Shown here: positions 1 to 64,000 of the stretch, piece by piece
Position numbering within the stretch: the first letter of the stretch is position 1
How the letters are laid out: every line of letters begins with the position of its first letter
From: Macrostomum lignano
Lineage: Eukaryota
Direction: 5' to 3'
Length of the DNA stretch: 64,000 bases
NCBI GenBank assembly: GCA_002269645.1
Contig: NIVC01001804.1
Coordinates: forward strand, 42,978-106,977
Notes under the pieces: generated by a model
The model's input: the letters and a program-made list of their open reading frames with translations, nothing else
Database searches by the model: none
Told to the model about the DNA's origin: nothing
Program-made: the position numbers and the translations under genes

Positions 1-415
1 AGCTGACTTGGCGTGAAAGCTGGTCAACTTTCTGTGGCACAACACGATACAGGCTGTTTCTCATCCAAACAGGGTTCCTCTGCAAGTGGTCGCTCACATT
101 TGTCATGATAGTACTGAGGTCGAGCTCACGGAAGTTTTTCTCGATGAAATCGCAAACAGTCTGCACGTACAGCGAACCCGTGTTGATGCTTCTAAAGGCG
201 ACTGAGCCTGGACTGTTGGCGTAGCAGACCAGAAAGTCGCTCTCTGGGGTACAGACTGTGAGGTTGTACCTTGTTTCCTCTCGCGAATAGGAAGCAAAAG
301 TTCGATCCTGGCGGCTTCCGCGACCGGCCTGAATGAAGAACACCTTTGGCTTTCCTTCTAGGCTTCGGCAGACAGAGGTCTGTGATGCGATGGTAGTGGC
401 GGTAAAGTCTTCAGC
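1..415 (-). CDS. P1 last exon: caspase C-terminal part, KPKVFFIQAGRG plus small subunit
   Basis: My translation is AEDFTATTIASQTSVCRSLEGKPKVFFIQAGRGSRQD...SDFLVCYANSPGSVAFRSINTGSLYVQTVCDFIEKNF...PQKVDQLSRQVS, with no stop before position 1. It is collinear with 47922-48374. Confidence 0.88.
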
Positions 416-3400
416 CTTTCAATAGTGAATTCCAGTCTAGTCCAGACTTTTGCAAATGCGAGAAACCAATTCTTTTTCAGACAATATTACACTTTGTTTC
501 AATATCATACTCGTACATTTCTATACGGAGCTATTTGAATAACCCTATTATTGCATATATCTAGTAACCATAATAGAAGCTAAGCATGTATTTTTGGCTT
601 ACCTGAAACCTTTCGATCACTTTTCGAATTTCGTAGGGACACCCGTCCCTACCGTAGATGCAGTCGTGGCTGCCGTGCGCCATCAGGAAGCAGACAAAGC
701 TGCCGTGCTTGGCAAGGTCTCGTGACTTTTTAATCTCACTGAGGAAATCATCCAACTGCTCAGTAGTAAGGTCTTTTTTTATCTTGACGATGAAGCGCAG
801 CCTCTCGAATACCCGTTTCGCTTGTTCAACATCATGATCAGAACCCTTACGCTCTGTAATACTGAATGTGATGTCACTTCCGGACTCGTACCTGCTGATG
901 TTGATGATGAGGCAGTAGCCTTGCGGGTCCGTCACTGGATAGAAGTCTCCGTCGAGCCTGGAATGCAGCAGACGCTCAATATACTCGTAATTTTTTATAC
1001 TGACAACAAAAACATAAATTATGTAGTAGCACCTTGGTGGTTGATGTCGAACTATTTTGGCTCGCATAGCTCCGCTGAGGTTTCTAAAAAGTTTTTTTTC
1101 ATTGTCAAAAGGAAATTTATTTGAACTATTCAATGAGTGAATATTTGTTAGCAGTTTTCACTGGACAAATAAAGTAACATCGACTCACAAATCTGCTTCC
1201 TCCGCTTTATCATCTCTTGGTTCTTCCGAATGGTCCGTGACAATTTTTCGCCTAAAATGGTCAAAAAGCTTTGTAGTCTATTAGCTATGCTTTCAGAAGC
1301 TGTGTGTGCTGTAGCTGTGTGCTGTAGCTGTGTGTGCTGTAGCTGTGTGCTGTAGCTGTGTGTGCTGTAGCTGTGTGTGCTGTAGCTGTGTGTGCTGTAG
1401 CTGTGTGCTGTAGCTGTGTGTGCTGTAGCTGTGTGCTGTAGCTGTGTGTGCTGTAGCTGTGTGTGCTGTAGCTGTGTGTGCTGTAGCTGTGTGCTGTAGC
1501 TGTGTGTGCTGTAGCTGTGTGCTGTAGCTGTGTGTGCTGTAGCTGTGTGCTGTAGCTGTGTGTGCTGTAGCTGTGTGCTGTAGCTGTGTGTGCTGTAGCT
1601 GTGTGCTGTAGCTGTGTGTGCTGTAGCTGTGAGCTGTAGCTGTGTGTACTGTAGCTGTGTGTGCTGTAGCTGTGTGTGCTGTAGCTGTGGGTGCTGTAGC
1701 TGTGTGTGCTGTAGCTGTGTGTGCTGTGCTGTAGATGCGTGCTGTAGCTATGTGCTGTAGCTGTGTATGCTGTAGCTGTGTGTCCTGAAGGAACTCACGG
1801 CAGTGCCAGAGGCTCGTTGAAGTAAATCTTGCCTTCGTAACTAAAATTGCAGAGTGGAGTCTGAAGTCAGGGGAATAGAGGATGAGCGCCCTTGCTCCAT
1901 GCTTCACTCTATGTTTTATCGATCTTCATTCTGTTTAACTGTCGAGCTTGCAACTTTCCAATTCTTTACCGTAATAATACAGAAAAGTACTACAAAAACT
2001 GCCCCATTTTACGAGCGTAAGTTAAAACTATTTTTTCACAGCAAAATGCTTGCTGCGCTGAAGTCTCACCATAGACCGTATATTCCATGGGCCACTCACT
2101 ATTAAAACTACTCGTATGTAAAAATTAAACCACTTTAAAGCTCACTTTCAGGGAGGTTAATGACATAGATTTTATTTTCGGGATTTAATCGATCACTTTC
2201 CCGGACATATTGCAAGGATTATTGTATGTACCTAAATAAGCGAGCTTCTCTCTTCTCTTCCTTCGTGACTCGAGAAATTTCTTAATGAAATTTTGTCTAT
2301 GGTAAGAATGTGGGGGCTTCGCCTCTACACCCCCAGCAGGGGCTTCGCCCCCACACCCCAATCCCCAACTTCAACCATAGACATACAAGTACCCCGAAAA
2401 AAGCTGGAAAAATCTTTAGGCCGACCACAGTCGCTGAAAGTTTAAGTTCAGTAGCTGAGGGACATAGAAAGTATTTTTGCAATGGAGAAGAAATATAAAT
2501 TTATTTCAGTTGCACGAAGATACAGAAACTTCACAACCGCTAAAAAGACTGCCGTATATGAAAGTAAGTGAAAAAATTTGACACTTTTCTGTAAAAGCGG
2601 CAAACCTTTTAGGCAGACTTGAATATGCCTCTGCTTCTGCTTCTTGGAAACTCAGAACTTTGTGGTCCTTGACGATGAGTTTTCCGATGACAGCTTGGTT
2701 GCCGAGACAGCAGTTTAGGTCACGCAAGCGCTAATCTTTAATCAAGAACTAACAGAAGCCTTTAGTTGTTGGCACCATGATCTCACGCAGGGCCGTCTGG
2801 AGGTCATTGAACGACTTGCTTCCAGGTTTGTCTGGCGCCGCGCTATCTGCCGATTTTTCGTATAGAGCCGGCGACAGTCGCAGCAGCAAGACTTGAGCTC
2901 GTGCGGCTGGATCCCAGTTGAACAATGCGGCTCCAATCTCAAAGCCAACGATCCAAATTGGCCGTCTCCTCGAGTCTTCCAACCTCAGACATGCCCGACG
3001 TTGGACTCCACTTTGGGTGACGCTCTGGTTATCACTCGGAGTTGCTCGTGACTGGGGGCTGCTTGAAGACACTGCTCCATTGCGGCTTGCAGAAATTGTA
3101 GCCGAATTGGTCCTTGCCTGTGCAAAAGACTTTGTTGGATCCCCTGCTGTCTTGGCTGGCTCCTTGCTCATTGCGTCAGGTTAGAATCGCTGCGACGCCA
3201 ATACTACTACTGAGGCTGTGTTTATTTGAGTTGCAGCTCGCAGCCGATAAACTACGTATATTTCTGCTCAGCCGTAGGCCGTGCTCCAGAGCTTTCTATC
3301 TTAATAAATCTAAATATACTAAATCTCTAATATTTGTTTGTTTGTTTGTTTGTTTGTATGTTTGTCCATAACGCTCTAGAGATTGCAATTCTTCACCGAT

Positions 3401-6400
3401 TTTGATCGCGTTTTCGTCAAAAGATTCGAAATTGTCTAATAATAATAATTGTCTAATATGATTGTGTAAACAATCATAGAAGCGTCATGTAAACAGTCAT
3501 AGAAGCGTCATGGAAGAATAAAAGAAGCGTCATGTAAAAATCAAAAGAAGCGTCATGTCAGACATGAAAGAAGTGTAATGTAAAAATTAAATGAAGCTAT
3601 TGTGCTGTGCTGGGGAGACTTACTGAGATGTCAAGGCTCACGGAGAATAACTGAGATTACGGAGGGGGGTTTCTGAGATGTCAAAGCAAAAGTCAGAAAC
3701 TACTTCAAAGTACATGTACTTTACTCAAATTTTTTATTACATTCTTTGTTGGCTCGCCACGGGGGGGCGCTGATAGAAGAAGAGTCATGTAAAAAAGAAA
3801 AGAAGCACTATGTATACATAAAAGAAGAGTCATGTCGAAGTTAAAAGATTCATTTGGGAATTGCTACGATGTCAAGGCTTGGAGGGAATCGCTATAGTGC
3901 TGTGATTCTTGAAGAAAGAATCACTAAATTGTCAAGGCTTAGGGGAAAAGAATTGCTGAGATTTCAAGGCTTTTATAGGTTGGGTTAAAGTTAGGTTTAG
4001 GTCAGGTTTGGGTTGAGGGTTAGATTTTAGCGGGTTTCAAAGTTAACAGGGGATTTTTCAGATATCGAGGTTTATGGGGGGCATTGCTGACATTTCAAGG
4101 CTTACGGGGGAAATAGCTGAGATGTCAAGGTTCATGGGGGAATAAATGAGATGTCAAGGCTAAAGTCAGAAGCTACATGTAGTCTATTGAAAACTTTTTT
4201 TCATTATTTGTTGGCTCCTCACGGGAGGGAGGGATCGCTGATAGAAAAAGCGTAATGTAAAAAATAAGAAGCTTAATGTCGAAGTTAAGAGATTCATTTG
4301 GGAATCCCTACGATGTCGAGGCTTGCAGGGAATCGCTATAATGCTGTAGTGCTATAATGACTGTTGGAGAGAATTACTGAAATGTCAATGCTTTAGGGTT
4401 AGGGTTAGGGTTAGGGTTAGGGTTAGGGTTAGGGTAAGGTTAGGGTTGGAAGGTTGACAGATTTTTTTTAGATTTCAAGGCTTTTTGGGGGCATTGCTGA
4501 GATGTCAAGGGGGAAGTTGATATGTTAAAGCTTGTGGGGGGGGAATTACTGACATATCAAGGCTTACAAGGGACTTCTGATATATATTGCAAAAAGATTC
4601 TACATGTACTTTATTACAAAGCTTGTACTGCATTTTTGGCTCCCCGACGCTAAGATACTAAGCTAAAAAATACTACTAGCGCTTTACAAACTTATGCAGA
4701 TGTCAGGCTGTAGGGTTAGTGTTCGGGTTGGTATTAGGGTTTAGGTTTAGGGTTAGGTTCAGGGTTATTGCGTTAAGATTCGTGTTAGGGTTAGGGTTAG
4801 AGTAGCTTATAACTTAGCTCATGTAGCTTATTAAAAATGTTTATCATGGAAGCATCATGCAAAAACAATGGAAGCGTCATATAAAAATCATAGAAGCATC
4901 ATGCAACAACCCATGGACAAAATATTGAATTTAGGGTTTTGGTTAGGATTTGGGTTAGTGTTAGAAGTTTGACAGGAGATTTTTTAAGATTTCAAGACTA
5001 CATGTAGCTTATTAAAAAACGCGTATTGCATTTCTTTGGCTCCCCAACGGGGGGCGTAGATTGCTAGTTAGCTTCTAAATTATTATGAGCATAGTAAACT
5101 TCCAACTAAGAAAAATACATTAGCCTGTGTTCTGAATTTTTATGTATGGCCAAGCTACTACAAAAATGTGAAAAATGCCCACTCAGAGCAACTGCAGTCA
5201 GCTGCTCAATATTCAATCATAATTTACAGCACATATAGTTTTCATGCATACATTCTCAGACATTCTCATTCTCAGTCGCCATGAAAACTCACCCACGCAG
5301 CAGCTCAGCCAGTCTCCAGTTTCTCTTTTGTGTGGCCAAGGCTAGCGCAGTCCTATACTTATTGTTCTTCAGGCTCCAATCCGCCCCTGAGTCCAGCAGA
5401 ACCTGACTGACGTGCTGGGGCGCCCAGCAGGTGACTGCCTGTATGAGGGGTGTGTATTCACACTGATTCCTCGCATTGGCGGAGGCTCCGGCAGCCAGCA
5501 GAGCGGAAGCTGCGGCAGAATTGCCATCTTTGACTGCATGATGCAAACAACTGTCAGCAGCAGTATTCGCACAGGTGGGATCACCAAGCTCCACCAGCTG
5601 CTTCCACAGAGCCTCATCACTCCTCCAAGCTTCGTTCATCGCAATATAACCCCGTCTGTCATAAGCATCCATCTCCACCAGCTTCATCCGATCCTCAGCA
5701 TTGAGCTGAGCTACGCCCATCAACGCGGTGAGACCCAAAAAGTCAGGCAGGTCGCAGCTGTCGCGGGTCGCTGCTCGTCGCAGTCCCACCAAGTCGCGCG
5801 CGTTCACCAGCCGCTGCAGCTTCTGTCGATCCGCCTCCTCCTGCAAAGACGAACGGAAACTTTGAGCACAGCTACTCAGCTGCTGCAACATCAGCACCGC
5901 AGATTCCACTCACCTGAGCTGTCAGACCGGAGATAGTGCCATATTCATCCACAACTAGCCGCATCTCCCTGCAACAGCAAAAATGAGCAGCGATGCGAAT
6001 ATGCAATTTTCTAAAATATGACAATTCCGATTGACAAAAAATTTACTTTAATAAGGTCTAGATAATTTTTCATGATAAATTTAGTAAATGGAAATTCCTA
6101 CTTATCTGAGCTGCTTACAGATGGAGTTTCCAAGAGGACTGCAGCAGCTCTGCAACAATCAGCATTGGCGAGAGCGCATCCGACTTCTCACACGCAGCTC
6201 ATTTTCCATTTCTGCAGCATTAGTTTCCTTCCATCTCACAATGTCTCACAAAGCACTCACGCACAGCCTCCCAGTTCTCCATCTGCAGCTCAACCCACAC
6301 ACTCTCACTGCACACCGAGGCCCTACAGCTTCCATTCTTGACTGAGATCAACCGGCACCCCATTGGCTGGGAGGCAGCCAGCTTATCAAGCAGCGAACTG

Positions 6401-7245
6401 CTCACTCACCGCTTGATGTAGCTGGCCAGCTCTGAGTGGCCGCTGAGCCTCGCCAGTGCGGACGCTGTCCAATCTTCGAGATCTTTCAGTCTGAGCAGCC
6501 GCGACCTCTTCGAGTTTCTGTGCTGTCTGCATTCATTGAACCTGTCCTGCCTCAGCAGGTGCAGCAGGTGCTTGGCGCATTTCCAGCTTCCAGTCCGCGC
6601 CGCCTCCATCAGCGGAGTGGCGCCGTTGTCATTCCGCAGCCACTTCGCATCGAACGACAGCAGCGTCAGCAGCCGCAGGTGGTCCCGCCGGGCTGCCAGG
6701 TGCGCAGCCGTGTTGCCGTTCGCGTCAGCTGCCTTGGGGATTGCGCCCAGCTCAAATAAGTACAAGATGCACTTTTCAGTGTGCACGGGAGTCTCAGGAG
6801 CGTCGGCCACCAGCATGAGGACGGTCCGACGATCTGCATCAGCGCTGGTGACCAGCTGGCGCGTTGCCAGCCGCCGCACCTTGCCGAAGTCACCTTGGAT
6901 GACGAGCTTGGCGAGAGTGTGGAGATCGGCTGGTGAGTCTCCGACGCTTTCCCGGTTGCTGGGGTCCGGCTTAGTGAGTTGCTGCAACTGCAATTAAAGC
7001 ATCTCTAACCTAAGTGCAAATCTTAGCACTGAAGTATTTTAGGAGACTTGAATTTACGAGCGTATGAGCTACTGGAGTAGCTGAGAGATGACTAATTTAT
7101 TACTAATTATTAGTTACTAATTACAGATTACTAGTCAATTTCAATAACTTCAACTTACCGCTCTGTCAGAGAACATGGTTATTTTTTCGCTTTCTGACGA
7201 AGTGCTTGACGTGCTCAAAGAGCTTGAACTTGAAGAGCTGGACAT
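1..7245 (-). CDS. P1: ankyrin-ankyrin-pseudocaspase (catalytic Cys to Gly), 8 exons, last exon runs off the window start
   Basis: Manual exon chain: 7245-7159 (87 nt), 6987-6410 (578), 5968-5914 (55), 5840-5293 (548), 1840-1799 (42), 1251-1189 (63), 1083-603 (481), 415-<1. All junctions are AG/GT and the phases match (0,2,0,2,2,2,0). The frame is open throughout (756 codons inside the window). The structure is the same as P3. Confidence 0.78.
603..1083 (-). CDS. P1 exon 7: caspase large subunit (peptidase C14)
   Basis: Contains PQGYCLIINISRY, ERKGSDHDV and SFVCFLMAHG (catalytic His). Donor is CAG|GTAAGC at 603/602; acceptor is TTTTAG|A at 1084/1083. Confidence 0.88.
1293..1785 (+). repeat. 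13/15-bp minisatellite (TG)nCTGTAGC in P1 intron 5
   Basis: Tandem TGTGTGCTGTAGC / TGTGTGTGCTGTAGC units. The same repeat occupies the equivalent intron of P3. Confidence 0.95.
2506..3171 (-). mobile_element. Degenerate LTR-retrotransposon gag-like fragment inside P1 intron 4
   Basis: WIVGFEIGAALFNWDPAARAQVLLLRLSPALYEK...SFNDLQTALREIM resembles retrotransposon gag and is broken by stops. Recognised by eye only. Confidence 0.4.
3309..5067 (+). mobile_element. Non-autonomous Helitron-like element in P1 intron 4
   Basis: The 5' end is A|TCTAAATATACTAAA followed by a TTTG microsatellite. The 3' end is a hairpin (GCTCCCCAACGGGGGGC), then GATTGCTAG|T at 5064-5068. The termini match the family at 21056-35974. 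Confidence 0.65.
4393..4445 (+). repeat. Interstitial telomeric-type (TTAGGG)n tract
   Basis: Seven perfect TTAGGG units (4393-4434), then TAAGG and one more unit. Degenerate units also occur at about 3985-4030 and 4710-4800. Confidence 0.9.
5293..5840 (-). CDS. P1 exon 4: second ankyrin-repeat domain (ANK-A)
   Basis: DSCLHHAVKDGNSAAASALLAAGASANARN and YTPLIQAV motifs. Acceptor CTTTGCAG|GAG; donor GG|GTGAGT, which contains the ORF-track stop. Confidence 0.88.
6410..6987 (-). CDS. P1 exon 2: first ankyrin-repeat domain (ANK-B)
   Basis: NTAAHLAARRDH and GATPLMEAARTG motifs. 578 nt, as in all five copies in the window. Donor CG|GTGAGT. Confidence 0.88.
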
Positions 7246-8862
7246 GGCAAAGCGCAGGGTGCTTGTTGGCGCAGGATGGCTGGGAAGTTCGGCATTGGGG
7301 CGGGGCAGGGACCTCTGCGGCAGATTTTATTGCTTTGGCTGCTCGCGGAGGACTGGCTGAGCGGCTTTGCTGTTCATCTCTTGCATTGTACTGAAGACCA
7401 GATAGGCAGGCTGCACAGTGCGCAATACGATGCATATTTTATGCTGTGCTGTGAAACAATAACTTCTCTTCTCATCTCACCCGTCTCTCTAATTAGCAAC
7501 AGTCTTTCAAAAGCTGAGGTTAGCATTATCTAAAAATGGGCTTGCTGCCAGGACCATTAAATAGACAATGGGCAGGTATCCAATGGGCCGTTGGAAATTT
7601 AATTTTCTTCACGAATGCCAGAATGTTTTTTGTAATATAAAACAACGAATGAACAAAATACGCTCGTAGTAGCAATTATAACGGTTAGAATAAATCGGCT
7701 TCAACGAATTATCACTACAATCAATTTAAAGACGCCACAACCCTCCCACTCTCAATCTCCATCTCGTAGGCTAAACGTTTGCATTTTTCTCAGCAGGTGG
7801 TACAGTATTCTGACCTGTCGATCCAAAAGGGTGGCCAACGCGAACATCTGATAAGTTGACCCTGCAACCAATGCATTCCAGGCATAAAAAAGTTCGATCG
7901 CTCAATCTCGATTGGCTATTGTCGATTTAGGCTGCCCATTGTCGAGATCAGTATCTTACCAAATGGTATGTAGGTGTGTCATCGCTATTGGCTTGATTTG
8001 TGGCATCCTGACCTGACTCCATATCCACAAAGAATTGTGTTGTGTCGTGTAACTTGACAGGCCAACTTCATTATAATTATTACGCTAATGTTTCTGGTAT
8101 AACGTAAATGCTAATTATAGTATTAATATTATTCCTGTCATTTACTTATACTGCCACTTTAAGTAGAGTAGTTGATAAAGTACCTGTACAATTTATCATT
8201 AATCACGCTACATCTTTGGCTCTTGAATTTATCGATCGTGCAGTTTCTCTAGCGTGAATAAAATATCGATCATGTCGTTTTTCTAAAATGCTAAATACAC
8301 TAAAGACTAAAATATATATAAAGCAACTGTGCGCACCTAGAAATTTACTCTGCAACTCATCTGGAAACTTCAAGTCTCGGCTATACAACAAATTGCAGTT
8401 GAACGACAAATCAATTTCATCAATATGGACTAAATTTCCACGAGTAGAAAGTGGTTAAAACCTGCTCCGGTTAGTTAGTTTTTGATGCCTTATCTGATTT
8501 TCCAACACTGCACATCTGTTTATATAGGCCTATGACATTTGAACTTTTACAAATCCTCTTGCTCTTTGAAATCTTTGCAGTTTGACGTGTGTATGCCGAT
8601 GTCTATGGCCAGAAAGTCAGAGGTCACATATAACGGTCTCGAGGCGAGCGAGATGAGACTATACCTTTTAGTTTTAACAATTTTTTTGGACATTAGTGAA
8701 GTTAATTTAGTCATTAGTCAGCTCAGTCCTAGAAAAGTCATAGACTATAGACTATATAGACCATAGACTATAGTTAAGAAATGAAATCGATTTAGTCAAG
8801 TGCCACGTATTTAAACCTTTCCATGACTTGATTTTAGTCAAAGTGAATTTTATTTAGTCATC

Positions 8863-9522
8863 ATGGCGGCAGAGTTCATGGCTTGCAAAGTTTGGTTGCA
8901 GAGTTCATGGCTGAACTGTCTGCATTGGTTGATGAGCCGTTCTGCCTTCTGCCGTTCATCAAGCCTGCAGCTGACCAAGTTGTCCAGTTACTTTGATCGC
9001 TCGACTGGAGAACGACTACAGGATGAAGTGATTTACACTTTATTGTATGTCTTGGGAGAGCGCGGTCAAGAGCACCTCCAACACCTTCGTCAGAGAGACA
9101 TACTCGTAGAAAAAGAAGACGGCGACGGCAAGAAGTATTACGAGCTACCTAACCTCAGAACCAAGAACCAGAGTGCCAATCCAGTCAAGGCCAAAGGTTT
9201 CAACACAAAGCAAGCGAGAATCTATGGCGGTCAGTATGAACTCATTAAGACCTACCTTCAAGTCCTGCCCAACGAAACCAAGGACAATTCGTTTTTTCCA
9301 AGACCGATGGCAAATAAAGAAGGACAGCTGCAGTTTTCAACTAAGCAGGTTCGTGGGATCAATTGGTTAGGATCGTTCATGACTCGATTAAGCACCCTGT
9401 GTGAGCTCAGCAAAAAGTATACGAACCATTGCATTCGAGTAATCCATAGCTACTGGGAAAACACTTGGTACTTGGCAGTTTCTGTTGGGAGCGCGAGGTT
9501 TTCCAGCACGCGGTTCATCACG

Positions 9523-9540
<18 letters not shown>
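8863..9540 (+). mobile_element. Crypton-like tyrosine recombinase fragment (DUF3504/KCTD1-ZMYM-like), truncated
   Basis: GERGQE...TKN...RIY...YELIKTYL...FFPRP...GINWLGSFM...KKYTNHCIR matches the Crypton YR pattern. The final catalytic His/Tyr segment is absent. Confidence 0.6.
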
Positions 9541-9553
<13 letters not shown>

Positions 9554-9700
9554 TGACTGACTGACTGACTGACTGACTGACTGACTGACTGACTGACTGA
9601 CTGACTGACTGACTGACTGACTGACTGACTGACTGACTGACTGACTGACTGACTGACTGACTGACTGACTGACTGACTGACTGACTGACTGACTGACTGA
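9528..9700 (+). repeat. (ACTG)n microsatellite, about 43 units
   Basis: A pure tetranucleotide run at the point where the Crypton fragment and the Mab-21 reading frame converge. Confidence 0.97.
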
Positions 9701-10822
9701 TGGTCGGACCAAAAGCAAAACTTCCACGCCGAGTCGCGGCTGCTCAGATGCCACATCACGAACTCCACAGTCGCTTCAGTCGCCGACTTCTCACGAGACC
9801 AAGCGATGCCTCTGCTTACCGAGTGACCTGAGCACGAGCTCACGACTCTCTCTGCAGTTTCTCGGTCATCAAACTTCAGGCAAGCCAGCGCTCTGAGAGC
9901 CTCCCGTGCTGAGAGGGCGCAGTCTGGCAGTCTGGCAATCAGCTCTGTGAGCGACTCCTGAGATCGCTGGCTGCAGTCACTGCGCGAGAGACGCACCAGA
10001 CACTCTCTCACCACGTCGTAGATCTGATAGTACTCGAGAGCACTGGACTTCGCGAGGGGCATCGGACTCAGATCCGGCAGGATTTGGAACGGGTGGAAGT
10101 AGAATGTGCCTGAGTCGCTCACAGGTCTGAGACTGCCGATGAACTGCTGCAGCAGTTGGGGCAGCCGATCGATTACTGTTCTCAGTGTGCTCATGATGCG
10201 GTCCAAATGCTGGTCCGCTCTCTCCTTAGCCGCACCCTTGAGGTAGATGGCCGCATCGCTGAGAAAGAAATGGTTCATGATGCGACCCCGAGATCGGTCA
10301 GGTGTGTCAGGTGTTTGTCCTGCTCTCGGCTCTTCTCCACACAGTCGAGCAGCATCTGCAGCGACTGTCTCGTGAGACTCACGAGGTTCTCCTTCTTCCA
10401 CTGCTCGACCGGCGTCTCATCCACCATTCGGAAGGTGATGGTCTTCACGTGGTAGGACTTCAAGCCTCGCTGATTGAAGCCATCTTTGTGACAGATGACC
10501 TTCTTGACCAGGTATTTGAGTGTGACGAACAGTTGGCCTTGCAGGGTAGTGAGACTTCGCAGCATCCGGTTCTCCAGGAAGCTGGTGCTCACGCGGAGCT
10601 CTTCGCCTCCTCGGTCAGGAGAGGCTGCGTACACCACGTGACAGGGCGATGAGTCGGAGGTGAGAACCTCCTGGAGAGCCTCCAGCACAGGATGGGGGAT
10701 GTTGGAGATGCGGTTTGGCAGCAGCGGCGCGATGGGCGGGTAGCGGCAGAGACGGCATGCAGAGACATTGTCCAGCGCTGGCTTCAGTGTGCATCCGGGC
10801 GTCGGATAAGCAGGATTTGAGG
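9700..10822 (-). CDS. Mab-21 domain and helical C-terminal region, split across two frames
   Basis: ORF 10275-10901 has CHVV...LRVSTSFLENRMLRSL...LFVTLKYLVKK...LKSYHVKTITFRMVDETPVEQWKKENL. The expected continuation GRIMNHFF lies in ORF 9526-10401, a different frame. Confidence 0.78.
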
Positions 10823-13800
10823 CTGTAAAAACGATTCGGTTCCCGATCGGGAAAAATACAACTTTGAGTCTGTGCAGTGATGCTTTGGACTGAAATACCA
10901 AAACCGCTCAAACAAATGGCACGATATTTGCAGCCACCCTAAACTCACTACGGAGAAGGTCTTTGTTACCTTAAAATTCTTTAAATTCGAGTTCTTCTTA
11001 CCTAAAAGTGCAAAAAAGCTACGAGCTAACTTGCGTAATTTTTAACTGAATCCTCCGTAGCGTTGCTCCACTTTTACCAATGCTACTCAAACATGACACT
11101 TAAAATCTTGCCAAGTTTTCTTAAATTCTTGCCAGAATGGACTAATCCCAGCACACGGAACTCAAGGACATAATTGAACCGTTTGTTGTGAACCTTCTTA
11201 AACAAAAACTTCTACTGTCCATTTGCACTTTTAATATTGAATTATATTTTACCACTCCTCACGTGTTCTTTATTAGTTTTGCTGATGTTTTGCATCCCTA
11301 CACTGCTTAGTTTCTGTAGAACACTTAAACAGTATCATTACTTTTCTCTCGTACGAGTTTGCCACCGCTTCTTATCATTTTACATCAAAGCTACATATTA
11401 ATCCCAACTCCTTGCCTCCGATTATAAAATGCAAATGTATCACCTCTATCCTAACTATTAACAAGCTTTGTTTGAGCATGACTTCAGATTTCAGAATTTC
11501 ATGCTTAAAAAAGATCCAGAGTTAAAAGTCCGCAGGTTGCAACAGCTTGCACATAATAAATGCATGTTGCCAACACAGACCGTCAGGACAGTCAGGCTCT
11601 TGTTTAGATCTGCTTACTGAGCTTAGCTATACTATCGCATACAGAATGTTCTACACCAATGCTTTACACGCTAAAAGCAAACGTCTCTAGCAATCACTAA
11701 CTGAACTATTAGACCATCTCATTCCCAAAGAGAGAACTCACCGAATCCTGAACACTGAATGTGCCCGTTCACCAACTCGTGCTGCTCCGGAGCTCCATCG
11801 CACTCGCACAGGCCTCTCTGGTGGTATTCTCGGCCGGGAGTCAACTCTATCACATCAATATCGGAATTGGCGTCAGTTCTGCCGTTCAGTGTCGTCAAGC
11901 TGTTGCCCCAGCCTTCTGAGTAGCTGCCGACGACAAAGTATGAAGGGTTTCTCAGTCGACTTCTTAGAATCTGCTGCAGGGCATCAGCAGCCGCGCTCTG
12001 CAATGCGGCTCGGGATTCGGTGAAGCCTGACTGCTCCAGTGCCGAGTGAAGCTGCTCGCTCAGCTCTGAGTCGCTGGGACTGCATCTAAAATGTGAGTTG
12101 ATGGTGAAAAACGTGCAGGCGTCTAGAATGGTTAGTTGAATAATTTGTGCTTAAATTTGAATTTTAGCTCGTATTTGACTAGCATAAGGCAGCAGTCTTA
12201 AACAGTGCATGAATTGATATCATGGCAGTTGATCCTTTTAGTCCTTTTAGTTTTAGTATATGAATTTAGTTTTTTTATCGGCCGCAGCAGACTTGTCTGT
12301 GTCTATGACTTAATGTGAGCCGCGCTGTACGTTAAATAAGATTTATATGTAAAGAGGCAAAGCTGGCAAGAAAGCCAAAAGAAAATACAAAGAAACTGTG
12401 GGAGCAAAGACTCTCGAAAGAACCACAACATAACAGTGGCATCGCGAGCAGGATCAACTACAGGCATGAGTAAGCAAGGCGAAAAAATAGTCGGCTCCCC
12501 TACAAAAGCAGGAGCAGGTCCACCGGCTGGCCAGTTGACCAAGGCAGCAGTCTCTGTTGTCAAGACTCCAGTTATTGAAATTTAGAGAAATTTTTTACAT
12601 GTTTTGTTCCTGAAAATTTTCCAATTTCCATAACTCGCTATGCAGTGTCTGTCGTATGGTTAGCACGTAGGAAGTGTTGATAAAACGATGAGGATTTGAG
12701 ACTAGATTTTTGCACTGGAGGTGGGATGGGGCAGGCTGGAGGTGAAGGTCGTGAAATCCACATTCACACTGCATATACTTCTGAGTCACCGATAAACCTT
12801 GTGAGCATTGATATCAGCCATGTCATTCCATATTGACTCAGCATTTTGCAAGCTTTTGCTTTCCACTGCTTGTGTGTTGTTCCAACTTCTAAAACTGCCT
12901 ATCATTACCGCTTGCTTGTACAATTACACAATTTTCTTCGAAGTCGTAAAAACTCGAAAAGGAATAAAAGACGATGAAAAAAACAAATCAAAGGACTGAA
13001 ACTTACCCAAATTGTGACTGTTTTTGTGGCTCTTCCACAGCAACTGTATTTTTAGCCACTTCTTGAAGATTACTGTGCTCAACCTTGGCGTCAGCTTGTG
13101 CTTTGATGAGTGAGCTCACAACTTGGTGGTGACCAATCTGTGATGCAATGTAGAGAGTTGAAACGCCTTGGATTTGTTGAAGATTGACGTAAGCTTGTGC
13201 CTTGATGAGTGAGCTCACAACTTGGTGGTGACCATACTGTGATGCAATGTAGAGAGTTGAAACGCCTTGGATTTGTTGAAGATTGACGTAAGCTTGTGCC
13301 TTGATGAGTGAGCTCACAACTTGGTGGTGACCATACTGTGATGCAATGTAGAGAGTTGAAACGCCTTGGATTTGTTGAAGATCGACGTCAGCTTGTGCTT
13401 TGATGAGTGAGCTTACAACTTGGTGGTGACCATTCTGTGATGCAATTAGGAGAGGTGAGCAGCCATCGCTTCGTTGAAGATTGACGTCAGCTTGTGCTTT
13501 GATGAGTGAGCTCACAACTTGGTGCTGACCTTGCTTTGATGCAATGTAGAGAGGTGACTCGCCAGTGTTTCGTTGAAGATTGACGTCAGCTTGTGCTTTG
13601 ATGAGTGAGATCACTACTTGGTGGTGACCTTTCTGTGATGCAACGTAGAGAGGTGAGCAGCCACTGACTTCTTGAAGATTGACGTCAGCTTGTGCTTTGA
13701 TGAGTGAGCTCACAACTTGGTGGTGACCAAAATGTGATGCAATGTAGAGAGGTGACTCGCCAGTGTTTCGTTGAAGATTGACGTCAGCTTGTGCTTTGAT

Positions 13801-15054
13801 GAGTGAGCTCACAACTTGGTGGTGACCTTGCTGTGATGCAAAGTAGAGAGGTGAGCAGCCATCGCTTCGTTGAAGATTGACGTCAGCTTGTGCTTTGATG
13901 AGTGAGCTCACAACTTGGTGGTGACCATTGTGTGATGCAATTAGGAGAGGTGAAGCGTCTTGGATTTGTTGAAGATTGATGTCAGCTTGTGCTTTGATGA
14001 GTGAGCTCACAACTTGGTGGTGACCTTGCTGTGATGCAATGTAGAGAGGTGAGCAGCCATCGCTCCGTTGAAGATTGACGTCAGCTTGTGCTTTGATGAG
14101 TGAGCTCACAACTTGGTGGTGACCTTGCTGTGATGCAAAGTAGAGAGGTGAGCAGCCATCGCTCCGTTGAAGATTGACGTCAGCTTGTGCTTTGATGAGT
14201 GAGCTCACAACTTGGTGGTGACCATTGTGTGATGCAATTAGGAGAGGTGAAGCGTCTTTGATTTGTTGAAGATTGATGTCAGCTTGTGCTTTGATGAGTG
14301 AGCTCACAACTTGGTGGTGACCTTGCTGTGATGCAATGTAGAGAGGTGAGCAGCCATCGCTCCGTTGAAGATTGACGTCAGCTTGTGCTTTGATGAGTGA
14401 GCTCACAACTTGGTGGTGACCTTGCTGTGATGCAAAGTAGAGAGGTGAGCAGCCATCGCTCCGTTGAAGATTGACGTCAGCTTGTGCTTTGATGAGTGAG
14501 CTTACAACTTGGTGGTGACCTTGCTGTGATGCAAAGTAGAGAGGTGAGCAGCCATCGCTCCGTTGAAGATTGACGTCAGCTTGTGCTTTGATGAGTGAGC
14601 TCACAACTTGGTGGTGACCCATCAGTGATGCAATGTAGAGAGGTGAAGCGCCTTTGATTTGTTGAAGATTGACGTCAGCTTGTGCTTTGATGAGTGCGCT
14701 CACAACTTGGTGGTGACCATTTTGTGATGCAATGTAGAGGGGTGAATAGCCATCGGCTTCTTGAAGATTGACGTCAGCTCGGGCTTGAATGAACATTTCA
14801 ACAATTTTGTCTTTTCCCATTGCACACGCAAAGTGAAGCGGCGAGAATGTCATCTCATTGATTCTGAAGAGCCTATCAACGTTAGAAGGAATCTGCAGGT
14901 ATCGTGAAATTTTTGTTTCATTTTCGAACATAACGGCTTCCAGGATCTCCTGCTGATCAGTACCATCAAGGCCCTCGCTTTGGCCTGCGGACCTGCCGAA
15001 GGTCTGCTTCAGAACTGCTGCAATCGCTGTCAAGATTCTCCAAAGAGCTTCCAT
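9700..15054 (-). CDS. Ankyrin-repeat / Mab-21 (cGAS-like receptor type) nucleotidyltransferase fusion, with one frameshift near 10310
   Basis: Exons: 15054-13007 (donor GG|GTAAGT, phase 2), optional 12888-12790 (99 nt, phase 2-2), 12085-11742 (phase 2-1), 10822 to about 9700 (phase 1 acceptor TTTTTACAG|CC). Motifs: GSYSEG...SDIDV, ELRVSTSFLE, LKYLVK, LKSYHVKT, MNHFF. Confidence 0.72.
11742..12085 (-). CDS. Nucleotidyltransferase catalytic exon (GS...DxD)
   Basis: CSPSDSELSEQLHSALEQSGFTESRAALQSAAADALQQIL...YFVVGSYSEGWGN...NSDIDVIEL. Acceptor ATTTTAG|A; donor G|GTGAGT. Confidence 0.82.
13007..15054 (-). CDS. Single large exon encoding 18 ankyrin repeats (17 near-identical 99-bp units)
   Basis: Units of xxxxxSPLY(I/F)ASxxGHHQVVSSLIKAQADVNLQ. 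A 98-aa N-terminal part, 17 x 33 aa and a 24-aa tail add up to the 683-aa ORF. Confidence 0.95.
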
Positions 15055-15265
15055 TTTGGTTCGTTATCGGTGCTGTGGAATGCGGAGAGCGCCGCATTTT
15101 GCTGGAATTTATCTATTATTGCTCATTTGCGTCACAATTGTCTGCCATTGGCAGCGCTGCCACCGCCAATTGAAATAAATGAGGCTTGGGTGCGGTTCTG
15201 CTTGGCTACAGAATTATAAGCTGCATAAAATGCAGTCATAAGAATAATTGCTAATCTAGCTGCTG

Positions 15266-15322
15266 CTGTCTGTCTGTCTGTGTGTCTGACTTAGTGTCCG
15301 TCTTAGTGTCTGTCTGTCTATA

Positions 15323-15395
<73 letters not shown>

Positions 15396-15432
15396 GGCTG
15401 TCTGTCTGTATATCTGTCTCTCTGTCTGTCTG
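15266..15432 (+). repeat. (TCTG)n microsatellite upstream of the ANK-Mab-21 start
   Basis: Imperfect TCTG run. Confidence 0.9.
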
Positions 15433-15489
15433 TCTATAATGCTATACACAGGCACACACTCATACAGATGCTCACACAGGGTGTACAGC

Positions 15490-18400
15490 GGCCATGACTT
15501 TATATTCGTCAGAAATGCACACTATCCAGCATTCATGGCTGTTCGATAGCAGCAGATCTAGGAAGGAAGATATAGAAGCGGCAGACAGAGGAGGGTGGAA
15601 GGTCTAGAAGCGGCAGACAGAGGAGGGTGGAAGGTCTAGAAGCGGCAGGCAGAGGAGGGTGGAAGGTCTAGAAGCGGCAGACAGAGGAGGGTGGAAGTTC
15701 TAGAAGCGGCAGATAGAGGAGGATGGGAGGTCTAGAAGCGGCAGGCAGAGGAGGGTGGAAGTTCTAGAAGCGGCAGGCAGAGGAGGGCGGAAGTTCTAGA
15801 AGCGGCAGGCAGAGGAGGGCGGAAGTTCTAGAAGCGGCAGGCAGAGGAGGGCGGAAGGTCTAGAAGCGGCAGGCAGAGGAGGGTTGTAGGTCTAGAAGCG
15901 GCAGGCAGAGGAGAGGGTTGTAGGTCTAGAAGCGGCAGACAGAGGAGGGTGGAAGGTCTAGAAGCGGCAGGCAGAGGAGGGTGGTAGGTCTAGAAGCGGC
16001 AGACAGAGGAGGGTGGAAGGTCTAGAAGCGGCAGGCAGAGGAGGGTTGTAGGTCTAGAAGCGGCAGACAGAGGAGGGTGGTAGGTCTAGAAGCGGCAGGC
16101 AGAGGAGGGTTGTAGGTCTAGAAGCGGCAGACAGAGGAGGGTGGTAGGTCTAGAAGCGGCAGACAGAGGAGGGTGGAAGGTCTAGAAGCGGCAGGCAGAG
16201 GAGGGTGGTAGGTCTAGAAGCGGCAGACAGAGGAGTAGCTGGGGATAAAGTATCCATTGGAAAAATAACCCCAACCCCCCTCCCTCAAGATCGATACCAG
16301 TGTCTTGGAAGGCGCAATATTTTTAAAGCTCCGAGAGTGGGTCTGGCCGACTGGATAGAATAGAAGGACCTCCTAGTTTGCATTCCAGTAGTTTTTGCTG
16401 CAGCAGAGATACAGGACTTGCCCCCAAGGAGTTGGCAGGCGGAATGTTGTACAGTTGTGCTTTAATCTTCTTTCTGTGCTCATCCGGCTGTCTGCTCACC
16501 ATCAGCAGCCTGTTCAGCGATCGCTGGATGCTGGTTGAAGTGGCTCTGAAGGAGACGGACTACTAGCACACACCCTAACAATTCCTATACAGTAGCAGAA
16601 CAAACCTCCAGCTGACATTTTTATGTATAAAGTGGATTCAGGTTTCAAGCTTACAGCCGATCTGAACACGGTATACTGTATACGATTTCTTATCTGACTT
16701 CTACCAGTAAGCAGTTGAGGTTGCTTGCTCTGTATTTCTGAATTAAATGCCTGAATATTTTATTTGCCAACATGTTGAGACACGTAGAATCAATGCTTAA
16801 CCATGCATTATGAATTAATAAGCAACGTACATGTGAGCTGCCTTTTGATAGTGAAGTGCGAGCTTTGCCAAATACCGTAAAATTAGGCCTTGGGCACTGC
16901 AGTGTCAGTAGTTATTAATCAAATCATTAATCGAATCTGTACCATGTCGTTCACAGCATCTGAGAATGAACCGGGGAGGCAGTTAACATAAACTTGTCTT
17001 AGGCTGTGGAGTATTTACTTTCATGCTGTCTACTTTGAGTACAGCGCAAAGTAGATTAGCAGATTATTTCTACTTTTATTTTCTTACTTCCTTTTTGCGT
17101 TTTTATTCAACAATACGCTCTTGTTTGATTTCCTAAATGTCTTTGCTTTCATTAGAGTTTTATACTTGAGTAACGTCGGAACGAGAATGAATTCAGACAA
17201 TAAATGAAACAATACTACAGCCACAGTACTGTTACCTGCAAAAACCTGCTAAGGCAAGTTGGTCATCTATCTATCTTCCATCCGGAATGCTCCCATACTC
17301 AAGTCCGCCTTTCTATCTGTTTCATAGAAAGTCTCGTCCCACATTTGGCTCATGGAAGTCTGTTTTGTCAGGCAGTTCTATAGTTCTATGTCAGGCATAT
17401 AAAGGCCATGACTTTATATTCGTCAGAAATGCACACTATCCAGCATTCATGGCTGTTCGATAGCAGCAGATCTAGGAAGGAAGATATAGAAGCGGCAGAC
17501 AGAGGAGGGTGGAAGGTCTAGAAGCGGCAGGCAGAGGAGGGTGGAAGGTCTAGAAGCGGCAGACAGAGGAGGGTGGAAGTTCTAGAAGCGGCAGATAGAG
17601 GAGGATGGGAGGTCTAGAAGCGGCAGGCAGAGGAGGGTGGAAGTTCTAGAAGCGGCAGGCAGAGGAGGGCGGAAGTTCTAGAAGCGGCAGGCAGAGGAGG
17701 GCGGAAGTTCTAGAAGCGGCAGGCAGAGGAGGGCGGAAGGTCTAGAAGCGGCAGGCAGAGGAGGGTTGTAGGTCTAGAAGCGGCAGGCAGAGGAGAGGGT
17801 TGTAGGTCTAGAAGCGGCAGACAGAGGAGGGTGGAAGGTCTAGAAGCGGCAGGCAGAGGAGGGTGGTAGGTCTAGAAGCGGCAGACAGAGGAGGGTGGAA
17901 GGTCTAGAAGCGGCAGGCAGAGGAGGGTTGTAGGTCTAGAAGCGGCAGACAGAGGAGGGTGGTAGGTCTAGAAGCGGCAGGCAGAGGAGGGTTGTAGGTC
18001 TAGAAGCGGCAGACAGAGGAGGGTGGTAGGTCTAGAAGCGGCAGACAGAGGAGGGTGGAAGGTCTAGAAGCGGCAGGCAGAGGAGGGTGGTAGGTCTAGA
18101 AGCGGCAGACAGAGGAGTAGCTGGGGATAAAGTATCCATTGGAAAAATAACCCCAACCCCCCTCCCTCAAGATCGATACCAGTGTCTTGGAAGGCGCAAT
18201 ATTTTTAAAGCTCCGAGAGTGGGTCTGGCCGACTGGATAGAATAGAAGGACCTCCTAGTTTGCATTCCAGTAGTTTTTGCTGCAGCAGAGATACAGGACT
18301 TGCCCCCAAGGAGTTGGCAGGCGGAATGTTGTACAGTTGTGCTTTAATCTTCTTTCTGTGCTCATCCGGCTGTCTGCTCACCATCAGCAGCCTGTTCAGC

Positions 18401-19258
18401 GATCGCTGGATGCTGGTTGAAGTGGCTCTGAAGGAGACGGACTACTAGCACACACCCTAACAATTCCTATACAGTAGCAGAACAAACCTCCAGCTGACAT
18501 TTTTATGTATAAAGTGGATTCAGGTTTCAAGCTTACAGCCGATCTGAACACGGTATACTGTATACGATTTCTTATCTGACTTCTACCAGTAAGCAGTTGA
18601 GGTTGCTTGCTCTGTATTTCTGAATTAAATGCCTGAATATTTTATTTGCCAACATGTTGAGACACGTAGAATCAATGCTTAACCATGCATTATGAATTAA
18701 TAAGCAACGTACATGTGAGCTGCCTTTTGATAGTGAAGTGCGAGCTTTGCCAAATACCGTAAAATTAGGCCTTGGGCACTGCAGTGTCAGTAGTTATTAA
18801 TCAAATCATTAATCGAATCTGTACCATGTCGTTCACAGCATCTGAGAATGAACCGGGGAGGCAGTTAACATAAACTTGTCTTAGGCTGTGGAGTATTTAC
18901 TTTCATGCTGTCTACTTTGAGTACAGCGCAAAGTAGATTAGCAGATTATTTCTACTTTTATTTTCTTACTTCCTTTTTGCGTTTTTATTCAACAATACGC
19001 TCTTGTTTGATTTCCTAAATGTCTTTGCTTTCATTAGAGTTTTATACTTGAGTAACGTCGGAACGAGAATGAATTCAGACAATAAATGAAACAATACTAC
19101 AGCCACAGTACTGTTACCTGCAAAAACCTGCTAAGGCAAGTTGGTCATCTATCTATCTTCCATCCGGAATGCTCCCATACTCAAGTCCGCCTTTCTATCT
19201 GTTTCATAGAAAGTCTCGTCCCACATTTGGCTCATGGAAGTCTGTTTTGTCAGGCAGT
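15490..19258 (+). repeat. About 1.9-kb direct tandem duplication, each copy carrying a 32-bp minisatellite
   Basis: GGCCATGACTTTATATTCGTCAG starts at about 15490 and 17404. Identical ORFs at 16378 and 18260 (offset 1882). The TCTAGAAGCGGCAGRCAGAGGAGGGTGGAAGG arrays (about 15575-16236 and 17487-18118) differ by one unit. Confidence 0.92.
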
Positions 19259-19839
19259 TCTTTACGTTTGGTAGCAAATACTCGTTACATGCAGCTCGTG
19301 TTTCGTTTAAATGTACTCATATATACGATGTGAGCAGTCCTGCTCATCGGCTCACTTTTCCCTGTAATTTTTGTCTCCGTCTCTCGTATGCATCTCAGGC
19401 GTACTGTAGCTATTGCCAACTGCTCATCAAGGAGTGACCAAGCAGAAAGCAATCTAATTTTGTCTGGATGAGCAGTATTTCAGTGGCGACAGAACTCAAA
19501 CAAAATACTGGTTTATTATTTAAAAGCTTTTGATTAACTACTTTAGTTTAGAAGAATTAGTCACAGGGTTATAAACTTTACACGGAAACGAAAAATATCA
19601 TAAAAATAAAATGAAACGATAATTGAGTACTTGAAGGTTAAGCAGATTGACTTGAGTAGACATCAGAGTCAAATAACCATTAGTCATATTCAGAAGGTAA
19701 CACGATCGGTGTTTGAACAGCAGAAAAGTGTCCACATTTATCAATCAAGCTGCCAATACGAGTATATCAAATATTCCATCATTAAAGACAGCTCCGTGAC
19801 ATCGCCGCTACCTGAAGAAACTCACAGCGGCTTCAAAGG

Positions 19840-22800
19840 CTAGTCGAAGAACTTCTTGTCTTCGTACCTGAAAAAAGAAGTGCAGAGTATAAACTCAGAG
19901 TGTGGATTTCAAATTGCAGAGTGTAAACTCGGAGTGTGGATTTCAAATTGCAGAGTATAAACTCAGAGTGTGGATTTCAAATTGCAGAGTATAAACTCAG
20001 AGTGTGGATTTCAAATTGCAGAGTGTAAACTCAGAGTGTGGATTTCAAATTGCAGAGTGTAAACTCGGAGTGTGGATTTCAAATTGCAGAGTATAAACTC
20101 AGAGTGTGGATTTCAAATTGCAGAGTATAAACTCAGAGTGTGGATTTCAAATTGCAGAGTGTAAACTCAGAGTGTGGATTTCAAATTGCACTATAGTTCT
20201 TACTGCCCATTTATACTACAAAAATTAAAAAATTCCACTCAGAGCAACTGCAGTCAGCTGCTCAAAATTCAATGATGAGCAATAATGCTTTTCAGCGATT
20301 TCGAGCATAGGTCAGAGAGATATTCTCAGTTGCCATGGAAACTCACCCACGCAGCAGCTCAGCCAGCTCGCTGTTTTCCGTCTGTGTGGCCAAATCCAGC
20401 GCAGTCATGCCGTCTCTGTCCTTCAGGCTCCAATCCGCCCCTGAGTCCAGCAGAACCCGACCGACTGCGGCGGTGGTGGCGGGGGGCGCAAAGATGGCTG
20501 CCAGCATGAGGGGAGTCAATTCACAGTATCCTCGATCGTTCCTGGCGTTGGCGGAGGCTCCGGCAGCCAGCAGAGCGGAGGCTGCGGCAGAATTGCCACC
20601 GAAGCCTGCCCAGTGCAGGCAACTATCAGACCTTGAATCCACACAGGTGGGGTCACCCAGCTGCACCAGCTGCTTCCACAGAGCCTCATCACTACACGAG
20701 CTGTTCAGAGCTGCCCACATCAACGCGTTGAGACCACATCTGTCAGGCAGATCGCAGCTGCCGCGGGTCGCCGCTCGCCGCAGCCCCGCCAAGTCACCCG
20801 CCTCGGCCAGCCGCTGCAGTTCCTTTCGATCCGCTTCCTCCTGCAAAGGTGAGCGGGAAATTTGAGCACAGCTGCTCAGCTGCAGCCGCATCGGCACCGC
20901 AGATGCCGCTCACCTGGACTGTCAGGCCGGATAATGAGGCATTTTTTCCCACAACCAGCCGCATCTCCCTGTAACAGTAAAAATGAGCAGCGAATTCGCA
21001 ATTTTCCATATCAGACAACTACGACTGCCAAAATAAAATTTAATTTAGTACGATACTAGAAATCTTCGCCCCCCGATGGGGGGCATCTAGATAGAATCTC
21101 TGGCTCTCTACAAGTATCAAAAAGACGGCCAAATAAAGACTTCACATAGACAATAGAAAAACTGCTCAAATGAAGTGCAATGCAAAAAGAAAACATCCCA
21201 GGACAGCAAGCACCACCAGATAGCAAGCATCTCCAGATAGCAAGCACCCCCCGATAACAACAACAACAACAACAGAGTACGCTGCCAGTTCACAAAAGCA
21301 GCGTCAGAGGGCGCGCTTCAAAGCTTGGGCGCGAACAAAAGCCGCACCGCCGGCAGAGTCCGGGGCGCCGGCGTCAGCCAGCAGACAGTCGACGTAGCGC
21401 CGAGTCCTCGCCTGTCCCCGCCGGTAGGGTGCCTGCAACGTAAGTAGCAGCACCTCCTGCACCGGCTCCGGACAGTTGGCCTCGGCGCGGATGACGTGGC
21501 CTGCCAGCTGGAGTCGCCGACGGCGCAGCAGATCGCTAGGACGGGCCAGGCCGGCGCGATGATAGAGCGCCGTGTTGGTGACTCGCTCGTTGCCGATCTT
21601 GAAGGCGGCGCGCAGCAGGCCAGCGTGCGCCGCGTCGACTTGAGCCTCGAGCGAGTCTGTCAGCGTCCAGGTCTCGGCGTTGTATAACAGGACGGTCTCG
21701 ATCACCGCCTGGAACAGCGCCGCCCTCTGGCGGTCCGGTAGGGCCTCGGACTGCAGGACTGACCTTATAGAACGAAAGGCAGCCCAAGCAAGTCCTCGGC
21801 GACGCCGCAGATCCTCGCGGACGTCGGGAACCAGACCGCCGAGGTAGACGAACTGCTGACATCTTGGAAGCTCACTCGCCTGTCCGTCAGCGCCTCGGCA
21901 GAAGATTGCAGCCTCGGTGTCGTCCGGCACGCATAGCACGACGGTCTTCTGCGTGTTGACCACCAGGCCGACGCTCGCCGCAACGGCAACCAGCCTATCC
22001 AGCTGTCGTTGGGCGCCCTCGACGGTCGAGGACAGCAGGGCGAGGTCATCGGCGTAGCCAAGCACGCTGAGCCGTCTCTCCGGTTGGCGTCGACCCACGC
22101 GTCGCCGCAGCAGGAAGCCGTCGTCGTTGGAAGGCAGAGCAGTCCGTAGCACCCAGTCAAGCACCAGAATAAATAGGAACGGCGCTAGCGTATCTCCCTG
22201 GAGCACCCCGGAGGATGTCTCGAAGAAATCCGATAGGCCGTCCGGTGTTGAGACAGCAGCCGTCGTGCCGTGGTACAGCGCCATGACAGCAGAAATCAGC
22301 AGCTCTGGCACGTTGTACGCACGGAGCACCTCTGGGAGCGCGTCCCTCACGACCGAGTCGAAAGCCTTCCTGAAATCGACGAAGATCAGGATCAGGGTCA
22401 ACTGGCGGATGCGCGCCTCCTCGATGACTCGTCGAAGAGCCAGGATCTGCGTCACTGTGCCGCGATGGGGCCGGAATCCGTTCTGCTCAGGTCGCAGGTA
22501 CGGGTCCAGCACAGGCTGTAACCGCGATAGCAGCATGCGGTTGAACAGCTTCGCGGCGCAGGACTGTAGGCAGATGCCTCGATGCTCCTCGAGCTTGGTG
22601 GTGCCCGGCTTCTTTGGAATGGCGACGATGTGCGCCGTGGTCCATTCGTTTGGCGCCACCTCACCGAAAAGCACGCGGTTCATCACTCTGGCGACCTCAG
22701 TGGCCACGCAGTGGATCCGCAGCGCCTCGGTGGGCACCTCGTCCGGACCAAGCGCTTTGCCGCCCGGCGTCTGCCGAGCGAACTTCACAACGTCGGCTGT

Positions 22801-25800
22801 GCTGACTGGGGCAACATTGAAGCTCTCCTCCGCCGGCAACGGCGTCTCCGGCGGCAGCCTCAGATTTTCTGGAAGCGGAGGGGGCGGCGCGTTGACAATG
22901 GCGGCGAAGAACTCGCGCAGCTCGTTCCTGCGCTCATCCGGAGTGTCGCCTGCCAGGTTGAGCGCAATGCGCCGCTTTCGCCCCGTCAGAGTGTTGATGG
23001 CGGACCAGGCCACGCGCCCTCTGGCATCGGGCCCTGCGGCAGAGACGGCTTGGATGGCGTCATCGACAGCGGACTGCTGCCGCTGCAGGTAGACAGCCGC
23101 CAGAGCCTCCTCCGCCTCGCGAGTTGGCCGCCCACTCAGACGAAGCCTCTCCAGATCTTCCCTCGCTTCGTCGATCGCGGGGTCGTCCTGCCAGACCGGC
23201 TGCCCGCGCTGGGCCGGTCGCATCAGCGGGACTGCTTGCTCCGCAGCGGCTCGAACTGCAGCGCTCACCTCCGCGTACTCGGCTCCTCCACGCTTGTCGC
23301 CCAGCGCAGTGACAAAGGCACCGGCAAAGCGACGTCGCGTCTCGGCGTCTCTGAGCGCGCGGTAGTAGCGCCGCGGTGGCCGCTTTGGCGGACGGTAGAG
23401 CGGGTCCCGAAGCCGAAGGTCGCAGATGAGCAGCCGATGGTCGGACCGCAGAGCCAGCGGCGTAACCCCCCGATAGCAGGCACCCCAGATAGCAAGCATC
23501 CACCTAATAGCAAGCACCCTAAGAAAGCAAGCACCCCCAGATAGCAAGCATCTCCAGATAGCAAGCACCCCAGATAGCAAGCACCCCCAGATAGCTAGAA
23601 CCCCCAAGACAGCAAGCATCCCCCCCCCCCAGATAGCAAGCACCCCCAGATAGCACGCATATCCAGATAGCAAGCACTCCAAGATAGCAGGCACCCCAGA
23701 TAGCAAGCATCCACCTAATAGCAAGCACCCTTAGATAGCAAGCACCCCCAGATAGCACGCATCTCCAGATAGCAAGCACTCCAAGATAGTAGGCACCCCA
23801 GATAGCAAGCATCCACCTAAAAGCAAGCACCCCCAGATAGCTAGAACCCCCAAGATAGCAAGCATCCCCCCCAGATAGCAAGCACCCCGAGATAGCAAGC
23901 ACCCCCAGATAGCAAGCATCCCCAGATAGCAAGCACCCCCAGATAGCAAGCATCCAATTGATAGCAATTATCTATCTTAAATAGCAAGCATCCACCAGAC
24001 AATAAGTATCTAGTGCAACAATTTCCTTAGCTTTATAGTGGCTCCTTTATGATTGGCATGACGCTTCTTTTTACGTTTGTAATTGTCTCCATTATGACAT
24101 GGTGGCTCTTTTATGTTTGACATGGTGGCTTTTTAATGTTTGACCTGGTGGCACTTTAATGTCTGCAATGATGGCTCTTTAATGTCTGACATGGAGTCAG
24201 TTATACGCTTGACATGGTGGCTCTTTAATGTTTGACGTGGTGGCTCTTTTATGTTCGACATGGTGGCTCTTTAATGTTCGACATGGTGGCTCTTTAATGT
24301 TCGACATGGTGGCTCTTTAATGTTCGACATGGTGGCTCTTTAATGTTCGACATGGTGGCTCTTTAATGTTCGACATGGTGGCTCTTTAATGTTTGACATG
24401 CTGGCTCTTTAATCTTTGACATGGTGGCTCTTTAATGTTAGACATGGAGTCACATATATGTTTGACATGGTGGCCTTTAATGTTTGAAATGGTGCCACTT
24501 TTGTTTGACATTGTGCTTCTTTTATGTTTAGCAATTTGTGTTTTTAAGGTTTTTGAATAAAAATATCTTTTTGCACTACTAAGATTCGAATTGAGGTCGC
24601 TGCATTAGCAGTCCAGTCTGTTCGCATCTAGGCTATCTCTTGTCGATTGGAGGACATGAATAGTGGCACTTATAATTCAATTCTTATAGCAAATCTGTTA
24701 GAGTAGAAAGCTATGACATAATCAATTAGTATCAGTCTCAATTTAAGTTAGCAATATGGTTACGCAATTTAAATCAAGTCGTGTGTTCATTTCTTTGGCA
24801 CTGTTTTCAACTTGCTGTGATGCAATCTTTATCAGAATTGAAATTCAGTCAGTCAGGTTTTTCTCTAGCATTCTTACAATGCATTTCAGGTCGAAAGAGC
24901 TGCTTGACATTTGCAGAAAATCATATTTTTCGAGTATTTAATCCCTTTAATATTGATCAATTTCTTAGCCAAGATGCATGCACCATCCCAGGAAAATTTT
25001 GATCGAATGGTGCAAGTTTGAAGAGAATCGGTTGAGCCATTCTCGAAAAAATCAATTACACGCACGCACAAATACAGCGCAAAATTAGTATATAGAAAAA
25101 AAGTTTCATGATAGATTTAGTAAACAGAAACTAGCAATCTAGTGCGGCCCGGGCGCCCAATAAGCAAGGAGCAAAAATAGTTCATGGAAAACAATAAATA
25201 AAGCACATTTTCTTAGGAACCAATTCCTTCTTCACTTTTAAAAATCACCTTATTTGTGTAAAATTGTCACGGACAAAGGTGTTTGCTATGAATCACTTTT
25301 TCTCTAAAATTAACAAACAGACAACAAAATATAGCTCCCTCTAAATAGAAAATATTCCCAAGACAGCAAGCATCCCCCAGACAGCAAGCATCACCCCAGA
25401 TAGCAAGCATCCCCCAGATAGCAAGCATTACCCCAGATAGCAAGCATCACCCCAGATAGCAAGCATCACCCCAGATGGCAAGCATCACCCCAGATAGCAA
25501 GCATCTGCAGACAGCAAGCATCCCCCAGATAGAAGCATCCATCCAGATCGCAAGCATCCTGCAGATAGCAAGCATCCCCCAGATAGAAGCATCCACCCAG
25601 ATAGCAAGCATTCTGCAGATAGCAAGCATCCCCCAGATATTGTTGAAGCATCCTGAAGATAGCAAGCACCCCCCCCCCAGATATTATAGAAGCATCCACC
25701 CAGATAGCAAGCATCCTGCAGATAGCAAGAATCCCTAAATAGCAAGCATCCCTGGATAAAAAGAATCCCATACATGTAGCCAGTGCCCCCTCTCCCAAAT

Positions 25801-28800
25801 AGCAAGTACCCCCCTCTAGAGCAAGCATCCTCCAGATAGCAAGCATTCACGAGACAGCAAGTAGCTAGTGCAAATGTTACCTCCGCTAATGCAATAATCG
25901 CTTTCTCAGGTTGTGCAACAATCCACGTCTCAGCGAGCGCAATAATCTCTTTTTTAGACAGCGCAATACTAGATCAATAGCCCTTTCTAATCTAGTGCAA
26001 AAATCTTTGGCTTATCAAGTGCAATATTCCTTGGTTTATCTGGTGCAATATTCCTTATTATCAAAGTGCAATAATCCTTGGTTTATCAAGTGCAGTAATC
26101 CTTGGCTTATCAAGTGCAATAATCCTTGGTTTATCAAGTGCAATAATCCTTTGTTTATCAAGTGCAATAATCCTTGGTTTATCAAGTGCAATAATCCTTG
26201 GTTTATCAAGCGCAGTAATCCTTGGTTTATCAAGTGCAATAATCCTTGGTTTATGAAGTGCAATAATCCTTGGTTTAGCAAGCGCCATAATCCTGGTCTT
26301 TTTAGTTAGTCGTGTAAAAAATGTTTTCAATAAAAAATTATGCTACTTTTTTAATACACTCCTAAGATTCGAACCCAGGTCGCTGCATTAGCACGTGTTC
26401 ACGTGTAGGCTAGCTCTCATTGGAATTTATAGATGAATTTGTAGCACTTATAATTCAACACTCACACCAAGTCAATTGAGTAAAAGTCACACGAAGCAGT
26501 TATGACATAATCTATTTCTTAGGCAAGTCAGTACCAGTCTCTATTAAAGTTAGCAATATGGTTACGCAATAAAAATGAAGTCTTGTGCTATGCTTCCACA
26601 CTGCGTTTTCAATACTGTGACGCAATTCAGTTCAGTTTCAAAATTCAGCCAGTACAAAGACGATAAATAAAAAGCCTATTGTGATGATGCAATCCATTTC
26701 AGAATCAGAATTTAACCAGTCAGTTTTTTCTCTAGCATTCTTACAATGCATTTCAAGTCGAAAGAGCTGCTTGACCTTTGCAAGAAAGCATGTTTTTCGA
26801 ATATTTAATCCCTTTAGCATCAAGCAATTTCTTAGCCACGATGCATGTACCGTCACGGAAAAATTTCTGATTGAACAGTGCATGTTCGAAGAAAATCGGT
26901 TGAGCCGTTTTTTTAAAGTCGATCACACACACACACACACATATACATATACTGACAGACCATTTTTAGTATATGGACTAGCAATCTTCGCCCCCCGATG
27001 GGGGACATCTGGATAGAATCCTTGTTCTTTACAAATAACAAATAGACAGCGAAATAAAGCCTTCATAAAAAACAACCTCTAAAAAGTGACATTCTCAACT
27101 GACATTCCCTCTAAAAACAAAACATCCCAATACAGCAAGCATCCTCAGACAGCATTCAAGTATCGATCCCCAAATAGCGAAATCCTCCAGACTGCAAGCA
27201 AGCATCTCCCAGATAGCAAGCATCCCCCCGATAGCAAGCAACCCCAGATAGCAAGCATCCCCCAGATAGCAAGCATCCCCCATATCCCAGATAGTAAGCA
27301 TCCCCCAGACTGCAAGCAACCCCTGATAGCAAGAATCCCCCAGATAGCAAGCATCCCCCAGATAGCAAGCATCCCCCAGATAGCAAGCATCCCCCATATC
27401 CCAGATAGTAAGCATCCCCCAGACTGCAAGCAACCCCTGATAGCAAGAATCCCCCAGATAGCAAGCATCCTCCAGACCGCAAGCAACCCCAGATAGCAAG
27501 CATTAACCTGGATACAAAGAGACCTTATAGATATCTAGCAACCCCCTCTTAGATAGCAAGTACCCTCCACCCCCCAAGAGCAAGCATCCCCCAGACCGCA
27601 AGCAACCCCAGATAGCAAGCATTAACCTGGATACAAAGAGACCTTATAGATATCTAGCAACCTCCTCTTAGATAGCAAGTACCCTCCACCCCCCAAGAGC
27701 AAGCATCTTCCAATAGCAAGTTACCCCAGTAGCAAGCATCCTTCCGATAGCAAGCATCCCCCCGATAGCAAGCAACCCCAGATAGCAAGCATCCCCCAGA
27801 TAGCAAGCATCCCCCATATCCCAGATAGTAAGCATCCCCCAGACTGCAAGCAACCCCTGATAGCAAGAATCCCCCAGATAGCAAGCATCCCCCAGATAGC
27901 AAGCATCCCCCAGATAGCAAGCATCCCCCATATCCCAGATAGTAAGCATCCCCCAGACTGCAAGCAACCCCTGATAGCAAGAATCCCCCAGATAGCAAGC
28001 ATCCTCCAGACCGCAAGCAACCCCAGATAGCAAGCATTAACCTGGATACAAAGAGACCTTATAGATATCTAGCAACCCCCTCTTAGATAGCAAGTACCCT
28101 CCACCCCCCAAGAGCAAGCATCCCCCAGACCGCAAGCAACCCCAGATAGCAAGCATTAACCTGGATACAAAGAGACCTTATAGATATCTAGCAACCTCCT
28201 CTTAGATAGCAAGTACCCTCCACCCCCCAAGAGCAAGCATCTTCCAATAGCAAGTTACCCCAGTAGCAAGCATCCTTCCGATAGCAAGCATCCCCTTGAT
28301 AGCAAATATCCATCCTTAAATAGCAAGCATCCACCAGAGAAAGTAGCTAGTGCAACAATTTCCTTAGCTTTATAGTGGCTCCATTTTGTTTGGCATGACA
28401 CTTCTTTTATGTTTGAAACGGTGTCTCTTTTATGTTTAAAAAGGTGGCTCTTTAATGTTGACATAGTGGCTCTTCTATGATTACCATGGCGGCCCTTTTA
28501 CGTTTGAAATGTTGTCTCTGTTATGTTTGACATGGTGGCTCTTCTATGTTTGACATGGTGTCTCTTCTTTGTTTGACATGGTGGCTCTTTTATGTTTGAC
28601 ATGCAGTCACATATATGTTTGACATGATGGCGCTTTAATGTTTGACATGGAGTCACGTATATGTTTGACAATGTGGCTCTTTAATGTTTTACATGGTGGC
28701 TCTTTTATGATCGACATGGTGGCTCTTTTATGTTCGACATGGTGGCTCTTTATTGTTTGACATGGTTGCTCTTTAATGTTCGACATGGTGGCTCTTTATT

Positions 28801-31800
28801 GATTGACATAAAGTCACATATATGTTTTACATGGTGCTTCTTTTATGTTTTGCATGGTGGCTCTTTTATGTTTGACATGGTGGGTCTTTTATGTTTGACA
28901 TGGTGGCTCTATAATGTTAGACATGGTGGTCCTTTTATGCTTGACATGGTGGCTCTTTAATATTTGACATGGTGGCTCTTTTATGTTTGACATGATGGCT
29001 CTTTAATGTTCGACATGGTGGATCTATAATGTTAGACATGGTGGCTTTTTAATGTTCGACATGGTGCCTCTTTAATGTTCGACATTGTGGCTTTTTAATG
29101 TTTGACATTGTGGCTCTTTAATGTTTGACATGGTGGCTCTTTTATGTTCGACATGGTGGCTCTTTACTGTTTGACATGGTCATGGAGTCACAAATATGTT
29201 TGACATGGTGGCTCTTTTATGTTTGACATGATGGCTCTTTAATGTTTGACATGGTGGCTCTTTTATGTTCTTCATGGTGGCTCTTTTATGTTTGACATGG
29301 AGTCACGAATAAACTTGACATGGTGACTCGTTAATGTTAGACATGGTGGCTCTTTAATGTTTGACCTGGTGGCAGCTTAACGTAATGATGGCTCTTTAAT
29401 GTTTGACATGGTGGCTCTTTAATATTTGACATGGTGGCCCTTTAATGTTCGACATGGTGGCTCTTTAATGTTAGACATGGTCGCTCTTTAATTTTTGACA
29501 TGGTGGCTCTTTAATGTTCGACATAGTGGTCCTTTTATGCTTGACATGGTGGCTCTTTAATATTTGACATGGTGGCTCTTTTATGTTTGACATGATGGCT
29601 CTTTAATGTTCTACATGGTGGCTCTTTAATGTTTGGCATGATGGCTTTTTGATGTTTGACATGGAGTCACGAATATACTTGACATGGTGACTCAATAATG
29701 TTAGACATGGTGGCTCTTTAATGTTAGACATGGTCGCTCTTTAATTTTTGACATGGTGGCTCTTTAATGTTCGACATAGTGGTCCTTTTATGCTTGACAT
29801 GGTGGCTCTTTAATATTTGACATGGTGGCTCTTTAATGTTAGACATGGTGGTTCTTTAATGTTCGACATGGTGGCTCTTTAATGTTTGACATTGTGGCTC
29901 TTTAATGTTCGACATGGTGGCTCTTTAATGTTCGACCTGGTGGCTCTTTAATGTTCGACATGGTGGCTCTTTACTGTTTGACATGGTGGCTCTTTAATTT
30001 TTGACATGGTGGCTCTTTAATGTTCGACATGGTGCCTCTTTAATGTTTGACATGGTGGTCGTTTTATGTTTGACATGGTGGCTCTTTTATGCTTGACATG
30101 ATGGCTCTTTAATGTTTGACATGAAGTCACATATAAGTTGGACATGGTGGCTCTTTAATGTTTCACATTGTTGTTTTTTGTGTTTAGCATTTAGTGTTTT
30201 TAAGGTTTTTTAATAAAAAAATCTTTTTGCATTACTAAGATTCGAACCCAGGCTGCTATATTAGCAGTCCAGTCTGTTCGCATCGAGGCTATCTCTTTTC
30301 AATTGGAGAACGTGATTTGTGGCCCTTATAATTCAATACTTACAGCAAGTTGGTTAGAGTAAAAAGTTATGACATAATCAATTTCTCAGTCAGCCTACTG
30401 TCAGTCTCAATTTAAGTTAGCAATATGGTTACGCAATTTCAATCAAGTCTTGTGCGCATTTCTTCGGCACTGTTTTCAACTTGTTGTGATGTAATTTTTA
30501 TCACAATCGGAATTCAGCCAGTCAGTGTTTTTTCTTGCATTCTTCCAATGCATTTCAAGTCGAAAATTTTGCTTGAAGTTTGCAAAAAAGCATGTTTTTC
30601 GAATATTTAATCCCTTTAATATTGAGCAATTTCTTAGCCAAGATGCATGTACCGTCCCAGGAAAATTTCTGATCGAATGGTGCAAGTTTGAAGAAAATCG
30701 GTTGAGCCAATTTTTCTGAAATCTATCGCATACCTACCTACCTACCCACATACAGACAACTCATTTTTAGTATATAAGACTAGCAATCTTTGCCCCCCGA
30801 TGGGGGACATCTGGATAGAATCCTTGTTCTTTACAAATAACAAATAGACAGTGAAATAAAGCCTTCATAAAAACAACAGACATTCCCTCTTAAAAACAAA
30901 ACATCCCAAGACAGCAAGCATCCCCAGACAGCAGCATTCAAGCATCGATCCCCAAATAGCAAGCATCCCCCAGATAGCAAGCATCCCCCCGATAGCAAGC
31001 AACCCCAGATAGCAAGCATCCCAGATAGCAAGCATTCCCCCAGACCCCAGATAGTAAGCATCCCCCAGATAGCAAGCACCCCCAGATAGCAAGCAACCCC
31101 AGATAGCAAGCATCCCAGATAGCAAGCATTCCCCCAGACCCCAGATAGTAAGCATCCCCCAGATAGCAAGCATCCCGCAGATAGCAAGCATCCCCCAGAT
31201 AGCAAGCATCCCCCAGATCGCAAGCATCCCCCAGATCGCAAGCATCCCCCAGATAGCAAGCATCCCCCAGATAGCAAGCATTCCGCTAGACCCCAGCTAG
31301 TAAGCATCCCCCAGATAGCAAGCATTCCCCCAGACCCCAGATAGTAAGCATCCCCCAGATAACAAGCATCCCGCAGATAGCAAGCATCCCCCAGACAGCA
31401 AGCATCCCCCAGACAGTAAGCATCCCCCAGATAGCAAGCATCCCGCAGATAGCAAGCATCCCCCAGATAGCAAGCATCCCCCAGATCGCAAGCATCCCCC
31501 AGATCGCAAGCATCCCCCAGATAGCAAGCATCCCCCAGATAGCAAGCATTCCGCTAGACCCCAGCTAGTAAGCATCCCCCAGATAGCAAGCATCCCGCAG
31601 ATAGCAAGCATCCCCCAGATAGCAAGCATCCCCCAGATCGCAAGTATCCCAGAGACAGCAAGCAACCCCTGATAGAAAGCATAACCTGGATACAAAGAGA
31701 CATTATAGATATCTAGCAAACCCCTCTCAGATAGCAAGTACTCCCCACCCCCAAGAGCAAGCATCCCCCTGATAGCAAGTATCCATCCTTAAATAGCAAG

Positions 31801-34800
31801 CATCCACCAGGGAACAAGTAGCTAGTGCAACAATTTACTTAGCTTTATAATGGTTCTATTTTGTTTGGCATGACAATTCTTTTATGTTTGAAATGGTGTC
31901 TCTTTTTGTTTAAAAAGGTGGCTCTTTAATGTTTGACATGGTAGCTCTTTTGTGTTTGACATGGTAGCTCTTTAATGTTTGACATAGTTGGCTCTTTTAT
32001 GTTCGACATGGTGGCTCTTCTATGTTTGACAAGGCGGCCCTTTTTCATTTGAATTGGTGTCTTTTATATGTCTGCCATGGTGGCTCTTTTATGTTTGACA
32101 TGGAGTTACTTATATGTTTGACATAATGCCTCTTTTATGTTTGACACGAGGGCTCTTTTATGTTTGACATGATACCTCTTTTATGTCTGACATGGGGTAG
32201 CTCTTTTATGTTCGACGTGGTAGCTCTTTAATGTCTGACATGGTGGCTCTCTTATGTTTCGCAAGGTGGGTCTTTTATGTTTAACATGGTGGCTCTTCCA
32301 TGTTTGACATGGTGGCTCTTTAATGTATGGCATGATAGCTTTTTAATGTTTGACATGGTGGCTCTCTTATGTTTGACATGAAGTAACGTATATGTTTGAC
32401 ATGGTGGCTTTTTAATGTTTTACATGGTGTCTCTTTAATGTTTGACATGGTGGTTCTTTAATGTTTGACATGAAGTAACGTATATGTTTGACATGGTGGC
32501 TCTTTTATGTTTGACATGGTGGCTCTTTAATGTTTGACATGGTGACTCTTTAATATTTGACATGGTGGCTCTATAATGTTTGACATGGTGGCTCTTTAAT
32601 GTTCGACAGGGTGGCTCTATAATGTTTGATATGATGGCTCTTTAATGTTCGACATGGTGGCTCTTTAATGTTTGACATGATGGCTCTTTAATGTTTGACA
32701 TGAAGTCACAAATATGTTGGACATGGTGGCTCTTTAATGTTTGACATGGTGGCTCTTTAATGTTCGACATGGTGGCTCTTTAATGTTTGACATGGTGGCT
32801 CTTTAATGTTTGACATGGTGGCTCTTTAATGTTTGACATGATTGCTCTTTAATGTTCGACATGGTGGCGCTTTTATGTTTGACATGATGGCTCTTTAATG
32901 TTTGACATGAAGTCACATATATGTTGGACATGGTGGCTCTTTAATGTTTGACATTGTGCTTTTTTTGTGTTTAGCATTTTGTGTTTTTAAGGTTTTTGAA
33001 TAAAAAAAATCTTTTTGCACTACTAAGATTCGAACCCAGGTCGCTGCATTAGCAGTCCAGTCTTTTCGCATCTATGCTATCTCTTTTCAATTGGAGATCA
33101 TGAATTGTGGCCCTTATAATTAAATTCTTATTGCAAATCGGTTAGAGTTAAAAGTTATGACATAATCAATTTCCCAGTCAGCCATTATCAGTGTCAATTT
33201 AAGTTAGCAATATGGTTACGCAATTTAAATCAAGTCGTGTGTTCATTTCTTTGGCACTGTTTTCAACTTGCTGTGATGCAATCTTTATCAGAATTGAAAT
33301 TCAGTCAGTCAGGTTTTTCTCTAGCATTCTTACAATGCATTTCAGGTCGAAAGAGCTGCTTGACCTTTGCAAAAAAGCATGTTTTTCGAATATTTAATCC
33401 CTTTAACATTGATCAATTTCTTAGCCAAGATGCAAGCACCATCCCAGGAAAATTTCTGATCGAATGGTGCAAGTTTGAAGAAAATCGGTTGAGCCATTTT
33501 TTCTGAAATCTATCGCATACCTACCTACTTACCTACCCACAGACAACTCATTTTTACACATTTTTAGTATATAGGACTAGCCATTTAGCCCCCTCCGGGT
33601 GGCTTCTTAGCAATTTAGCGCTTGTCTACTATAAGCAAATTTGCACAGTTGCTGAGCAAATGCCACTTATGTCCAAGCAGTTCTACAGTAGCAAATCTCT
33701 AAGTAGTTTTACACCAATTTTACTGAGACTAAAAAAGCTCTAAAAAAGTTACATTTCTCAATGTTTGCAACTTTGAAACTTCAATTCATTTATAGCTTTT
33801 TTTAGCATAATTCGTTATTTTATTTCATGAGTTAGTCTTGTTATTAATAGCATTATTGATTGATTGAATTTAGCTATATAGCAATATTATTGAATTTTGC
33901 AATAATTGAGCGAAAAAACTGACACGAGGACTACCATCAGATTTGCTCTACTCTCCCCAGTTTAGCATCACTCCCCCTGATTAGCAGCATTCCTCACCAG
34001 ATTAGCCCTACTCCGTCAGATTAGCACCACTCTCCCAGATTAGCACTTCGAAAAGATTAGCCCTACTCCCCCCTAATTAGTATTACTCCTCTCCAGATTA
34101 GCAATTCTCCTCTCGAGATTAGCACTATTCCTCCCAGATTAAGACTACTCCTCCAGATAAGCAATACTCTTCTGATATTAGCCCCATGCCCCCCACCAAT
34201 TAGCACTGCGCCCAGATAAACACTCTGCCGAGATTAACACTCTGCCCAGATTAGCACTACTTCCACAGATTAGCACCACTCCCCAAAAATTTGCACAACT
34301 TCCCAAAAATTAGCACCGTTTTATACAAAATTAGCACCGCTCCCCAGATTAGCACCGCTCCTCAGATTAGCATCACTGAGCCCCCAGACTTCCCCCCTGA
34401 TTAGCACCACTACCCCTATATTAGCACTCCGCCCAGATTAGCAACACTTTGCCAAGATTAGCACTACTCCTCCATTTTTGCACCACTCACTACCCCTAAA
34501 TTAGTAATGCTCTCTGCAAATTAGCACATAGTCACAGTAGATTGGCAATGCTCTAGAAGATTAATGCAGTCCCAGAATAATATCATTAAATGAAAATTTC
34601 TAAATTTCTAAATTACAGCTTCAGCTTTTCAGCCTCAATGCAGACTCCAATTGCCGACCAGCTGCTTTGCCTCTACTACAGCTATTTTCGAAGAGAAGCC
34701 TATACTGTTCCCTTCAGAATTCTCATTCATCCCCAGCATTCTGCAGTTCTTCTCTCGGCTGGCTCCTCAGTCTCAGCGAACTTGCAATGATCCTTTCAAC

Positions 34801-37222
34801 AATTAAAATTTTTTCAGCATTTAGTACGACTCACTAATCAATATTCGATACATATCGGCAGAATTTTGCAGAACTCTGGATTTAGCAATGCCTTCAGCAG
34901 TTTAGCAGCATTGTCTGTAGTTTAGCAAGTTCATGCTTTAAATGGAGCTAGGCAACACCCATTGATGAGACCAGCAAAACTTGAAGCAGTTTTACAAATC
35001 AAATTTGCTTAGTAGCTTGTGCCGATTAGCAAAAATAATTAATTGCTACTTAATAAAAAATGCTTCAATCGCTAATAGATGTAATCGAAAGATGTTCCAA
35101 TTAGTCGATACAAAAGTTACAAATAAAAATTAATTAATTAAAATTTAATTGTTTGCAGCGAGGTTGTCTCGAACCTGGGACCTTACGCCTAGCCTAAACC
35201 TAGTGCCTACAGTGCGGCTACTCCGCCTATTGATGGAAAGGCGAGAAAATCAGCCATATAAGCTTCGGCACTGCAATCAAATACATAGCAGTGATAGGCT
35301 GCTCAGTGCGCAGGCAGAGCCAATGCACAGTTGAGTGAAATCTATAAATAGCAATTGTCTATGCAGTCCGTCAGTCAGCCAGGGTCAGAATGTACACACG
35401 CAGCCAGAATGTACACATGCTGCACTGAGCATTTTTCTCTCCCTTGCACACTGCAGCCAGTATTGAAACTTACACAGTGGAGAGAGAAAATTTATGGCGC
35501 AATGTCAATTGGAGTTTCAATTCAAGTTAAATAGAGTTTTCCTATCAGTTGGCACTGGCGCAATCATTAAAATTGGCTGTGAAGTTTTTTCACTGCGCGC
35601 AGGCTGATACAATTTGCATTAAAAAAGCCTATTTAAAACAGTTTTTCAAATCCAATTAGCATCCCTTTAGCATTAAAGCAGATATAAGAAATTTTAACTG
35701 TCTTTTTTTCCAGACAATTTTAAATCTTTTGGCGAAAACGCGATCAAAATTAATCAAGAATTGCACTCTCTAGAGCGTTACAGACAGACAAACAGACAAA
35801 CAGAAAACAGACAAACAGACAAACAGACAAACAGACAAACAGACAAACAGACAAACAGACAAACAGACAAACAGACAAACAGACAAACAGACAAACAGAC
35901 AAACAGACAAACAGACAAACAGACAAACAGAAAACAGACAAACAGACAAACAGATCTTAGCGATTTAGTATAGGTGGAATGGATGGATGGATGGAGGATG
36001 GATGGATTTCTAATTATCTGAGCTGCTCGCAGATGGAGTTTCTAAGAAAATCAGAAAAAATCAGCATTGGCGAGAGCGCATCCGATTTCTCACACGCAGC
36101 TCATTTTCCATTTTTGCAGCATGATTTTCCTTCCACCTCACAATGTCTATCAAGGCACTCACGCACAGCCTCCCAGTTCTCCATCTGCAGCTCAACCCAC
36201 ACACTCTCACTGCACACCGAGGCCCTACAGCTTCCATTCTCGACTGAGATCAACCGGCACCCCATTGGCTAAGAGGCAGCCAGCCAATCACAGCTCTCGC
36301 CCATCAAGCAGTCAGTCAGAGACAAGCTCAGCTGACTGGCTCTGATTGGCTGGCCTGAGACTGCAGCACTGGCCACCGCAGCAGAATGCTGCAAAACTTG
36401 ATGGACACAGCAGCGAACTGCTCACTTACCGCTCGATGTAGCTGGCCAGCTCTGAGTGGCCGCTGAGCCTCGCCAGGTCCAACGCCGTCCGACCCTCGCG
36501 ATCCTGCAGTCCGAGCAGCCGCGACCTCTTCGAGTTTCCGTGATTCAAGCATTCATTGAATTTAAACTGCCTAAGCAGGTGCAGCAGGTGCTTGGCGCAT
36601 TTCCAGCGTCCAGTCCGCGCCGCCTCCATCAGCGGAGTGGCGCCGTTGTCGTTCCGCAGCCACTTCGCATCGAAAGACAGCAGCGTCAGCAGACGCAGGT
36701 GGTCCTGCCGGGCTGCTAGGTGCGCAGCCGTGTCGCCGTTCGCGTCAGCCGCCTTGGGGTTCGCGGCCAGCTTAAATAAGTACAAGATGCACTTTTCAGT
36801 GTGCACGGGAGTCTCAGGAGCGTCGGCCACCAGCATGAGGACGGTCCGACGATCTGCATCAGCGCTGGTGACCAGCTGGCGCGTTGCCAGCCGCCGCACC
36901 TGTCCGAAGTCACCTCGGATGACGTCGTGGGCGAGAGTATGGAGATCGGCTGGTGAGTCTCCGACGCTTGCCCGGTTGCTGGGGTCCGGCTGAGTGAGTT
37001 CCTGCAACTGCAATTAAGCACTAAAGCTGCACATTGAAACATGTGAGTGAGAACCAAAGATATTTTTCAAATGGATTGCTTTAACTCACAAAAAAATAAT
37101 ATTTCAAACAAAAGAATGCTACAAAACTTACATTCTTACAAAGAATCACCCTATGTACAATATAAGGTAAAACTTACCTTGTAATCAGAATAGTATATCA
37201 CCTTAGAGGCCGCACTGCCCAT
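19840..37222 (-). CDS. P2: ankyrin-only paralog of the ANK-caspase (399 aa) with an N-terminal MGSAASK exon and a stop in exon 5
   Basis: Exons: 37222-37178 (45 nt), 37007-36430 (578), 20968-20914 (55), 20840-20347 (494), 19867-19840 (28, ending in TAG). Total 1200 nt = 400 codons. The phases match, and remnants of the paralogous intron 2 survive at 25097-25130 and about 35995-36420. Confidence 0.68.
19882..20190 (+). repeat. 34-bp minisatellite in P2 intron 4, about 9 units
   Basis: AAACTCAGAGTGTGGATTTCAAATTGCAGAGTRT units starting at 19891, 19925 and so on. Confidence 0.92.
20347..20840 (-). CDS. P2 exon 4: ANK-A domain
   Basis: EEADRKELQRL...DSCLHWAGFGGNSAAASALLAAGASANARN...LAELLRG; donor GG|GTGAGT. 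Confidence 0.85.
21056..25096 (-). mobile_element. Non-autonomous Helitron unit H1 (interrupted by an RTE)
   Basis: Minus-strand 3' end GCCCCCCATCGGGGGGC-GAAGATTT-CTAG|T at 21056; 5' end TCTATATACTAA at 25096. Contains internal 18-bp and 23-bp satellites. Confidence 0.7.
21257..23465 (-). mobile_element. 5'-truncated RTE-clade non-LTR retrotransposon with an intact RT frame
   Basis: The ORF from about 23460 to 21304 has the end of the endonuclease (SDH), EQNGFR, DFRKAFDS, GVLQGDTLAPFLF and YADD. It has a 3' stem-loop (ACGCTGC...GCAGCGT), a (TTG)n tail, and a 10-bp TSD CCCCCCGATA at 21247-21256 and 23466-23475. Confidence 0.9.
23466..31810 (+). repeat. 18-bp GATAGCAAGCATCCCCCA satellite arrays (about 23466-24010, 25360-25860, 27120-28340, 30900-31810)
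   Basis: Direct tandem units, one array per Helitron unit. They are the source of the GMLAIW/GGCLLS pseudo-ORFs. Confidence 0.92.
24090..32960 (+). repeat. 23-bp GACATGGTGGCTCTTTAATGTTT satellite arrays (about 24090-24530, 28420-30170, 31910-32960); 24-bp variant at 26010-26300
   Basis: Direct tandem units without spacers, each following an 18-bp array inside a Helitron unit. Confidence 0.92.
25131..35974 (-). mobile_element. Head-to-tail array of four non-autonomous Helitron units (25131-26977, 26978-30779, 30780-33576, 33577 to about 35974)
   Basis: Three minus-strand junctions read hairpin...CTAG|TC(C/T)..ATACTAAAAATG with no intervening bases. The last unit is divergent: a different satellite at about 33940-34520 and a CAGACAAA microsatellite head. 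Confidence 0.68.
36430..37007 (-). CDS. P2 exon 2 (ANK-B), copy 1
   Basis: 578 nt; acceptor AATTGCAG|TTG; donor CG|GTAAGT. Confidence 0.85.
37178..37222 (-). CDS. P2 exon 1, copy 1: MGSAASKVIYYSDYK
   Basis: AAAAATG GGC AGT GCG GCC TCT AAG...TAC AAG|GTAAGT. 45 nt, phase 0, in frame with exon 2. Confidence 0.7.
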
Positions 37223-39222
37223 TTTTAAAGACTCGAGCAGTTAATCAACTGGAAAATCAAAATGCATGAGCAGCTGCGTCAACTCAAACTCAACAGATTA
37301 TATAGCGGCCTCAGAAGACATTGTCAGAGAGATGCACTGCCTGCGCCTCATTGGCTGAATGCAAACCCAGTGTCTCTGTTTCTGATTCTCTGCCGTACAG
37401 AATGCATACTACTCACGGCAGTAGAAGTTAGATTGTAGATATTATTTTCACTTTCGCATAATACTTTTTTCTGAATTTCTCTGTTGTAATACATGGCATA
37501 CAATGATAAAACAACAACAACAAAATACGTGCTCCGCGTCACAGTGCGCGCCTCAAAGGTAGGTCTCGAATGAACGCCCCGCCGCCGACCGAATCTGGGG
37601 CGCCGGCGTCAGCCAGCAGGCAGTCGACGAATCGCCGAGTGCGGGCTTGCCCCCCCCCCCCACCGGTAGGGTGCCTGCAGCGTCAATAGCAGCACCTCCT
37701 GCATCGGTTGTGGGAAGTACGTTCGGCTCTGATGATGTGGAATGCAAGCTGGAGTCGCCGACGGCGCAACAGGTCGCTTGGACGAACCAGGCCGTCATGG
37801 TGATAGAAAGCTGCGTTGGTCACTCGCTCGTTGCCGATCCTGAAGGCAGCGCTTAGCAGGTCAGCGTGCGCCGCGTCAACTTGTTGCTTGAGCAACTCCA
37901 TCAGCGTCCAGGTCTCGGCGTTGTACAACAGGACGGTCTCGATCACCGCCTGGAAAAACGCCAGGCGGTTTGCAGCGAGGTTGTCTCGAACCTGGGACCT
38001 TACGCCTAGCCTAAACCTAGTGCCTACAGTGCGGCTACTCCGCCTATTGATGGAAAGGCGAGAAAATCAGCCATAAACCTTCGGCACTGCAGTCAAATAC
38101 ATAGCAGTGATGGGCTGCTCAGTGCGCAGGCAGAGCCAATGCACAGTTGAGTGAAATCTATAAATAGCAATTGTCTATGCAGTCCGCCAGTCAGCCAGGG
38201 TCAGAATGTACACACGCAGCCAGAATGTACACATGCTGCACTGAGCATTTTTCTCTCCCTTGCACACTGCAGCCAGTATTGAAACTTACACAGTGGAGAG
38301 AGAAAATTTATGGCGCAATGTCAATTGGAGTTTCAATTCAAGTTAAATAGAGTTTTCCTATCAGTTGGCACTGGCGCAATCATTAAAATTGGCTGTGAAG
38401 TTTTTTCACTGCGCGCAGGCTGATACAATTTGCATTAAAAAAGCCTATTTAAAACAGTTTTTCAAATCCAATTAGCATCCCTTTAGCATTAAAGCAGATA
38501 TAAGAAATTTTAACTGTCTTTTTTTCCAGACAATTTTAAATCTTTTGGCGAAAACGCGATCAAAATTGGTCAAGAATTGCACTCTCTAAAGCGTTACAGA
38601 CAGACAAACAGACAAACAGACAAACAGACAAACAGACAAACAGACAAACAGACAAACAGACAAACAGACAAACAGACAAACAGACAAACAGACAAACAGA
38701 CAAACAGACAAACAGACAAACAGAAAACAGACAAACAGACAAACAGATCTTAGCGATTTAGTATAGGTGGAATGGATGGATGGATGGAGGATGGATGGAT
38801 TTCTAATTATCTGAGCTGCTCGCAGATGGAGTTTCTAAGAAAATCAGAAAAAATCAGCATTGGCGAGAGCGCATCCGATTTCTCACACGCAGCTCATTTT
38901 CCATTTTTGCAGCATGATTTTCCTTCCACCTCACAATGTCTATCAAGGCACTCACGCACAGCCTCCCAGTTCTCCATCTGCAGCTCAACCCACACACTCT
39001 CACTGCACACCGAGGCCCTACAGCTTCCATTCTCGACTGAGATCAACCGGCACCCCATTGGCTAAGAGGCAGCCAGCCAATCACAGCTCTCGCCCATCAA
39101 GCAGTCAGTCAGAGACAAGCTCAGCTGACTGGCTCTGATTGGCTGGCCTGAGACTGCAGCACTGGCCACCGCAGCAGAATGCTGCAAAACTTGATGGACA
39201 CAGCAGCGAACTGCTCACTTAC

Positions 39223-40015
39223 CGCTCGATGTAGCTGGCCAGCTCTGAGTGGCCGCTGAGCCTCGCCAGGTCCAACGCCGTCCGACCCTCGCGATCCTGC
39301 AGTCCGAGCAGCCGCGACCTCTTCGAGTTTCCGTGATTCAAGCATTCATTGAATTTAAACTGCCTAAGCAGGTGCAGCAGGTGCTTGGCGCATTTCCAGC
39401 GTCCAGTCCGCGCCGCCTCCATCAGCGGAGTGGCGCCGTTGTCGTTCCGCAGCCACTTCGCATCGAAAGACAGCAGCGTCAGCAGACGCAGGTGGTCCTG
39501 CCGGGCTGCTAGGTGCGCAGCCGTGTCGCCGTTCGCGTCAGCCGCCTTGGGGTTCGCGGCCAGCTTAAATAAGTACAAGATGCACTTTTCAGTGTGCACG
39601 GGAGTCTCAGGAGCGTCGGCCACCAGCATGAGGACGGTCCGACGATCTGCATCAGCGCTGGTGACCAGCTGGCGCGTTGCCAGCCGCCGCACCTGTCCGA
39701 AGTCACCTCGGATGACGTCGTGGGCGAGAGTATGGAGATCGGCTGGTGAGTCTCCGACGCTTGCCCGGTTGCTGGGGTCCGGCTGAGTGAGTTCCTGCAA
39801 CTGCAATTAAGCACTAAAGCTGCACATTGAAACATGTGAGTGAGAACCAAAGATATTTTTCAAATGGATTGCTTTAACTCACAAAAAAATAATATTTCAA
39901 ACAAAAGAATGCTACAAAACTTACATTCTTACAAAGAATCACCCTATGTACAATATAAGGTAAAACTTACCTTGTAATCAGAATAGTATATCACCTTAGA
40001 GGCCGCACTGCCCAT
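39223..40015 (-). CDS. P2 exon 1 (40015-39971) and exon 2 (39800-39223), copy 2
   Basis: Same exon sequences and splice sites as copy 1. Confidence 0.7.
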
Positions 40016-42014
40016 TTTTAAAGACTCGAGCAGTTAATCAACTGGAAAATCAAAATGCATGAGCAGCTGCGTCAACTCAAACTCAACAGATTATATAGCG
40101 GCCTCAGAAGACATTGTCAGAGAGATGCACTGCCTGCGCCTCATTGGCTGAATGCAAACCCAGTGTCTCTGTTTCTGATTCTCTGCCGTACAGAATGCAT
40201 ACTACTCACGGCAGTAGAAGTTAGATTGTAGATATTATTTTCACTTTCGCATAATACTTTTTTCTGAATTTCTCTGTTGTAATACATGGCATACAATGAT
40301 AAAACAACAACAACAAAATACGTGCTCCGCGTCACAGTGCGCGCCTCAAAGGTAGGTCTCGAATGAACGCCCCGCCGCCGACCGAATCTGGGGCGCCGGC
40401 GTCAGCCAGCAGGCAGTCGACGAATCGCCGAGTGCGGGCTTGCCCCCCCCCCCACCGGTAGGGTGCCTGCAGCGTCAATAGCAGCACCTCCTGCATCGGT
40501 TGTGGGAAGTACGTTCGGCTCTGATGATGTGGAATGCAAGCTGGAGTCGCCGACGGCGCAACAGGTCGCTTGGACGAACCAGGCCGTCATGGTGATAGAA
40601 AGCTGCGTTGGTCACTCGCTCGTTGCCGATCCTGAAGGCAGCGCTTAGCAGGTCAGCGTGCGCCGCGTCAACTTGTTGCTTGAGCAACTCCATCAGCGTC
40701 CAGGTCTCGGCGTTGTACAACAGGACGGTCTCGATCACCGCCTGGAAAAACGCCAGGCGGTTTGCAGCGAGGTTGTCTCGAACCTGGGACCTTACGCCTA
40801 GCCTAAACCTAGTGCCTACAGTGCGGCTACTCCGCCTATTGATGGAAAGGCGAGAAAATCAGCCATAAACCTTCGGCACTGCAGTCAAATACATAGCAGT
40901 GATGGGCTGCTCAGTGCGCAGGCAGAGCCAATGCACAGTTGAGTGAAATCTATAAATAGCAATTGTCTATGCAGTCCGCCAGTCAGCCAGGGTCAGAATG
41001 TACACACGCAGCCAGAATGTACACATGCTGCACTGAGCATTTTTCTCTCCCTTGCACACTGCAGCCAGTATTGAAACTTACACAGTGGAGAGAGAAAATT
41101 TATGGCGCAATGTCAATTGGAGTTTCAATTCAAGTTAAATAGAGTTTTCCTATCAGTTGGCACTGGCGCAATCATTAAAATTGGCTGTGAAGTTTTTTCA
41201 CTGCGCGCAGGCTGATACAATTTGCATTAAAAAAGCCTATTTAAAACAGTTTTTCAAATCCAATTAGCATCCCTTTAGCATTAAAGCAGATATAAGAAAT
41301 TTTAACTGTCTTTTTTTCCAGACAATTTTAAATCTTTTGGCGAAAACGCGATCAAAATTGGTCAAGAATTGCACTCTCTAAAGCGTTACAGACAGACAAA
41401 CAGACAAACAGACAAACAGACAAACAGACAAACAGACAAACAGACAAACAGACAAACAGACAAACAGACAAACAGACAAACAGACAAACAGACAAACAGA
41501 CAAACAGACAAACAGAAAACAGACAAACAGACAAACAGATCTTAGCGATTTAGTATAGGTGGAATGGATGGATGGATGGAGGATGGATGGATTTCTAATT
41601 ATCTGAGCTGCTCGCAGATGGAGTTTCTAAGAAAATCAGAAAAAATCAGCATTGGCGAGAGCGCATCCGATTTCTCACACGCAGCTCATTTTCCATTTTT
41701 GCAGCATGATTTTCCTTCCACCTCACAATGTCTATCAAGGCACTCACGCACAGCCTCCCAGTTCTCCATCTGCAGCTCAACCCACACACTCTCACTGCAC
41801 ACCGAGGCCCTACAGCTTCCATTCTCGACTGAGATCAACCGGCACCCCATTGGCTAAGAGGCAGCCAGCCAATCACAGCTCTCGCCCATCAAGCAGTCAG
41901 TCAGAGACAAGCTCAGCTGACTGGCTCTGATTGGCTGGCCTGAGACTGCAGCACTGGCCACCGCAGCAGAATGCTGCAAAACTTGATGGACACAGCAGCG
42001 AACTGCTCACTTAC

Positions 42015-42807
42015 CGCTCGATGTAGCTGGCCAGCTCTGAGTGGCCGCTGAGCCTCGCCAGGTCCAACGCCGTCCGACCCTCGCGATCCTGCAGTCCGAG
42101 CAGCCGCGACCTCTTCGAGTTTCCGTGATTCAAGCATTCATTGAATTTAAACTGCCTAAGCAGGTGCAGCAGGTGCTTGGCGCATTTCCAGCGTCCAGTC
42201 CGCGCCGCCTCCATCAGCGGAGTGGCGCCGTTGTCGTTCCGCAGCCACTTCGCATCGAAAGACAGCAGCGTCAGCAGACGCAGGTGGTCCTGCCGGGCTG
42301 CTAGGTGCGCAGCCGTGTCGCCGTTCGCGTCAGCCGCCTTGGGGTTCGCGGCCAGCTTAAATAAGTACAAGATGCACTTTTCAGTGTGCACGGGAGTCTC
42401 AGGAGCGTCGGCCACCAGCATGAGGACGGTCCGACGATCTGCATCAGCGCTGGTGACCAGCTGGCGCGTTGCCAGCCGCCGCACCTGTCCGAAGTCACCT
42501 CGGATGACGTCGTGGGCGAGAGTATGGAGATCGGCTGGTGAGTCTCCGACGCTTGCCCGGTTGCTGGGGTCCGGCTGAGTGAGTTCCTGCAACTGCAATT
42601 AAGCACTAAAGCTGCACATTGAAACATGTGAGTGAGAACCAAAGATATTTTTCAAATGGATTGCTTTAACTCACAAAAAAATAATATTTCAAACAAAAGA
42701 ATGCTACAAAACTTACATTCTTACAAAGAATCACCCTATGTACAATATAAGGTAAAACTTACCTTGTAATCAGAATAGTATATCACCTTAGAGGCCGCAC
42801 TGCCCAT
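42015..42807 (-). CDS. P2 exon 1 (42807-42763) and exon 2 (42592-42015), copy 3
   Basis: Same exon sequences and splice sites as copy 1. Confidence 0.7.
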
Positions 42808-43089
42808 TTTTAAAGACTCGAGCAGTTAATCAACTGGAAAATCAAAATGCATGAGCAGCTGCGTCAACTCAAACTCAACAGATTATATAGCGGCCTCAGA
42901 AGACATTGTCAGAGAGATGCACTGCCTGCGCCTCATTGGCTGAATGCAAACCCAGTGTCTCTGTTTCTGATTCTCTGCCGTACAGAATGCATACTACTCA
43001 CGGCAGTAGAAGTTAGATTGTAGATATTATTTTCACTTTCGCATAATACTTTTTTCTGAATTTCTCTGTTGTAATACATGGCATACAAT

Positions 43090-43850
43090 GATAAAACAAC
43101 AACAACAAAATACGTGCTCCGCGTCACAGTGCGCGCCTCAAAGGTAGGTCTCGAATGAACGCCCCGCCGCCGACCGAATCTGGGGCGCCGGCGTCAGCCA
43201 GCAGGCAGTCGACGAATCGCCGAGTGCGGGCTTGCCCCCCCCCCACCGGTAGGGTGCCTGCAGCGTCAATAGCAGCACCTCCTGCATCGGTTGTGGGAAG
43301 TACGTTCGGCTCTGATGATGTGGAATGCAAGCTGGAGTCGCCGACGGCGCAACAGGTCGCTTGGACGAACCAGGCCGTCATGGTGATAGAAAGCTGCGTT
43401 GGTCACTCGCTCGTTGCCGATCCTGAAGGCAGCGCTTAGCAGGTCAGCGTGCGCCGCGTCAACTTGTTGCTTGAGCAACTCCATCAGCGTCCAGGTCTCG
43501 GCGTTGTACAACAGGACGGTCTCGATCACCGCCTGGAAAAACGCCACCCTCTGGCGGTCAGGTAGGCCCTTGGATTGCAAGACTGCCCTCACAGAATAAA
43601 AGGCAGCCCATGACGTCAAGAACTAGACCGCCGAGGAAGTCGAACTGCTGACAACACGAAAGCTCCGTCGCCGGGCCATCTGCGCCTTGACTCATAAATG
43701 CAACCTCGATGTCGTCCGGCACGCAGGGCACAACGGTTTTCTGTGTATTGACCACCAGACCGACAGCTTGTACAGTTGTTTCTGGGCGCCCTCGACCGTT
43801 CAGGACAGCAGGACGAGATCGTCAGCGTAGCCAAGCACGCTGAGCCGCCT
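43090..43850 (-). mobile_element. Degenerate RTE 3' fragment (shorter copies at 37510-37967 and about 40305-40759)
   Basis: VIETVLLYNAETWTL...VDAAHADLL and SVLGYADDL-like sequence homologous to 21304-22100; (TTG)n tail; frameshifted. Confidence 0.85.
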
Positions 43851-46800
43851 CTATCGTTGACGTCACCGCAACAGTTTTTTTAAAATAATAAACGATAAAC
43901 AAGAATACGTGTCTATTGTGTTGAGAATGCACCGTGCCTGGAGTCGCGTGACCGTGTAGAGAGGTGGGTGGATGGACAAGAGACGGGGAGGGAGAGAAGA
44001 ATGGCAAGCCGAAAAGATGAGAGCGAGGGAGAAGAATTCTGATGTACCAAATCCTATAATAACTATTATACTATCTAAAAGTGCAAGTTTGGTGAAAGCA
44101 GGTTTCTAGTTGTGAAATGAGAGAGTATTATATTAAAGCCAGCCTGCAAAAGCTTATCGAAGAAACTACCTGGCATATTATTCTGCATTAACTTCATGGC
44201 CTAACTAAAAATTATTTTTATAAGCTTCGTTTTATAATTGCGTGCTGTAAAACGGTTGCTTACAGAAAAATACGTCTTCTAAATCTGGCTTTACTCAAGT
44301 TTACACGGCTTTCAGGAATTAACAAAATATAATTTCATTCTACTGCAATATAAAATGATGGCGAAGTTTGTTTATTATCCACAGGATTTAAAAAACTACG
44401 CCATCAAGAGCAAAAAACGACTGTAAACTCAATGATTGTACGCTCGTATAGAATTGTTTGGAGATGCAATCAACCGTAGAAATATGTTAACACATGGATC
44501 TCACTTATGTAAAAAATGCAATACCCAGTTGACATCGTTTTAAAGAGAATTAATTTGACTATTTGAGACGATAATTACATGTACGTCGTACGCCACTCCT
44601 CTGCAGAGGACTTGAATCTGAGACTGGGATTAAAGGTGACCCTTAATTACCTCCCGTCGCCATCTTTGGTTGTTATCATCTCGGAAGCGTCAGCGCTGGA
44701 GGTCGCGGTTCATCACCGGATGATTGCGTCACCAACACCGCGTTTCAGCAGCCACTCTTGCATCATGCGCATCTTTTATTAGTACATGGATATAACTGCC
44801 TGTCTGCCTGTTTGTCTTGCTTTATTCTTTTTTAAAGGGGCGCAACGTTTTAATTGCGCTACAACTTTTCAGCAGTTTCTAGAAGAGTCTGTAAGGTGCT
44901 CTAGAATCTCCTTAGCAATACTTACTAAATGTCATCTTGCATTTTTAGTATGCATCTCTATTGTATATCTCCAAGAGGCGGGCAGGAGGGGGCATGTCCC
45001 TCAGTAAATGCTTCGTGGGGACATTTCAATGCTTTGTCCCCCGCACCAGCTCTGTGACCTGATATGTAAATCAAGAATTTTGTTTCAGGACACCAAAATG
45101 CGTATCTGCCGCGCTAAATGAGTGACTGAGGTGCCAAAATGAGTGACTCAAGTGGAAAATTCTTCACGTAGGAAAAGAGACCAGTGTATCTCCTAAAGAA
45201 ATAGTTCTATCGGATCAATGCCCAGCTCTATCAGTAAATAATTACACCAATATTCTTTCAAAGAAGTTGCGTAACTCGCTGCTTATCTCGTTTCAGAAGA
45301 CATCAAACCCAGTACACAAAAACTGCCAACCTGACTTAACAATAGGCTGAGCTGCTTCTACGAGTAAATCTAAAACTGTCCTTCATTCAAAACCAAAGAA
45401 ATTAATTTTGCCACTATCTATGCGCTCGTAAATATAGAAACTGAAACACGCAAATGCAGCAATGCTGTTTATTGAGACGAAGGGGCACATGGCACGCCAC
45501 AGCAGCTCCAGATTAAAGATTAAATGCAGACTGAAAAATAGATTCAGAGAGACCTACAAGTATGACCGTACGAACTCAGAAAAGAGTAAAATGCAGGGCT
45601 GAAACAGAATGCGGGCTGTGGTTGATGTGTGGGTGAGAAACTTCAAAAGAAAAGAGCGGAAAAGAGAGGGAGTGTAACTCGTATATCTAGCAATATTTTT
45701 GAAACTGAAAAACAGTTTCTGATAAATTTAGAAAACGAAAGCCAGAGCGTCTATAGACGGTGAGTGGAATATTAAAATAGACGATTAGGCACGGACAGAG
45801 GTTTTCAAAACAAAATTAAGTTGCCAAATACTTAACATACTACTTATGTTATTAGTCGCAGTTCGTTGCCCTGCATCTTGATGCAGTATCCAGACTGAAT
45901 ATCCAGACCACAGATTATCACCCAGAACGGTCATTCACGGTGACAGCAGTGACAGCAGTGACCGCAGTTTGTGAACAGTGATAAAGTCCTGGCTGCATAG
46001 TGCAGGCAACTGTCAGCCAATACATTCGCCAAATTCACTTATTGGTCAATTGAAATCTTCAAAATCAAAGGAATATACAGGAAATCTAGCTAGGTGACAT
46101 TGTTTCCAACTCTTGTGCATAATTGCTTTCGTTAGCGGTTCTAAAAAACAATTCTTCAACAGCTTTAGAATAATTGAGTCTAAGAATTTCAATAAATAAG
46201 CATGAATAAGAGTTCCGTTGAAAAATTTATATGCTAGTCTCACTTATCGTAAATACAAAGTTTGTCTGATAATGAATAGTGAATTATGATAACGAAATAC
46301 AATGTAAAGACGAGCTACTCACTAAACAACATGTTAAAGTTTGCACCCGACACCTGCGGCCAACTTTTCTCACATCTAAGCGATTTTCCTCTCAACTGTG
46401 GGTGATGCAGCTTCCGACACAATAAGGCCCCAGTTTATTAACCTGATGAGGAGAGACAGGAGAGCTATGACCACAGAGTTGGATTAAGCTCGACCACTTT
46501 CAGTTCTCATGCAGACCTCATGAACGGGTCTCATAAGCAAAAACGTTCTGAAATTAAAAATTGCATGTATGAGTAGATCTCATCTGAGAGTTTTTTTTCT
46601 CTATTTGATATCTATCTCAATTGCTTCGATCCTTTGGCCCTCTTAATACATGTATACGTATTATACAGGCTGCCAATCGGGACCCAAAAACCATGCTACT
46701 TGTAAATTACTGTATCAAGAGCGAGAACGAGAATTTAATCACCTGTAGCACTGCCTGGAGTTGTTTCTTGGGCTCTCGGTGGTTGGGTGCTCATATATGG

Positions 46801-47921
46801 AAATTTCCTTTCTCTTGCTCTCTCACTCTGTCAAGCTTTTGTTTTATTGCTCATCCCAGCAGCCTATAAAACCGCTGAAAGCAGCGCCCATCTGTATGCA
46901 CCGGCCTCAATGCTAGCTTCTACTTATAAGAGCATCGAACTTTTTGCCCTATCGTCCATTTATTTCTTGCATTTTCTGCAAGCCGTTTGCATTTTGCAGC
47001 AAATTTGCGAGCCGTACTTGTCCAGCTAGTGTTTCGTTTAGCCATGAGCGTGAGCAGTCCTGCTCACGGCTCTCTTCATCAGTTTCTCGTACATTTGCAC
47101 GTGTGTTAATTAACAGAATTCATCAATACACCCTCGCTTTGACCACTAACCAGATGTTCAACCTTTTCTGTGTAATCCTTCGTCTCGTCTCTTGTTTATA
47201 TCTACGCATATTCCTAAACGGTCTAGTTGTCGATTGCCCATAAAGGAGTCACCAAGCAAACAACCAGTCCGATTTTGTTTGTAATTTTCAGTTTTTAGAG
47301 ACGATAAACCTTTAACTAACTACCAATTTATTGTTCAGAAAACTTGTGATTAATAATTGAACTTTAAATAAGGTAGTCACGGTGTTAGAAACTTTAAATA
47401 TAGGAACACAAAAAATAATTAAAAAATCAACCGTAACTGAGAAGCTACAAATTTTAAGCAGATTAACTTGAGTAGACATTGGAGCAGATCAACAAGTAGC
47501 TTACGCGAGCTCTTGAGCTGAAGGGGCAACCCAGCAGTCGGGAAAGCAAAAACTTGAATAAATAATAAAAAAACACGTCGGATCAAAAAAACTTATAAAT
47601 ATAAAAAAAATTGCGGCTAAATATGGATAGGCACGGCACACAAAACAGAAGGCTGCAAGTTCAGGAAAAGTTCGGTTGCTTGAGTAAACTGGAGGACAGT
47701 GTTTCAGCAGCAAGAACGATTGTTTGTCATAAGATAAACATCTCGATAACAAATTTTTAGCTAATTTTCGTGGCTACTGGGCTACATTTGCTTTGGGTTA
47801 CAAAGCTGCTACTTTCAATTCTAATTCTAACTCTTCTCAAGGCTACTACTTAGCACGTTGCTGAGTGAATATAATAGTGTCGACGTCTCAGAAACCGCTA
47901 AAAAATTTCATTGAGCAGCCT

Positions 47922-48374
47922 CTAAACTTTCCGAGCTCTTTCTGGATCGAAGCTAACAAGTCGTGAAAGCTGGTCGACCTTCTGCGGCGTAAGATGAAAT
48001 AGGCCGTCTTCCATCCGAACTTTCGTTTGCTGCAAGTGGCCGCTTACCACAGTCATGATGGTATTTAGGTCGAGCTCACGAAAGTTTTCCTCGATGAAAT
48101 CGCAAACAGTCTGCACGTACACCGAACCCGTGTCGGGGCTTCTAAAGGCGGCTGAGCCTGGAATATTGGCATAGCAAACCAAAACGTCGCCCTTTTCGGG
48201 AAGAACTGCAGTGTTGCACACTGGAGCGGGTGCCTCATCCGTTTCTACACGAGAATTGGGCAGAACAACTTGGTCGCGATGGCTTCCGCGACAGGCCTGG
48301 ATGAAGAACACCTTTGGCTTTCCTTCGAGGCTGCGGCAGACAGACGTCTGTGAAGTGGTGGTGAAGTCTTGGGC
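47922..48374 (-). CDS. P3 last exon: QACRG, VETD linker, small subunit
   Basis: AQDFTTTSQTSVCRSLEGKPKVFFIQACRG...SRVETDEAP...GDVLVCYA...FRSPDTGSVYVQTVC. Confidence 0.92.
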   Translation of the reverse strand, partial: AQDFTTTSQTSVCRSLEGKPKVFFIQACRGSHRDQVVLPNSRVETDEAPAPVCNTAVLPEKGDVLVCYANIPGSAAFRSPDTGSVYVQTVCDFIEENFRELDLNTIMTVVSGHLQQTKVRMEDGLFHLTPQKVDQLSRLVSFDPERARKV

Positions 48375-51300
48375 CTTTGAAACAATAAGTATGCAGTGTA
48401 CACTAGACTTTTCTAAATGCGAAAAACAAGTTCATTCTACGTGACCTACGCGCACTCGTTACCTTGGCCGTTAATTTAAACTTTCGCTTCAAATGACCCT
48501 TCTATTGATTCAATATTATGCATTTCTATTTGGGAGAATTTTAATATTACAATTTTTGTTTATGTCTTGATAAAAATATAAAAGATGATATTCTTGGCAA
48601 TACGCTCGTAGTTGGGCTTACCTGGAACCTATCAGTCAGATATTGAATGTGGTAGGGCAACCCGTCCCTACCGTAGATGCAGTCTTGGCTGCCGTGCGCC
48701 ATCATGAAGCAGACAAAGCTGCCGTGCTTGGCAAGGTCAGGTGATTTCTTTATCTCACTGAGGAAATCATCTATCTCCGCAGCAGTGAGGTTCTCTTTTA
48801 TCCAGACGATGAAGCGCAGACTCTCGAATACCTGTTTTACTCGTTCAACATCGCGAACCGAACCTTGACGCTCTTTGTGACTGAATGTGATGTGACTTCC
48901 GGAGTCGTACCTGCTGATGTTGATGATCAGGCAGTAGCCTTGCGGGTCCGTAACTGGATAGAAATTTCCTTTGAGCCTGGAATGCAGCAGATGCTCAATA
49001 TCTCGTATACATGTACTTTCTATTGTATCAAGGCCAAACAATACAATGTAGTGGCACCTTGAGCGTTGAGGTTGGACTGGTCTGCCACGCACAGCTTCTG
49101 TAGGATTTCTAAAAGATTTTCATATTGACATAGGAATAAATTCAATATAGGCTGGTATATTGAATATTTGTAAGCACTTCCCCAAGACCACGAGAAAAAT
49201 ATCTTTAACTTTGACTCACCGATCGGGTTCATCATCGCTTGGTTCCTCGCCAGGGGCATGGTCCGTGAAAACGTTTCGTCTGAAATGGCCAAAAAGGGTA
49301 AGCAGTTCTCTCAGCTGTGTGCTGTAGCTGTGTGCTGTAGCTGTGTGTGCTGTAGCTGTGTGTGTGTGTGTGTGTGTGCTGTAGCTGTGTGTGCTGTAGC
49401 TGTGTGCTGTAGCTGTGTGCTGTAGCTGTGTGCTGTAGCTGTGTGTGCTGTAGCTGTGTGTGCTGTAGCTGTGTGCTGTAGATGTATGCTGTAGCTGTGT
49501 GTGCTGTAGCTGTGTGTGCTGTGGCTGTGTGTGCTGTGGCTGTGTGTGCTGTGGCTGTGTGTGCTGTAGCTGTGTGTGCTGTGGCTGTGTGTGCTGTGGC
49601 TATGTGTGCTGAGGCTGTGTACTGAGGGAACTCACGGCAGTGCCAGAGGCTTGTCGAAGTAAATCTTGCCGTCGTACCTAAAAGGCAGTGCGGTTTCTGA
49701 AGTCAGGGAAAGTTGCGTGAGCCGATGCTCTTTGTTAAAATCTATCTGTTTTATCGATTGTCATTCTGTTGAATTTGTGGTTATCGTGCAGCAGCCGTAA
49801 ATTACGAGCTTTATACTCAACAGCATTGAAAAAGTCGCCACTCTGCACCAGTGAACAATTTCTCTTAAACTATTCTGAAATCAAAAAAATACGAGAAAAC
49901 TGAGGGCTAGCTTTAATTCGTCCTCGCACCGTCCGATTCCCCCCACTTCATTCCTCAACCCAAGTATGTGGCGTGGCGTAGCCAAAGTTGCATTACTAGC
50001 AAGACTGAGAGACTTCATCTGCACACTCGAAGGTGGCGACCATAGACGGAATCTTTCAGATGCTGCTGAGTATATATTGTTACTATGGTTTACCATAATA
50101 CTTGTATGTCTATGGTTGAAGTTGGGATGGGGGTGTGGGGGCGAAGCCCCCACATTCTTACCATAGAAAAAAATTTCATTAAGAAATTTCTCGAGTCACG
50201 AAGGAAGAGAAGAGAGAAGCTCGCTTATTTAGATACATATAATAATCCTTGCAATATGTCCGGGAAAGTGATCGATTAAATCCCGCAAAATAAAATCTAT
50301 GTCAATAACCTCCCTGAAAGTGAGCTTTAAATTGGTTTAATGACATTAACTGCCCGCTAATTTGCATTAAAGCAAGTTTGACTCCTGCAAGCGGGCTTAA
50401 ACGTAGTCTATGGGATTAAAAAGCAAGAATAAGTGCCCAGCGGGCACAAAGGTCATGGTACAATGCAAATTAGCGGGCAATTATGTCATTAACTGCCCGC
50501 TAATTTTGTCCCACTTTGTCAAGGACACAAATGTCTATGTTTATGGCACAATAATAGTAATACCCATGCTTTGCGGGCGTTAATGAGAAATCCTCCTAAC
50601 GCCGCCCTCTGATTTTCCCATTACGCTCGTAACGCCCTTCAAGCATGGGTATTAATGTACTATCACTCCTTGTCTTTGAGTTATTTTAATAATTGAATCA
50701 TTTACTGTTTGTCAATGATAGATCAAAGTCAGAGAGACATTCTCAGTCGCCATGGAAACTCACCCACGCAGCAGCTCAGCCAGTTCCTTCCTACCCTCCT
50801 TTTTGGCCAAATCCAGCGCAGTCCTGCCGCGCCCGTCCTTCAGGCTCCAATCCACCCCCGAGTCCAGCAGAACCCGACCGACTGCGGCGGCGGTGGCGGG
50901 GGGCGCATGGATGGCTGCCCACGAGAGGGCCGTGGATTCCCACTGATTCCTGGCATTGGCGGAGGCTCCGGCAGCCAGCAGAGCGGAGGCTGCGGCAGAA
51001 TTGCCAGCCCTGGCTGCATGGTGCAGACAACTGCAAGCCCATATATTCGCACAGGTGGGGTCACCCAGCTGCACCAGCTGCTTCCACAGAGCCTCATCAC
51101 GGCACGAGCTGTTCCGAGCTGCGTACATCAGTGCGGTGAAACCCCAGTTGTCAGGCAGGTCGCAGCGGCCGCGGGTCACCGCTCGCCGTAGCCTCGCCGA
51201 GTCGCCCGCTTCGGCCAGCCGCTGCAGTTCCTTTCGATCCGCCTCCTCCTGCAAAAGCAAGCGGGAAATTTGAGCACAGCTGCTCAGCTGCAGCCGCATC

Positions 51301-52749
51301 GGCACCGCAGATGCCGCTCACCTGGGCTGTCAGGCCGGAGATATAGCCATTTTTTCCCACAACCAGCCGCATCTCCCTGCAACAGTAAAAAAGTGAGCGG
51401 CAAATTTGCAATTTTCCTAAATCTGACAACTGGCCGCCAAAATTAAAATTTATTATTTACCATAGAAGTTTTATGGTAAATTTTAGAAAATATAAACTGG
51501 CAATTAGGCGGTTAAGGCCCCTTCGGGGGACCTGTACCTCCTTGTATGCCCCAGAGTATTTGTGAGACATTTGTGAAAAAGCATCCCCCAGATGGCAAGT
51601 ATATCCCAAAAACAAGCACCCGGATCCCCGATATAAATGCAACATAGTTTTGAAGCTAAAAATGGAATAAAGAATTTAAATAAACTACATGTAGCTTCTG
51701 AGCTTTAAGTCTTGACATCTCAGCAATTCCCCATGAGCCTTGACATCTCAGCAATTCCATTATGAGCCTTGTCATCTCAGCAATTCCATTATGAGCCTTG
51801 ACATCTTTGCAATTGGCCTTGACATCTCATCAATTCCCCCCAAGGTTCGCTTTTAAATGTGTCACACAGACACTCACTCTTGGTATATATTGGATTCCTA
51901 ATTATCTAATTAGCTGCTCACAGATGGACTTTTCAAAAGAACTGCAGCAGCGAACTGCTCACTCACCGCTCGATGTAGCTGGCCAGCTCTGAGTGGCCGC
52001 TGAGCCTCGCCAGGTCCGACGCCGTCCGACCCTCGCGATTTTTCAGTCCGAGCAGCCGCGACCTCTTCGAGTTTCCGTGCTGTCTGCACTCATTGAACAT
52101 TGCCTGCCTGAGCAGGTGCAGCAGGTGCTTGGCGCATTTCCAGCTTCCAGTCCGCGCCGCCTCCATCAGCGGAGTGGCGCCGTTGTCGTTCCGCAGCCAC
52201 TTCGCATCGAACGACAGCAGCGTCAGCAGCCGCAGGTGGTCCCGCCGGGCTGCCAGGTGCGCAGCCGTGTCACCGTTCGCGTCAGCCGCCTTGGAGTTCG
52301 CGCCCAGCTTAAATAAGTACAAGATGCACTTTTCAGTGTGCACGGGAGTCTCAGGAGCGTCGGCCACCAGCATGAGGACGGTCCGACGAGCTGCATCAGC
52401 TCTGGTGACCAGCTGGCGCGTTGCCAGCCGCCGCACCTGTCCGAAGTCACCTCGGATGGCGTCGTGGGCGAGAGTCTGGAGATCGGCTGGTGAGTCTCCG
52501 ACGCTTTCCCGGTTGCTGGGGTCCGGCTGAGTGAGTTTCTGCAACTGCAATTGAGACACCTGGGAGTTACATCAAAGTACTGAAATTTTTTGAGTCAACT
52601 TGCACAAGCAACCGGAGTCGCCGACTGTAGATAATTACTACTACATGTATTCAGTTTCTGTCGCTTCAACTTACCGCAGAGTTAGGGAAGTCGGTAATTA
52701 TTTCTTCGTCTTCTGACGATGAATCAGAATCGTCTGAGGAGCTTGACAT
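47922..52749 (-). CDS. P3: ankyrin-ankyrin-caspase, 8 exons, 744 aa, catalytic His/Cys intact
   Basis: Exons: 52749-52675 (75 nt), 52544-51967 (578; alternative acceptor 52559), 51376-51322 (55), 51248-50764 (485), 49677-49636 (42), 49279-49220 (60), 49108-48622 (487), 48374-47922 (453). Total 2235 nt = 745 codons, all AG/GT with matching phases. Contains MAHG and QACRG. Confidence 0.82.
48622..49108 (-). CDS. P3 exon 7: caspase large subunit
   Basis: PQGYCLIINISRY, ERQGSVRDV, SFVCFMMAHG; donor CAG|GTAAGC. Confidence 0.9.
49314..49622 (+). repeat. (TG)nCTGTAGC minisatellite in P3 intron 5
   Basis: Same unit as 1293-1785 in a shorter array. Confidence 0.93.
50764..51248 (-). CDS. P3 exon 4: ANK-A domain
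   Basis: CSCLHHAARAGNSAAASALLAAGASANARN; donor GG|GTGAGT. Confidence 0.87.
51967..52544 (-). CDS. P3 exon 2: ANK-B domain
   Basis: 578 nt; DTAAHLAARRDH, GATPLMEAARTG; donor CG|GTGAGT. Confidence 0.87.
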
Positions 52750-54358
52750 GGCAAAGCGCGGGCTTCTTAATTGTTGGCGCAGGATGTTGTCCGCAGCTTT
52801 GCATCCTGCTGAGCAGCAGATTTTATTGCTTTGCGGCGGCTGCTCGCAGCGGATTGGCTGAACAAGTTTCCATGTCACTGATGCACATTACACAGCTATT
52901 TCGAACTCTGCTCGTATCTCGTCTCACCTGTTTCTTTAATTAGCAACGAAAGCTCTTTCAAAAGCTGTGTCAGAAATGTACGGCATTGCTGTACACAATA
53001 GATAGCTATGTTCTATAGAATATCCTGATGGAATATCCAGACTATTTGAGCTGACTGAGACCCTTACTCTACTAAACATAAGCACCCACCTCCTGGCATA
53101 TATCAATTATGGTAATTAATGCAAAAACTATATTTCGGACTAAACAATATAATAAGCACAATGTCAGCTGAACCCGCACACAGGCACACTGAGATTAACA
53201 TTATTAGTAAGGAGCAGAGAATATGCGTCTATAGTGTTGAGACTGCATCGAGCTAGCCTCATGAAGGCCTGCGTGCCGCCGGTGAAGAGGTGGATGAGAA
53301 GCATGAGAGATGAAGCCAACAATTCCTGGAAATCGGATGCTGCTAGAAATTCTATTTAAAGTACATGTTCAACTTTATGACAAACTTGCGTCCACAACAC
53401 ATGAATGTGGATCTCAGATGCAAAATCGGCTCTCAGTTTTTTTCTATCAACCCGGATTCCACTGATTGTACTTGAAGGACCTGTTAAGCTCATAAAGTGG
53501 AGCTCGAGTAACATGTACGCAAATTATAAGCATTGTGATAAACTTTTATTTAGTTAACAAATTCACTTTTTTACGAGCCGTCAACGGCTGAGCCGCAAAT
53601 GTCTATGAGCATTTCGTACAGTACGAGCTATGCTCACTAACTAAAAGAGCCACGAAATATAATGAAGAGAACACTGTCTGTTGGGGTGAGTTAAAGGCTG
53701 CTACTCAAAATAACTAAAGGATTGGAAATCAATTCTTAAGAAGACCAACACAGATGACACTAGGAAGCTATGCTTGGCAAAAAAGTGACGAAAATTTGAC
53801 TTGGAATAGGGGAGAACAAGCAAGGGAATATTTAGGGAATATTTAGGGAATATTATCCCCTTGATTGTTCTCCCAAGTCTAACTTCTTAGTGCCATTGTG
53901 AGCAGAATGACAAAGATTCATTTCTTTGCGTGCATAGGTTACTCGGGTTCCACTTTATGGTCTTAAAATTAACAGGTTAAAAAGTTTAAAAAGAGGTTTA
54001 GCAGTGTCAATGGCAGGGTAGAGATTAAGGTATTTTATTTGATTTTGAATTTATATAACTGATGCCAGCTGACATACTGAGTTCTTCTAGCTCGACAATG
54101 GAATTAGTAGTCAGTACTCTGTCAGTAGTATAAAATCGCTAAACAAAAAATGAACCATTAAAAAATCCACTTAAGCAGACAAATAAAATGCAAACTTGAA
54201 ATTTGAACTCAGGGGTATTTTAATCAATGCATCAGCCATAAACAGCTGCTGAGCTGATTCTCACGGTTTATTGTAAAAGTCGTGACTGACTCAAACAAAA
54301 TGCGGCACTGCAGTCTGCAGATACAATGCGATTGGTAAAAATCATTTAGAACACCAAG

Positions 54359-57300
54359 TCAGGAGGTCATGTGAGGACACAGCCGGGCCACATTGTAGGC
54401 ATTGAGCAGCTCGGGCTTGAGGAACTTCCTGGCCCGCCAGTCCAGCTCGCCAACCAGCGCCGAATCACCCCAGCTGTCCTCGAACTCCAGGTAAGCCGCC
54501 CAGAAGGCCACCGAGCCGGGGCCGAGTCGGCCAGCGAGGCGTTCGAACTCGCGACGTACTCGAGCGATTGAGGCGGCGGAGCGGCTCGATGCGGCCTCCA
54601 GCTGGCAGTAGCGGCGCAGGGCACGAACTCCGGCCGTGTCCCTGGTAGGGGTGGCGGGAACGGTGGGAAAACTGCTAGACGATATGTATAGAAAACCACT
54701 TTTTTAACTAGTGGACTCAAGTCAAGATTCCTACCGATATGTATCGAAATCATCTTTCAACTTGTTGACTGAGTATAACCAGGACTCCTTCCGATATGTA
54801 TAGAAAACCGCTTTAAAATCTAATAAACTGGGTGTAATCAGGACACCTGCCGATATGTATTGAAAACGACTTTATAAACTAAAACTGGGTGTAATCAGGA
54901 CTCATGCCGATATGTATCGAAAACCGCATTATAAACTAATAAACTTGGTGTAGTCAGGACACCTGCCGATATGTATCGAAAACCGCTTTACAAACTAATA
55001 AACTGGGTGTAGTCAGGACACCTGCCGATATGTATCGAAAACCGCTTTATAAATTAATTAAGGTATGTAACAAAATTAATTTTTTCGAATTTAACAGATA
55101 TTTTAAATAACTATGACTATACAGATGTATCTACCCAGAAGCTAAATAAGCAATTCTAGCAGTCAAATCATAACTGAAACCCACCTGGAAGCCGCCCAGA
55201 CCTCTCGGGTCGCGTCCAGACCATCGGCAGCATCCAGCTTGGCCACAACTTCATTGTCAGGATCCGCAGCAGCAGCTCCGGCTGCATCAGCCACGCTCAG
55301 CATGGAGGCGTCCTCAACCTCCGCAGGCAGTGCGGCCAGCCGAGCCCGCAGGTCATCAGCGAACTTGTCAGCAACGGGCGGGCAGGCCTGAGCAGCTGAC
55401 AGCAGCCCCGTCAGCAGCTGCCGATCCTCTCCTGTAGACCTAGACGTCGAGTCGCCGAAGGTCTCCAGCAGGGCGGACAGAACCAGCGCGGCGGGCTCGC
55501 CGGCAGCCACCGAGTCCTCGTCGATGCCCGAAGCGGCGGGCAGGTCCTGGCGGCGGTGCAGCAGCCAGGCGGTGAGGCCGCACTCCAGCTTCAGCAGGCC
55601 GAACAGCAGGCGGCGGCTGCGCTTGTGCACCCGAAGACCGCGCAGTAGGAAGGCCCGCGCCAGCTGGGCGGACTGCAGCACCTCCTTGGCTGGGGCTGAC
55701 AGCCGGGCATCGGCCTGCGGGGTGGGGGAGACCCTTGGCTGGTGTCATTGATGATGAAGCTTACCTCATTAACCTGTGATGCTGCCGATCGAGCCCATAG
55801 CTAAACTGTTAAATCCTCAGCCAGTAAAATTACAGCCAACAGCCGGTAAAAGCTACAATCACAACCGGTGAAACCTACAATCCTAACTGGTGAAACCTAC
55901 AATCACAACCGGTGAAACCTACAATCCTAACTGGTGAAACCTACAATCCTAACCGGTGAAACCTACAATTCTAACTGGTGAAACCTACAATCCTAACTGG
56001 TGAAACCTACAATCCTAACTGGTGAAGCCTACAATCACAACCGGTGAAACCTACAATCCTAACTGGTGAAACCTACAATCCTAACTGGTGAAACCTACAA
56101 TCCTAACTGGTAAAACCTACAATCCTAACCGGTGAAACCTACAATCCCAACCGGTGAAACCTACAATCCCAACCGGTGAAACCTACAATCCTAACTGGTG
56201 AAACCTACAATCCCAACCGGTGAAACCTACAATCCCAACCGGTGAAACCTACAATCCCAACCGGTGAAACCTACAATCCTAACCAGTGAAACCTACAATC
56301 CCAACCGGTGAAATCTACAATCCTAACTGGTGAAACCTACAATCCCAACCGGTAAACCTACAGTCCTAACCGGTGAAACCTACAATCCCAACCGGTAAAC
56401 CTACAATCCTAACCGGTGAAACCTACAATTCCAACCGGTAAACCTACAATCCTAACCGGTGAAACCTACAATCCTAACCGGTGAAACCTACAATCTTAAC
56501 CGGTGAAACCTACAATCCTAACCGGTGAAACCTACAATTCCAACCGGTAAACCTACAATCCTAACCGGTGAAACCTACAATCCTAACCGGTGAAACCTAC
56601 AATTCCAACCGGTGAAACCTACAATCTTAACCGGTGAAACCTACAATCCTAACCGGTGAAACCTACAATTCCAACCGGTAAACCTACAATCCTAACCGGT
56701 GAAACCTACAATCCTAACCGGTGAAACCTACAATTCCAACCGGTGAAACCTACAATCTTAACCGGTGAAACCTACAATCCTAACCGGTGAAACCTACAAT
56801 TCCAACCGGTGAAACCTACAATCCTAACCGGTGAAACCTACAATCCTAACTGGTGAAACCTACAATCCTAACCGGTGAAACCTACAATTCCAACCGGTGA
56901 AACCACCTAATCAACAAAGCAAATGAAACTCACAGGCACCCCATCAGCGTCAGTCTCCATTCCCAAAGCCTGCTGTTCACTTTTCTCTTCATCTTTCAGC
57001 GACTTCTTTCTGCCCTCCTTCTGTCGCAGCCAGCGAGCCCGCGCCTCCAGCCGGTCGGTCCAGTGCCAGTCTGCAGCGGCCAGCCAGAGGTCCTCGCGGC
57101 CCGAGTGCACCTGCAGCATCCGAGCCAGAACTTTGCTGGCCATCTGCGGGTGTCCGATCTGCTCGCAGAATCTGGCGTGCGCGAGCCAGCAGTCCAGGCG
57201 CTCCTGGAATCTGTAGCAGGCCTGGCGGTGCAGCCGGTGCAGACGCTGCACTATGGAGGCTTCGATTCGATCCCGCTTGAAATAATAGCTGGCAGCGGCC

Positions 57301-59417
57301 CGCCTGTGCTTCAGGAGCAGCAGCAGCCCCACCTGGGTTTGGAGTGCGGGTGGAGGCAGTGATGTGGGGTGGAGCTTTGGGGCGACTTTAGAGTTGATTA
57401 GGGGGTGACTTTAGGGTTGATTAGGGGTGACTTTAGGGTTGATTAAGGGGTGACTTTAGGGTTGATTAGGGGGTGACTTTAGAGTTGATTAGGGGTGACT
57501 TTAGGGTTGATTAGGGGTGACTTTAGGGTTGATTAGGGGGTGACTTTAGGGTTGATTAGGGGGTGACTTTAGGTTGATTAGGGGGTGACTTTAGGGTTGA
57601 TTAGGGGGTGACTTTAGAGTTGATTAGGGGGTGACTTTAGGGTTGATTAAGGGGTGACTTTAGGGTTGATTAGGGGGTGACTTTAGAGTTGATTAGGGGG
57701 TGACTTTAGGGTTGATTAAGGGGTGACTTTAGGGTTGATTAGGGGGTGACTTTAGAGTTGATTAGGGGTGACTTTAGGGTTGATTAGGGGGTGACTTTAG
57801 GGTTGATTAGGGGGTGACTTTAGGGTTGATTAGGGGGTGACTTTAGAGTTGATTAGGGGGTGACTTTAGGGTTGATTAAGGGGTGACTTTAGGGTTGATT
57901 AGGGGGTGACTTTAGAGTTGATTAGGGGGTGACTTTAGGGTTGATTAGGGGGTGACTTTAGGGTTGATTAGGGGGTGACTTTAGGGTTTGATTAGGGGTG
58001 ACTTTAGAGTTGATTAGGGGGTGACTTTAGGGTTGATTAGGGGGTGACTTTAGGGTTGATTAGGGGGTGACTTTAGGGTTGATTAGGGGGTGACTTTAGA
58101 GTTGATTAGGGGGTGACTTTAGGGTTGATTAAGGGGTGACTTTAGGGTTGATTAGGGGGTGACTTTAGAGTTGATTAGGGGGTGACTTTAGGGTTGATTA
58201 GGGGGTGACTTTAGGGTTGATTAGGGGGTGACTTTAGGGTTGATTAGGGGGTGACTTTAGAGTTGATTAGGGGGTGACTTTAGGGTTGATTAGGGGGTGA
58301 CTTTAGGGTTGATTAGGGGGTGACTTTAGGGTTGATTAGGGGGTGACTTTAGAGTTGATTAGGGGGTGACTTTAGGGTTGATTAGGGGGTGACTTTAGAG
58401 TTGATTAGGGGGTGACTTTAGGGTTGATTAAGGGGTGACTTTAGGGTTGATTAGGGGGTGACTTTAGAGTTGATTAGGGGGTGACTTTAGGGTTGATTAG
58501 GGGGTGACTTTAGGGTTGATTAGGGGGTGACTTTAGAGTTGATTAGGGGGTGACTTTAGAGTTGATTATGGGGTGACTTTAGGGTTGATTAGGGGGTGAC
58601 TTTAGGGTTGATTAGGGGGTGACTTTAGAGTTGATTAGGGGGTGACTTTAGGGTTGATTAGGGGGTGACTTTAGGGTTGATTAGGGGGTGACTTTAGGGT
58701 TGATTAGGGGGTGACTTTAGGGTTGATTAGGGGTGACTTTAGGGTTGATTATGGGGTGACTTTAGGGTTGATTAGGGGGTGACTTTAGGGTGGATTAGGG
58801 GGTGACTTAAGGTGGATTAAGGGGTGACTTCAGGGTGGATTAGGGGGTGACTTCTGGGTGGATTAAGGGGTGACTTTGGGGTGGATTAGGGGGTGACTTT
58901 GGGGTGAATTAGGGGTGACTTTGGGGTGGATTAGGGGGTGACTTTGGGTGGATTAGTGGGTGACTTAGTGGATTAGGGTGTGACTAAAGGGTGGATTAAG
59001 GGGTGACTTCAGGGTGGATTAGGGGGTGACTTCTGGGTGGATTAGGGGTAGCCTTCCCCAAGGCTACAAGCCTTCAGGGTGATTAGGGGGTGACTTCTGA
59101 GTAAACTAGTATGTGACTTTAGGGTGGATTAAGGGGGGCTTACTTAAACGTGGATTAGGTGACTCAAGGGCGGATTAGGATCGCGTTATCAAGATTCACA
59201 TTCCTAGAAATCAGGGAAATACTGATGCGCCAACCTCGTGCTGAGCATAGGCCTGATAATCCCGCAGTCGCTTCTCCCTTTTTTGCAGCCGGTATTCGAA
59301 CCCGCGCCGCTTTCGCAGCAGCTGAGCAGCTTCATCTGGGTTCAGCAGGCCGGATATGGTCAGCTGCTGCAGTTCCGGCAGCTGCTGTTCGAGCTGCTCT
59401 TCAGCATACTCAGCCAT
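54359..59417 (-). CDS. UTP6: U3 snoRNA-associated protein 6 homolog (HAT-repeat), about 464 aa
   Basis: Exons: 59417-59235, 57332-56934, 55714-55185, 54641-54359 (1395 nt, phases 0,0,2). MAEYAEEQLEQQLPELQQL...FEYRLQKR, YYFKRDRIEASIVQR, LARAFLLRGLRVH and FWAAYLEFE...DWRARKFL correspond to UTP6 segments I recognise. Confidence 0.85.
54700..55060 (+). repeat. 59-bp tandem repeat in UTP6 intron 3
   Basis: CCGATATGTATCGAAAACCGC...GTCAGGACACCTG units, for example at 54966 and 55025. Confidence 0.88.
55850..56905 (+). repeat. 22-bp minisatellite in UTP6 intron 2
   Basis: CCTAACCGGTGAAACCTACAAT units. Confidence 0.95.
57380..59150 (+). repeat. 23-bp G-rich minisatellite in UTP6 intron 1
   Basis: GTTGATTAGGGGGTGACTTTAGG units that degenerate towards 59150. 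Confidence 0.95.
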
Positions 59418-60739
59418 TAGCCAGCGGTTTCCAGTTGGTCATCAATGGGTATTGATTGATGGCAGCACTTGAGTAAAATTTGCTAAAAAACACTAAACAA
59501 AAGCTTTGCTAAATAAACCAGTGTTTCAATGATCTAGCATAAACTAGCTTTAATATATTCTGCTATAGTTCATTATTTAACATTAGCAACAGCTTATTAA
59601 GATTTTGACAAGGCTACAAGTGAACAGTTTCATAGGCTAGAGCAAACTTTGAATGAAAAATTAAAATTAAAAAAATTAAAAAAATACTTTCTAAATCAGT
59701 TTTATTGTTAATGACTAAAGTGAATGGTTGAAACTTGGTTAACTTAACTAATATTTTTATCAATGTCAATTATGCAACAAAACAAATGTTATTAGCAATC
59801 TGGCTTATTTAAAGTTGTCTCTTCTTTGCTTAAATTATCTCTCATTTGTACAAATTGTCATTTTTACCTTTTATCTTGCTAGTCTCAACTCTGTTTTTCT
59901 TTCTTCTCATTTTTTATTCCTTTCTTTCCTACTTATTGCACTACTTTCTATAGTGTGCTAATGCAAATGTGTTAAATTCAAACACTACTATTTATGGCTT
60001 ATGCATTATTTAAAATTAAATAGTTTTAACAATATGGCTATATTCATTTTTGTATGCACTTGCCTACAGTAGCTAGCTGCTCTTATGGCTACGACTACAG
60101 AAATATGGTAGTTGCTGTCACATTCCCTAGATCCCTAGATTCCCAAAGCCATAGTTATCAATTTTTTTTAAAATGAAAAATTTATTATAAACAAGTAGAG
60201 TTTAGTAAGAAACAAGTACAGTTTACAAAGACACTTTAGTAAACTGTACTACCAACTTAGAAACTCATAGAATATACCTAATAAAGTACAATAAAACACT
60301 AGCAAACTCTAATTTTTATTAATGTGAAAAGTACAGCATTAGTACTTTCAGTAGCAATTAAGTATTGTTGCTTTGTAAAAAGACAAAATATAATCTTACA
60401 AAGGCAATCAAGTGTTTCTTTTATTTTCTAACTTAATTTGCAGTTGTTTAAGCACTAGGTTATCTTCTTGATTCAAATATTTTGTTTTCTAGACATTTTG
60501 TTAAAACTATAGCTATGGCTATAGGAATTATAGGAATATGGTAATATTGGGATCTCTATGGCTACAGCTACAGTACATGGACTCCCCTTACAGCAGAACA
60601 CTAGATTATAGTGACAATTCAATCTTTTCTCTATATCAACTTTAAAGTCTTAAAAATAGACAATTCAAACAAAATTATGAACAAAAATGTAAAAACTCAA
60701 GGATATGACTTATATAGCAATTCTAGGACTATAGTACAA

Positions 60740-61150
60740 GCTAGGCTAGGCCTAGCAAAATTTTGAAGTGGTAGCTAAGAAATAGGTTATTAGTTCTTAT
60801 TGTGGTAGTTGGGTACCACCGATTGATTATTGGCTCATATGGTTTCTTAATAACATTACAGTTTCTGGACAATAAAATTATGTGTACCCTATTCTGGTCC
60901 CCGTTAGTCCACTCCCTGGCGCAAGTCATGACGTATTTCTGCCCTCTTTCTGTTCCCCTTGCCCCATTTTCTGGCTCTATATGACCAAATTGTGTTTTCC
61001 TTTTGTTTTACTATGTATTTCTGCGGTAATTTTGTTGAATCCCCTTTTTGGCCTTTTGAGTTTCGCCCTTCCCCAGTTTCTGGGCCTTGCAAGCCTTTTT
61101 GTGACCTGTTTCCTGGGTATTTATTCCCGCCCCTTGTGCCTGTCCTCCCC
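60740..61150 (-). mobile_element. Possible heavily decayed retroviral-type integrase remnant
   Basis: GQKYVMTCAREWT...IINRWYPTTTIRTNN loosely follows the rve pattern (KYiLv.vD.fs ... rfG.P..i.tDn). Weak. Confidence 0.25.
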
Positions 61151-61319
61151 TCAATCTCCTTTCTCCCTCTCTCTTGCTTTTTTCCCCTTTCTTCTACTCT
61201 TTCCGACACGCCCCTTAACTTAATAATGTTTAGTTAACGTAGTCTATTACTTGAAGGAAAGAAAACCTAACTTAGTTTTATTTAAGTAAGCCTGCACCGC
61301 GGCACCCCTGATTCATCTG

Positions 61320-64000
61320 TCGTCGGTGGTCTCTTATTTTACACGCGTGAGGCCTAGTTTAATATTTTCAGTTTTTTTATACTAACTCGATAAGCAATAA
61401 ACTCGCATTAATTTGCTGCAAACCATTTTCGATAAAAGCCATAGCTTAACTTAAGTCATTTGCCCATGGGGCGTAAAATAACCCAGTCTCACCTCAAAGC
61501 AAGCTCTGAGACTTTTTCAACATTCCGTAATATGCAAATTACGGTGGTGGCAGCGCTACTCTACTGTTAGTAACACAACAAGAATACGAGACTCATTCAA
61601 TCTACGGTGTCTGAGGACCCGCCATCTGAACGCTCGCGCCAAATGAAGGCCGCTCGCCTACGACCAAAACTACCCTCCCCCCGGGATTGAGGACCCCGGC
61701 AGACGGAGTATCTACGAGTTGTTTTCATTGGGATCCATTCACGCAAACTTTCCGGGTTTAATTCGTGCGAAATAACGACGGCGCCCAATCGAAGGCCCGA
61801 GCCGCTCAAGTTCGACATTAGATCAAGTGAACACCGGACAATCCCGACCACCCCCAAGTCTAAATCGCCCCCACCTCATTGGTGTCAGCTAAGTGGGATA
61901 TCGAAATGCCACAATCCATTCGACGAGTCGTTCAGAAACTACGCTATGGCTTCAACTACTACTAATTCAACGGCCGCGGACGCGACAGCCGACGCCGCAG
62001 GCCCTGACAATTCAGCAATGAGACCGACCTACGACGAGATGATTCAGGCGGTGACTGACGAGGTGCGACGGCGCTTGGAGCAGACCAGCCTGGGCCAGCC
62101 GCAGCACCACCACCACGTGTATCAGCAGCCCCAGCAGCAGGATCGAGCTCCAGCGCCAAAACCAGTTAAGATTCAGCAGTATACTCAAAACCAGGAATTC
62201 GACGTCTGGATCCAGGCTCTCGAGGAGCGTTGTGAGCTCAACGGGATCACAGACAATAGACGAAAGAAGGCAGAGGTCCTTGTGAATTTGGACATCGCCA
62301 CAACCTATCCCGCAGTTGTCAGGATGGAGTTGCCAGACAACCTAACGTTTGGCGAGTTTAAACAGCGCTTGTCCAAACGTTTTACGCATGTGGCTGACAC
62401 GCTGGAGTACCGGGAGCAATTCCGATGCTGCTAGCAAGGCAAGACTGAGAGCGTAGATGACTACGGCGATCGATTAATTGCTCTGGCCAACAAAGCGTTC
62501 CTGCACTTTACTCCGGTGCAAAAGCAAGCTGAGCTGGTGGACCAGTTCACGGTTGGAGTGCGAATCGCCAGTCGGCCTGAGAACAGTTAATCCTGGTGAG
62601 ACCGCAGAATCTGACTGCTGCGAGAAGGGCCGTGCTACGCCTGGAGACAGCGGCTAGCCTGGCTCAGCGAGTAGCACCGCCGCCAGCAGCGAGACATGTA
62701 CGGGTTCTTGAGGATGACGACAGTCAGACGCCCACTGCAGTGCAACACGACGCCAAGTCATCTCGGCCCAAGGAGAACTGGTTGCGGGAAGTGATGGAAC
62801 AACAAACGGAAACTCTGCAAGAGCAGCGACAAATTCTGGAAACATTAAGCAACGAAATGCGAGAGTTCTACTCGCGGGGATCGCGCGACAACGACACCCC
62901 GGAGCCATGGGAACCAGCTTGCCATTAGCCGCGGGACTCGTGGGGCCAACGCTCCAGATGTTTGGTACCTCCGACTCCTCGCCGCAGCGCCGACGGAAGC
63001 GCCCAATTTACAACACCCGGCACACGCCATGTGTAGCATCAACTGTTCCATCGACTTCAGCAACCACGAGACGGCAGCAACCCGCCACCAAGGACACCAC
63101 CAGCAGGAGGTCAACGTCAACAACATCAGCAGCCACAGCAGTCGCAGCAGCAGACAAGTTCGCGCCTGCCGCCTATCAGCTGCGGCGGCAGAGCGCCATG
63201 TGCTACAGGTGCAATTGTGAGCATCGCGGCGAAGAGTGCCCGCATCGATGGTCGGCCAGCACCGTGCCCCAGCGAAACGGCAGCTCGGGAAACGGGACGG
63301 CTGGACGTGCCATCGGGGGCAGCGCCATCCAGCAGCCGAGCCAGCACTAAAGTCCCCGCCGAGGACTTTAGTCGCTCAGCAGGCCACTGCTGAGACCGCC
63401 TCTACACCTGTACAGAACTCTGCACCCAAGCGACCTTGAAGGGATCCATATCTGACTGGTAAGATTCAGGGCCGCTATTTTGCTTTTCTACTTGACACCG
63501 GCTCAAAGTGCGAAGTCTTAGGATTCAGCACCTGCACCGTCTATGTACTGATGACCCAACCCTGCCAAATCGAGCCCTGCCAACAACGCATCGTGACCTA
63601 CAATGGCGAACCAATCCAGATGGCAGGCCAACTAACTATGAAAGTTAAAATCGGAAGTTTTGAGCCGACAGTTAAGTTTCTGCTAGCAAAGGGATCACAC
63701 GACAACATCCTAGGCTTCGAGTTTCTAGAGAAGTACAGCACCTCACTAGATCTCGCTGCCGGGATGCTGTTCTTCAAGGACGGCACTGCCGCACCGCTTT
63801 GCTACACGCGAACTGAAGCTACCCCATGCAGAATTTATACAGCCGAGAGCACTACTGTGCCACCATTATCTTCAGCCCGAATCAAAATCAAATTAGCAAA
63901 AGGACGCGAAGAAAACCAAGGGACACCAGCTATGATCGAGCCGCTGAAACTGGCTCGGCGCAAAGACGATGTGCAGCATCTGGACGCCGCACCTGCCCTG
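61320..64000 (+). mobile_element. Ty3/gypsy-like LTR retrotransposon, 5' part (LTR end, PBS, disrupted gag, protease), continuing past the window
   Basis: The LTR ends at CCTCA (61878), followed by a PBS at 61880. gag starts at 61946 with a premature TAG at 62432, after which QGKTESVDDYGDRLIALANKAF continues. A CYRC..H....C knuckle follows, then the protease LLDTGS (63494) and ILGFEFL. The LTR start is uncertain. Confidence 0.82.
61880..61899 (+). promoter_or_regulatory. tRNA-Leu-type primer binding site with a 2-nt insertion
   Basis: TGGTGTCAGCTAAGTGGGAT versus the tRNA-Leu complement TGGTGTCAGAAGTGGGAT. Confidence 0.7.

What the first reader, a model, noticed from the sequence alone, without database searches (positions are those of the whole stretch)
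1..52749. Active, dead and truncated paralog trio: a caspase-8/cFLIP-like regulatory set built on ankyrin prodomains
Seen: three same-strand paralogs share the exon 2-5 structure but differ at the output end. P3 has QACRG and VETD. P1 has QAGRG and no linker Asp. P2 stops in exon 5, lacks caspase exons and has an MGSAASK N-terminus. Established: caspase-8 is tuned by the catalytically dead cFLIP-L and the prodomain-only cFLIP-S, and caspase-1 by CARD-only proteins. Inference: this locus evolved the same enzyme, pseudoenzyme and prodomain-only logic independently, with the conserved ANK-B domain as a candidate homotypic interface.
Basis: partly seen in the sequence, partly recalled or inferred. 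Interest (0 to 1): 0.9.

Follow-up and report, generated by a model that had tools for sequence, protein, structure and literature searches.

The report
Flatworm ankyrin-caspase paralog cluster
Three neighbouring flatworm genes share an ankyrin-repeat front end: one carries an intact caspase, one a caspase that has lost its catalytic cysteine, and one no caspase. They belong to a large, fast-diversifying family with a hypervariable ankyrin binding surface, so a cFLIP-like decoy role is plausible for the dead copy but unproven.

Summary
The window comes from Macrostomum lignano. All three paralogs lie on the minus strand. P3 (52749-47922) is an intact 9-exon, 708-aa ANK-caspase with QACRG and VETD. 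P1 (7245-1, 3' end off the window) has the same nine exons. It has Cys->Gly (TGT->GGT) and Arg in place of the family-conserved linker Asp. Both changes are unique among 14 aligned family caspases and recur in a second haplotype, whose identical gene model is RNA-seq derived. Its caspase domain shows purifying selection (omega 0.27-0.47).

P2 has only exons 1-4. Exons 1-2 (MGSAASK start) occur in three identical copies of a 2.8-kb tandem repeat, 15-21 kb of LINE and satellite DNA away from exons 3-4. There is no exon 5 and no caspase exon, and no transcript evidence.

The trio is a slice of a Macrostomum-specific family of at least 40 clusters: the ANK module joined to a caspase, a STE-like kinase, or nothing. 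ANK-B is a homogenised constant region. ANK-C is hypervariable at the canonical ankyrin target-binding positions (18 of 20 differ between paralogs).

A cFLIP-like role is plausible for P1, weak for P2, and untested for both. ANK-prodomain caspases are already published.

The parts
47922..52749 (-). P3: intact ANK-prodomain caspase gene, 9 exons, 708 aa. Exons: 52749-52675, 52544-51967 (ANK-B), 51376-51322, 51248-50764 (ANK-C), 49677-49636, 49279-49220, 49108-49058, 48976-48622, 48347-47922 (includes stop).
   Evidence: All introns are GT-AG and the ORF is uninterrupted. Pfam Ank_2 and Peptidase_C14. AlphaFold2 mean pLDDT 83: ANK solenoid residues 40-405, disordered linker 412-451, caspase fold 452-708. 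Foldseek TM 0.8-0.89 to caspase-3/7/8/9.
48285..48299 (-). P3 active-site pentapeptide QACRG (Cys codon TGT). Catalytic His lies in AHGS at 48688-48699.
   Evidence: aligned to the caspase-7 active site.
48237..48248 (-). P3 VETD in the intersubunit loop (residues 601-604). The Asp sits at the family-conserved position and is the likely autoprocessing site.
   Evidence: Lies within the AlphaFold2 low-confidence loop 591-619.
1..7245 (-). P1: ANK-prodomain pseudo-caspase, same 9-exon plan. Exons: 7245-7159, 6987-6410 (ANK-B), 5968-5914, 5840-5293 (ANK-C), 1840-1799, 1251-1189, 1083-1033, 957-603, 379-1. The last 12 codons and the stop are outside the window.
   Evidence: The same exon structure on allelic contig NIVC01003438.1 translates exactly to the annotated 731-aa protein P0001. 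That annotation is RNA-seq transcript-based.
317..331 (-). P1 QAGRG: catalytic Cys replaced by Gly (GGT against TGT in P3). His (AHGS, 669-680) is retained.
   Evidence: The same codon is present in the second haplotype. Unique among the aligned family caspases.
269..283 (-). P1 REETR: the family-conserved linker Asp is replaced by Arg, and the following segment is 6 residues shorter than in P3.
   Evidence: column conserved in at least 90% of the other family caspases.
36430..37222 (-). P2 exon 1 (37222-37178, MGSAASKVIYYSDYK, N-myristoylation-type start) and exon 2 (37007-36430, ANK-B), copy a. Identical copies: b at 40015-39971 / 39800-39223, c at 42807-42763 / 42592-42015.
   Evidence: 0 differences over 793 nt among the three copies. 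The first codons and about 170 nt upstream are homologous to those of the transcribed paralog P0002.
35151..43546 (.). Tandem triplication of a 2.8-kb unit (98.8-99.4% identity). Each unit carries a LINE 3' fragment, P2 exons 1-2 and a microsatellite. The allelic contig has a single copy.
20343..20968 (-). P2 exon 3 (20968-20914) and exon 4 (20840-20346, ANK-C), followed by TGA (20345-20343) from read-through of the GG|GTGAGT donor. No exon 5 and no caspase exons lie downstream.
21307..23730 (-). 808-codon LINE reverse-transcriptase ORF inside the 15.5-kb P2 'intron 2', flanked by satellites (23.4-33 kb).
   Evidence: Pfam RVT_1, E=6e-29; tandem repeats.
50764..51161 (-). P3 ANK-C repeats R5-R8, the hypervariable recognition surface. 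Equivalents: P1 5753-5293 and P2 20753-20346.
   Evidence: 18 of 20 canonical binding positions differ between P3 and P2 and between P3 and P1, against 15-27% of other positions. Surface dN 1.04 against framework dS 0.145. Family entropy 2.45 against 0.55 bits.

Best explanation
The window holds a segment of a Macrostomum lignano-specific, rapidly evolving tandem gene family with a modular protein plan:
- a variable first exon (acidic Ser-rich, or an MGS myristoylation-type start);
- a constant ankyrin block (ANK-B);
- a hypervariable ankyrin block (ANK-C), whose variation sits on the canonical target-binding face;
- a disordered acidic linker;
- an output domain, either a caspase (here) or a STE/MAP3K-like kinase (at other loci).

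P3 is the catalytically competent member. Inferred mechanism: ANK-C binds its target, possibly with clustering through the constant ANK-B. This brings caspase domains together. They dimerise and cut the VETD loop, and probably the DEPD site in the prodomain linker, giving an active protease.

P1 is a maintained pseudo-caspase. It keeps the fold, His, the S1 pocket and the C-terminal strand, but lacks the nucleophile and the processing Asp, and it has its own ANK-C specificity. It most likely acts as a non-catalytic partner or scaffold that can pair with active family caspases. That role is cFLIP-L-like in kind, but it is triggered by a different input.

P2 is an effector-less copy produced by birth-and-death turnover (deletion of the 3' half, LINE and satellite invasion, 5' triplication). 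I put about 35% on it being expressed as a myristoylated ANK-only protein and about 65% on it being a gene remnant.

Shown: the gene structures, the substitutions, the selection signatures and the family architecture. Inferred: target binding, dimerisation, regulation, and any link to cell death or immunity.
For: Gene models and motifs.

P1:
- Cys->Gly and linker Asp->Arg are unique among the 14 aligned family caspases, with 7 deviations in 76 conserved columns against 4 for P3.
- Both changes are present in two haplotypes.
- Caspase-domain omega is 0.27 between haplotypes (P=0.027) and 0.47 against P3 (P=0.00025).
- The GenBank model of the allele is RNA-seq derived.

Family:
- 42 M. lignano clusters carry the ANK module with a caspase, a kinase or no output domain.
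- The kinase is closest to MAP3K5 and other STE kinases, and it joins directly after exon 5.

Constant and variable regions:
- ANK-B dS is 0.04-0.12, even against ANK-kinase genes on other contigs (96% nucleotide identity); ANK-C and the caspase are more diverged.
- Surface positions 2, 3, 5, 13, 14 are invariant in ANK-B but have entropy 2.45 against 0.55 bits in ANK-C (P=2e-12).
- P3 against P2: 18 of 20 surface positions differ against 21 of 142 others (P=2.5e-11). Surface dN is 1.04 against framework dS 0.145 (P=1.3e-8).

Structure.

Turnover:
- The P3-position gene on the other contig carries a premature stop in exon 8, and its exon 9 mixes P1-like and P3-like residues.
- P2's triplication is haplotype-specific.
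Against: - No expression data could be examined for this window's P1, P2 or P3. The exact P3 and P2 proteins are absent from the protein collection.
- The transcript support for P1 comes from a 99.6%-identical allele, and RNA-seq reads can multi-map.
- The between-haplotype test rests on only 12 substitutions.
- NG86 pairwise estimates are confounded by gene conversion. Surface codons also show raised synonymous change, so micro-conversion from diverged donors, rather than point-wise positive selection, could create the hypervariability.
- No ligand, dimer or protease activity has been shown.
- Omega across the ANK module is about 0.8-1.9 family-wide, partly because some compared copies are pseudogenes.
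Confidence: 0.55

Rival explanations
1. One reading: P1 and P2 are dedicated regulators of P3. P1 is a cFLIP-L-like pseudoenzyme and P2 a cFLIP-S/COP-like prodomain-only decoy. Both are recruited with P3 through a homotypic ANK-B interface and tune its activation.
For: - The enzyme / Cys-less / effector-less anatomy is real.
- P1 is under purifying selection and is transcribed in the allele.
- ANK-B's canonical surface is invariant in the close family and nearly identical in P2 and P3 (2 of 20 differences).
- P2 keeps open exons, intact splice sites and a promoter-proximal region shared with a transcribed paralog.
- P2's ANK-C framework is conserved while its surface is diversified, which is not the pattern of random decay.
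[quoted passage not shown] The nearest long-prodomain relatives outside Macrostomum that I checked are DED caspases.
Against: - P2's exons 2 and 3 are separated by 15-21 kb of LINE and satellite DNA. Its 5' exons vary in copy number between haplotypes, and no gene is called there in the transcript-based annotation.
- ANK-C surfaces differ at 18 of 20 positions, so a decoy could not compete for P3's ligand through ANK-C.
- ANK-B similarity extends to synonymous sites and to unlinked kinase genes.
- P1's ANK-B surface differs from P3's at 4 of 20 positions, two of them in repeat R4 (RER->LEW).
- The family has dozens of members, so there is no reason to pair P1 and P2 specifically with P3.
- The two ANK-only models examined elsewhere are a frameshifted and a chimaeric ANK-kinase model.
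Confidence: 0.2
2. Plain birth-and-death debris: both P1 and P2 are non-functional by-products of a turbulent tandem array. P1 is a young pseudogene that has not yet accumulated disabling mutations, and P2 is a truncated remnant.
For: - The array is highly unstable. The other contig has a nonsense-bearing gene at P3's position, and there are haplotype-specific duplications, LINE insertions and frameshifted relatives.
- P1 and P2 each deviate at 7-8 of 135 strongly conserved ANK columns against 2 for P3.
- Whole-exon omega is 0.7-1.1 in the ANK module.
Against: - P1's ORF and all 16 splice sites are intact at dS about 0.39 from P3.
- There is a deficit of nonsynonymous change in its caspase domain.
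- P1 is no further from outgroup family caspases than P3 is.
- The P1 allele has a transcript-based gene model.
- For P2, substitutions are concentrated on the binding surface and the framework is conserved. That signal could, however, pre-date its truncation.
Confidence: 0.15
3. The P2 5' triplication, or the whole P2 arrangement, is an assembly artefact of a repeat-rich region, and P2 is really a single ordinary gene.
For: The allelic contig has one copy of the unit. The three copies are 100% identical over exons 1-2.
Against: The units differ by 0.6-1.2% elsewhere, which does not look like a simple collapse or expansion error. The single-copy allele also has exons 1-2 followed by the same downstream sequence leading into repeats. 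Exon 5 and caspase exons are absent either way.
Confidence: 0.1

Closest known systems
Caspase-8 / caspase-10 / cFLIP (CFLAR) tandem cluster of vertebrates (general knowledge)
   Same: Neighbouring paralogs share a prodomain. One paralog keeps the caspase fold but lacks the catalytic Cys. A short form lacks the protease domain. P3's VETD resembles the IETD/VETD-type processing sites of caspase-3 and caspase-8.
   Different: The prodomain is an ankyrin solenoid, not tandem DEDs. P1 keeps the catalytic His and the S1 residues, whereas cFLIP-L has lost more. cFLIP-S is a splice form of one gene, whereas P2 is a separate, structurally disrupted locus. The paralogs carry different ANK-C surfaces. 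No FADD-like platform is known. Heterodimerisation is untested.
Caspase-1 locus CARD-only proteins (COP/CARD16, INCA/CARD17, ICEBERG/CARD18) and caspase-12 (general knowledge)
   Same: Prodomain-only genes arise by tandem duplication and truncation next to the parent caspase, which is how P2 looks.
   Different: Those genes are compact and expressed. P2 is split by 15-21 kb of repeats, has triplicated 5' exons and no transcript evidence.
Platyhelminth ANK caspases (PMC11463336, Genome Biol Evol 2024, which cites Lee et al. 2014 for Schistosoma)
   Same: An ankyrin prodomain lies N-terminal to a caspase domain. They are reported as the sister group of DED caspases. That paper also notes an M. 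lignano caspase with a kinase-like prodomain next to the ANK clade.
   Different: They are reported as restricted to parasitic flatworms. The M. lignano ANK-caspase family, its pseudo-caspase member and the hypervariable ANK-C are not described there. Homology of the prodomains was not tested here.
Hypervariable repeat-based recognition modules: designed ankyrin repeat proteins (DARPins) and hypervariable ANK/TPR/WD repeats of fungal NLR-like proteins (general knowledge)
   Same: Variation is concentrated at ankyrin positions 2, 3, 5, 13 and 14 on a conserved framework. Members form a multigene family with signalling or death-type output domains.
   Different: This is an animal germline family. 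The outputs are a caspase or a STE-like kinase joined directly, with no NACHT/NB-ARC domain. A constant ANK-B block precedes the variable block.
CARD shared by RIPK2 and caspases-1/2/9 (general knowledge)
   Same: One prodomain type is joined to either a kinase or a caspase, which suggests a common recruitment logic.
   Different: Here the shared module is ankyrin and the kinase is STE/MAP3K-like, not RIP-like.

Membership tests
Active caspase (peptidase C14A) | Caspase alpha/beta fold | tested here: met
   Pfam Peptidase_C14 on both exons of P3 and on the last exon of P1 (E about 1e-19). AlphaFold2 model and Foldseek TM 0.8-0.89 to caspase-3/7/8/9 for P3.
Active caspase (peptidase C14A) | Catalytic dyad: His (xHG) and Cys (QACxG) | tested here: met
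   P3 has AHGS and QACRG, aligned to the caspase-7 dyad. P1 does not meet this: His is present but Cys is Gly.
Active caspase (peptidase C14A) | S1 pocket Arg / Gln / Arg for Asp specificity | tested here: met
   In P3, ERQGS, QACRG and AFRS align with caspase-7 VRNGT, QACRG and WRS. P1 keeps ERKGS, QAGRG and AFRS.
Active caspase (peptidase C14A) | Proteolytic activity | not testable with these tools
   Needs recombinant protein and a fluorogenic substrate assay.
cFLIP-L-like pseudo-caspase regulator (P1) | Caspase-like domain without the catalytic Cys, otherwise intact and under constraint | tested here: met
   QAGRG in two haplotypes. The ORF is open in the window and complete (731 aa) in the allele. 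Omega 0.27 (P=0.027) and 0.47 (P=0.00025).
cFLIP-L-like pseudo-caspase regulator (P1) | Same recruitment prodomain as the enzyme it regulates | tested here: inconclusive
   ANK-B is 87% identical to P3's, with 4 of 20 surface differences. ANK-C differs at 18 of 20 surface positions.
cFLIP-L-like pseudo-caspase regulator (P1) | Expressed | tested here: inconclusive
   The allelic gene model P0001 comes from an RNA-seq-based annotation. Reads were not examined and multi-mapping is possible.
cFLIP-L-like pseudo-caspase regulator (P1) | Heterodimerises with, and modulates, the active caspase | not testable with these tools
   No multimer prediction or experiment was available.
Prodomain-only decoy (cFLIP-S / COP-like) (P2) | Open prodomain ORF ending before the protease domain | tested here: met
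   A 391-aa ORF results if exon 2 splices to exon 3 across 15-21 kb. The stop comes from donor read-through.
Prodomain-only decoy (cFLIP-S / COP-like) (P2) | Expressed as a stable mRNA and protein | tested here: inconclusive
   No gene is called at P2 exons 1-2 on the allelic contig, but that annotation dropped repeat-overlapping transcripts. The exact protein is not in the collection.
Prodomain-only decoy (cFLIP-S / COP-like) (P2) | Binds the enzyme's prodomain or its platform | not testable with these tools
   Requires an interaction assay.
Published platyhelminth ANK-caspase clade | Ankyrin prodomain N-terminal to the caspase domain | tested here: met
Published platyhelminth ANK-caspase clade | Monophyly with the ANK caspases of parasitic flatworms | not tested
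   No parasitic-flatworm ANK caspase was identified among the few top hits I inspected (10 scanned with Pfam, 10 looked up by name). A crude ankyrin-motif regex over all 150 found none but also missed a known ANK caspase, so it is uninformative. No phylogeny was built.
Published platyhelminth ANK-caspase clade | Affinity to DED caspases | tested here: inconclusive
   Seven of the ten long hits scanned with Pfam are DED caspases, and the one looked up by name is a mammalian caspase-10. PDB sequence ranking favours caspase-7 and caspase-3.
Hypervariable repeat recognition family | Variation concentrated on the canonical binding face over a conserved framework | tested here: met
   Entropy 2.45 against 0.55 bits in ANK-C (P=2e-12). 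18 of 20 against 21 of 142 differences (P=2.5e-11).
Hypervariable repeat recognition family | dN greater than dS at surface codons | tested here: met
   P3-P2 surface dN 1.04 against framework dS 0.145 (P=1.3e-8). Caveat: these are pairwise NG86 estimates, and gene conversion was not modelled.
Hypervariable repeat recognition family | Distinct ligands bound by distinct members | not testable with these tools
   Needs binding experiments.

The most novel reading that the evidence does not exclude
Macrostomum lignano encodes a germline repertoire of natural 'DARPin-like' receptors. A constant ankyrin block (ANK-B) is joined to a hypervariable ankyrin paratope (ANK-C), and this is wired directly to a caspase or a MAP3K-like kinase. 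The result would be a previously unrecognised intracellular recognition system for innate immunity or self/non-self discrimination. In it, Cys-less members (P1) and effector-less members (P2) act as built-in modulators or decoys, having evolved cFLIP/COP-type logic independently on an ankyrin scaffold.
Probability: 0.25. Interest if true: 0.85.

Novelty: new variant of a known kind. Interest (0 to 1): 0.6.

Why it matters
Caspase regulation by catalytically dead and prodomain-only paralogs is known mainly from vertebrate death-fold caspases. A maintained pseudo-caspase on an ankyrin scaffold in a free-living flatworm would be an independent origin of that logic. M. lignano has RNAi and transgenesis, so it could be tested there.

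The shared ankyrin prodomain has a constant half and a half whose canonical binding face is hypervariable across dozens of genes, and it is joined to either a caspase or a kinase. That suggests a diversified recognition-to-effector family not described in the literature I could search. It also bears on the published claim that ANK caspases are confined to parasitic flatworms.

Tried and rejected
- Searched for a degenerate exon 5 or caspase remnants downstream of P2 exon 4, using a regex for YxGKxYF and a low-stringency tblastn. None was found.
- Considered that P2 exons might splice into the downstream ANK + Mab-21-like gene (15063-9529). Rejected: that gene belongs to a separate M. lignano family with its own start, and no annotated protein combines the ANK-B/C module with Mab-21.
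- First read omega of about 1.1 for P2 ANK-C as neutral decay. Revised after partitioning the codons: the surface is hypervariable and the framework conserved.
- First took the many 'ANK-only' database proteins as support for expressed decoys. The two loci I inspected showed one chimaeric 40-kb model and one frameshifted ANK-kinase.
- Asked whether the fused kinase is RIP-like, which would give a caspase-8/RIPK analogy. It is closest to MAP3K5 and other STE kinases.
- Looked up the exact P3 and P2 proteins in the collection. Both are absent.
- A PDB sequence search with the Mab-21-like region found nothing.
- The supplements of the ANK-caspase paper are not held, so I could not see which M. 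lignano sequences it used.
- A crude ANK regex on the 150 representative caspase hits was uninformative.

Full report
**Origin and layout.** The closest database proteins are all from the flatworm Macrostomum lignano. The window is collinear with GenBank contig NIVC01003438.1 of assembly Mlig_3_7, at 94-99.6% identity over long stretches but with structural differences. That contig is therefore a second haplotype or a recently duplicated copy of the locus. Everything relevant lies on the minus strand. Self-comparison shows three sets of homologous exons:
- ANK-B exon: P3 51967-52544; P1 6410-6987; P2 in three copies.
- ANK-C exon: P3 50764-51248; P2 20346-20840; P1 5293-5840.
- Caspase exons: only in P3 and P1.

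**Gene models.** I used related proteins as guides and required GT-AG introns.
- P3 is a 9-exon, 708-aa uninterrupted ORF from the ATG at 52749 to the stop at 47922.
- P1 has the same nine exons, from 7245 to the window edge. The same structure transferred to the allelic contig translates exactly to the annotated 731-aa protein P0001. GenBank models of that assembly derive solely from a genome-guided RNA-seq transcriptome (PMC5730564). This is indirect evidence that P1 is transcribed and spliced as modelled.
- P2 can be read as a 391-aa ORF: exon 1 (MGSAASKVIYYSDYK), ANK-B, a 55-nt exon 3 and ANK-C. The stop codon is created by reading through the exon-4 donor GG|GTGAGT.
- No exon 5 (YxGKxYF) and no caspase exon exists for P2.

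**Structure of P3.** Pfam finds ankyrin repeats and Peptidase_C14. AlphaFold2 on a family alignment gives mean pLDDT 83. The model has a confident ankyrin solenoid (about residues 40-405), a disordered acidic linker (412-451) and a caspase fold. The intersubunit loop is disordered (591-619) and contains VETD at residues 601-604. Foldseek matches caspase-3, -7, -8 and -9 with TM 0.8-0.89. The sequence aligns to caspase-7 through the catalytic His, QACRG and the S1 Arg/Gln/Arg residues.

**P1 as a pseudo-caspase.**
- P1 differs from P3 at the nucleophile by a single base (TGT to GGT). The same codon is present in the second haplotype.
- In an alignment of 14 family caspase domains, the Cys and a linker Asp (E-T/Q-D, the VETD position) are conserved in at least 90% of the others. 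P1 alone has Gly and Arg there, and its loop is 6 residues shorter than P3's. P1 still has two other Asp in the loop, so 'no linker Asp' is only partly accurate.
- His, the S1 residues and the conserved C-terminal strand are retained.
- Nei-Gojobori estimates for the caspase domain give omega 0.47 against P3 (P=0.00025). Between the two P1 haplotypes there are 6 synonymous and 6 nonsynonymous changes, omega 0.27 (one-sided P=0.027).
- P1 is no further from outgroup family caspases than P3 is.
- Together this favours a maintained non-catalytic protein over a decaying pseudogene.

**P2 is ambiguous.** Points against function:
- Exons 1-2 sit in a 2.8-kb unit repeated three times (35151-43546). 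The three copies are identical over 793 nt. The allelic contig has only one copy.
- The nearest copy is 15.5 kb from exon 3, across a LINE reverse-transcriptase ORF (21307-23730) and satellites. Intron 2 is 441-590 nt in P1 and P3.
- Everything 3' of exon 4 is missing.
- No gene is called at P2's exons 1-2 on the allelic contig, although that annotation discarded repeat-overlapping transcripts.

Points for function:
- All four exons are open and their splice sites are intact.
- The start codon region and about 170 nt upstream are homologous to those of the transcribed paralog P0002.
- MGSAASK fits the N-myristoylation consensus (general knowledge).
- Its ANK-C shows the selective pattern described below.

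**Family context.** The 42 best hits are all M. lignano proteins that share this ANK module. About 10 clusters carry a caspase, about 16 a protein kinase, and about 16 no output domain.
- The kinase joins directly after the exon-5 peptide (YDGKIYF.EPLALP) and is closest to MAP3K5 and other STE kinases.
- The 'ANK-only' entries are not reliable evidence for decoys. Of the two I inspected, P0003 is a 40-kb model spanning several tandem ANK-kinase genes, and P0012 is an ANK-kinase read through a frameshift.
- The gene at P3's position on the other contig (P0002) starts with MGSAAS, like P2. It keeps QACRG and EETD, has a premature stop in exon 8, and its last exon mixes P1-like and P3-like residues.
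- The array is therefore unstable and recombining.

**Constant and variable ankyrin blocks.**
- Synonymous divergence in the ANK-B exon is 0.06-0.12 among P1, P2 and P3, against 0.36-0.39 in P1-P3 ANK-C, linker and caspase (P=3.6e-6). It is only 0.04-0.06 against ANK-kinase genes on other contigs, at 96% nucleotide identity. ANK-B similarity is therefore largely homogenisation or recency.
- I registered the eight repeats on the canonical ankyrin positions. Across 24 close family members, the target-binding positions 2, 3, 5, 13 and 14 are invariant in ANK-B (ANDRR / DNART / RERLS). In ANK-C they are hypervariable: entropy 2.45 against 0.55 bits for other positions, P=2e-12.
- Between P3 and P2, 18 of 20 ANK-C surface positions differ against 21 of 142 others (P=2.5e-11). 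Between P3 and P1 the figures are 18 of 20 against 38 of 139.
- For P3-P2, surface dN is 1.04 against framework dS 0.145 (P=1.3e-8), while framework omega is 0.66.
- The whole-exon omega of about 1.1 is thus a mixture of constraint and diversification, not neutrality.
- Caveat: surface codons also show raised synonymous change, so micro-conversion from diverged donors is an alternative source of the variability.

**Interpretation.** The trio is best seen as three members of a recognition-to-effector repertoire that differ in specificity. They share a constant ANK-B and differ in output: active caspase, dead caspase, none. A cFLIP-L-like role for P1 is plausible through caspase-domain pairing and perhaps a shared ANK-B partner. 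However, P1 and P2 cannot be simple competitors for P3's ligand through ANK-C. P2 may be a remnant.

**What is already known.** ANK-prodomain caspases are published for parasitic flatworms and placed as sister to DED caspases. The same paper notes an M. lignano caspase with a kinase-like prodomain (PMC11463336). An exhaustive HMMER search found no closer relatives outside M. lignano. Among long-prodomain hits, DED caspases predominate. I found no description of the M. lignano ANK family, its pseudo-caspase or its hypervariable surface in the searchable literature.

**Limits.**
- No RNA-seq reads, multimer prediction, codon site models or experiments were available.
- The substitution counts between haplotypes are small.
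- The P1 3' end lies outside the window.

Noticed in passing
window 9529-15063 (minus strand): A separate gene lies between P1 and P2. It has a 686-codon ankyrin ORF built from about 17 tandem 99-bp (33-aa) repeats (13085-14786), followed by exons with a nucleotidyltransferase-like GSYSEGWG...DIDV motif (11722-12150) and a Mab-21 C-terminal domain (10278-10907). This is a cGAS/cGLR-like architecture. It belongs to another M. lignano-expanded family (21 clusters, some with ANK).
   Followed up: partly
L002 4946-9734 (contig NIVC01003438.1), positional counterpart of window 47922-52749: The gene at P3's position on the other contig (P0002) has a P2-like MGSAAS first exon and upstream region, a premature stop in caspase exon 8 (VKVK*), and a last exon mixing P1-like and P3-like residues. 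Its exons are only 81-90% identical to P3, while the flanking DNA is 94-98.6% identical. Either the haplotypes carry different paralogs or the gene body has been converted.
   Followed up: partly
window 51967-52544 compared with L003 11788-12366, L003 48009-48590 and L004 about 10150-10730: P3's ANK-B exon is more similar to the ANK-B exons of ANK-kinase genes on other contigs (96% to L003, 93.6% to L004) than to that of its neighbour P1 (93.7%). This points to family-wide homogenisation or cassette exchange between kinase and caspase genes.
   Followed up: partly
window 1298-1787 and 49316-49620: The same (AGCTGTGTGTGCTGT)n microsatellite sits in the intron after exon 5 of both P1 and P3, and in the L002 gene. 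It has been conserved in position since the duplication.
   Followed up: no
window 15565-19268: A 1.79-kb unit is duplicated in tandem at 99.8% identity. Each copy starts with a 32-bp satellite. A 34-bp satellite follows at 19881-20190. This fills the space where P2's 3' exons would be.
   Followed up: no
window 54362-59438 (minus strand): The upstream neighbour of P3 is a UTP6-like gene (U3_assoc_6 domain, E=2e-15). Its introns hold long 22-23-bp satellites (55843-56904, 57379-59048).
   Followed up: partly
window 61691-64000 (plus strand): Long ORFs end in a gag-type aspartyl protease (DTG motif, Pfam gag-asp_proteas E=1.5e-5). This is probably the 5' part of an LTR retrotransposon running off the window.
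   Followed up: partly
protein P0129 (UniProt A0A1I8J1V4, older ML2 assembly): A P3-like gene model joins exon 2 directly to exon 5, an in-frame skip of 540 nt that removes ANK-C. It also carries translated 5'-UTR nearly identical (one residue differs) to window 52750-52860. This is either a prediction artefact or an ANK-C-less isoform.
   Followed up: no
proteins P0133 and P0277 (BOX15_Mlig000293g2, BOX15_Mlig021837g1): M. lignano also has caspases of this lineage (42% identical) joined to a Ras/Roc GTPase domain. Prodomain swapping on this caspase is therefore not limited to ankyrin.
   Followed up: no

What the first reader, a model, noticed from the sequence alone, without database searches (positions are those of the whole stretch)
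280..415. P1 is a pseudocaspase: TGT to GGT at the catalytic Cys, plus loss of the linker cleavage site
Seen: codon 325-323 is GGT (QAGRG) where P3 has TGT (48293-48291, QACRG), a single-base change. The linker reads SREETRYN instead of SRVETDEA, so the Asp is also gone. The frame remains open across all exons in the window, and the His motif (MAHG) is kept. Established: VETD is the caspase-8 inter-subunit autocleavage motif. Inference: losing both features while keeping an open frame suggests a retained non-catalytic regulator rather than decay or a single sequencing error.
Basis: partly seen in the sequence, partly recalled or inferred. Interest (0 to 1): 0.8.

Follow-up and report, generated by a model that had tools for sequence, protein, structure and literature searches.

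The report
Catalytically dead flatworm ANK-caspase paralogue
One gene in a flatworm family of ankyrin-repeat caspases has lost its catalytic cysteine and its self-cleavage site but is otherwise intact, annotated from transcripts and still conserved, so it is probably a non-cutting partner of its active sister enzymes, much as FLIP(L) partners caspase-8 in humans.

Summary
The window is Macrostomum lignano contig NIVC01001804.1 (assembly Mlig_3_7). P1 is a nine-exon, 731-codon gene encoding an ankyrin (ANK) prodomain plus a caspase domain. All 16 splice sites are canonical, and the stop codon lies 36 nt beyond the window edge.

Codon 325-323 is GGT where 23 other M. lignano ANK-caspase sequences covering the site keep Cys. 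The linker Asp is lost through an in-frame 18-nt deletion (DEAPAP), not a simple substitution.

It is not a sequencing error. A second locus (NIVC01003438.1, 1% diverged) carries the same two lesions, and the GenBank models are transcript-derived.

It does not look like decay:
- P1 keeps 41 of 42 family-invariant caspase residues, missing only the Cys.
- dN/dS in the caspase domain is 0.39 on the P1 clade. This matches its active paralogues, and neutrality is rejected (p=0.0003).
- On the two branches that post-date the mutation, dN/dS is 0.29 (p=0.037).

The most likely role is a FLIP(L)-like non-catalytic partner of the active paralogues. That role is inferred, not shown. P1 is an independently evolved new member of a known kind, the pseudo-caspases. 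Interest is moderate.

The parts
7159..7245 (-). P1 exon 1 (ATG; MSSSSSSSSLSTSS...SDRA), donor gtaagt
   Evidence: identical to the start of GenBank model P0047
6410..6987 (-). P1 exon 2, first ankyrin block
   Evidence: Pfam Ank_2 E=2e-17; exon mapping
5914..5968 (-). P1 exon 3 (55 nt, EMRLVVDEYGTISGLTAQ)
5293..5840 (-). P1 exon 4, second ankyrin block. It carries a P1-specific 24-aa insertion (about 5621-5705).
   Evidence: Pfam Ank_2 E=9e-9; alignment
1799..1840 (-). P1 exon 5 (42 nt, prodomain-caspase linker)
1189..1251 (-). P1 exon 6 (63 nt). It contains the conserved IVTD|H motif at 1244-1233, a candidate prodomain cleavage site (inference).
1033..1083 (-). P1 exon 7 (51 nt)
603..957 (-). 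P1 exon 8, large-subunit (p20) part of the caspase domain. Catalytic His is kept (MAHG; His codon 677-675). The Arg equivalent to caspase-3 Arg64 is kept (TERKGS).
   Evidence: Pfam Peptidase_C14 E=2e-40; caspase-3 alignment
1..379 (-). P1 exon 9, end of p20 plus the small subunit (p10). It runs 38 nt past the window edge to a TGA stop.
   Evidence: L006 is identical to the window and supplies the last 12 codons and the stop
323..325 (-). GGT = Gly in place of the catalytic Cys (QAGRG)
   Evidence: the only deviation of P1 from 42 family-invariant columns
263..286 (-). Shortened inter-subunit linker SREETRYN. An 18-nt in-frame deletion removed the conserved Asp and five following residues (DEAPAP). 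The junction is around 272-268.
47922..52749 (-). P3, the intact comparator: nine exons, 708 aa, QACRG (TGT 48293-48291), linker SRVETD|EA

Best explanation
P1 is a real, full-length gene of Macrostomum lignano. It belongs to a lineage-specific family of caspases whose prodomain is made of ankyrin (ANK) repeats.

Two lesions hit the protease domain. A T>G change replaced the catalytic Cys with Gly, so there is no nucleophile and no proteolysis; this follows from established caspase chemistry. An in-frame 18-nt deletion removed the conserved (E/Q)-T-D|E-A site in the linker between the large and small subunits, so the protein can no longer be cut there.

Everything else that defines the fold and the Asp-binding pocket is kept, and the domain is still under purifying selection.

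Inferred mechanism: P1 folds like a single-chain procaspase. It co-assembles with its active paralogues through the shared ANK prodomain and an unchanged C-terminal strand, VVPQKVDQLSR. By position that strand is probably the caspase dimer interface. The resulting complexes would have one active site instead of two, which would tune or block activation, as FLIP(L) does for caspase-8. P1 might also bind Asp-containing substrates without cutting them.

My likelihoods: dead enzyme about 0.9; retained by selection about 0.65; FLIP(L)-like partner mechanism about 0.4.
For: Shown:
- Gly sits on caspase-3 Cys163. His121, Arg64, Gln161 and Arg207 equivalents are kept.
- The gene has nine exons with GT..AG at all eight introns, 731 codons and a stop.
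- The exon structure matches three active paralogues.
- A second locus, 1% diverged, has the same GGT and the same deletion.
- GenBank models at both loci come from a transcript-only annotation.
- Of 27 M. lignano ANK-caspase sequences covering the site, only the four P1 models lack Cys.
- Of 42 caspase-domain columns invariant in 13 other family members from at least 7 subfamilies, P1 deviates only at the Cys.

My own codon maximum-likelihood model on the caspase domain:
- P1 stem: dN/dS 0.415; neutrality rejected, p=0.0024.
- Whole P1 clade: 0.39, p=0.0003; not different from background 0.46 (p=0.56).
- The two tips that post-date the lesions: 0.29, p=0.037.

Other points:
- The caspase-like domain is the more constrained part of P1. 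Its ANK region has dN/dS 0.68.
- Neutral simulation: at 0.03 substitutions per site, about 11% of runs keep the ORF open and about 35% keep the 35 essential splice and start bases. The P1 stem is roughly 0.19 synonymous substitutions per site.
- VVPQKVDQLSR is identical in P1 and all six close paralogues.
- FLIP(L) is the precedent for a dead caspase paralogue that heterodimerises with its active relative.
Against: - No protein-level data exist: no activity, binding or phenotype.
- The timing of Cys>Gly on the long P1 stem is unknown, so the stem dN/dS may mostly pre-date the lesion.
- The strictly post-lesion test rests on 12 substitutions (6 nonsynonymous, 6 synonymous) and is marginal.
- P1's caspase domain has 2-3 times more unique changes than its closest Cys-bearing relative P13. 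The counts are 64 vs 19 nucleotides and 28 vs 6 amino acids (p about 1e-4 to 1e-6). This could be relaxation or neofunctionalisation after inactivation, or gene conversion of P13.
- The family as a whole evolves fast (background dN/dS about 0.45), so 'no different from background' is a weak bar.
- Paralogue gene conversion is evident in the region and can distort branch tests.
- The codon model is home-made and uses 7 sequences.
- Transcript support cannot be assigned to copy A or copy B.
- FLIP(L) is cleaved in its linker, whereas P1 cannot be, so the analogy is incomplete.
Confidence: 0.5

Rival explanations
1. P1 is a recently inactivated duplicate drifting toward pseudogene status. It is tolerated because the genome holds many active ANK-caspase paralogues and extra chromosome copies. 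It looks intact only because too little time has passed.
For: - The family is large and redundant, with at least 7 clusters at 50% identity.
- The DV1 line has 180 Mb of duplicated blocks.
- Real decay occurs in this family: P13 on contig B carries an in-frame TAG.
- P1 shows an excess of unique changes relative to P13.
- The post-lesion test is marginal (p=0.037).
- With only 21 differences between copies A and B, an intact ORF in both is not surprising. About 0.38 is expected by chance, from a 4.5% stop probability per substitution, which is my estimate.
Against: - dN/dS on the P1 stem and clade is 0.39-0.42. It is indistinguishable from active paralogues, and neutrality is rejected.
- 41 of 42 invariant residues are kept.
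- All 16 splice sites, the start codon and 731 codons are intact at two loci.
- Neutral drift can have lasted at most about 0.02-0.03 substitutions per site, out of a stem of about 0.19.
- The second lesion is an exact in-frame deletion of the cleavage site, not a random disruption.
- The gene is present in a transcript-only annotation.
Confidence: 0.25
2. Selection acts only on the ankyrin prodomain, for example as a scaffold or as a competitor for whatever recruits ANK-caspases and ANK-kinases. The dead caspase-like domain is a passenger with no role of its own.
For: - The same ANK module, about 70% identical, heads at least 20 protein-kinase paralogues. It is therefore a shared interaction module.
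- Prodomain-only inhibitors are known in mammals (FLIP(S); CARD-only proteins, own knowledge).
Against: - In P1 the caspase-like domain is more constrained (dN/dS 0.39-0.43) than the ANK region (0.68).
- It keeps all invariant residues except the Cys.
- A passenger domain would be expected to accumulate stops or be lost. The window's truncated 'P2' copy (ANK exons only) shows that such truncation does happen here.
Confidence: 0.12
3. The Gly codon is an assembly or sequencing artefact, and the real gene encodes Cys.
For: - The difference from TGT is a single base.
- ML2 and Mlig_3_7 share the same PacBio reads.
Against: - Two separate contigs, 1% diverged, both read GGT. Both also carry the 18-nt deletion, which is not a typical read error.
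- The assembly was polished with Illumina genomic and RNA-seq reads.
- Four independent gene models show Gly.
Confidence: 0.02

Closest known systems
FLIP(L) (CFLAR long form), the vertebrate pseudo-caspase
   Same: Both are paralogues of active caspases that keep the full prodomain plus a caspase-like domain but lack the catalytic Cys. FLIP(L) works by heterodimerising with its active relative, procaspase-8. Published phylogeny places ANK caspases as sister to the DED caspases from which FLIP derives.
   Different: - The origin is independent: P1's nearest relatives are all M. lignano paralogues.
- The prodomain is ankyrin repeats, not tandem DEDs.
- FLIP(L) has lost both dyad residues (Arg315 and Tyr360). 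P1 keeps His and the whole Asp pocket and lost only the Cys.
- FLIP(L) is cleaved between its large and small pseudo-subunits. P1 has deleted that site.
C. elegans CSP-3 and CSP-2 (own knowledge, not checked here)
   Same: They are invertebrate caspase homologues without protease activity that bind the active caspase CED-3 zymogen and restrain its auto-activation.
   Different: CSP-3 is essentially a small-subunit-only protein. P1 is full length with a prodomain, and it differs from active paralogues at a single invariant residue plus the linker.
ANK caspases of parasitic flatworms (Horkan et al. 2024, PMC11463336)
   Same: The architecture is the same: ankyrin-repeat prodomain followed by a Peptidase_C14 domain, in Platyhelminthes.
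   Different: - Those are presumed active initiators. No dead member is described in that paper.
- The paper states that ANK caspases are restricted to parasitic species. M. lignano is free-living.
- Common ancestry with the M. lignano family was not tested here.
Engineered procaspase-3 C163A/D175A-type mutants (dead, uncleavable zymogens used for crystallography)
   Same: P1 is a natural equivalent: the nucleophile is removed and the linker Asp is removed, in an otherwise native domain. The second-best PDB hit, 4jqy, is a procaspase-3 that reads QAARG at this motif.
   Different: Those are laboratory constructs of an executioner caspase without a long prodomain. P1 is a genomic gene with an ANK prodomain and a linker shortened by 6 residues.

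Membership tests
Caspase family (Peptidase C14A) | Significant match to the caspase domain profile and to solved caspases across p20 and p10 | tested here: met
   Pfam PF00656 E=2.1e-40, covering 221 of 233 profile positions. Caspase-3 E=5e-29 and caspase-7 E=2e-25.
Caspase family (Peptidase C14A) | Catalytic His-Cys dyad | tested here: not met
   His is present (MAHG). Cys is replaced by Gly (QAGRG, GGT 325-323). P1 is therefore a homologue, not an active member.
Caspase family (Peptidase C14A) | Asp-binding S1 pocket (Arg64, Gln161, Arg207 in caspase-3 numbering) | tested here: met
   All three align to identical residues in P1. They fall among the 41 family-invariant columns that P1 keeps.
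Caspase family (Peptidase C14A) | Asp cleavage site in the inter-subunit linker | tested here: not met
   (E/Q)TD|EA is present in all six close paralogues, and an Asp is present in most distant subfamilies. It is deleted in both P1 copies.
Pseudoenzyme (pseudo-caspase) | Homologous to active enzymes but lacking an essential catalytic residue | tested here: met
Pseudoenzyme (pseudo-caspase) | Maintained as a gene: intact ORF, transcription, purifying selection | tested here: met
   Intact 731-codon, nine-exon ORF at two loci. Transcript-only annotation. dN/dS 0.39, neutrality rejected at p=0.0003; post-lesion tips 0.29, p=0.037, which is marginal.
Pseudoenzyme (pseudo-caspase) | Demonstrated absence of activity and a non-catalytic function | not testable with these tools
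   This needs recombinant protein assays and knock-down experiments.
FLIP / CFLAR | Tandem death-effector domains at the N-terminus | tested here: not met
   Pfam finds only ankyrin families in the prodomain exons.
FLIP / CFLAR | Orthology to vertebrate CFLAR | tested here: not met
   Among the 11 named top representatives in the 1.84-billion-protein library, 6 are M. lignano ANK-caspases (48-73% identity) and lead the list apart from a mite and a wasp protein at ranks 5-6. The non-Macrostomum hits (mite, wasp, fish, mammal) share 30-36% identity.
FLIP / CFLAR | Heterodimerises with the active paralogue | not testable with these tools
   The only indirect support is an identical C-terminal strand, VVPQKVDQLSR, in P1 and active paralogues. 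Assigning it to the dimer interface is my inference from position.
Platyhelminth ANK caspases (Horkan et al. 2024) | Ankyrin prodomain followed by a caspase domain | tested here: met
Platyhelminth ANK caspases (Horkan et al. 2024) | Monophyly with the neodermatan ANK-caspase clade | tested here: inconclusive
   No neodermatan sequence appeared among the ten nearest representatives that I could name. No phylogeny was built.
Unprocessed pseudogene | Frameshifts, stops or broken splice sites; dN/dS near 1; no transcript | tested here: not met
   None of these were found. By contrast, the neighbouring paralogue P13 on contig B does have an in-frame TAG.

The most novel reading that the evidence does not exclude
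The ankyrin module shared by at least 7 subfamilies of caspases and at least 20 protein kinases in M. lignano could be the recruitment or sensor domain of a lineage-specific cell-death or innate-immune signalling system. Its average dN/dS is about 1 or higher. It would replace the missing FADD/DED machinery, with caspase and kinase effectors playing roles analogous to caspase-8 and RIP kinases. P1 would be its independently evolved FLIP-like brake. A possible cGAS/Mab-21-like gene remnant lies next to P1.
Probability: 0.15. Interest if true: 0.75.

Novelty: new member of a known kind. Interest (0 to 1): 0.5.

Why it matters
Pseudo-caspases with a worked-out role are few. FLIP(L) is described as the only human one.

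A second, independently evolved, full-length dead caspase would be informative for three reasons:
- It sits in a family reported as sister to the caspase-8 lineage.
- It occurs in an animal phylum reported to lack FADD.
- M. lignano supports transgenesis and, from my own knowledge, RNAi.

It would show whether 'a dead paralogue tunes the live one' is a recurrent solution in caspase signalling.

P1 is also close to a natural single-residue experiment, because the Cys is its only departure from 42 family-invariant positions.

As a by-product, the data show that a free-living flatworm has a large ANK-caspase family. This qualifies the published statement that ANK caspases are restricted to parasitic flatworms.

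Tried and rejected
- Look-ups of the UniRef models P0001 and P0007 in the contig index found nothing. The loci were reached later through the NCBI models P0012 and P0047.
- AlphaFold2 on the P1 caspase domain with a 7-sequence alignment gave mean pLDDT 49. That is unusable, so no fold search was run.
- Comparing exons with introns between copies A and B has no power. The 5' half is almost identical: 3 differences in 1268 exon nt and none in 685 nt of introns 1-3. Intron divergence in the 3' half is noisy because of microsatellites.
I rejected it in favour of 379, which the transcript-derived model and all paralogues use.
- 'Asp>Arg substitution' was rejected in favour of an 18-nt deletion.
- A special caspase-8 affinity based on VETD was not borne out. 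Only P3 has Val there, and caspase-3/7 are the best PDB matches.
- Supplementary tables of Horkan et al. are not held, so I could not see which M. lignano sequences they used.
- Orthologues in other Macrostomum species could not be sought, because none appear in the protein collections.

Full report
**Where the window comes from.** The caspase domain of P1 matches only Macrostomum lignano proteins closely. The window's 7245..1 (reverse complement) is base-for-base identical to positions 10001-17245 of locus L006. That locus is contig NIVC01001804.1 (106,977 nt) of GenBank assembly GCA_002269645.1, known as Mlig_3_7, from the DV1 line.

**The observation.** On the minus strand, window 331-317 reads CAG GCC GGT CGC GGA (QAGRG), with GGT at 325-323. 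P3 reads CAG GCC TGT CGC GGA, with TGT at 48293-48291.
- A phmmer alignment to human caspase-3 (E=5e-29) puts the Gly on catalytic Cys163.
- The same alignment shows that the equivalents of His121 (MAHG), Arg64, Gln161 and Arg207 are kept.
- Pfam gives Peptidase_C14 at E=2e-40.
- Codon alignment with six paralogues shows that P1 lacks 18 nt. The sequence ...GAA ACG GAC GAG GCA CCC GCT CCG GTG TAC... has become ...GAA ACA AGG TAC.... This removes Asp-Glu-Ala-Pro-Ala-Pro and turns the following Val into Arg.
- The active-site exon begins at 379 (cacag|ACC), so 380-415 of the reported interval is intron.

**The gene.** Three annotated paralogues (PAA93441, PAA68165, PAA93481) were mapped exactly onto their loci. 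They share a nine-exon structure. P1 has the same nine exons:

| Exon | Window coordinates (minus strand) |
|---|---|
| 1 | 7245-7159 |
| 2 | 6987-6410 |
| 3 | 5968-5914 |
| 4 | 5840-5293 |
| 5 | 1840-1799 |
| 6 | 1251-1189 |
| 7 | 1083-1033 |
| 8 | 957-603 |
| 9 | 379-1 |

- All eight introns have GT..AG, and the frame is continuous.
- The GenBank model P0047 (731 aa) equals my model plus FDPERAHKLRGF, followed by a TGA 36 nt beyond window position 1. No disabling mutation lies just outside the window.
- The architecture is two ankyrin blocks, a short linker and the caspase-like domain.
- P3 (52749-47922) is an intact 708-aa counterpart.
- The window holds only these two caspase domains.

**Not an error, and transcribed.**
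- A second locus, contig NIVC01003438.1 (L004, protein P0012), has identical exon lengths. It differs at 21 of 2158 coding nucleotides: 12 amino-acid changes and 8 synonymous changes. It carries the same GGT and the same 18-nt deletion.
- Two UniRef-only models, which I take to be from the older ML2 assembly, correspond to copy A (P0001) and copy B (P0007) and also read QAGRG.
- Mlig_3_7 was assembled from the same PacBio reads as ML2. It was then polished with Illumina genomic and RNA-seq reads.
- Its GenBank annotation was derived only from transcript assemblies (StringTie/TACO plus a de novo transcriptome, with ORFs called by TransDecoder). Low-expression novel transcripts were discarded.
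- The full nine-exon model therefore reflects a spliced transcript from at least one of the two copies.
- The DV1 line carries extra large chromosomes and 180 Mb of blocks at 95% identity or more. This explains the two copies.

**Decay or retention?** Five lines of evidence bear on this.
1. Catalytic Cys in the family. Of 27 M. lignano ANK-caspase sequences covering the active site, only the four P1 models lack Cys.
2. Invariant residues. I aligned 15 sequences from at least 7 subfamilies. In this alignment, 42 caspase-domain columns are invariant in all non-P1 sequences. P1 departs from them at exactly one, the Cys.
3. Pairwise rates. Nei-Gojobori dN/dS for P1 pairs in the caspase domain is 0.44-0.50, compared with 0.36-0.59 for pairs of active paralogues.
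4. Branch model. I wrote a codon maximum-likelihood branch model. With seven sequences the best tree is ((P1A,P1B),P13). A five-sequence run gave the same picture.

| Branches tested (caspase domain) | dN/dS | Test against neutrality |
|---|---|---|
| P1 stem | 0.415 | rejected, p=0.0024 |
| Whole P1 clade | 0.39 | rejected, p=0.0003 |
| Two tips (post-date both lesions) | 0.29 | rejected, p=0.037 |
| Background | 0.46 | P1 clade not different, p=0.56 |

5. Neutral simulation. At 0.03 substitutions per site, about 11% of runs keep the ORF open and about 35% keep the essential splice and start bases. The P1 stem is about 0.19 synonymous substitutions per site by my conversion of the branch length.

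**Points that cut the other way.**
- The moment of the Cys>Gly change on the stem is unknown.
- The tip test rests on 6 nonsynonymous and 6 synonymous changes.
- P1 has many more unique changes than P13: 64 vs 19 nucleotides and 28 vs 6 amino acids.
- The family evolves fast overall.
- Paralogue gene conversion is evident. P3 and P13 are positional counterparts on the two contigs, yet they are 81-90% identical in the gene body against 94-98% downstream.

**A useful contrast.** P13 (PAA51406, on contig B) is the closest relative that still has Cys and the ETD|EA site. It carries an in-frame TAG in exon 8 (FIVKVK*DL). A twin elsewhere (PAA71516) is intact. Real disablement in this family looks like that. 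P1 shows nothing of the kind.

**How it most likely works.**
- Established chemistry: without the thiol nucleophile a caspase cannot cleave.
- Shown: the linker site used for maturation is gone, while the Asp pocket, the His and the rest of the conserved core are kept.
- Inferred: P1 behaves as a permanently single-chain, zymogen-like subunit.
- Inferred: it co-assembles with active paralogues. The contacts would be the shared ANK prodomain and the C-terminal strand VVPQKVDQLSR, which is identical in all seven close sequences. By position that strand is probably the dimer interface.
- Inferred: the resulting heterodimers would have one active site and would modulate activation. This is the FLIP(L) principle.
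- A conserved (I/V)(V/F)TD|H motif between prodomain and p20 is kept in P1 (1244-1233). P1 might therefore still be a substrate of its paralogues there. This too is inference.

**Comparison with what is known.**
- Horkan et al. 2024 describe ANK caspases as a clade sister to DED caspases. They describe it as restricted to parasitic flatworms, and for M. lignano they note only a kinase-prodomain caspase.
- No paper in the library describes a dead ANK caspase.
- The closest analogue is FLIP(L). P1 fails every FLIP membership criterion that could be tested: it has no DEDs, it is not an orthologue, its His is kept, and its linker is uncleavable rather than cleaved.
- Catalytic-Cys-less caspase domains are not rare in sequence databases. 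Among 180 domains spanning the site in the 148 nearest library representatives, 10 lack Cys (Ser, Asn, Arg, Thr, Ile or Glu; none Gly).
- P1 is therefore a new, independently evolved member of a known kind.

**Verdict.**
- The regulatory role remains a hypothesis.
- Interest is moderate (0.5). It is a clean, testable pseudo-caspase in a tractable flatworm, but pseudoenzymes of this type have precedent, and the gene is already deposited as a hypothetical protein.

Noticed in passing
L005 8505-8859 (exon 8; TAG at about 8684-8686), contig NIVC01003438.1: P13 (PAA51406) is the closest Cys-bearing paralogue of P1. It has an in-frame stop (FIVKVK*DL), which is why its GenBank model stops at 498 aa. 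A twin, PAA71516 (698 aa), reads KVKEDL and is intact. Its branch dN/dS is 0.21, so the nonsense mutation is probably very recent.
   Followed up: partly
window 36420-37015, 39213-39808, 42005-42600 and 19816-20976 (minus strand): This is a truncated third family copy ('P2'). It has three identical tandem copies of a roughly 2.79-kb unit carrying ANK exon 2, then exons 3-5, but no caspase exons. Contig B shows one copy of the unit in the part retrieved. It may be a very recent tandem duplication or an assembly artefact.
   Followed up: partly
window 21304-23724 (minus strand): An 806-aa reverse-transcriptase ORF (Pfam RVT_1, E=6e-29) sits in the 15-kb gap between exon 2 and exon 3 of the truncated copy. 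It is surrounded by long 17-23-nt tandem arrays.
   Followed up: partly
window about 9500-12100 (minus strand), just upstream of P1: ORF 10275-10901 matches Mab-21_C (E=2.3e-5, just above the Pfam cut-off). ORF 11719-12003 has a GSYSEGWG...SDIDV nucleotidyltransferase-like motif (NTP_transf_2, only E=0.097). This may be a Mab-21/cGAS-like gene or a remnant of one. No gene is annotated there in GenBank.
   Followed up: partly
window 13003-15054 (minus strand): A 683-aa single ORF made of about 17 near-identical 33-aa ankyrin repeats (99-nt period, 89% matches). It is not in the GenBank gene list for this stretch.
   Followed up: no
window 4393-4447 and 4711-4800 (P1 intron 4): Interstitial TTAGGG telomere-type repeat arrays lie inside the 3.4-kb intron 4. 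This intron is 1.2 kb longer in copy A than in copy B.
   Followed up: no
ANK exons 2-4 of P1 and P3 (window) and of L001-L003: The ankyrin prodomain has an average dN/dS of about 1.06 across five paralogues. Excluding the P1 branch it is 1.3, and P1 itself is 0.68. This means either relaxed constraint or diversifying selection across the family. No site models were run.
   Followed up: partly
proteins P0016-P0046; L001 793-4635: The same ANK prodomain, about 70% identical to P1's, is fused to a protein-kinase domain in at least 20 M. lignano proteins. An ANK-kinase gene lies 5 kb upstream of the ANK-caspase in L001. This may explain the 'kinase-prodomain caspase' reported for this species.
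   Followed up: no
proteins P0015, P0024, P0050/P0198, P0051, P0054, P0061: M. lignano, a free-living flatworm, has at least 7 clusters (at 50% identity) of caspases related to P1. Most have ANK prodomains, although the literature states that ANK caspases are restricted to parasitic flatworms. One cluster (P0054/P0204) instead appears to carry a small-GTPase-like prodomain (VGDEKVGKTCLL...) and lacks the linker Asp region.
   Followed up: partly
window 48344-42576 versus L005 9312-14930: P3 (contig A) and P13 (contig B) occupy the same position relative to 94-98% identical downstream DNA. Their gene bodies are only 81-90% identical, whereas the P1 copies are 99% identical. The two contigs are mosaics, which suggests gene conversion or unequal exchange within the cluster.
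   Followed up: partly

Follow-up and report, generated by a model that had tools for sequence, protein, structure and literature searches.

A window of 64,000 nucleotides of Macrostomum lignano DNA (contig NIVC01001804.1, assembly GCA_002269645.1) carries an ANK-Mab21 (cGAS-like) gene flanked by two ANK-caspase genes. In the interpretation that we favour, though well short of certainty, the locus is a fast-evolving birth-and-death cluster, rich in transposons and satellites, made up of M. lignano-specific ankyrin genes of cell-death or innate-immune type. The Mab21 gene is a pseudogene on this contig, the caspase encoded directly downstream of it is dead, and the active caspase gene is located ~33 kb away. 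A functional cGLR–caspase link at the locus is possible but unproven. Ankyrin-bearing genes would have reached this arrangement through segmental duplication, unequal crossing-over, gene conversion and exon shuffling, and selection for an operon-like synthase-effector unit would not be required.

Organisation of the locus

The four elements described in a previous, sequence-only reading are all present, in the minus-strand order gene A (active ANK-caspase), MGSAAS+ANK fragments, ANK-Mab21 and gene B (Cys→Gly ANK-caspase) (Table 1). Its statement that no unrelated host gene separates them also holds: the intervals contain a LINE reverse-transcriptase ORF, reverse-transcriptase fragments, ~10 kb of satellites and one transposon-like ORF.

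Table 1. Features of the ankyrin locus (window positions).
Feature	Position	Strand	Evidence or remark
Gene A, intact ANK-caspase	47922..52749	-	Pfam Ank + Peptidase_C14, translations, spliced model
Gene A, approximate exons 1-4	52749-52675, 52544-51967, 51387-51322, 51260-50763	-	
Gene A, approximate exons 5-8	49676-49636, 49279-49220, 48976-48622, 48347-47922	-	
Gene A, catalytic His	48702-48688	-	MAHGS in p20
Gene A, catalytic Cys	48299-48285	-	QACRG in p10
Three tandem copies of a 2793-bp unit	35151..43546	-	~99% identical; self-BLAST
MGSAAS start exons, N-myristoylation-type start	42807, 40015, 37222	-	MG-start scan
ANK1 exons of the 2793-bp units	42592-42014, 39800-39222, 37007-36429	-	tblastn with P0029 and P0030
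Satellite block between ANK1 fragment units and ANK2 exon	23465..33600	.	17/18-bp + 23-bp arrays
Non-LTR retrotransposon (LINE) reverse transcriptase	21304..23724	-	806-aa ORF; Pfam RVT_1, E = 6e-29
Orphan 'EMRLVV...' mini-exon + ANK2-type exon	20346..20979	-	85% identical to gene A ANK2 exon
ANK-Mab21 gene	15054→9711	-	three exons joined as in M. lignano homologues P0002, P0007
ANK-Mab21 exon 1	13007..15054	-	683-aa ORF; ~17 homogenised 99-bp ankyrin repeats
ANK-Mab21 exon 2, start of nucleotidyltransferase core	11741..12089	-	
Exon 2 motifs GSYSEGWG; SDIDV	11928-11905; 11865-11851	-	
ANK-Mab21 exon 3, Mab-21_C helical domain	9711..10823	-	Pfam Mab-21_C 24.9 bits vs cut-off 24.1
Exon 3, third catalytic Asp	10781-10764	-	PALDNV
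(TCAG)n microsatellite	9529..9700	-	replaces Mab21 coding 3' end
Transposon-like 225-aa ORF, between truncated Mab21 gene and gene B	8863..9540	+	unknown family; no Pfam match
Gene B, ANK-pseudocaspase	1..7245 (7245→<1)	-	continues past left window edge
Gene B, approximate exons 1-4	7245-7156, 6987-6409, 5970-5914, 5843-5292	-	
Gene B, approximate exons 5-8	1839-1798, 1250-~1190, ~1060-597, 382-<1	-	
Gene B, conserved His	683-669	-	MAHGS
Gene B, Cys→Gly	331-317	-	QAGRG

Modelled with 8 exons and GT-AG introns, gene A has an uninterrupted reading frame of 687 aa, in the domain order ANK1, ANK2, caspase p20 and caspase p10; one junction, in the ANK2-to-linker region, is probably mis-picked. Gene B corresponds to the annotated product P0028 (731 aa) and to P0332 from the window's own contig. 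It begins with a Met/poly-Ser exon of its own and bears, in intron 4, a 1.76-kb insertion (3309-5068) absent from the sister contig NIVC01003438.1. The two genes are paralogues (74-94% nucleotide identity by self-BLAST), and the much lower dS of the ANK1 exon (0.08 against 0.27-0.49 in the other exons) points to gene conversion. Only ANK and Peptidase_C14 domains were recognised in the ANK-caspases, with no SAVED, CARF or STING-like sensor.

Each 2793-bp unit includes an MGSAAS start exon ~200 bp upstream of its ANK1 exon, together with a reverse-transcriptase fragment. What is triplicated here is a 5' fragment from a third member of the family: the elements of the proposed 'myristoyl-ANK' gene exist, but do not obviously form a complete gene. 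Downstream of the orphan ANK2-type exon, a search for linker, caspase and kinase exons detected none. The ankyrin arrays of the Mab21 and caspase types share no detectable close similarity, as had been noted. The accompanying proposal that the cluster is not a simple tandem duplication stands for the Mab21 gene relative to the caspase genes, but the two caspase genes and the ANK fragments are duplicates.

In the ANK-Mab21 gene, the N-terminus encoded by exon 1 resembles P0007, and the consensus donor of this exon (GG|GTAAGT) overlaps its stop codon. The catalytic GS/DID/D motifs are retained. Comparison with the loci L001 and L003 reveals a 4-bp deletion after position 10316 in exon 3, corresponding to the loss of a single GACAGACA unit from a direct repeat, which leads to a frameshift and a stop at ~10278. 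Homology to intact Mab21 copies ceases at 9701 and the last ~110 codons are missing. The frameshift, the 3' loss, the paralogy of genes A and B and the fragmentary nature of 'myristoyl-ANK' had escaped the previous reading.

Family expansion and recurrence of the linkage

The best matches are all from M. lignano, and each of the two gene types is part of a very large family specific to the species. Mab21-like protein clusters number at least 27 in one search and at least 45 in another, with 178 representatives at E ≤ 1e-3 (50%-identity clustering), and there are at least 10 ANK-caspase clusters. Many M. lignano ANK-kinases carry the same ANK1/ANK2 module (~80% identity); their kinase domains resemble MAP3K5, PAK and TNIK (STE group) and their ankyrins are generic. 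The dN/dS values of 0.5-0.8 are compatible with relaxed constraint or diversifying selection. The top Foldseek matches of the Mab21 family are cGAS, MB21D2 and MAB21L1, and its profile retrieves cGLR1 and cGAS from the PDB (E = 2e-5). The GS/DxD/D catalytic set is present in most members, and five M. lignano members of the family have been cloned as cGLRs (Li et al. 2023, bioRxiv 10.1101/2023.02.22.529553).

A conserved linkage between the two families is not observed at 8 paralogous M. lignano loci: caspases are absent within ±10 kb of all five other ANK-Mab21 loci, and Mab21 genes within ±10 kb of all three other ANK-caspase loci, in a survey of short flanks in a sparsely annotated assembly. 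No caspase lies within 10 kb of the closest Mab21 paralogues (P0001, 84-91% identical), which are solitary. The families do cluster with themselves, with three Mab21 copies at L002, two each at L005 and L006, and two caspases at L010. If ~100-200 Mab21 genes and a few dozen caspase genes are assumed in a genome of several hundred Mb, a rough estimate based on uniform placement, and not on a genome-wide survey, puts the number of adjacencies expected by chance within 10 kb at ~0.1-0.3. Mab21-like and ANK-caspase modules have come to lie side by side twice independently, at this locus and in a family of fusion genes, and some selected association is therefore possible.

The fusion family consists of conserved single genes, located elsewhere in M. 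lignano and ordered ANK–Mab21–ANK–caspase, in two lineages 34% identical to each other; one ANK–Mab21–kinase gene is also encoded. These fusions provide independent evidence, of the Rosetta-stone type, that Mab21-like and caspase domains can work together. The Mab21 catalytic residues are degenerate in all of them, the kinase fusion included. This speaks against a diffusible nucleotide messenger in those fusions and makes direct coupling within one protein the more likely link there.

Alternative explanations of the arrangement

The sister contig is colinear with the window (96-99.6% identity). It carries one copy of the 2.8-kb unit against three in the window (comparison with L004), lacks the 1.76-kb insertion and has a mosaic counterpart of gene A (P0029). 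Its Mab21 copy, in which both Mab21 exons are open and the ORF ends in a stop codon, also adjoins the pseudocaspase, and the pair may be functional on this haplotype. The damage in the window could be artefactual, if PacBio contig errors or the collapse of a repeat had produced both the 4-bp deletion and the truncated 3' end of a locus that is really intact. Both contigs belong to the same long-read assembly and the break point is at a microsatellite, a frequent site of assembly failure. We nevertheless consider this unlikely: loss of one repeat unit is typical of real slippage and not of single-base long-read indels, several other structural variants distinguish the contigs, and neighbouring coding sequence, gene B and the ANK exon among it, is open and error-free. 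It is about equally doubtful that the pair is a relic of fission or fusion, that is, a split form or precursor of the fused genes. If it were, the adjacency would reflect common descent with the fused family, possibly with read-through transcription. Domain order and strand are indeed those of the fusions P0286, P0291 and P0211, and the distance from the Mab21 3' end to the start of gene B is just 2.5 kb (4.5 kb in the sister contig). However, identity to the fused family is only 25-31% for Mab21 and ~25% for the caspase, the closest Mab21 paralogues are solitary, gene B has a first exon of its own while the intact Mab21 ORF terminates at a stop codon, and the window Mab21 retains the catalytic residues lost in all fusions.

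In RNase L, an established precedent, the ankyrin domain binds 2-5A, a product of the OAS family. The sequence-only reading had raised the possibility of a functional module like CBASS. Spelled out, the ANK-cGLR would sense a ligand and make a cyclic or linear oligonucleotide that binds and activates the neighbouring ANK-caspase, perhaps, as in RNase L, via its ankyrins. In its favour, the genes share a strand and are not interrupted by any unrelated host gene, the catalytic motifs persist in the window's Mab21 and in most family members, Li et al. 2023 handled members of the family as cGLRs, and the fusion genes indicate that Mab21-like and ANK-caspase modules functionally co-occur in M. lignano. 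This module is nonetheless improbable, even more so than the two explanations above. Its synthase gene has lost both its reading frame and its 3' end, the adjacent caspase is dead while the active one is ~33 kb away, the linkage is not repeated at the 8 paralogous loci, the ANK-caspases show no recognisable sensor domain (SAVED, CARF, STING or other), the ANK-kinase relatives resemble STE-group kinases with generic ankyrins and not RNase L, and the Mab21 active site is degenerate in the fusions. The evidence fits the weaker version of the same proposal, a shared ankyrin locus of immune type.

Relation to known systems and possible roles

CBASS and type III CRISPR include nucleotide-activated proteases such as SAVED-CHAT and Lon-SAVED/CalpL. 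They have in common with the present locus a CD-NTase-superfamily gene near a caspase-fold protease gene, and the module, if it were real, would be an animal counterpart of these systems. However, the M. lignano locus is eukaryotic and consists of separate spliced genes, its effector is devoid of SAVED or CARF, its linkage is not conserved and its synthase copy is broken. With OAS–RNase L the shared concept is a cGAS/OAS-superfamily nucleotidyltransferase together with ankyrin–kinase-like or catalytic effectors; ANK-kinase and ANK-caspase proteins are numerous in M. lignano, but there is no specific sequence similarity to RNase L. In the CASP8-CASP10-CFLAR cluster, active caspases with a DED prodomain lie beside the pseudo-caspase cFLIP. 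By analogy, the M. lignano locus likewise appears to combine an active caspase and a Cys-less paralogue, with open frames, through local duplication, although its prodomain consists of ankyrin repeats and not DED.

The ankyrin-bearing animal cGLRs described by Li et al. (2023), a minority architecture, share with the M. lignano family the Mab21/cGAS fold, the GS…DxD…D set and the N-terminal ANK array. In comparison, the window copy is damaged and the family has diverged strongly: the Pfam model of the Mab-21 N-terminus is unmatched and Mab-21_C is barely above its cut-off. The main text of that study reports no activity for the M. lignano proteins, and caspase or kinase fusions are reported neither there nor in the supplementary files examined. 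The ANK-caspases of Platyhelminthes, first seen in Schistosoma, have the same ankyrin prodomain, which replaces CARD or DED. They were described as restricted to parasitic flatworms, M. lignano having only a kinase-prodomain caspase (Krasovec et al. 2024, PMC11463336). In contrast, the clusters found here (at least 10), assigned by domain architecture, belong to a free-living species, and add a Cys→Gly paralogue and myristoylation-type starts.

By reference to what is known of these families, the ankyrin prodomain probably serves in recognition or recruitment, to which N-myristoylation would add membrane targeting in MGSAAS members, and induced proximity would activate the caspase. For gene B a cFLIP-like role is probable, as a pseudo-enzyme that partners its active paralogues or serves as their decoy. 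A nucleotide signal may be made by the intact ANK-cGLR paralogues, which keep GS, DxD and D. True coupling of Mab21-like to caspase or kinase domains in M. lignano is seen within one polypeptide, whose Mab21 domain is degenerate; this suggests that the domain controls the effector directly in cis, as a sensor or scaffold, and not through a diffusible messenger.

Composition of the cluster and its flanks

All strong protein matches to the window genes are from M. lignano. The minus strand carries, in order of decreasing coordinate, an ankyrin (ANK)-caspase gene (gene A), a series of ankyrin exons with MGSAAS starts, an ANK-Mab21 gene and a second caspase gene (gene B, whose recorded product in GCA_002269645.1 is P0332). 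Every element of the order proposed in the sequence-only reading is thus present, with corrections to its members. That reading also held that no unrelated host gene separates them, and indeed none is recognisable in Pfam scans of intergenic ORFs; the ankyrin arrays of the Mab21 and caspase genes are, as it supposed, without close similarity to each other. Pfam searches of the intergenic and flanking ORFs (2749-3171, 8863-9540, 43266-43619, 54367-54753 and 62.6-63.4 kb) yielded nothing assignable to a host gene; the sole match was to TPR in the right flank. The cluster is bounded on the left, as seen on the sister contig, by a Sema-domain gene and on the right by TPR/HAT-like and gag-like ORFs.

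Features of the cluster, its flanks and the loci compared (window positions unless a locus is named)
Feature	Position	Strand	Description
Gene A	52749→47922	-	Eight exons, GT-AG introns, open 687-aa frame; one splice junction of the model, in the ANK2-to-linker region, probably mis-picked
MGSAAS-ANK units	35151-43546	-	Three 2793-bp units, ~99% identical, each with one start exon (MGSAAS) and one ANK1 exon
Orphan ANK2-type exon	20979-20346	-	15 kb beyond the units, past 10 kb of satellites and the LINE ORF
LINE ORF	21304-23724	-	Uninterrupted 806-aa non-LTR retrotransposon ORF (RVT_1)
Satellite arrays	23465-33600 and 55843-59180		17/18-bp, 22-bp and 23-bp satellites
Tandem duplicate	15490-19264		1.9-kb segment, 98% identity, directly upstream of the ANK-Mab21 start
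ANK-Mab21 gene	15054→9711	-	683-aa ankyrin exon and two Mab21 exons
Ankyrin array of the ANK-Mab21 gene	13085-14786		~17 homogenised copies of a 99-bp unit, ~89% identity
Gene B	7245→<1	-	Paralogue of gene A, 74-94% nucleotide identity
Insertion in gene B	3309-5068		1.76 kb, in intron 4
Right flank	56907-57332	-	TPR/HAT-like ORF
Right flank	61946-63350	+	ORFs resembling retroelement gag, CCHC-like motif
Left flank, sister contig, beyond gene B	L003:19121-25978		Sema-domain gene
DM9-domain gene	L006:14628-17125		Adjoins a tandem pair of Mab21-like genes
Fusion lineage 1	L011:8089-13648, contig NIVC01002235.1		P0198/P0286/P0291
Fusion lineage 2	L012:10001-18304, contig NIVC01000031.1		P0211

The same assembly contains a contig, NIVC01003438.1 (loci L003 and L004), whose sequence runs colinear with the window. 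Since it is 96-99.6% identical, this sister contig is counted as a haplotig or recent duplicate, and its use as independent evidence of synteny was rejected.

Gene A combines Pfam ankyrin repeats with both halves of Peptidase_C14 (E = 1e-19 and 1e-13). Its caspase fold has a complete His-Cys dyad (MAHGS and QACRG), and its ankyrin prodomain lies N-terminal to the caspase domain, as in the Platyhelminth ANK-caspase clade. Gene B retains the fold (Peptidase_C14, E = 1e-42) and the histidine (MAHGS). However, it has QAGRG instead of QACxG, a substitution shared by its annotated product on the sister contig (P0028), and the absence of the catalytic cysteine from this pentapeptide identifies it as a pseudo-caspase. 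The sister contig lacks the insertion found in intron 4 of gene B. The ANK1/ANK2 module, the two ankyrin exons of the window caspase genes, recurs in many ANK-kinases (P0031, P0034-P0038) at ~80% identity. ANK-caspases have been described as a flatworm family restricted to parasitic species (PMC11463336). This restriction does not fit M. lignano, a free-living species that encodes at least ten ANK-caspase clusters.

The element previously described as "myristoyl-ANK" represents either a disrupted gene or several 5' gene fragments. The repeated unit occurs three times in the window and once on the sister contig, and the orphan ANK2-type exon is followed by no linker, caspase or kinase exon. The start at the three window sites conforms to the N-myristoylation type (MGxxxS/T/A: Met-Gly and a small residue at position 6), and similar starts occur in the M. 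lignano proteins P0029 (MGSAASS) and P0042 (MGSGSS). From family knowledge, the MGSAAS starts are predicted to direct myristoylation. The LINE, to which fragments at 37.5, 40.3 and 43.1-43.9 kb are related, may still be active. The satellites give rise to numerous spurious "ORFs" in which LAIWG and CLLSGG abound.

The Mab21 family and its copy in the window

Structural modelling and sequence profiles show that the Mab21-type genes are, as a family, cGAS-like. An AF2 model of P0001, an 84% identical homologue of the window gene (pLDDT 77, pTM 0.79), retrieved only cGAS, MB21D2 or MAB21L1 among its top 30 Foldseek matches (E ~1e-4, TM to target 0.37-0.54), and the family profile matched Drosophila cGLR1 and cGAS chains in the PDB (E = 2e-5). 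Both lines agree with a cGAS-like bilobed nucleotidyltransferase (NTase) fold followed by a Mab-21 C-terminal helical domain. Pfam Mab-21_C scored just above its cut-off on the window ORF (24.9 against 24.1 bits), and the N-terminal (NTase) model found no match even at E ≤ 1, so that the fold is assigned from the structural model and the profile. The window gene carries the full catalytic set of GS, [DE]x[DE] and third acidic residue (GSYSEGWG, SDIDV and PALDNV); these motifs align with G49, S50, D71, D73 and D128 of the family, which are invariant or near-invariant in stand-alone members. D128 lies ~58 residues upstream of LRVSTSF, with which the cGAS motif WRLSFS is aligned in the profile match; in cGAS, the spacing from the third Asp to WRLSFS is similar. 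The stretch from the DxD dyad to the third Asp includes family-invariant His and Cys residues (H84, C91, H104 and C136 in P0001), whose window counterparts fall within exon 12089-11741 or directly after it. These residues are candidate zinc ligands and recall the zinc thumb of cGAS.

Members of this family have been treated as cGAS-like receptors (cGLRs), with ANK-cGLR listed as a minority architecture, and five from M. lignano have been cloned (Li et al. 2023, bioRxiv 10.1101/2023.02.22.529553); the main text of that preprint reports no activity for these five relatives. Literature on Macrostomum together with cGAS or STING yielded nothing useful on the presence of STING in M. lignano.

In the 683-aa ankyrin exon of the window gene, the terminal consensus donor and the stop codon overlap, and the exon is joined to the two Mab21 exons exactly as in the M. 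lignano proteins P0002 and P0007. The P0007 homologue has only ~5 repeats; the window array is far longer and more homogenised, which points to a recent in-place expansion. The duplicated segment upstream of the gene has an internal 32-bp repeat array and a strong positive GC skew.

The Mab21 coding sequence of the window is not intact relative to those of L001, a close paralogue, and L003, on the sister contig. Where both of these have GAGCAGGACAGACAAACACC, the window has GAGCAGGACAAACACC, a loss of 4 bp corresponding to one unit of a GACA repeat, which shifts the frame and leads to a stop ~12 codons further on. The last exon of L001 and L003 continues uninterrupted for ~110 codons, whereas homology in the window ends at 9701, from which point a (TCAG)n run and then an unassigned transposon-like ORF follow. 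The missing C-terminal ~110 residues are absent from the whole window (tblastn, word size 2, E up to 10). The (TCAG)n run might be taken for an intron following AWKFCF, a reading rejected since L001 and L003 read through this position in one exon; on the sister contig both Mab21 exons are open throughout. The frameshift and the lost C-terminus thus mark the proposed "synthase" as a pseudogene on this contig, unless the assembly is wrong there. An assembly error at the break is unlikely, because the deletion looks like a product of real slippage and several other structural variants distinguish the two contigs.

Linkage of Mab21 and caspase genes

The sequence-only reading proposed that the linkage might reflect a functional module or at least a shared ankyrin-sensor immune locus. 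Both families are very large in M. lignano: Mab21-like sequences form dozens of clusters at 90% identity (178 representatives at 50%), ANK-caspases at least ten clusters, and many ANK-kinases of M. lignano carry the same ANK1/ANK2 module as the ANK-caspases. The surroundings (±10 kb) of five other ANK-Mab21 genes (L001, L002, L005, L006 and L007) and three other ANK-caspase genes (L008-L010) were compared. No caspase was found within this distance of any of the five, nor a Mab21 gene near any of the three. L001, the closest paralogue of the window Mab21 gene (91% nucleotide identity), stands alone; each family occurs in tandem arrays of its own kind at the loci compared, among which the arrangement of the window recurs only on the near-identical sister contig. 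At L006, a tandem pair of Mab21-like genes is adjoined by a DM9-domain gene; proteins with this domain have been linked to immunity in invertebrates.

Neither a sensor domain in the effector nor a conserved co-localisation of synthase and effector, both features of CBASS-like systems, was found. In gene A, P0028 and the fusion protein P0198, Pfam and PADLOC recognise only ANK and Peptidase_C14, with no SAVED, CARF, STING or similar domain, and PADLOC models for CD-NTase, SAVED, CARF and CHAT gave ankyrin-based matches only. Kinship of the ANK-kinase and ANK-caspase relatives with RNase L was considered and rejected, the matches being to STE-type kinases and generic ankyrins. Because the partner is missing at all eight loci, the families form arrays of their own kind, no nucleotide-reading domain is present and the relatives are not RNase L-like, the Mab21-caspase adjacency is, on this evidence, a one-off outcome of duplication and shuffling. 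The region is dynamic, as shown by homogenisation of the ANK1 exon among copies (dS 0.08 against 0.27-0.49 in other exons), by the mosaic nature of the positional counterpart of gene A on the sister contig and by copy numbers that differ between the two contigs, with transposon and satellite sequence filling the gaps. The earlier proposal is supported in part, as a shared ankyrin "immune-type" cluster; for this locus, a sensor-messenger-protease module is neither established nor the preferred reading.

Fusion proteins and a possible pathway

Some of the Mab21-family matches are encoded by single annotated genes that run ANK–Mab21–ANK–caspase and fall into two lineages. At L011, the Mab21 C-terminus and the next ankyrin domain are in one frame, with nothing but an in-frame GT-AG intron of 90 bp between them, and short canonical introns then lead to the caspase exon. 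P0211 and P0286, one from each lineage, can be aligned colinearly across 1,287 residues (34% identity), the junction included, so the architecture is old and maintained. No description of this family was found in the literature checked. Related combinations are P0299 (PAA66964.1), an ANK–Mab21(degenerate)–protein kinase, and P0067, an ANK–kinase–caspase.

Every fusion reads DxN or DxG at the DxD dyad and Ser or Thr in place of the third Asp; the His and Cys of the fused caspase are retained. Judged from these substitutions, the fused Mab21 domain cannot be the synthase. More likely, it is a sensor or scaffold acting in cis; that it reads a nucleotide from catalytically competent stand-alone ANK-cGLRs is an attractive speculation. 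These proteins provide genuine evidence that Mab21-fold domains and caspase or kinase effectors work together in M. lignano.

Family knowledge suggests how the components might act. Ankyrin prodomains would recruit or recognise partners, MGSAAS starts would be myristoylated and caspases would be activated through induced proximity. Gene B probably acts as a cFLIP-like pseudo-enzyme partner, since its reading frame is unbroken on either contig although Cys→Gly has removed the catalytic residue, and intact ANK-cGLRs would produce a nucleotide signal. A further reading is a STING-independent cGLR-to-caspase (and cGLR-to-kinase) pathway of cell death or immunity, in which the nucleotide signal of catalytically competent ANK-cGLRs would be read by ANK-caspases or ANK-kinases, or by degenerate "pseudo-cGLR" Mab21 domains fused to caspases or kinases. 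This pathway is quite improbable. If it exists, both the window cluster and the fusion genes would be marks left in the genome by a single system, an animal analogue of bacterial defence by a CD-NTase plus a protease.

The locus is mostly an example of the fast turnover of lineage-specific, ankyrin-tagged cell-death families in a repeat-rich flatworm genome. Its components belong to known kinds, of which the cluster and, above all, the fusion family represent new variants. For the evolution of cGAS and CBASS, the interest lies in the huge expansion of ANK-cGLRs in a flatworm, in the occurrence of ANK-caspases in a free-living flatworm, and in conserved proteins that unite Mab21–ANK–caspase or Mab21–kinase in one polypeptide and whose NTase sites are degenerate. 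RNAi works in M. lignano, and transgenesis was reportedly described in it by Wudarski et al. in 2017. The species is a tractable model for the role of cGLR-fold domains wired directly to proteases and kinases.

What the first reader, a model, noticed from the sequence alone, without database searches (positions are those of the whole stretch)
9700..15054. 18-ankyrin-repeat sensor spliced to a cGAS-like (Mab-21) nucleotidyltransferase
Seen: the 683-aa ankyrin ORF ends in GG|GTAAGT (phase 2), in frame with the exon at 12085 carrying GSYSEG...SDIDV. That exon splices (phase 1) to an exon with a candidate third acidic residue (LDNV) and Mab-21 motifs. Established: cGAS-like receptors of this fold make cyclic dinucleotides on sensing a ligand. 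Inference: a receptor in which a variable ankyrin array, rather than a nucleic-acid-binding surface, may gate second-messenger synthesis.
Basis: partly seen in the sequence, partly recalled or inferred. Interest (0 to 1): 0.85.

Follow-up and report, generated by a model that had tools for sequence, protein, structure and literature searches.

The report
Broken flatworm ankyrin–cGAS-like receptor gene
It belongs to a large Macrostomum (flatworm) family that is already listed in the published cGAS-like receptor catalogue, and this copy is frameshifted and has lost its 3' end.

Summary
On the minus strand, an intact 683-aa ORF (15054..13007) encodes 18 ankyrin repeats. It ends in GG|GTAAGT and is in frame with exon 12085..11742, which carries GS and DID. 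That exon joins exon 10822.., which carries the third Asp and the Mab-21 C-lobe.

An RNA-seq-derived Macrostomum lignano gene model for an intact paralog has the same three exons, intron positions and phases. Another annotated protein carries the same junction (…FG|CSPSDSEL…). The enzyme fold is supported:
- Profile-profile match to Mab-21 proteins: 99.7%.
- AlphaFold model of an 88%-identical paralog: pLDDT 94.7, with cGAS, MAB21L1 and MB21D2 as the best PDB matches.
- The GS/DxD/D catalytic set is complete in 45 of 51 relatives.

Two things lower the claim. First, this copy is damaged. A 4-nt deletion at 10317|10316 gives a stop at 10277-10275. Homology then ends at 9701 in a (TCAG)n run, so the conserved last ~110 residues are missing. 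Second, the architecture is not new. Li et al. 2023 list ankyrin–cGLR fusions, including M. lignano ones, and screened five of them; none is marked active.

That the ankyrin array gates messenger synthesis remains an untested inference. Verdict: probable pseudogene member of a known but uncharacterised family. Interest 0.3.

The parts
13007..15054 (-). Exon 1. It starts at the ATG at 15054, which is homologous to the annotated start of paralog P0164 (MESLCSS...). It encodes a 66-aa N-terminal segment, 18 ankyrin repeats and a short linker, and ends GG|GTAAGT (phase 2).
   Evidence: ORF and Pfam Ank_2 E 1e-126; repeat table; start and exon end match P0164.
13085..14786 (-). 99-nt tandem array inside exon 1. 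Repeats 5=8, 6=9 and 16=17 are identical at DNA level, which indicates recent block duplication. Amino-acid variation is concentrated at repeat positions 1-4, 8-9, 12-13 and 33.
   Evidence: TRF period 99, 17.2 copies, 89% matches; pairwise repeat identities and column variability.
12086..13006 (-). Intron 1 (phase 2). It contains an open 99-nt candidate cassette exon at 12888..12790 that no relative supports.
   Evidence: Sequence; conserved intron position and phase in L002; cassette scan and blastp.
11742..12085 (-). Exon 2. It encodes the N-terminal helices and the start of the NTase core: the GS motif (codons 11928..11923) and Asp-Ile-Asp (11862..11854). It ends TTCG|GTGAGT (phase 1).
   Evidence: aligned to GS and SDxD of Mab-21 proteins by hhalign; column conservation.
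10823..11741 (-). Intron 2 (phase 1). About 560 nt (11124..11683) have no counterpart in the paralog locus L001.
   Evidence: blastn of the window against L001; intron position conserved in L002.
9701..10822 (-). Exon 3 (damaged). It encodes the third catalytic Asp (codon 10772..10770, KPALDNV), the Mab-21 C-lobe (SYHVKT...W...HFF) and part of the family-specific C-terminal domain, up to ...SAWKFCF.
   Evidence: Pfam Mab-21_C; cGAS match by profile; hhalign.
10275..10317 (-). Lesion 1. A 4-nt (GACA) deletion between 10317 and 10316, relative to the paralog, lies in otherwise identical flanks. It shifts the frame and gives a stop TGA at 10277..10275, before the HFF motif.
   Evidence: DNA alignment with L001; the homologs read EQDRQTPDTPDRSRGRIMNHFF across this point.
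9523..9700 (.). Lesion 2. A (TCAG)n microsatellite of 44.5 copies starts exactly where homology to the paralogs ends. The last ~110 codons (EFDQRP...NFDALL...) are not found anywhere in the window.
   Evidence: TRF; blastn and alignment with L001; tblastn with C-termini of 10 relatives.
8863..9540 (+). A 225-aa ORF on the opposite strand that abuts the microsatellite. It resembles the Crypton/DUF3504 tyrosine-recombinase-related domain (...KKYTNHCIR...). That resemblance is from memory only, because Pfam gave no hit. It may be part of whatever replaced the 3' end of the gene.
   Evidence: ORF list; Pfam negative; no match in L001 or L002.

Best explanation
The locus is a decayed paralog of the lineage-specific ankyrin-cGLR family of the flatworm Macrostomum.

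Intact family members are about 1100-aa proteins made from three exons. They consist of an N-terminal ankyrin solenoid of variable length, a short linker, a cGAS/Mab-21-type nucleotidyltransferase with a complete GS / DxD / D active site, and a conserved ~250-aa C-terminal domain with no recognisable relatives.

The most likely working of the intact proteins is inferred, not shown. The ankyrin array binds a protein or other non-nucleic-acid ligand, or holds the enzyme in an off state. That event switches on synthesis of a nucleotide second messenger, which is read by an as yet unknown receptor.

The copy in this window keeps an intact ankyrin exon and all catalytic codons. However, a 4-nt deletion truncates the Mab-21 C-lobe, and the last ~110 codons have been replaced by a microsatellite and foreign sequence. 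As assembled it cannot make a full-length enzyme, and it is best read as a pseudogene in a gene-duplication-rich, transposon-rich region.
For: Organism and family:
- All close hits are M. lignano proteins. The best is 88% identical.
- The profile search finds 82 representatives at 50% clustering with E<1e-30. Many are 1100-1400 aa with the domain at about residue 500 onward.
- All 8 that were scanned carry N-terminal ankyrin arrays.

Gene structure:
- P0164 has the same 3 exons and phases.
- P0012 has the same junction peptide.
- The GenBank models are RNA-seq-derived (PMC5730564).

Fold:
- PDB profile hit to cGAS, E 1e-5.
- hhalign against bona fide Mab-21 proteins gives 99.7%, E 1.6e-26, over 302 columns, with GS, SDxD and D.V.A aligned.
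- AF2 pLDDT 94.7 and pTM 0.94.
- Foldseek top hits are cGAS, MAB21L1, MB21D2 and CdnE.

Active site:
- Complete in 45 of 51 relatives and in the window.

Decay of this copy:
- 4-nt deletion.
- Missing C-terminus.
- dN/dS against the closest paralog is 0.52 upstream and 1.08 downstream of the frameshift.
- No identical protein is on record.

Context:
- A retroelement RT ORF, duplicated ankyrin-caspase genes and exon fragments lie in the same window.

Non-nucleic-acid ligand (weak evidence):
- The core pI is 6.6 against 8.95 for the mouse cGAS catalytic domain.
- Ankyrin variation sits at positions 1-4, 8-9 and 12-13.
Against: - Both lesions could be assembly errors. The deletion lies in a GACAGACA repeat, and the truncation lies at a long microsatellite where mis-joins are common.
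- The ankyrin exon is a perfect 683-codon ORF, which is unexpected for an old pseudogene. Any decay must therefore be recent.
- The downstream dN/dS rests on only 18 differences.
- There is no expression data for this locus.
- For the family mechanism there is no biochemical activity for any member. Whether Macrostomum has STING or another receptor was not determined.
Confidence: 0.65

Rival explanations
1. The gene is intact and functional in the animal. On this reading the 4-nt deletion and the break at the (TCAG)n run are assembly or consensus errors. The locus would then encode a full-length ankyrin-cGLR receptor.
For: - The 683-codon ankyrin ORF is intact, and all splice sites and catalytic codons are intact.
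- The flanks of the deletion are 100% identical to the paralog, and the deletion removes one unit of a short tandem GACA repeat.
- The truncation coincides exactly with a 178-nt microsatellite.
- The published M. lignano assembly is described as highly repetitive and redundant.
Against: - There are two independent lesions in one exon.
- The missing C-terminal coding sequence is nowhere in the 64-kb window.
- The sequence beyond the microsatellite is unrelated to either paralog locus.
- dN/dS is about 1 after the frameshift (small sample).
Confidence: 0.2
2. The locus is expressed as a shortened product. This would be either a stand-alone 683-aa ankyrin protein (intron 1 retained, stop in GTAAGT) or a 979-aa ankyrin plus truncated-NTase protein. 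Such a product would act as a decoy or regulator of intact family members rather than as an enzyme.
For: - The ankyrin ORF is intact with very recent repeat duplications.
- The premature stop lies in the last exon, so by general knowledge nonsense-mediated decay would not be expected.
- A paralog model (P0023) joins the same N-terminal peptide MEALWRILTAIAAVL directly to the NTase without the array. This shows that module usage varies in the family.
Against:
- In the family representatives and annotated proteins examined, the ankyrin array is followed by the NTase domain wherever the model is not cut short.
Confidence: 0.1
3. The family is not enzymatic. On this reading it would be like MAB21L1 or MiD49/51, with the Mab-21 fold serving as a scaffold or nucleotide-binding adaptor and the ankyrin array simply mediating protein interactions.
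For: - Five M. lignano relatives were in the published screen and none is annotated as active.
- MAB21L1 and MiD49 are among the structural matches.
- 6 of 51 relatives have lost a catalytic residue.
Against: - GS, both DxD aspartates and the third Asp are kept in 45 of 51 divergent relatives, which argues for selection on catalysis.
- The screen used nucleic-acid ligands and constructs without the ankyrin array, so a negative result is expected if the ligand is something else.
Confidence: 0.15

Closest known systems
M. lignano ANK-cGLR proteins catalogued by Li et al. 2023 (for example PAA86972.1 / BOX15_Mlig012742g2, PAA45980.1, PAA68676.1)
   Same: - Same species group and same architecture. 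Ank_2 domains are listed for these proteins in Table S2.
- Same extended motif GS.[AS][ED][GA]W[GA]...[DN]G...[SA]D[IV]D.
- 38% identity with E 3e-76 over the whole NTase plus C-terminal region.
   Different: - This is a different paralog, with at most 88% identity to any protein on record.
- It carries a frameshift and a 3' truncation.
- Its ankyrin array is made of nearly identical 99-nt units.
BOX15_Mlig016300g1 (P0164, 1148 aa), an intact annotated paralog
   Same: - Same start peptide, a long ankyrin array of comparable length, and the same three exons with identical intron positions and phases.
- Same catalytic motifs and C-terminal domain.
   Different: - About 65% identical to the family reference P0001 in the NTase part; its identity to the window was not measured directly.
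- Its reading frame is complete to the stop, whereas the window copy's frame is broken.
cGAS and animal cGLRs (human and mouse cGAS, Drosophila cGLR1, MB21D2)
   Same: - NTase core plus helical C-lobe, with the best structural matches to this group.
- GS / [DE]h[DE] / [DE] active-site pattern within the spacing used to define cGLRs.
- The SYHxKT...W...[HN][YF]F C-lobe signature is shared.
   Different: - Only 12-17% identity.
- 20 residues lie between GS and DxD, the upper limit of the motif, because of an inserted WGNSL..L[DN]G loop.
- V replaces [QT] before GS.
- No cGAS zinc thumb was recognised. Instead there is a family-specific conserved H/C/C/H set between the DxD and the third Asp.
- The core is near-neutral rather than basic.
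- It has an N-terminal ankyrin array and an extra ~250-aa C-terminal domain.
[quoted passage not shown] 2023, Fig. 4C)
   Same: A cGLR core fused to a repeat or interaction module that is proposed to bind ligands or partners.
   Different: - They come from a different phylum and were not compared at sequence level here.
- No biochemical data exist for either fusion type.

Membership tests
cGAS-like receptor (cGLR), criteria of Li et al. 2023 | Active-site motif h[QT]GS [X8-20] [DE]h[DE]h [X50-90] h[DE]h | tested here: met
   The window reads VVGS - 20 residues - DIDV - 52 residues - LDN (motif quoted). One deviation: V replaces [QT], as in the M. lignano entries that the authors themselves accepted. 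The catalytic positions are complete in 45 of 51 relatives.
cGAS-like receptor (cGLR), criteria of Li et al. 2023 | [quoted passage not shown] | tested here: met
   hhalign of the family profile against Mab-21 proteins gives 99.7%, E 1.6e-26, over 302 columns from the first helix to beyond HFF. cGAS is hit by profile at E 1e-5. Caveat: in this window the helix bundle is interrupted by the frameshift.
cGAS-like receptor (cGLR), criteria of Li et al. 2023 | Predicted structural homology to known cGLR/CD-NTase enzymes | tested here: met
   AF2 model of paralog P0001 (88% identical to the window) has pLDDT 94.7. Foldseek top hits are cGAS, MAB21L1, MB21D2 and bacterial CdnE, with probability 1.00 and TM about 0.5-0.58 on the target. 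The test was done on the paralog, not on the window's own sequence.
cGAS-like receptor (cGLR) | Ligand-dependent synthesis of a nucleotide second messenger | not testable with these tools
   This needs biochemistry. Five M. lignano relatives were screened with nucleic-acid ligands and none is annotated as active.
Pfam Mab-21 (PF03281 NTase domain, PF20266 C-domain) | Score above the gathering threshold | tested here: inconclusive
   PF20266 scores 24.9 bits on the exon-3 ORF and 23.8 bits on the frame-repaired protein, against a cut-off of 24.1. PF03281 gives no hit. The family is too divergent for these models.
Ankyrin-repeat protein | Tandem 33-residue ANK repeats | tested here: met
   Ank_2 E 1e-126 and Ank E 3e-116 with 17 stretches; 18 repeats in register.
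Intact protein-coding gene | Uninterrupted reading frame covering all conserved domains of the family | tested here: not met
   A 4-nt deletion gives a stop at 10277-10275. The last ~110 conserved residues are absent from the window.
cGAS-STING-type pathway | A cognate second-messenger receptor (STING or other) in the same genome | not tested
   No suitable search was available. The literature reports loss of cGAS and STING in Schistosoma and planarians. Macrostomum is not covered by those surveys or by Table S5 of Li et al..

The most novel reading that the evidence does not exclude
The Macrostomum ankyrin-cGLR family may be a clade of protein-sensing (not nucleic-acid-sensing) cGLRs. In this reading, a rapidly duplicating ankyrin array supplies ligand specificity. 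A previously undescribed ~250-aa C-terminal domain and a family-specific H/C/C/H site take part in activation or output. The product signals through a receptor other than canonical STING, in a phylum otherwise reported to have lost cGAS-STING. The physical clustering with ankyrin-caspase genes would then reflect a modular 'ankyrin sensor + effector' immune repertoire.
Probability: 0.2. Interest if true: 0.7.

Novelty: new member of a known kind. Interest (0 to 1): 0.3.

Why it matters
If the family is what it looks like, it would be a natural case of a cGAS-type enzyme controlled by a protein-recognition module instead of a nucleic-acid-binding surface. Flatworms have otherwise been reported to have lost cGAS and STING. 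That would widen the range of ligands known for cGLRs and raise the question of what reads the signal there.

For this particular locus the value is smaller. It documents one more, probably dead, copy. It also shows how fast the family turns over, through block duplication of ankyrin units, slippage frameshifts and transposon-rich surroundings. The architecture itself is already in the published catalogue, so the finding is not a discovery of a new kind.

Tried and rejected
- Pfam alone is not enough here. PF03281 is silent and PF20266 is borderline.
- The first AF2 run, with 9 sequences, was useless: pLDDT 53, with the NTase core below 50. Only the 80-sequence alignment gave a reliable model.
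- The exact-sequence look-up of the 683-aa ankyrin ORF found nothing. So no contig or transcript of this very locus was obtained.
- I searched the window for the missing C-terminal exon with the C-termini of 10 relatives at E up to 50. Nothing was found beyond the six residues AWKFCF.
- I looked for a paralog inside the window and found none.
- The paralog locus L001 has no ankyrin exon within 10 kb upstream, so it could not be used to compare exon 1.
- The sequence beyond the microsatellite (7000-9540) matches neither paralog locus. Within the window it has only weak matches near 52.7-53.0 kb.
- The C-terminal ~250-aa domain has no significant match in PDB sequences (best E 0.45) or Pfam (best E 0.013, each family hit by only one or two members). 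My idea that its last five helices might be a death-fold domain is therefore unsupported, and I dropped it.
- I did not search for STING in Macrostomum. The word-index search would probably miss a divergent flatworm STING, so a negative result would mean nothing. One protein search was left unused for that reason.

Full report
**What is in the sequence**

The window is eukaryotic. On the minus strand an ATG at 15054 opens a 683-codon ORF that Pfam reads as ankyrin repeats (Ank_2 E 1e-126). Cut in register, it holds a 66-residue N-terminal segment, one divergent first repeat, 16 very similar 33-residue repeats and a last repeat that runs into a linker, 18 in all. Tandem Repeats Finder reports the same array as 17.2 copies of a 99-nt unit at 13085..14786.

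The ORF's stop codon is the TAA inside GG|GTAAGT, so a donor at 13007 leaves the frame open in phase 2. The acceptor ...TTTAG|A at 12085 continues that frame through ...FVVGSYSEGWGNSLTTLNGRTDANSDIDV... to a second donor, TTCG|GTGAGT at 11742 (phase 1). The acceptor ...TTACAG|CC at 10822 then continues into ...ASNPAYPTPGCTLKPALDNVSACRLCRYPP... and the SYHVKT...W... signature of the Mab-21 C-lobe.

**Is the splicing real?**

I could not obtain reads or transcripts for this locus. The evidence therefore comes from relatives.

- A protein search with the NTase part returned only Macrostomum lignano proteins, the best 88% identical.
- One of them, P0012, reads ...AVELPPKQLDFG|CSPSDSELSHQLHSALEQSGF.... 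This is the same junction as the window's ...AVEEPQKQSQFG|CSPSDSELSEQLHSALEQSGF....
- The complete paralog P0164 (BOX15_Mlig016300g1, 1148 aa) starts with the homologous peptide. On its genomic locus it has exactly three exons, with a phase-2 intron after the ankyrin exon and a phase-1 intron at ...GF|AS....
- The GenBank models of that assembly were derived from a genome-guided RNA-seq transcriptome (PMC5730564).
- In a profile search of 1.8 billion representatives, 82 clusters match below 1e-30. Many are 1100-1400 aa with the domain starting near residue 500. All eight that I scanned have N-terminal ankyrin arrays.

The ankyrin-NTase fusion is therefore the normal state of this family.

**Is it a cGAS-like enzyme?**

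Pfam is nearly blind here. Mab-21_C scores 24.9 bits against a cut-off of 24.1, and the Mab-21 NTase model gives nothing.

- A profile of nine family members hits mouse and human cGAS in the PDB at E 1e-5.
- The distant hits of the profile search are bona fide Mab-21 proteins carrying PF03281 and PF20266.
- A profile-profile comparison with 18 of them gives 99.7% probability, E 1.6e-26, over 302 columns. GS, SDxD and the D.V.A strand are aligned residue for residue.
- With an 80-sequence alignment, AlphaFold2 models the 88%-identical paralog P0001 at pLDDT 94.7 and pTM 0.94.
- Foldseek then ranks cGAS, MAB21L1, MB21D2 and bacterial CdnE first.

The window meets the published cGLR active-site pattern: VVGS, 20 residues, DIDV, 52 residues, LDN. 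The only deviation is V where [QT] is usual. The five catalytic positions are complete in 45 of 51 relatives that cover them, which argues for selection on catalysis.

The family has several features of its own:
- an inserted WGNSL..L(D/N)G loop between GS and DxD;
- a conserved His/Cys/Cys/His set between the DxD and the third Asp that the distant Mab-21 proteins lack, possibly a metal site (inference);
- a near-neutral core, pI 6.6 against 8.95 for the mouse cGAS catalytic domain;
- a conserved, confidently folded ~250-residue C-terminal domain with no match in Pfam or PDB sequences.

**This copy is damaged**

Aligned to the paralog locus L001 (91% DNA identity), the window lacks four bases. 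The paralog reads GAGCAGGACAGACAAACACC where the window reads GAGCAGGAC----AAACACC. The gap lies between 10317 and 10316, inside flanks that are otherwise identical. The homologs read ...EKSREQDRQTPDTPDRSRGRIMNHFFL... across this point. The window's frame instead runs into TGA at 10277-10275, before the HFF motif that closes the C-lobe.

Independently, homology to every relative ends at 9701, after ...SAWKFCF, where a 178-nt (TCAG)n run begins. In the paralog the remaining ~110 codons follow in the same exon. In the window they are nowhere to be found. The sequence beyond the microsatellite is unrelated and carries an opposite-strand ORF that looks transposon-derived.

The dN/dS ratio against P0001 is 0.52 before the frameshift and 1.08 after it, the latter on only 18 differences. 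The surrounding 64 kb holds a reverse-transcriptase ORF and duplicated gene fragments.

I read this as a recently decayed paralog (confidence about 0.65). The intact 683-codon ankyrin ORF, the repeat context of the deletion and the microsatellite at the break leave assembly error as a real alternative (about 0.2).

**How it probably works**

Shown: the architecture, the fold and the conservation of the catalytic set.

Inferred: in intact members the ankyrin solenoid recognises a ligand or partner, and this controls synthesis of a nucleotide messenger. The indirect support is thin:
- The length of the segment N-terminal to the NTase varies widely between paralogs.
- This array contains identical 99-nt units and a duplicated three-repeat block.
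- Amino-acid variation is concentrated at repeat positions 1-4, 8-9, 12-13 and 33. From general knowledge of ankyrin repeats, these form the usual binding face.
- The enzyme core is not basic.

Whether Macrostomum has STING or another receptor was not determined. cGAS and STING are reported as lost in Schistosoma and in planarians.

**Comparison with what is known**

The architecture is not new. Li et al. 2023 (PMC9980059) state that some cGLRs carry ankyrin or TPR modules. Their Table S2 lists Ank_2 domains on M. lignano cGLRs (PAA86972.1, PAA45980.1, PAA68676.1 and others).

Five M. lignano members (samples 89-93) were purified without the ankyrin array and screened with nucleic-acid ligands. 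None carries the note that marks the 15 active enzymes. The window's NTase is 38% identical to sample 89 over its full length (E 3e-76).

The locus is therefore a further, probably dead, member of a catalogued but functionally uncharacterised clade.

**Verdict**

- Observation: confirmed.
- Interpretation: partly supported.
- Novelty: new member of a known kind.
- Interest: 0.3.

Noticed in passing
window 47925..52559 (-) and 2..6975 (-): Two paralogous ankyrin-caspase genes lie on the same strand as the target gene. Each has two ankyrin exons followed by a caspase p20 exon (Peptidase_C14, E 1e-19 and 2e-18; ...AHGS...) and a p10 exon (...QACRGS...). The first copy runs off the window start. 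They flank the ankyrin-cGLR locus, so this is a cluster of 'ankyrin + effector' genes.
   Followed up: partly
window 36429..37013, 39222..39806, 42014..42598 (-); also 20346..20897 (-): Three identical copies of the first ankyrin exon of the caspase gene lie about 2.79 kb apart, each 91% identical to the exon at 51966..52559. There is also a stray copy of the second ankyrin exon (76% identical). These are tandem segmental duplications or exon fragments.
   Followed up: partly
window 21304..23724 (-): An 806-aa ORF with a reverse-transcriptase domain (RVT_1, E 6e-29) sits in a GC-rich block (0.56-0.62 GC at 20-24 kb). It is a retroelement.
   Followed up: no
window 8863..9540 (+): A 225-aa ORF abuts the (TCAG)n run that truncates the gene. 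Its ...KKYTNHCIR... region recalls the DUF3504/Crypton tyrosine-recombinase-related domain. That is from memory only; Pfam found nothing.
   Followed up: partly
window 15266..15435 and 15565..16000+: A (CTGT)n microsatellite of 42.5 copies and a 32-nt tandem repeat of at least 13.6 copies lie immediately upstream of the gene's start codon.
   Followed up: no
window 11124..11683 (intron 2): About 560 nt in intron 2 have no counterpart in the paralog locus L001. This may be an insertion.
   Followed up: no
family proteins, P0001 residues ~340-591; window 9701..~10150: A conserved ~250-residue C-terminal domain (FHPF.ILP, LPDCA.SARE.L.AL..LKF, DSAWKFCF, NFDALL) is modelled with high confidence. 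It has no relatives in Pfam or in PDB sequences.
   Followed up: partly
family proteins, P0001 H84/C89/C91/H104; window exon 2 (YHQRGLCECDG...NGH): A His/Cys/Cys/His set is conserved in about 90% of family members but not in distant Mab-21 proteins. It may be a zinc site, at a different place from the cGAS zinc thumb.
   Followed up: partly
P0023 (UniProt A0A1I8IKY0), residues ~577-615: In this annotated paralog the start peptide MEALWRILTAIAAVL is joined almost directly to the NTase, without an ankyrin array. It could be an ankyrin-less isoform or gene, or a faulty gene model.
   Followed up: no
window exon 3 vs L001: Synonymous divergence from the paralog drops from 0.115 (first 274 codons) to 0.028 (last 204 codons). 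This suggests a mosaic history, such as gene conversion between paralogs.
   Followed up: no

Follow-up and report, generated by a model that had tools for sequence, protein, structure and literature searches.

A candidate first exon with an N-myristoylation-type signal in an ankyrin-only paralog of Macrostomum lignano

A 45-nt segment on the minus strand of the 64-kb stretch of Macrostomum lignano DNA analysed here (the window) is best explained, with a probability that we put at roughly 40%, as the first coding exon of P2, which would be a recent, ankyrin-only addition to a Macrostomum gene family that evolves rapidly, paralogous to P1 and P3 in the same window. This exon would be spliced to ANK-B, a mini-exon, ANK-A and a terminal exon to give a 399-aa ankyrin-only protein, from which methionine aminopeptidase would remove Met1, so that N-myristoyltransferase (NMT) could add myristate co-translationally to Gly2 of the sequence GSAASK. 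Since there is neither a polybasic stretch nor a nearby cysteine, the lipid is expected to provide weak and reversible binding to membranes or partners rather than a fixed anchor.

Results

The candidate exon (37222..37178, ATGGGCAGTGCGGCCTCTAAGGTGATATACTATTCTGATTACAAG) encodes MGSAASKVIYYSDYK and, judged by its sequence, has all the features expected of a genuine first coding exon. The start context is aaaaATGG, the GC content (0.44) is similar to that of the P1 and P3 first exons, and an in-frame TAA six codons upstream makes the ATG at 37222 the sole start of this frame, with no longer ORF. The splice donor AAG/GTAAGT (37177..37172, minus strand) matches the consensus at 9/9 positions. A second in-phase donor, TCTAAG/GTGATA at 37201, is weaker and its use would leave just MGSAASK. 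Intron 1 (37177..37008, minus strand) is 170 nt long, AT-rich (GC 0.29) and of the GT-AG type, and over its final ~45 nt (as far as 37051) it shares homology with the first intron of M. lignano paralogs (the 54-nt repeat unit). The acceptor is ttaattgcag/TTGCAG and ANK-B begins at 37007, in phase 0 after exon 1. The preliminary description of this DNA, which placed a 45-nt exon with a GTAAGT donor 170 nt upstream of ANK-B and in phase, thus agrees with the sequence, on the minus strand. Competing AGs at 37027 and 37021, 20 and 14 nt upstream of the productive acceptor, count against use of the exon as predicted, and either of them as acceptor would lead to an immediate stop. Further upstream on the same strand lie a short ORF in the frame of the main ATG (MHFDFPVD and stop, 37267..37241), which ends 15 nt before that ATG, and elements that may act as a promoter, namely CCAAT (37354-37350) and TATATAA (37304-37298, 82 nt upstream of the ATG). 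When the upstream 502 nt were shuffled 5000 times with dinucleotides preserved, 0.18% of the shuffles produced an in-phase exon running from ATG to GT with a 9/9 donor.

The five-exon P2 model continues on the minus strand with ANK-B (37007..36430, 578 nt, in phase 0 and out in phase 2), which is 92-95% identical to its P1 and P3 counterparts, followed by the 55-nt mini-exon (20968..20914, (R)EMRLVVGKNASLSGLTVQ), ANK-A (20840..20347, 494 nt) and a terminal coding exon (19867..19840) encoding (G)YEDKKFFD and a TAG stop, with AATAAA at 19517-19512. Altogether it comprises 1200 nt, with GT-AG at 4/4 introns and without an internal stop, hence an intact 399-aa ankyrin-only protein; the ankyrin exons match Pfam Ank_2, Ank_4 and Ank. 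Intron 2 of this copy (36429..20969, minus strand) spans 15.4 kb, whereas introns average 1.1-1.4 kb in M. lignano (PMC5730564), and it harbours satellites of 17/18 nt and 23 nt together with a sense-oriented LINE that has an RVT_1 ORF at 21304-23724. A stop directly follows the ANK-B donor, so that retention of intron 2 would give a 208-aa protein. P1 and P3 contain Peptidase C14 (PF00656), but P2 was said to be protease-less, and this holds: the stretch from 12 to 20.4 kb, on the downstream side of P2 ANK-A, has no caspase exon, and the ORF closes at the TAG at 19842-19840.

The 5' part of the gene lies within a tandem triplication of a ~2.79-kb unit (35151..43546, minus strand), in which each of three near-identical units contains a 3' piece of a LINE and the promoter-like region, then exon 1, intron 1 and ANK-B, and finally 1.28 kb of intron 2. 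Over 35830-37963 the copies are identical except for the length of one G-run and the first one or two aligned bases of the unit. Exon 1 recurs unchanged on the minus strand at 40015..39971 (copy 2) and 42807..42763 (copy 3), and the 51-nt exon-plus-donor sequence has exact matches at 40015 and 42807 where chance expectation is 0. The exon is therefore present in all three tandem copies, as had been noted, but these are the product of one very recent duplication and lend no independent support; near-identical recent duplicates are silent on selection, and we rejected the three copies as evidence of conservation. The LINE fragment (37510..37962, minus strand) includes the end of a reverse-transcriptase ORF, TGA and a (GTT)4 tail, and leaves the exon and promoter-like region outside.

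Three possible sources of the exon were considered and rejected. The exon does not derive from the adjacent LINE, as that fragment ends with TGA and (GTT)4 at ~37510, leaving ~290 nt before the ATG. Nor does it belong to a repeat with further copies in the window, as 37008-37535 matches just its own three copies. Capture from another annotated gene finds no support, as a search of 5.8 billion cluster representatives gave none with three 5-residue words in common with MGSAASKVIYYSDYK. When 1.84 billion representatives were scanned with HMMER, the matches were confined to the ANK-B part, with none to the P2 N-terminal peptide, and the P2 N-terminus was found in 0/34 family proteins.

Is P2 then a working gene? 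The strongest competitor of the exon reading, although we regard it as rather unlikely, is that P2 is a partial duplicate in decay or without expression, with the exon signals as inherited remnants of the family's first exon and Met-Gly, Ser6 and Lys7 as a neutral accident in a hypervariable N-terminus, so that no meaningful myristoylated product would exist. Changes specific to P2 (3 synonymous, 14 non-synonymous) and dN/dS in the ankyrin exons (0.68-0.84 in ANK-B, 1.12 in ANK-A of P2 vs P3) look near-neutral. However, values near 1 are found in all three paralogs, making dN/dS uninformative as a test of gene against pseudogene, and as P1 and P3 both have caspase domains, the elevated ratio may reflect diversifying selection on ankyrin surfaces instead of decay. 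Decay would also fit the satellites and LINE that fill the very long intron 2, the visibly broken or repeat-truncated sister copies in M. lignano (L001, L003), and the triplicated 5' module with its frame-incompatible ANK-B: splicing from one ANK-B to the next shifts the frame, so transcripts from the upstream two copies would be aberrant unless ~20 kb were skipped. On the other hand, five of five exons have stayed open over 17 kb, with canonical splice sites, a stop and a poly(A) signal, and the donor of exon 1 is perfect. The variability of the N-terminal half of the first exon in every subfamily and the absence of the P2 peptide from all protein databases searched are likewise what decay would predict, but the absence is weak evidence, since these databases contain no near-identical copy of any of the window's genes, by exact look-up too.

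Comparison with the family places the candidate exon in context. P2 ANK-B and ANK-A are 80-91% identical to M. lignano family proteins, with E-values of 1e-110 at 85-91% identity. In these proteins the ankyrin front end either precedes a caspase or a protein kinase or stands by itself; ankyrin-only relatives are common, and P2 is thus not unusual in lacking a protease. In the author-submitted models PAA83580.1 and PAA49408.1, and at the corresponding loci, the first exons are 13 codons long (MAWRGKPPFPDEK, MAQRGKSPFPDER, MMEPWILPFPDEK); they end in AAA/GTAAGT or AGA/GTAAGT, in phase 0, and use the same acceptor as P2. First exons comprise 15 codons in P2, 13 in both genes of locus L004 and in L005, 25 in P3 and 29 in P1, with acceptor and phase common to all. 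As the paralog models share this layout of a short phase-0 exon and one acceptor, the P2 exon occupies the family's usual first-exon slot. What sets P2 apart from the family (A0A1I8J1V4, PAA83580.1, PAA49408.1) is that it lacks caspase or kinase exons, starts with Met-Gly, alone among the members seen, and has its own promoter region and first seven residues. Older UniRef models that start with 'WVPQLQLQ' might point to an upstream acceptor, a reading that we rejected: the additional 20 nt are out of frame with the phase-0 first exons, so such models look partial.

The P1 (7245..7159, minus strand, MSSSSSSSSLSTSSTSSESEKITMFSDRA) and P3 (52749..52675, minus strand, MSSSSDDSDSSSEDEEIITDFPNSA) first exons are homologous to each other, and the P3 type is also joined to ANK-B in the M. 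lignano protein models P0021 and P0037. The preliminary description had read them correctly (MSSSSSSSSLSTS... and MSSSSDDSDSSSEDEE...), but its view that the P2 exon is unrelated to them is doubtful. At its end (..VIYYSDYK) the P2 exon bears a weak resemblance, over 5-8 residues, to the end of family first exons (p ~0.003-0.011), suggesting that the exon is probably not wholly unrelated to these. At the DNA level we detected no homology between the P2 5' module and P1, P3, L004 or L005, either by Smith-Waterman alignment against shuffles or with an nhmmer profile; the alignment controls gave a score of 88 for P1-P3 (shuffle maximum 31), and 41 and 32 for L004-P1 and L004-P3 (shuffle maxima 28 and 29). 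On visual inspection the module has TTCAGCCAAT and ATA[AT]AATCTG at family-like positions, below significance. The promoter region and the N-terminal half (seven residues) of P2 have no detectable counterpart in the family.

A different 5' end would remove the signal from an expressed P2, and this we consider improbable. In M. lignano 30-39% of genes are trans-spliced, the 35-nt leader (CGGTCTCTTACTGCGAAGACTCAATTTATTGCATG) has ATG as its last three bases, and trans-splicing prefers acceptors of the form [T/C]TNCAG (PMC8629364; PMC5730564). The P2 acceptor, TTGCAG/TTGCAG/, contains this motif twice and is in phase 0, so a leader AUG joined to ANK-B would start a protein M-LQELTQPDP... without MGSAASK; another start or acceptor would be a variant of the same idea. 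Several M. lignano protein models do start exactly at LQEL, without a first exon, but they are explained equally well by alignments that missed a first exon of 39-45 nt. An upstream cis donor diverts an acceptor from trans- to cis-splicing if transcription starts upstream of that donor (PMC8629364), and the 9/9 donor 170 nt upstream of the P2 acceptor would favour cis-splicing under this proviso. In addition, the author-submitted paralog models join a cis first exon at the same acceptor. No spliced-leader RNA gene was found within the 64-kb window.

With exon 1 in place, ATG GGC at 37222-37217 provides Met1-Gly2, and G2 S3 A4 A5 S6 K7 agrees with all sequence rules for NMT: position 3 not charged, aromatic or proline, position 6 small, with Ser or Thr preferred, position 7 not proline and, favourably, a basic residue at 7 or 8. 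The earlier statement that Met-Gly-x-x-x-Ser-Lys fits the NMT consensus is thus confirmed for MGSAASK. Expressed as the pattern MG{EDRKHPFYW}xx[STAGCN]{P}, the signal occurs at 6/1031 ATGs of the window followed by 14 open codons, three of them being the P2 copies (background 3/1028, ~0.3%), while the strict form, with Ser/Thr at 6 and Lys/Arg at 7, fits the three P2 copies and no other of these ATGs. Adding the myristoylation pattern to the shuffle test described above lowered the frequency to <=0.02%. P2 shares Met1-Gly2, small uncharged residues 3-5, Ser6, Lys7 and the absence of proline at 7 with known substrates (Src-family SH4 MGSSKSK, G-alpha-i, ARF, calcineurin B), but it lacks the polybasic cluster of Src and the palmitoylable cysteine of G-alpha and Lck. 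NMT substrates usually have a hydrophilic linker around residues 8-11, where P2 has the hydrophobic VIYY, and lipidation of P2 is a prediction.

Would the lipid hold P2 at a membrane? Myristate alone confers weak membrane binding, and a polybasic or palmitoyl second signal is normally needed. Residues 1-30 of P2 (GSAASKVIYYSDYKLQELTQPDPSNRASVG) contain no cysteine and no polybasic patch, and their net charge is ~0 (K7, K15 and R26 vs D13, E18 and D22), so the pair of signals behind stable anchoring under the two-signal rule is incomplete. The proposal that the protease-less paralog is membrane-anchored therefore goes beyond what myristate alone predicts. There is a small chance, about as low as that of a different 5' end, that P2 does use the exon without Gly2 serving as a lipid anchor, this residue being N-acetylated, left free (a glycine N-degron), or carrying a structural or protein-binding myristate, in which case P2 would be cytosolic and P3 would not be brought to membranes. 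The neutral, cysteine-free N-terminus and VIYY are in line with this. Against it stand positions 2-7, which are near ideal for NMT, and the fact that many singly myristoylated proteins still associate with membranes in a regulated way.

Discussion

The P2 exon is a plausible prediction from sequence, made for a single gene copy that is lineage-specific and was recently rearranged. A known precedent is the membrane form of NADH-cytochrome b5 reductase, where a first-exon switch creates a myristoylated isoform. In both cases a short 5' exon decides the Met-Gly start and the potential for lipidation, but in the reductase the alternatives are isoforms of one gene, whereas here they are paralogs, and the P2 start is predicted from DNA.

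It was further proposed that P2 could recruit or sequester P3; this, like any role as a decoy for the ankyrin-caspases next to it, is conjectural. In its fullest form, turnover of the first exon would have given the protease-less paralog a lipid anchor, and three-fold amplification of the 5' module would then have produced a membrane-associated ankyrin decoy, by which neighbours with a caspase or kinase would be relocated or titrated, a scenario that we find very improbable. The nearest parallel is offered by the CARD-only proteins COP/CARD16, INCA/CARD17 and ICEBERG/CARD18 beside CASP1, which are prodomain-only caspase decoys derived by partial tandem duplication. P2 is similarly prodomain-only and sits beside full-length caspase paralogs in the same orientation after local duplication, but its domain is ankyrin, not CARD, it has an added lipidation-type N-terminus, and the likeness is one of architecture alone. 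Were the scenario true, the membrane ankyrin decoy would be analogous to the CARD-only proteins, with ankyrin repeats in place of the CARD and with a lipid attached.

The existence of ankyrin-caspases in a free-living flatworm, with the same front end fused to kinases or to nothing, may interest specialists more than the P2 exon itself. If the exon is used, however, seven N-terminal residues would suffice to make a soluble ankyrin module lipid-modifiable, and, with transgenesis established in M. lignano, P2 would present a simple testable case of paralogs gaining different subcellular addresses in a fast-expanding flatworm family of cell-death and signalling proteins.

A family-typical candidate first exon in P2

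P2, the ankyrin-only member of the three minus-strand ankyrin paralogs (P1 to P3) in the window, is a very recently rearranged gene. Its predicted first exon is well formed and typical of the family, and it alone has a myristoylation-type start. The candidate first coding exon (ATGGGCAGTGCGGCCTCTAAGGTGATATACTATTCTGATTACAAG, 37222-37178, minus strand) runs into a GTAAGT donor, a 170-nt intron (37177-37008, minus strand, 3' end ttaattgcag) and, in phase 0, the ANK-B exon, which begins TTGCAGGAACTC at 37007 on the same strand. Reading the minus-strand sequence confirmed this arrangement, and the Ser/acidic first exons of P1 and P3 are present as quoted in the preliminary description. ATG 37222 is the sole start in its frame, since an in-frame TAA lies six codons 5' of it; a 9-codon uORF precedes it, with TATATAA (37304-37298) and CCAAT (37354-37350) further upstream on the minus strand. 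GC content is 0.44 in the exon and 0.29 in the intron, in line with 0.44-0.45 for the first exons of P1 and P3 and 0.32 for intron 1 of P1.

The 502 nt from the tail of the upstream LINE to the acceptor were shuffled 5000 times with dinucleotides preserved: 0.18% of the shuffles yielded an open, in-phase exon that starts with ATG and ends at a 9/9 donor, and at most 0.02% yielded one that also carries the myristoylation pattern. That pattern, MG{EDRKHPFYW}xx[STAGCN]{P}, was scored at ATGs followed by 14 open codons on both window strands: 6 of 1031 fit, half of them copies of the P2 exon, and Ser/Thr at position 6 with Lys/Arg at 7 occurs only in these three copies.

Strong protein matches are all to Macrostomum lignano ankyrin-repeat proteins (85-91% identity). 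At two related loci, L004 (with two genes) and L005, the first coding exon of the author-submitted models has 13 codons (MAWRGKPPFPDEK, MAQRGKSPFPDER or MMEPWILPFPDEK) and finishes in AAA or AGA before GTAAGT in phase 0; it is followed by an intron of 112-470 nt and a shared acceptor, ..caattgcag followed by TTGCAG, which is also used by P3-type first exons (protein models P0021 and P0037). Since phase and acceptor are shared, the P2 exon corresponds in position to a genuine exon of the family. When aligned from the donor, its final 5-8 residues (..VIYYSDYK) are similar to the exon end seen in the family (..[IL]x[FY][PS][DN]x[KA]; empirical p 0.003-0.011 in a post-hoc test). The N-terminal half is distinct in each subfamily, and only P2 has Met-Gly. 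The promoter/exon/intron module (37022-37509) showed no significant DNA similarity to P1, P3, L004 or L005, either by Smith-Waterman against shuffles or with an nhmmer profile, in comparisons whose controls worked. Because the exon's end and position are family-like and the DNA module is dissimilar, the earlier term 'new first exon' applies to the promoter and to about seven N-terminal residues, while the whole exon is probably not new.

LINE sequence was ruled out as its source, because the LINE fragment upstream ends at ~37510 with TGA and a (GTT)4 tail, as the full LINE at 21301 likewise does. No further copy of the module was found elsewhere in the window or in five M. lignano-type loci. 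Among 5.8 billion cluster representatives, 0 share three 5-residue words with the exon peptide, and a HMMER search against 1.84 billion representatives gave matches to the ANK-B portion only. This absence is weak evidence on expression, since no window gene has a near-identical copy in the databases searched.

Integrity of the gene model

The five-exon P2 model (37222-37178, 37007-36430, 20968-20914, 20840-20347 and 19867-19840, minus strand) totals 1200 nt with GT-AG at 4/4 introns, and predicts a 399-residue, ankyrin-only product with the C-terminal end ..AELLRGYEDKKFFD before the stop; AATAAA lies at 19517. Exon 1 and ANK-B sit inside a 2.79-kb unit triplicated at 35151-43546, with exact duplicates of exon and donor at 40015 and 42807. 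The presence in three copies is thus correct, but it does not represent conservation, because over 35830-37963 the units differ only in one G-run and the first one or two aligned bases of the unit. As ANK-B is 578 nt long, ANK-B-to-ANK-B splicing would shift the frame. Intron 2 spans 15.4 kb of satellites and LINE, the M. lignano mean being 1.1-1.4 kb (PMC5730564), and its retention gives a stop directly after the donor and a 208-residue product. dN/dS is 0.68-0.84 in ANK-B, and 1.12 (P2-P3), 0.71 (P2-P1) and 0.61 (P3-P1) in ANK-A, with 3 synonymous and 14 non-synonymous P2-specific changes; these values cannot tell decay from diversifying selection, since the caspase-bearing P1 and P3 share the pattern. 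Triplication, frame shift, intron 2 and dN/dS all weaken the case for a functional P2; that the gene is effectively dead is a reading we consider rather unlikely.

The bulk of intron 2 (21043-24000, 23465-33000) consists of a LINE with an 806-aa RVT_1 ORF and (GTT)6 tail, the 17/18-nt satellite CCCCAGATAGCAAGCATC into which it is inserted, and a second satellite of 23 nt, TCTTTAATGTTTGACATGGTGGC, interleaved with the first. Just 3' of ANK-B (36250-36350, minus strand, every repeat unit), three CCAAT/ATTGG boxes fall within ~100 nt of sequence that is conserved with the L001 paralog and might serve as a promoter, either internal or antisense. ANK-B dS between paralogs is low (0.06-0.12; 36430-37007, 51967-52544 and 6410-6987) and ANK-A dS is 0.15-0.36; the introns on the 5' side of ANK-B cannot be aligned. 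P2 ANK-B is nearest P3, its mini-exon and ANK-A are 86% identical to P3, and its intron 2 (36290-36006) is 89% identical to that of P1, a mosaic which suggests that the paralogs have undergone exon-scale gene conversion or recombination with one another.

A ~1.8-kb segment with a 32-nt tandem array, doubled at 99.8% identity (15597-17385 and 17479-19268, within 15490-19268), lies a short way 3' of the P2 terminal exon. Between P2 and P1 lies a separate ankyrin gene, a 683-aa ORF (13003-15054, minus strand) made up of ~17 ankyrin repeats of 99 nt (33 aa) each that are nearly identical (89% matches), and no exact match to it is on record. Elsewhere in the window (55843-56904, 57379-59048, 61946-63350), plus-strand ORFs come after long satellites with units of 22 and 23 nt (91-94% matches), and one of these ORFs has a Cys/His-rich stretch, CYRCNCEHRGEECPH, resembling the zinc knuckle of a retroelement gag. 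On M. lignano contig NIVC01000028 (L003), two identical partial ANK-B exons (5548-5881 and 9860-10193, second half only) each come immediately after a long 4-nt microsatellite, a further case in which family members are truncated and duplicated through repeats.

Possible alternative 5' ends

In M. lignano 30-39% of genes are trans-spliced, with a leader ending in ATG and a favoured acceptor [T/C]TNCAG (PMC8629364, PMC5730564). The P2 acceptor, in phase 0, fits this motif, and an AUG supplied by the leader would therefore be in frame. Trans-splicing is the less likely route because a perfect cis donor lies 170 nt before the acceptor and paralogs are annotated with cis first exons. Overall, a different 5' end is improbable. 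Use of the AGs at 37027 and 37021 as acceptors would lead to an immediate stop. A 54-nt unit, composed of the final ~37 nt of intron 1 and ~17 nt from the start of ANK-B, forms tandem repeats 5' of the real acceptor, in 1.3 to ~27 copies across paralogs (L001 5046-6560; L004 10090-10251 and 22830-23207; L005 10095-10151; window 37051-37008), with decoy acceptors in each.

Predicted lipidation and the ankyrin family

That the P2 exon is used and lipidated remains a tentative reading, at roughly 40%. MGSAASK satisfies every N-myristoyltransferase sequence rule, as originally proposed; Met1 would be removed and Gly2 myristoylated co-translationally. Myristate by itself gives weak, reversible binding, and residues 1-30 have neither cysteine nor net positive charge, which speaks against the proposed membrane anchoring; a used exon with no anchor role is itself doubtful, about as much so as a different 5' end.

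P2 is protease-less, as first described: Pfam finds only ankyrin repeats, and no caspase exon was found downstream in its locus. Protease-less relatives are frequent in the family. CARD-only proteins beside CASP1 are examples of prodomain-only decoys, and the suggestion that P2 recruits or sequesters P3 is a conjecture by analogy to these.

P3 (47922-52857) and P1 (1-7245) carry Peptidase_C14 after ANK-B and ANK-A. The P3 counterpart, first exon included, is the M. lignano CASPASE_P20 protein A0A1I8J1V4 (P0021; Ank plus PF00656). Compared with P3 (51966 joined to 49736), this protein model goes straight from ANK-B to the YDGKIYF exon. It leaves out mini-exon and ANK-A, together 549 nt (55 + 494) and in frame, and so would represent a caspase isoform with a shortened ankyrin region. 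A 2024 survey describes ANK caspases as unique to parasitic platyhelminths, one annelid case aside (PMC11463336). Longer members of the 90% clusters join the ankyrin front end to a C-terminal protein kinase or to nothing. In M. lignano paralogs (L005 10001-14039 and L004 22739-25672; proteins P0041 and P0043), ANK-B, mini-exon and ANK-A precede a kinase in some, such as P0041 (PAA49408.1), a caspase in others and nothing in yet others. The family's behaviour is modular, with one ankyrin prodomain combined with exchangeable effectors.
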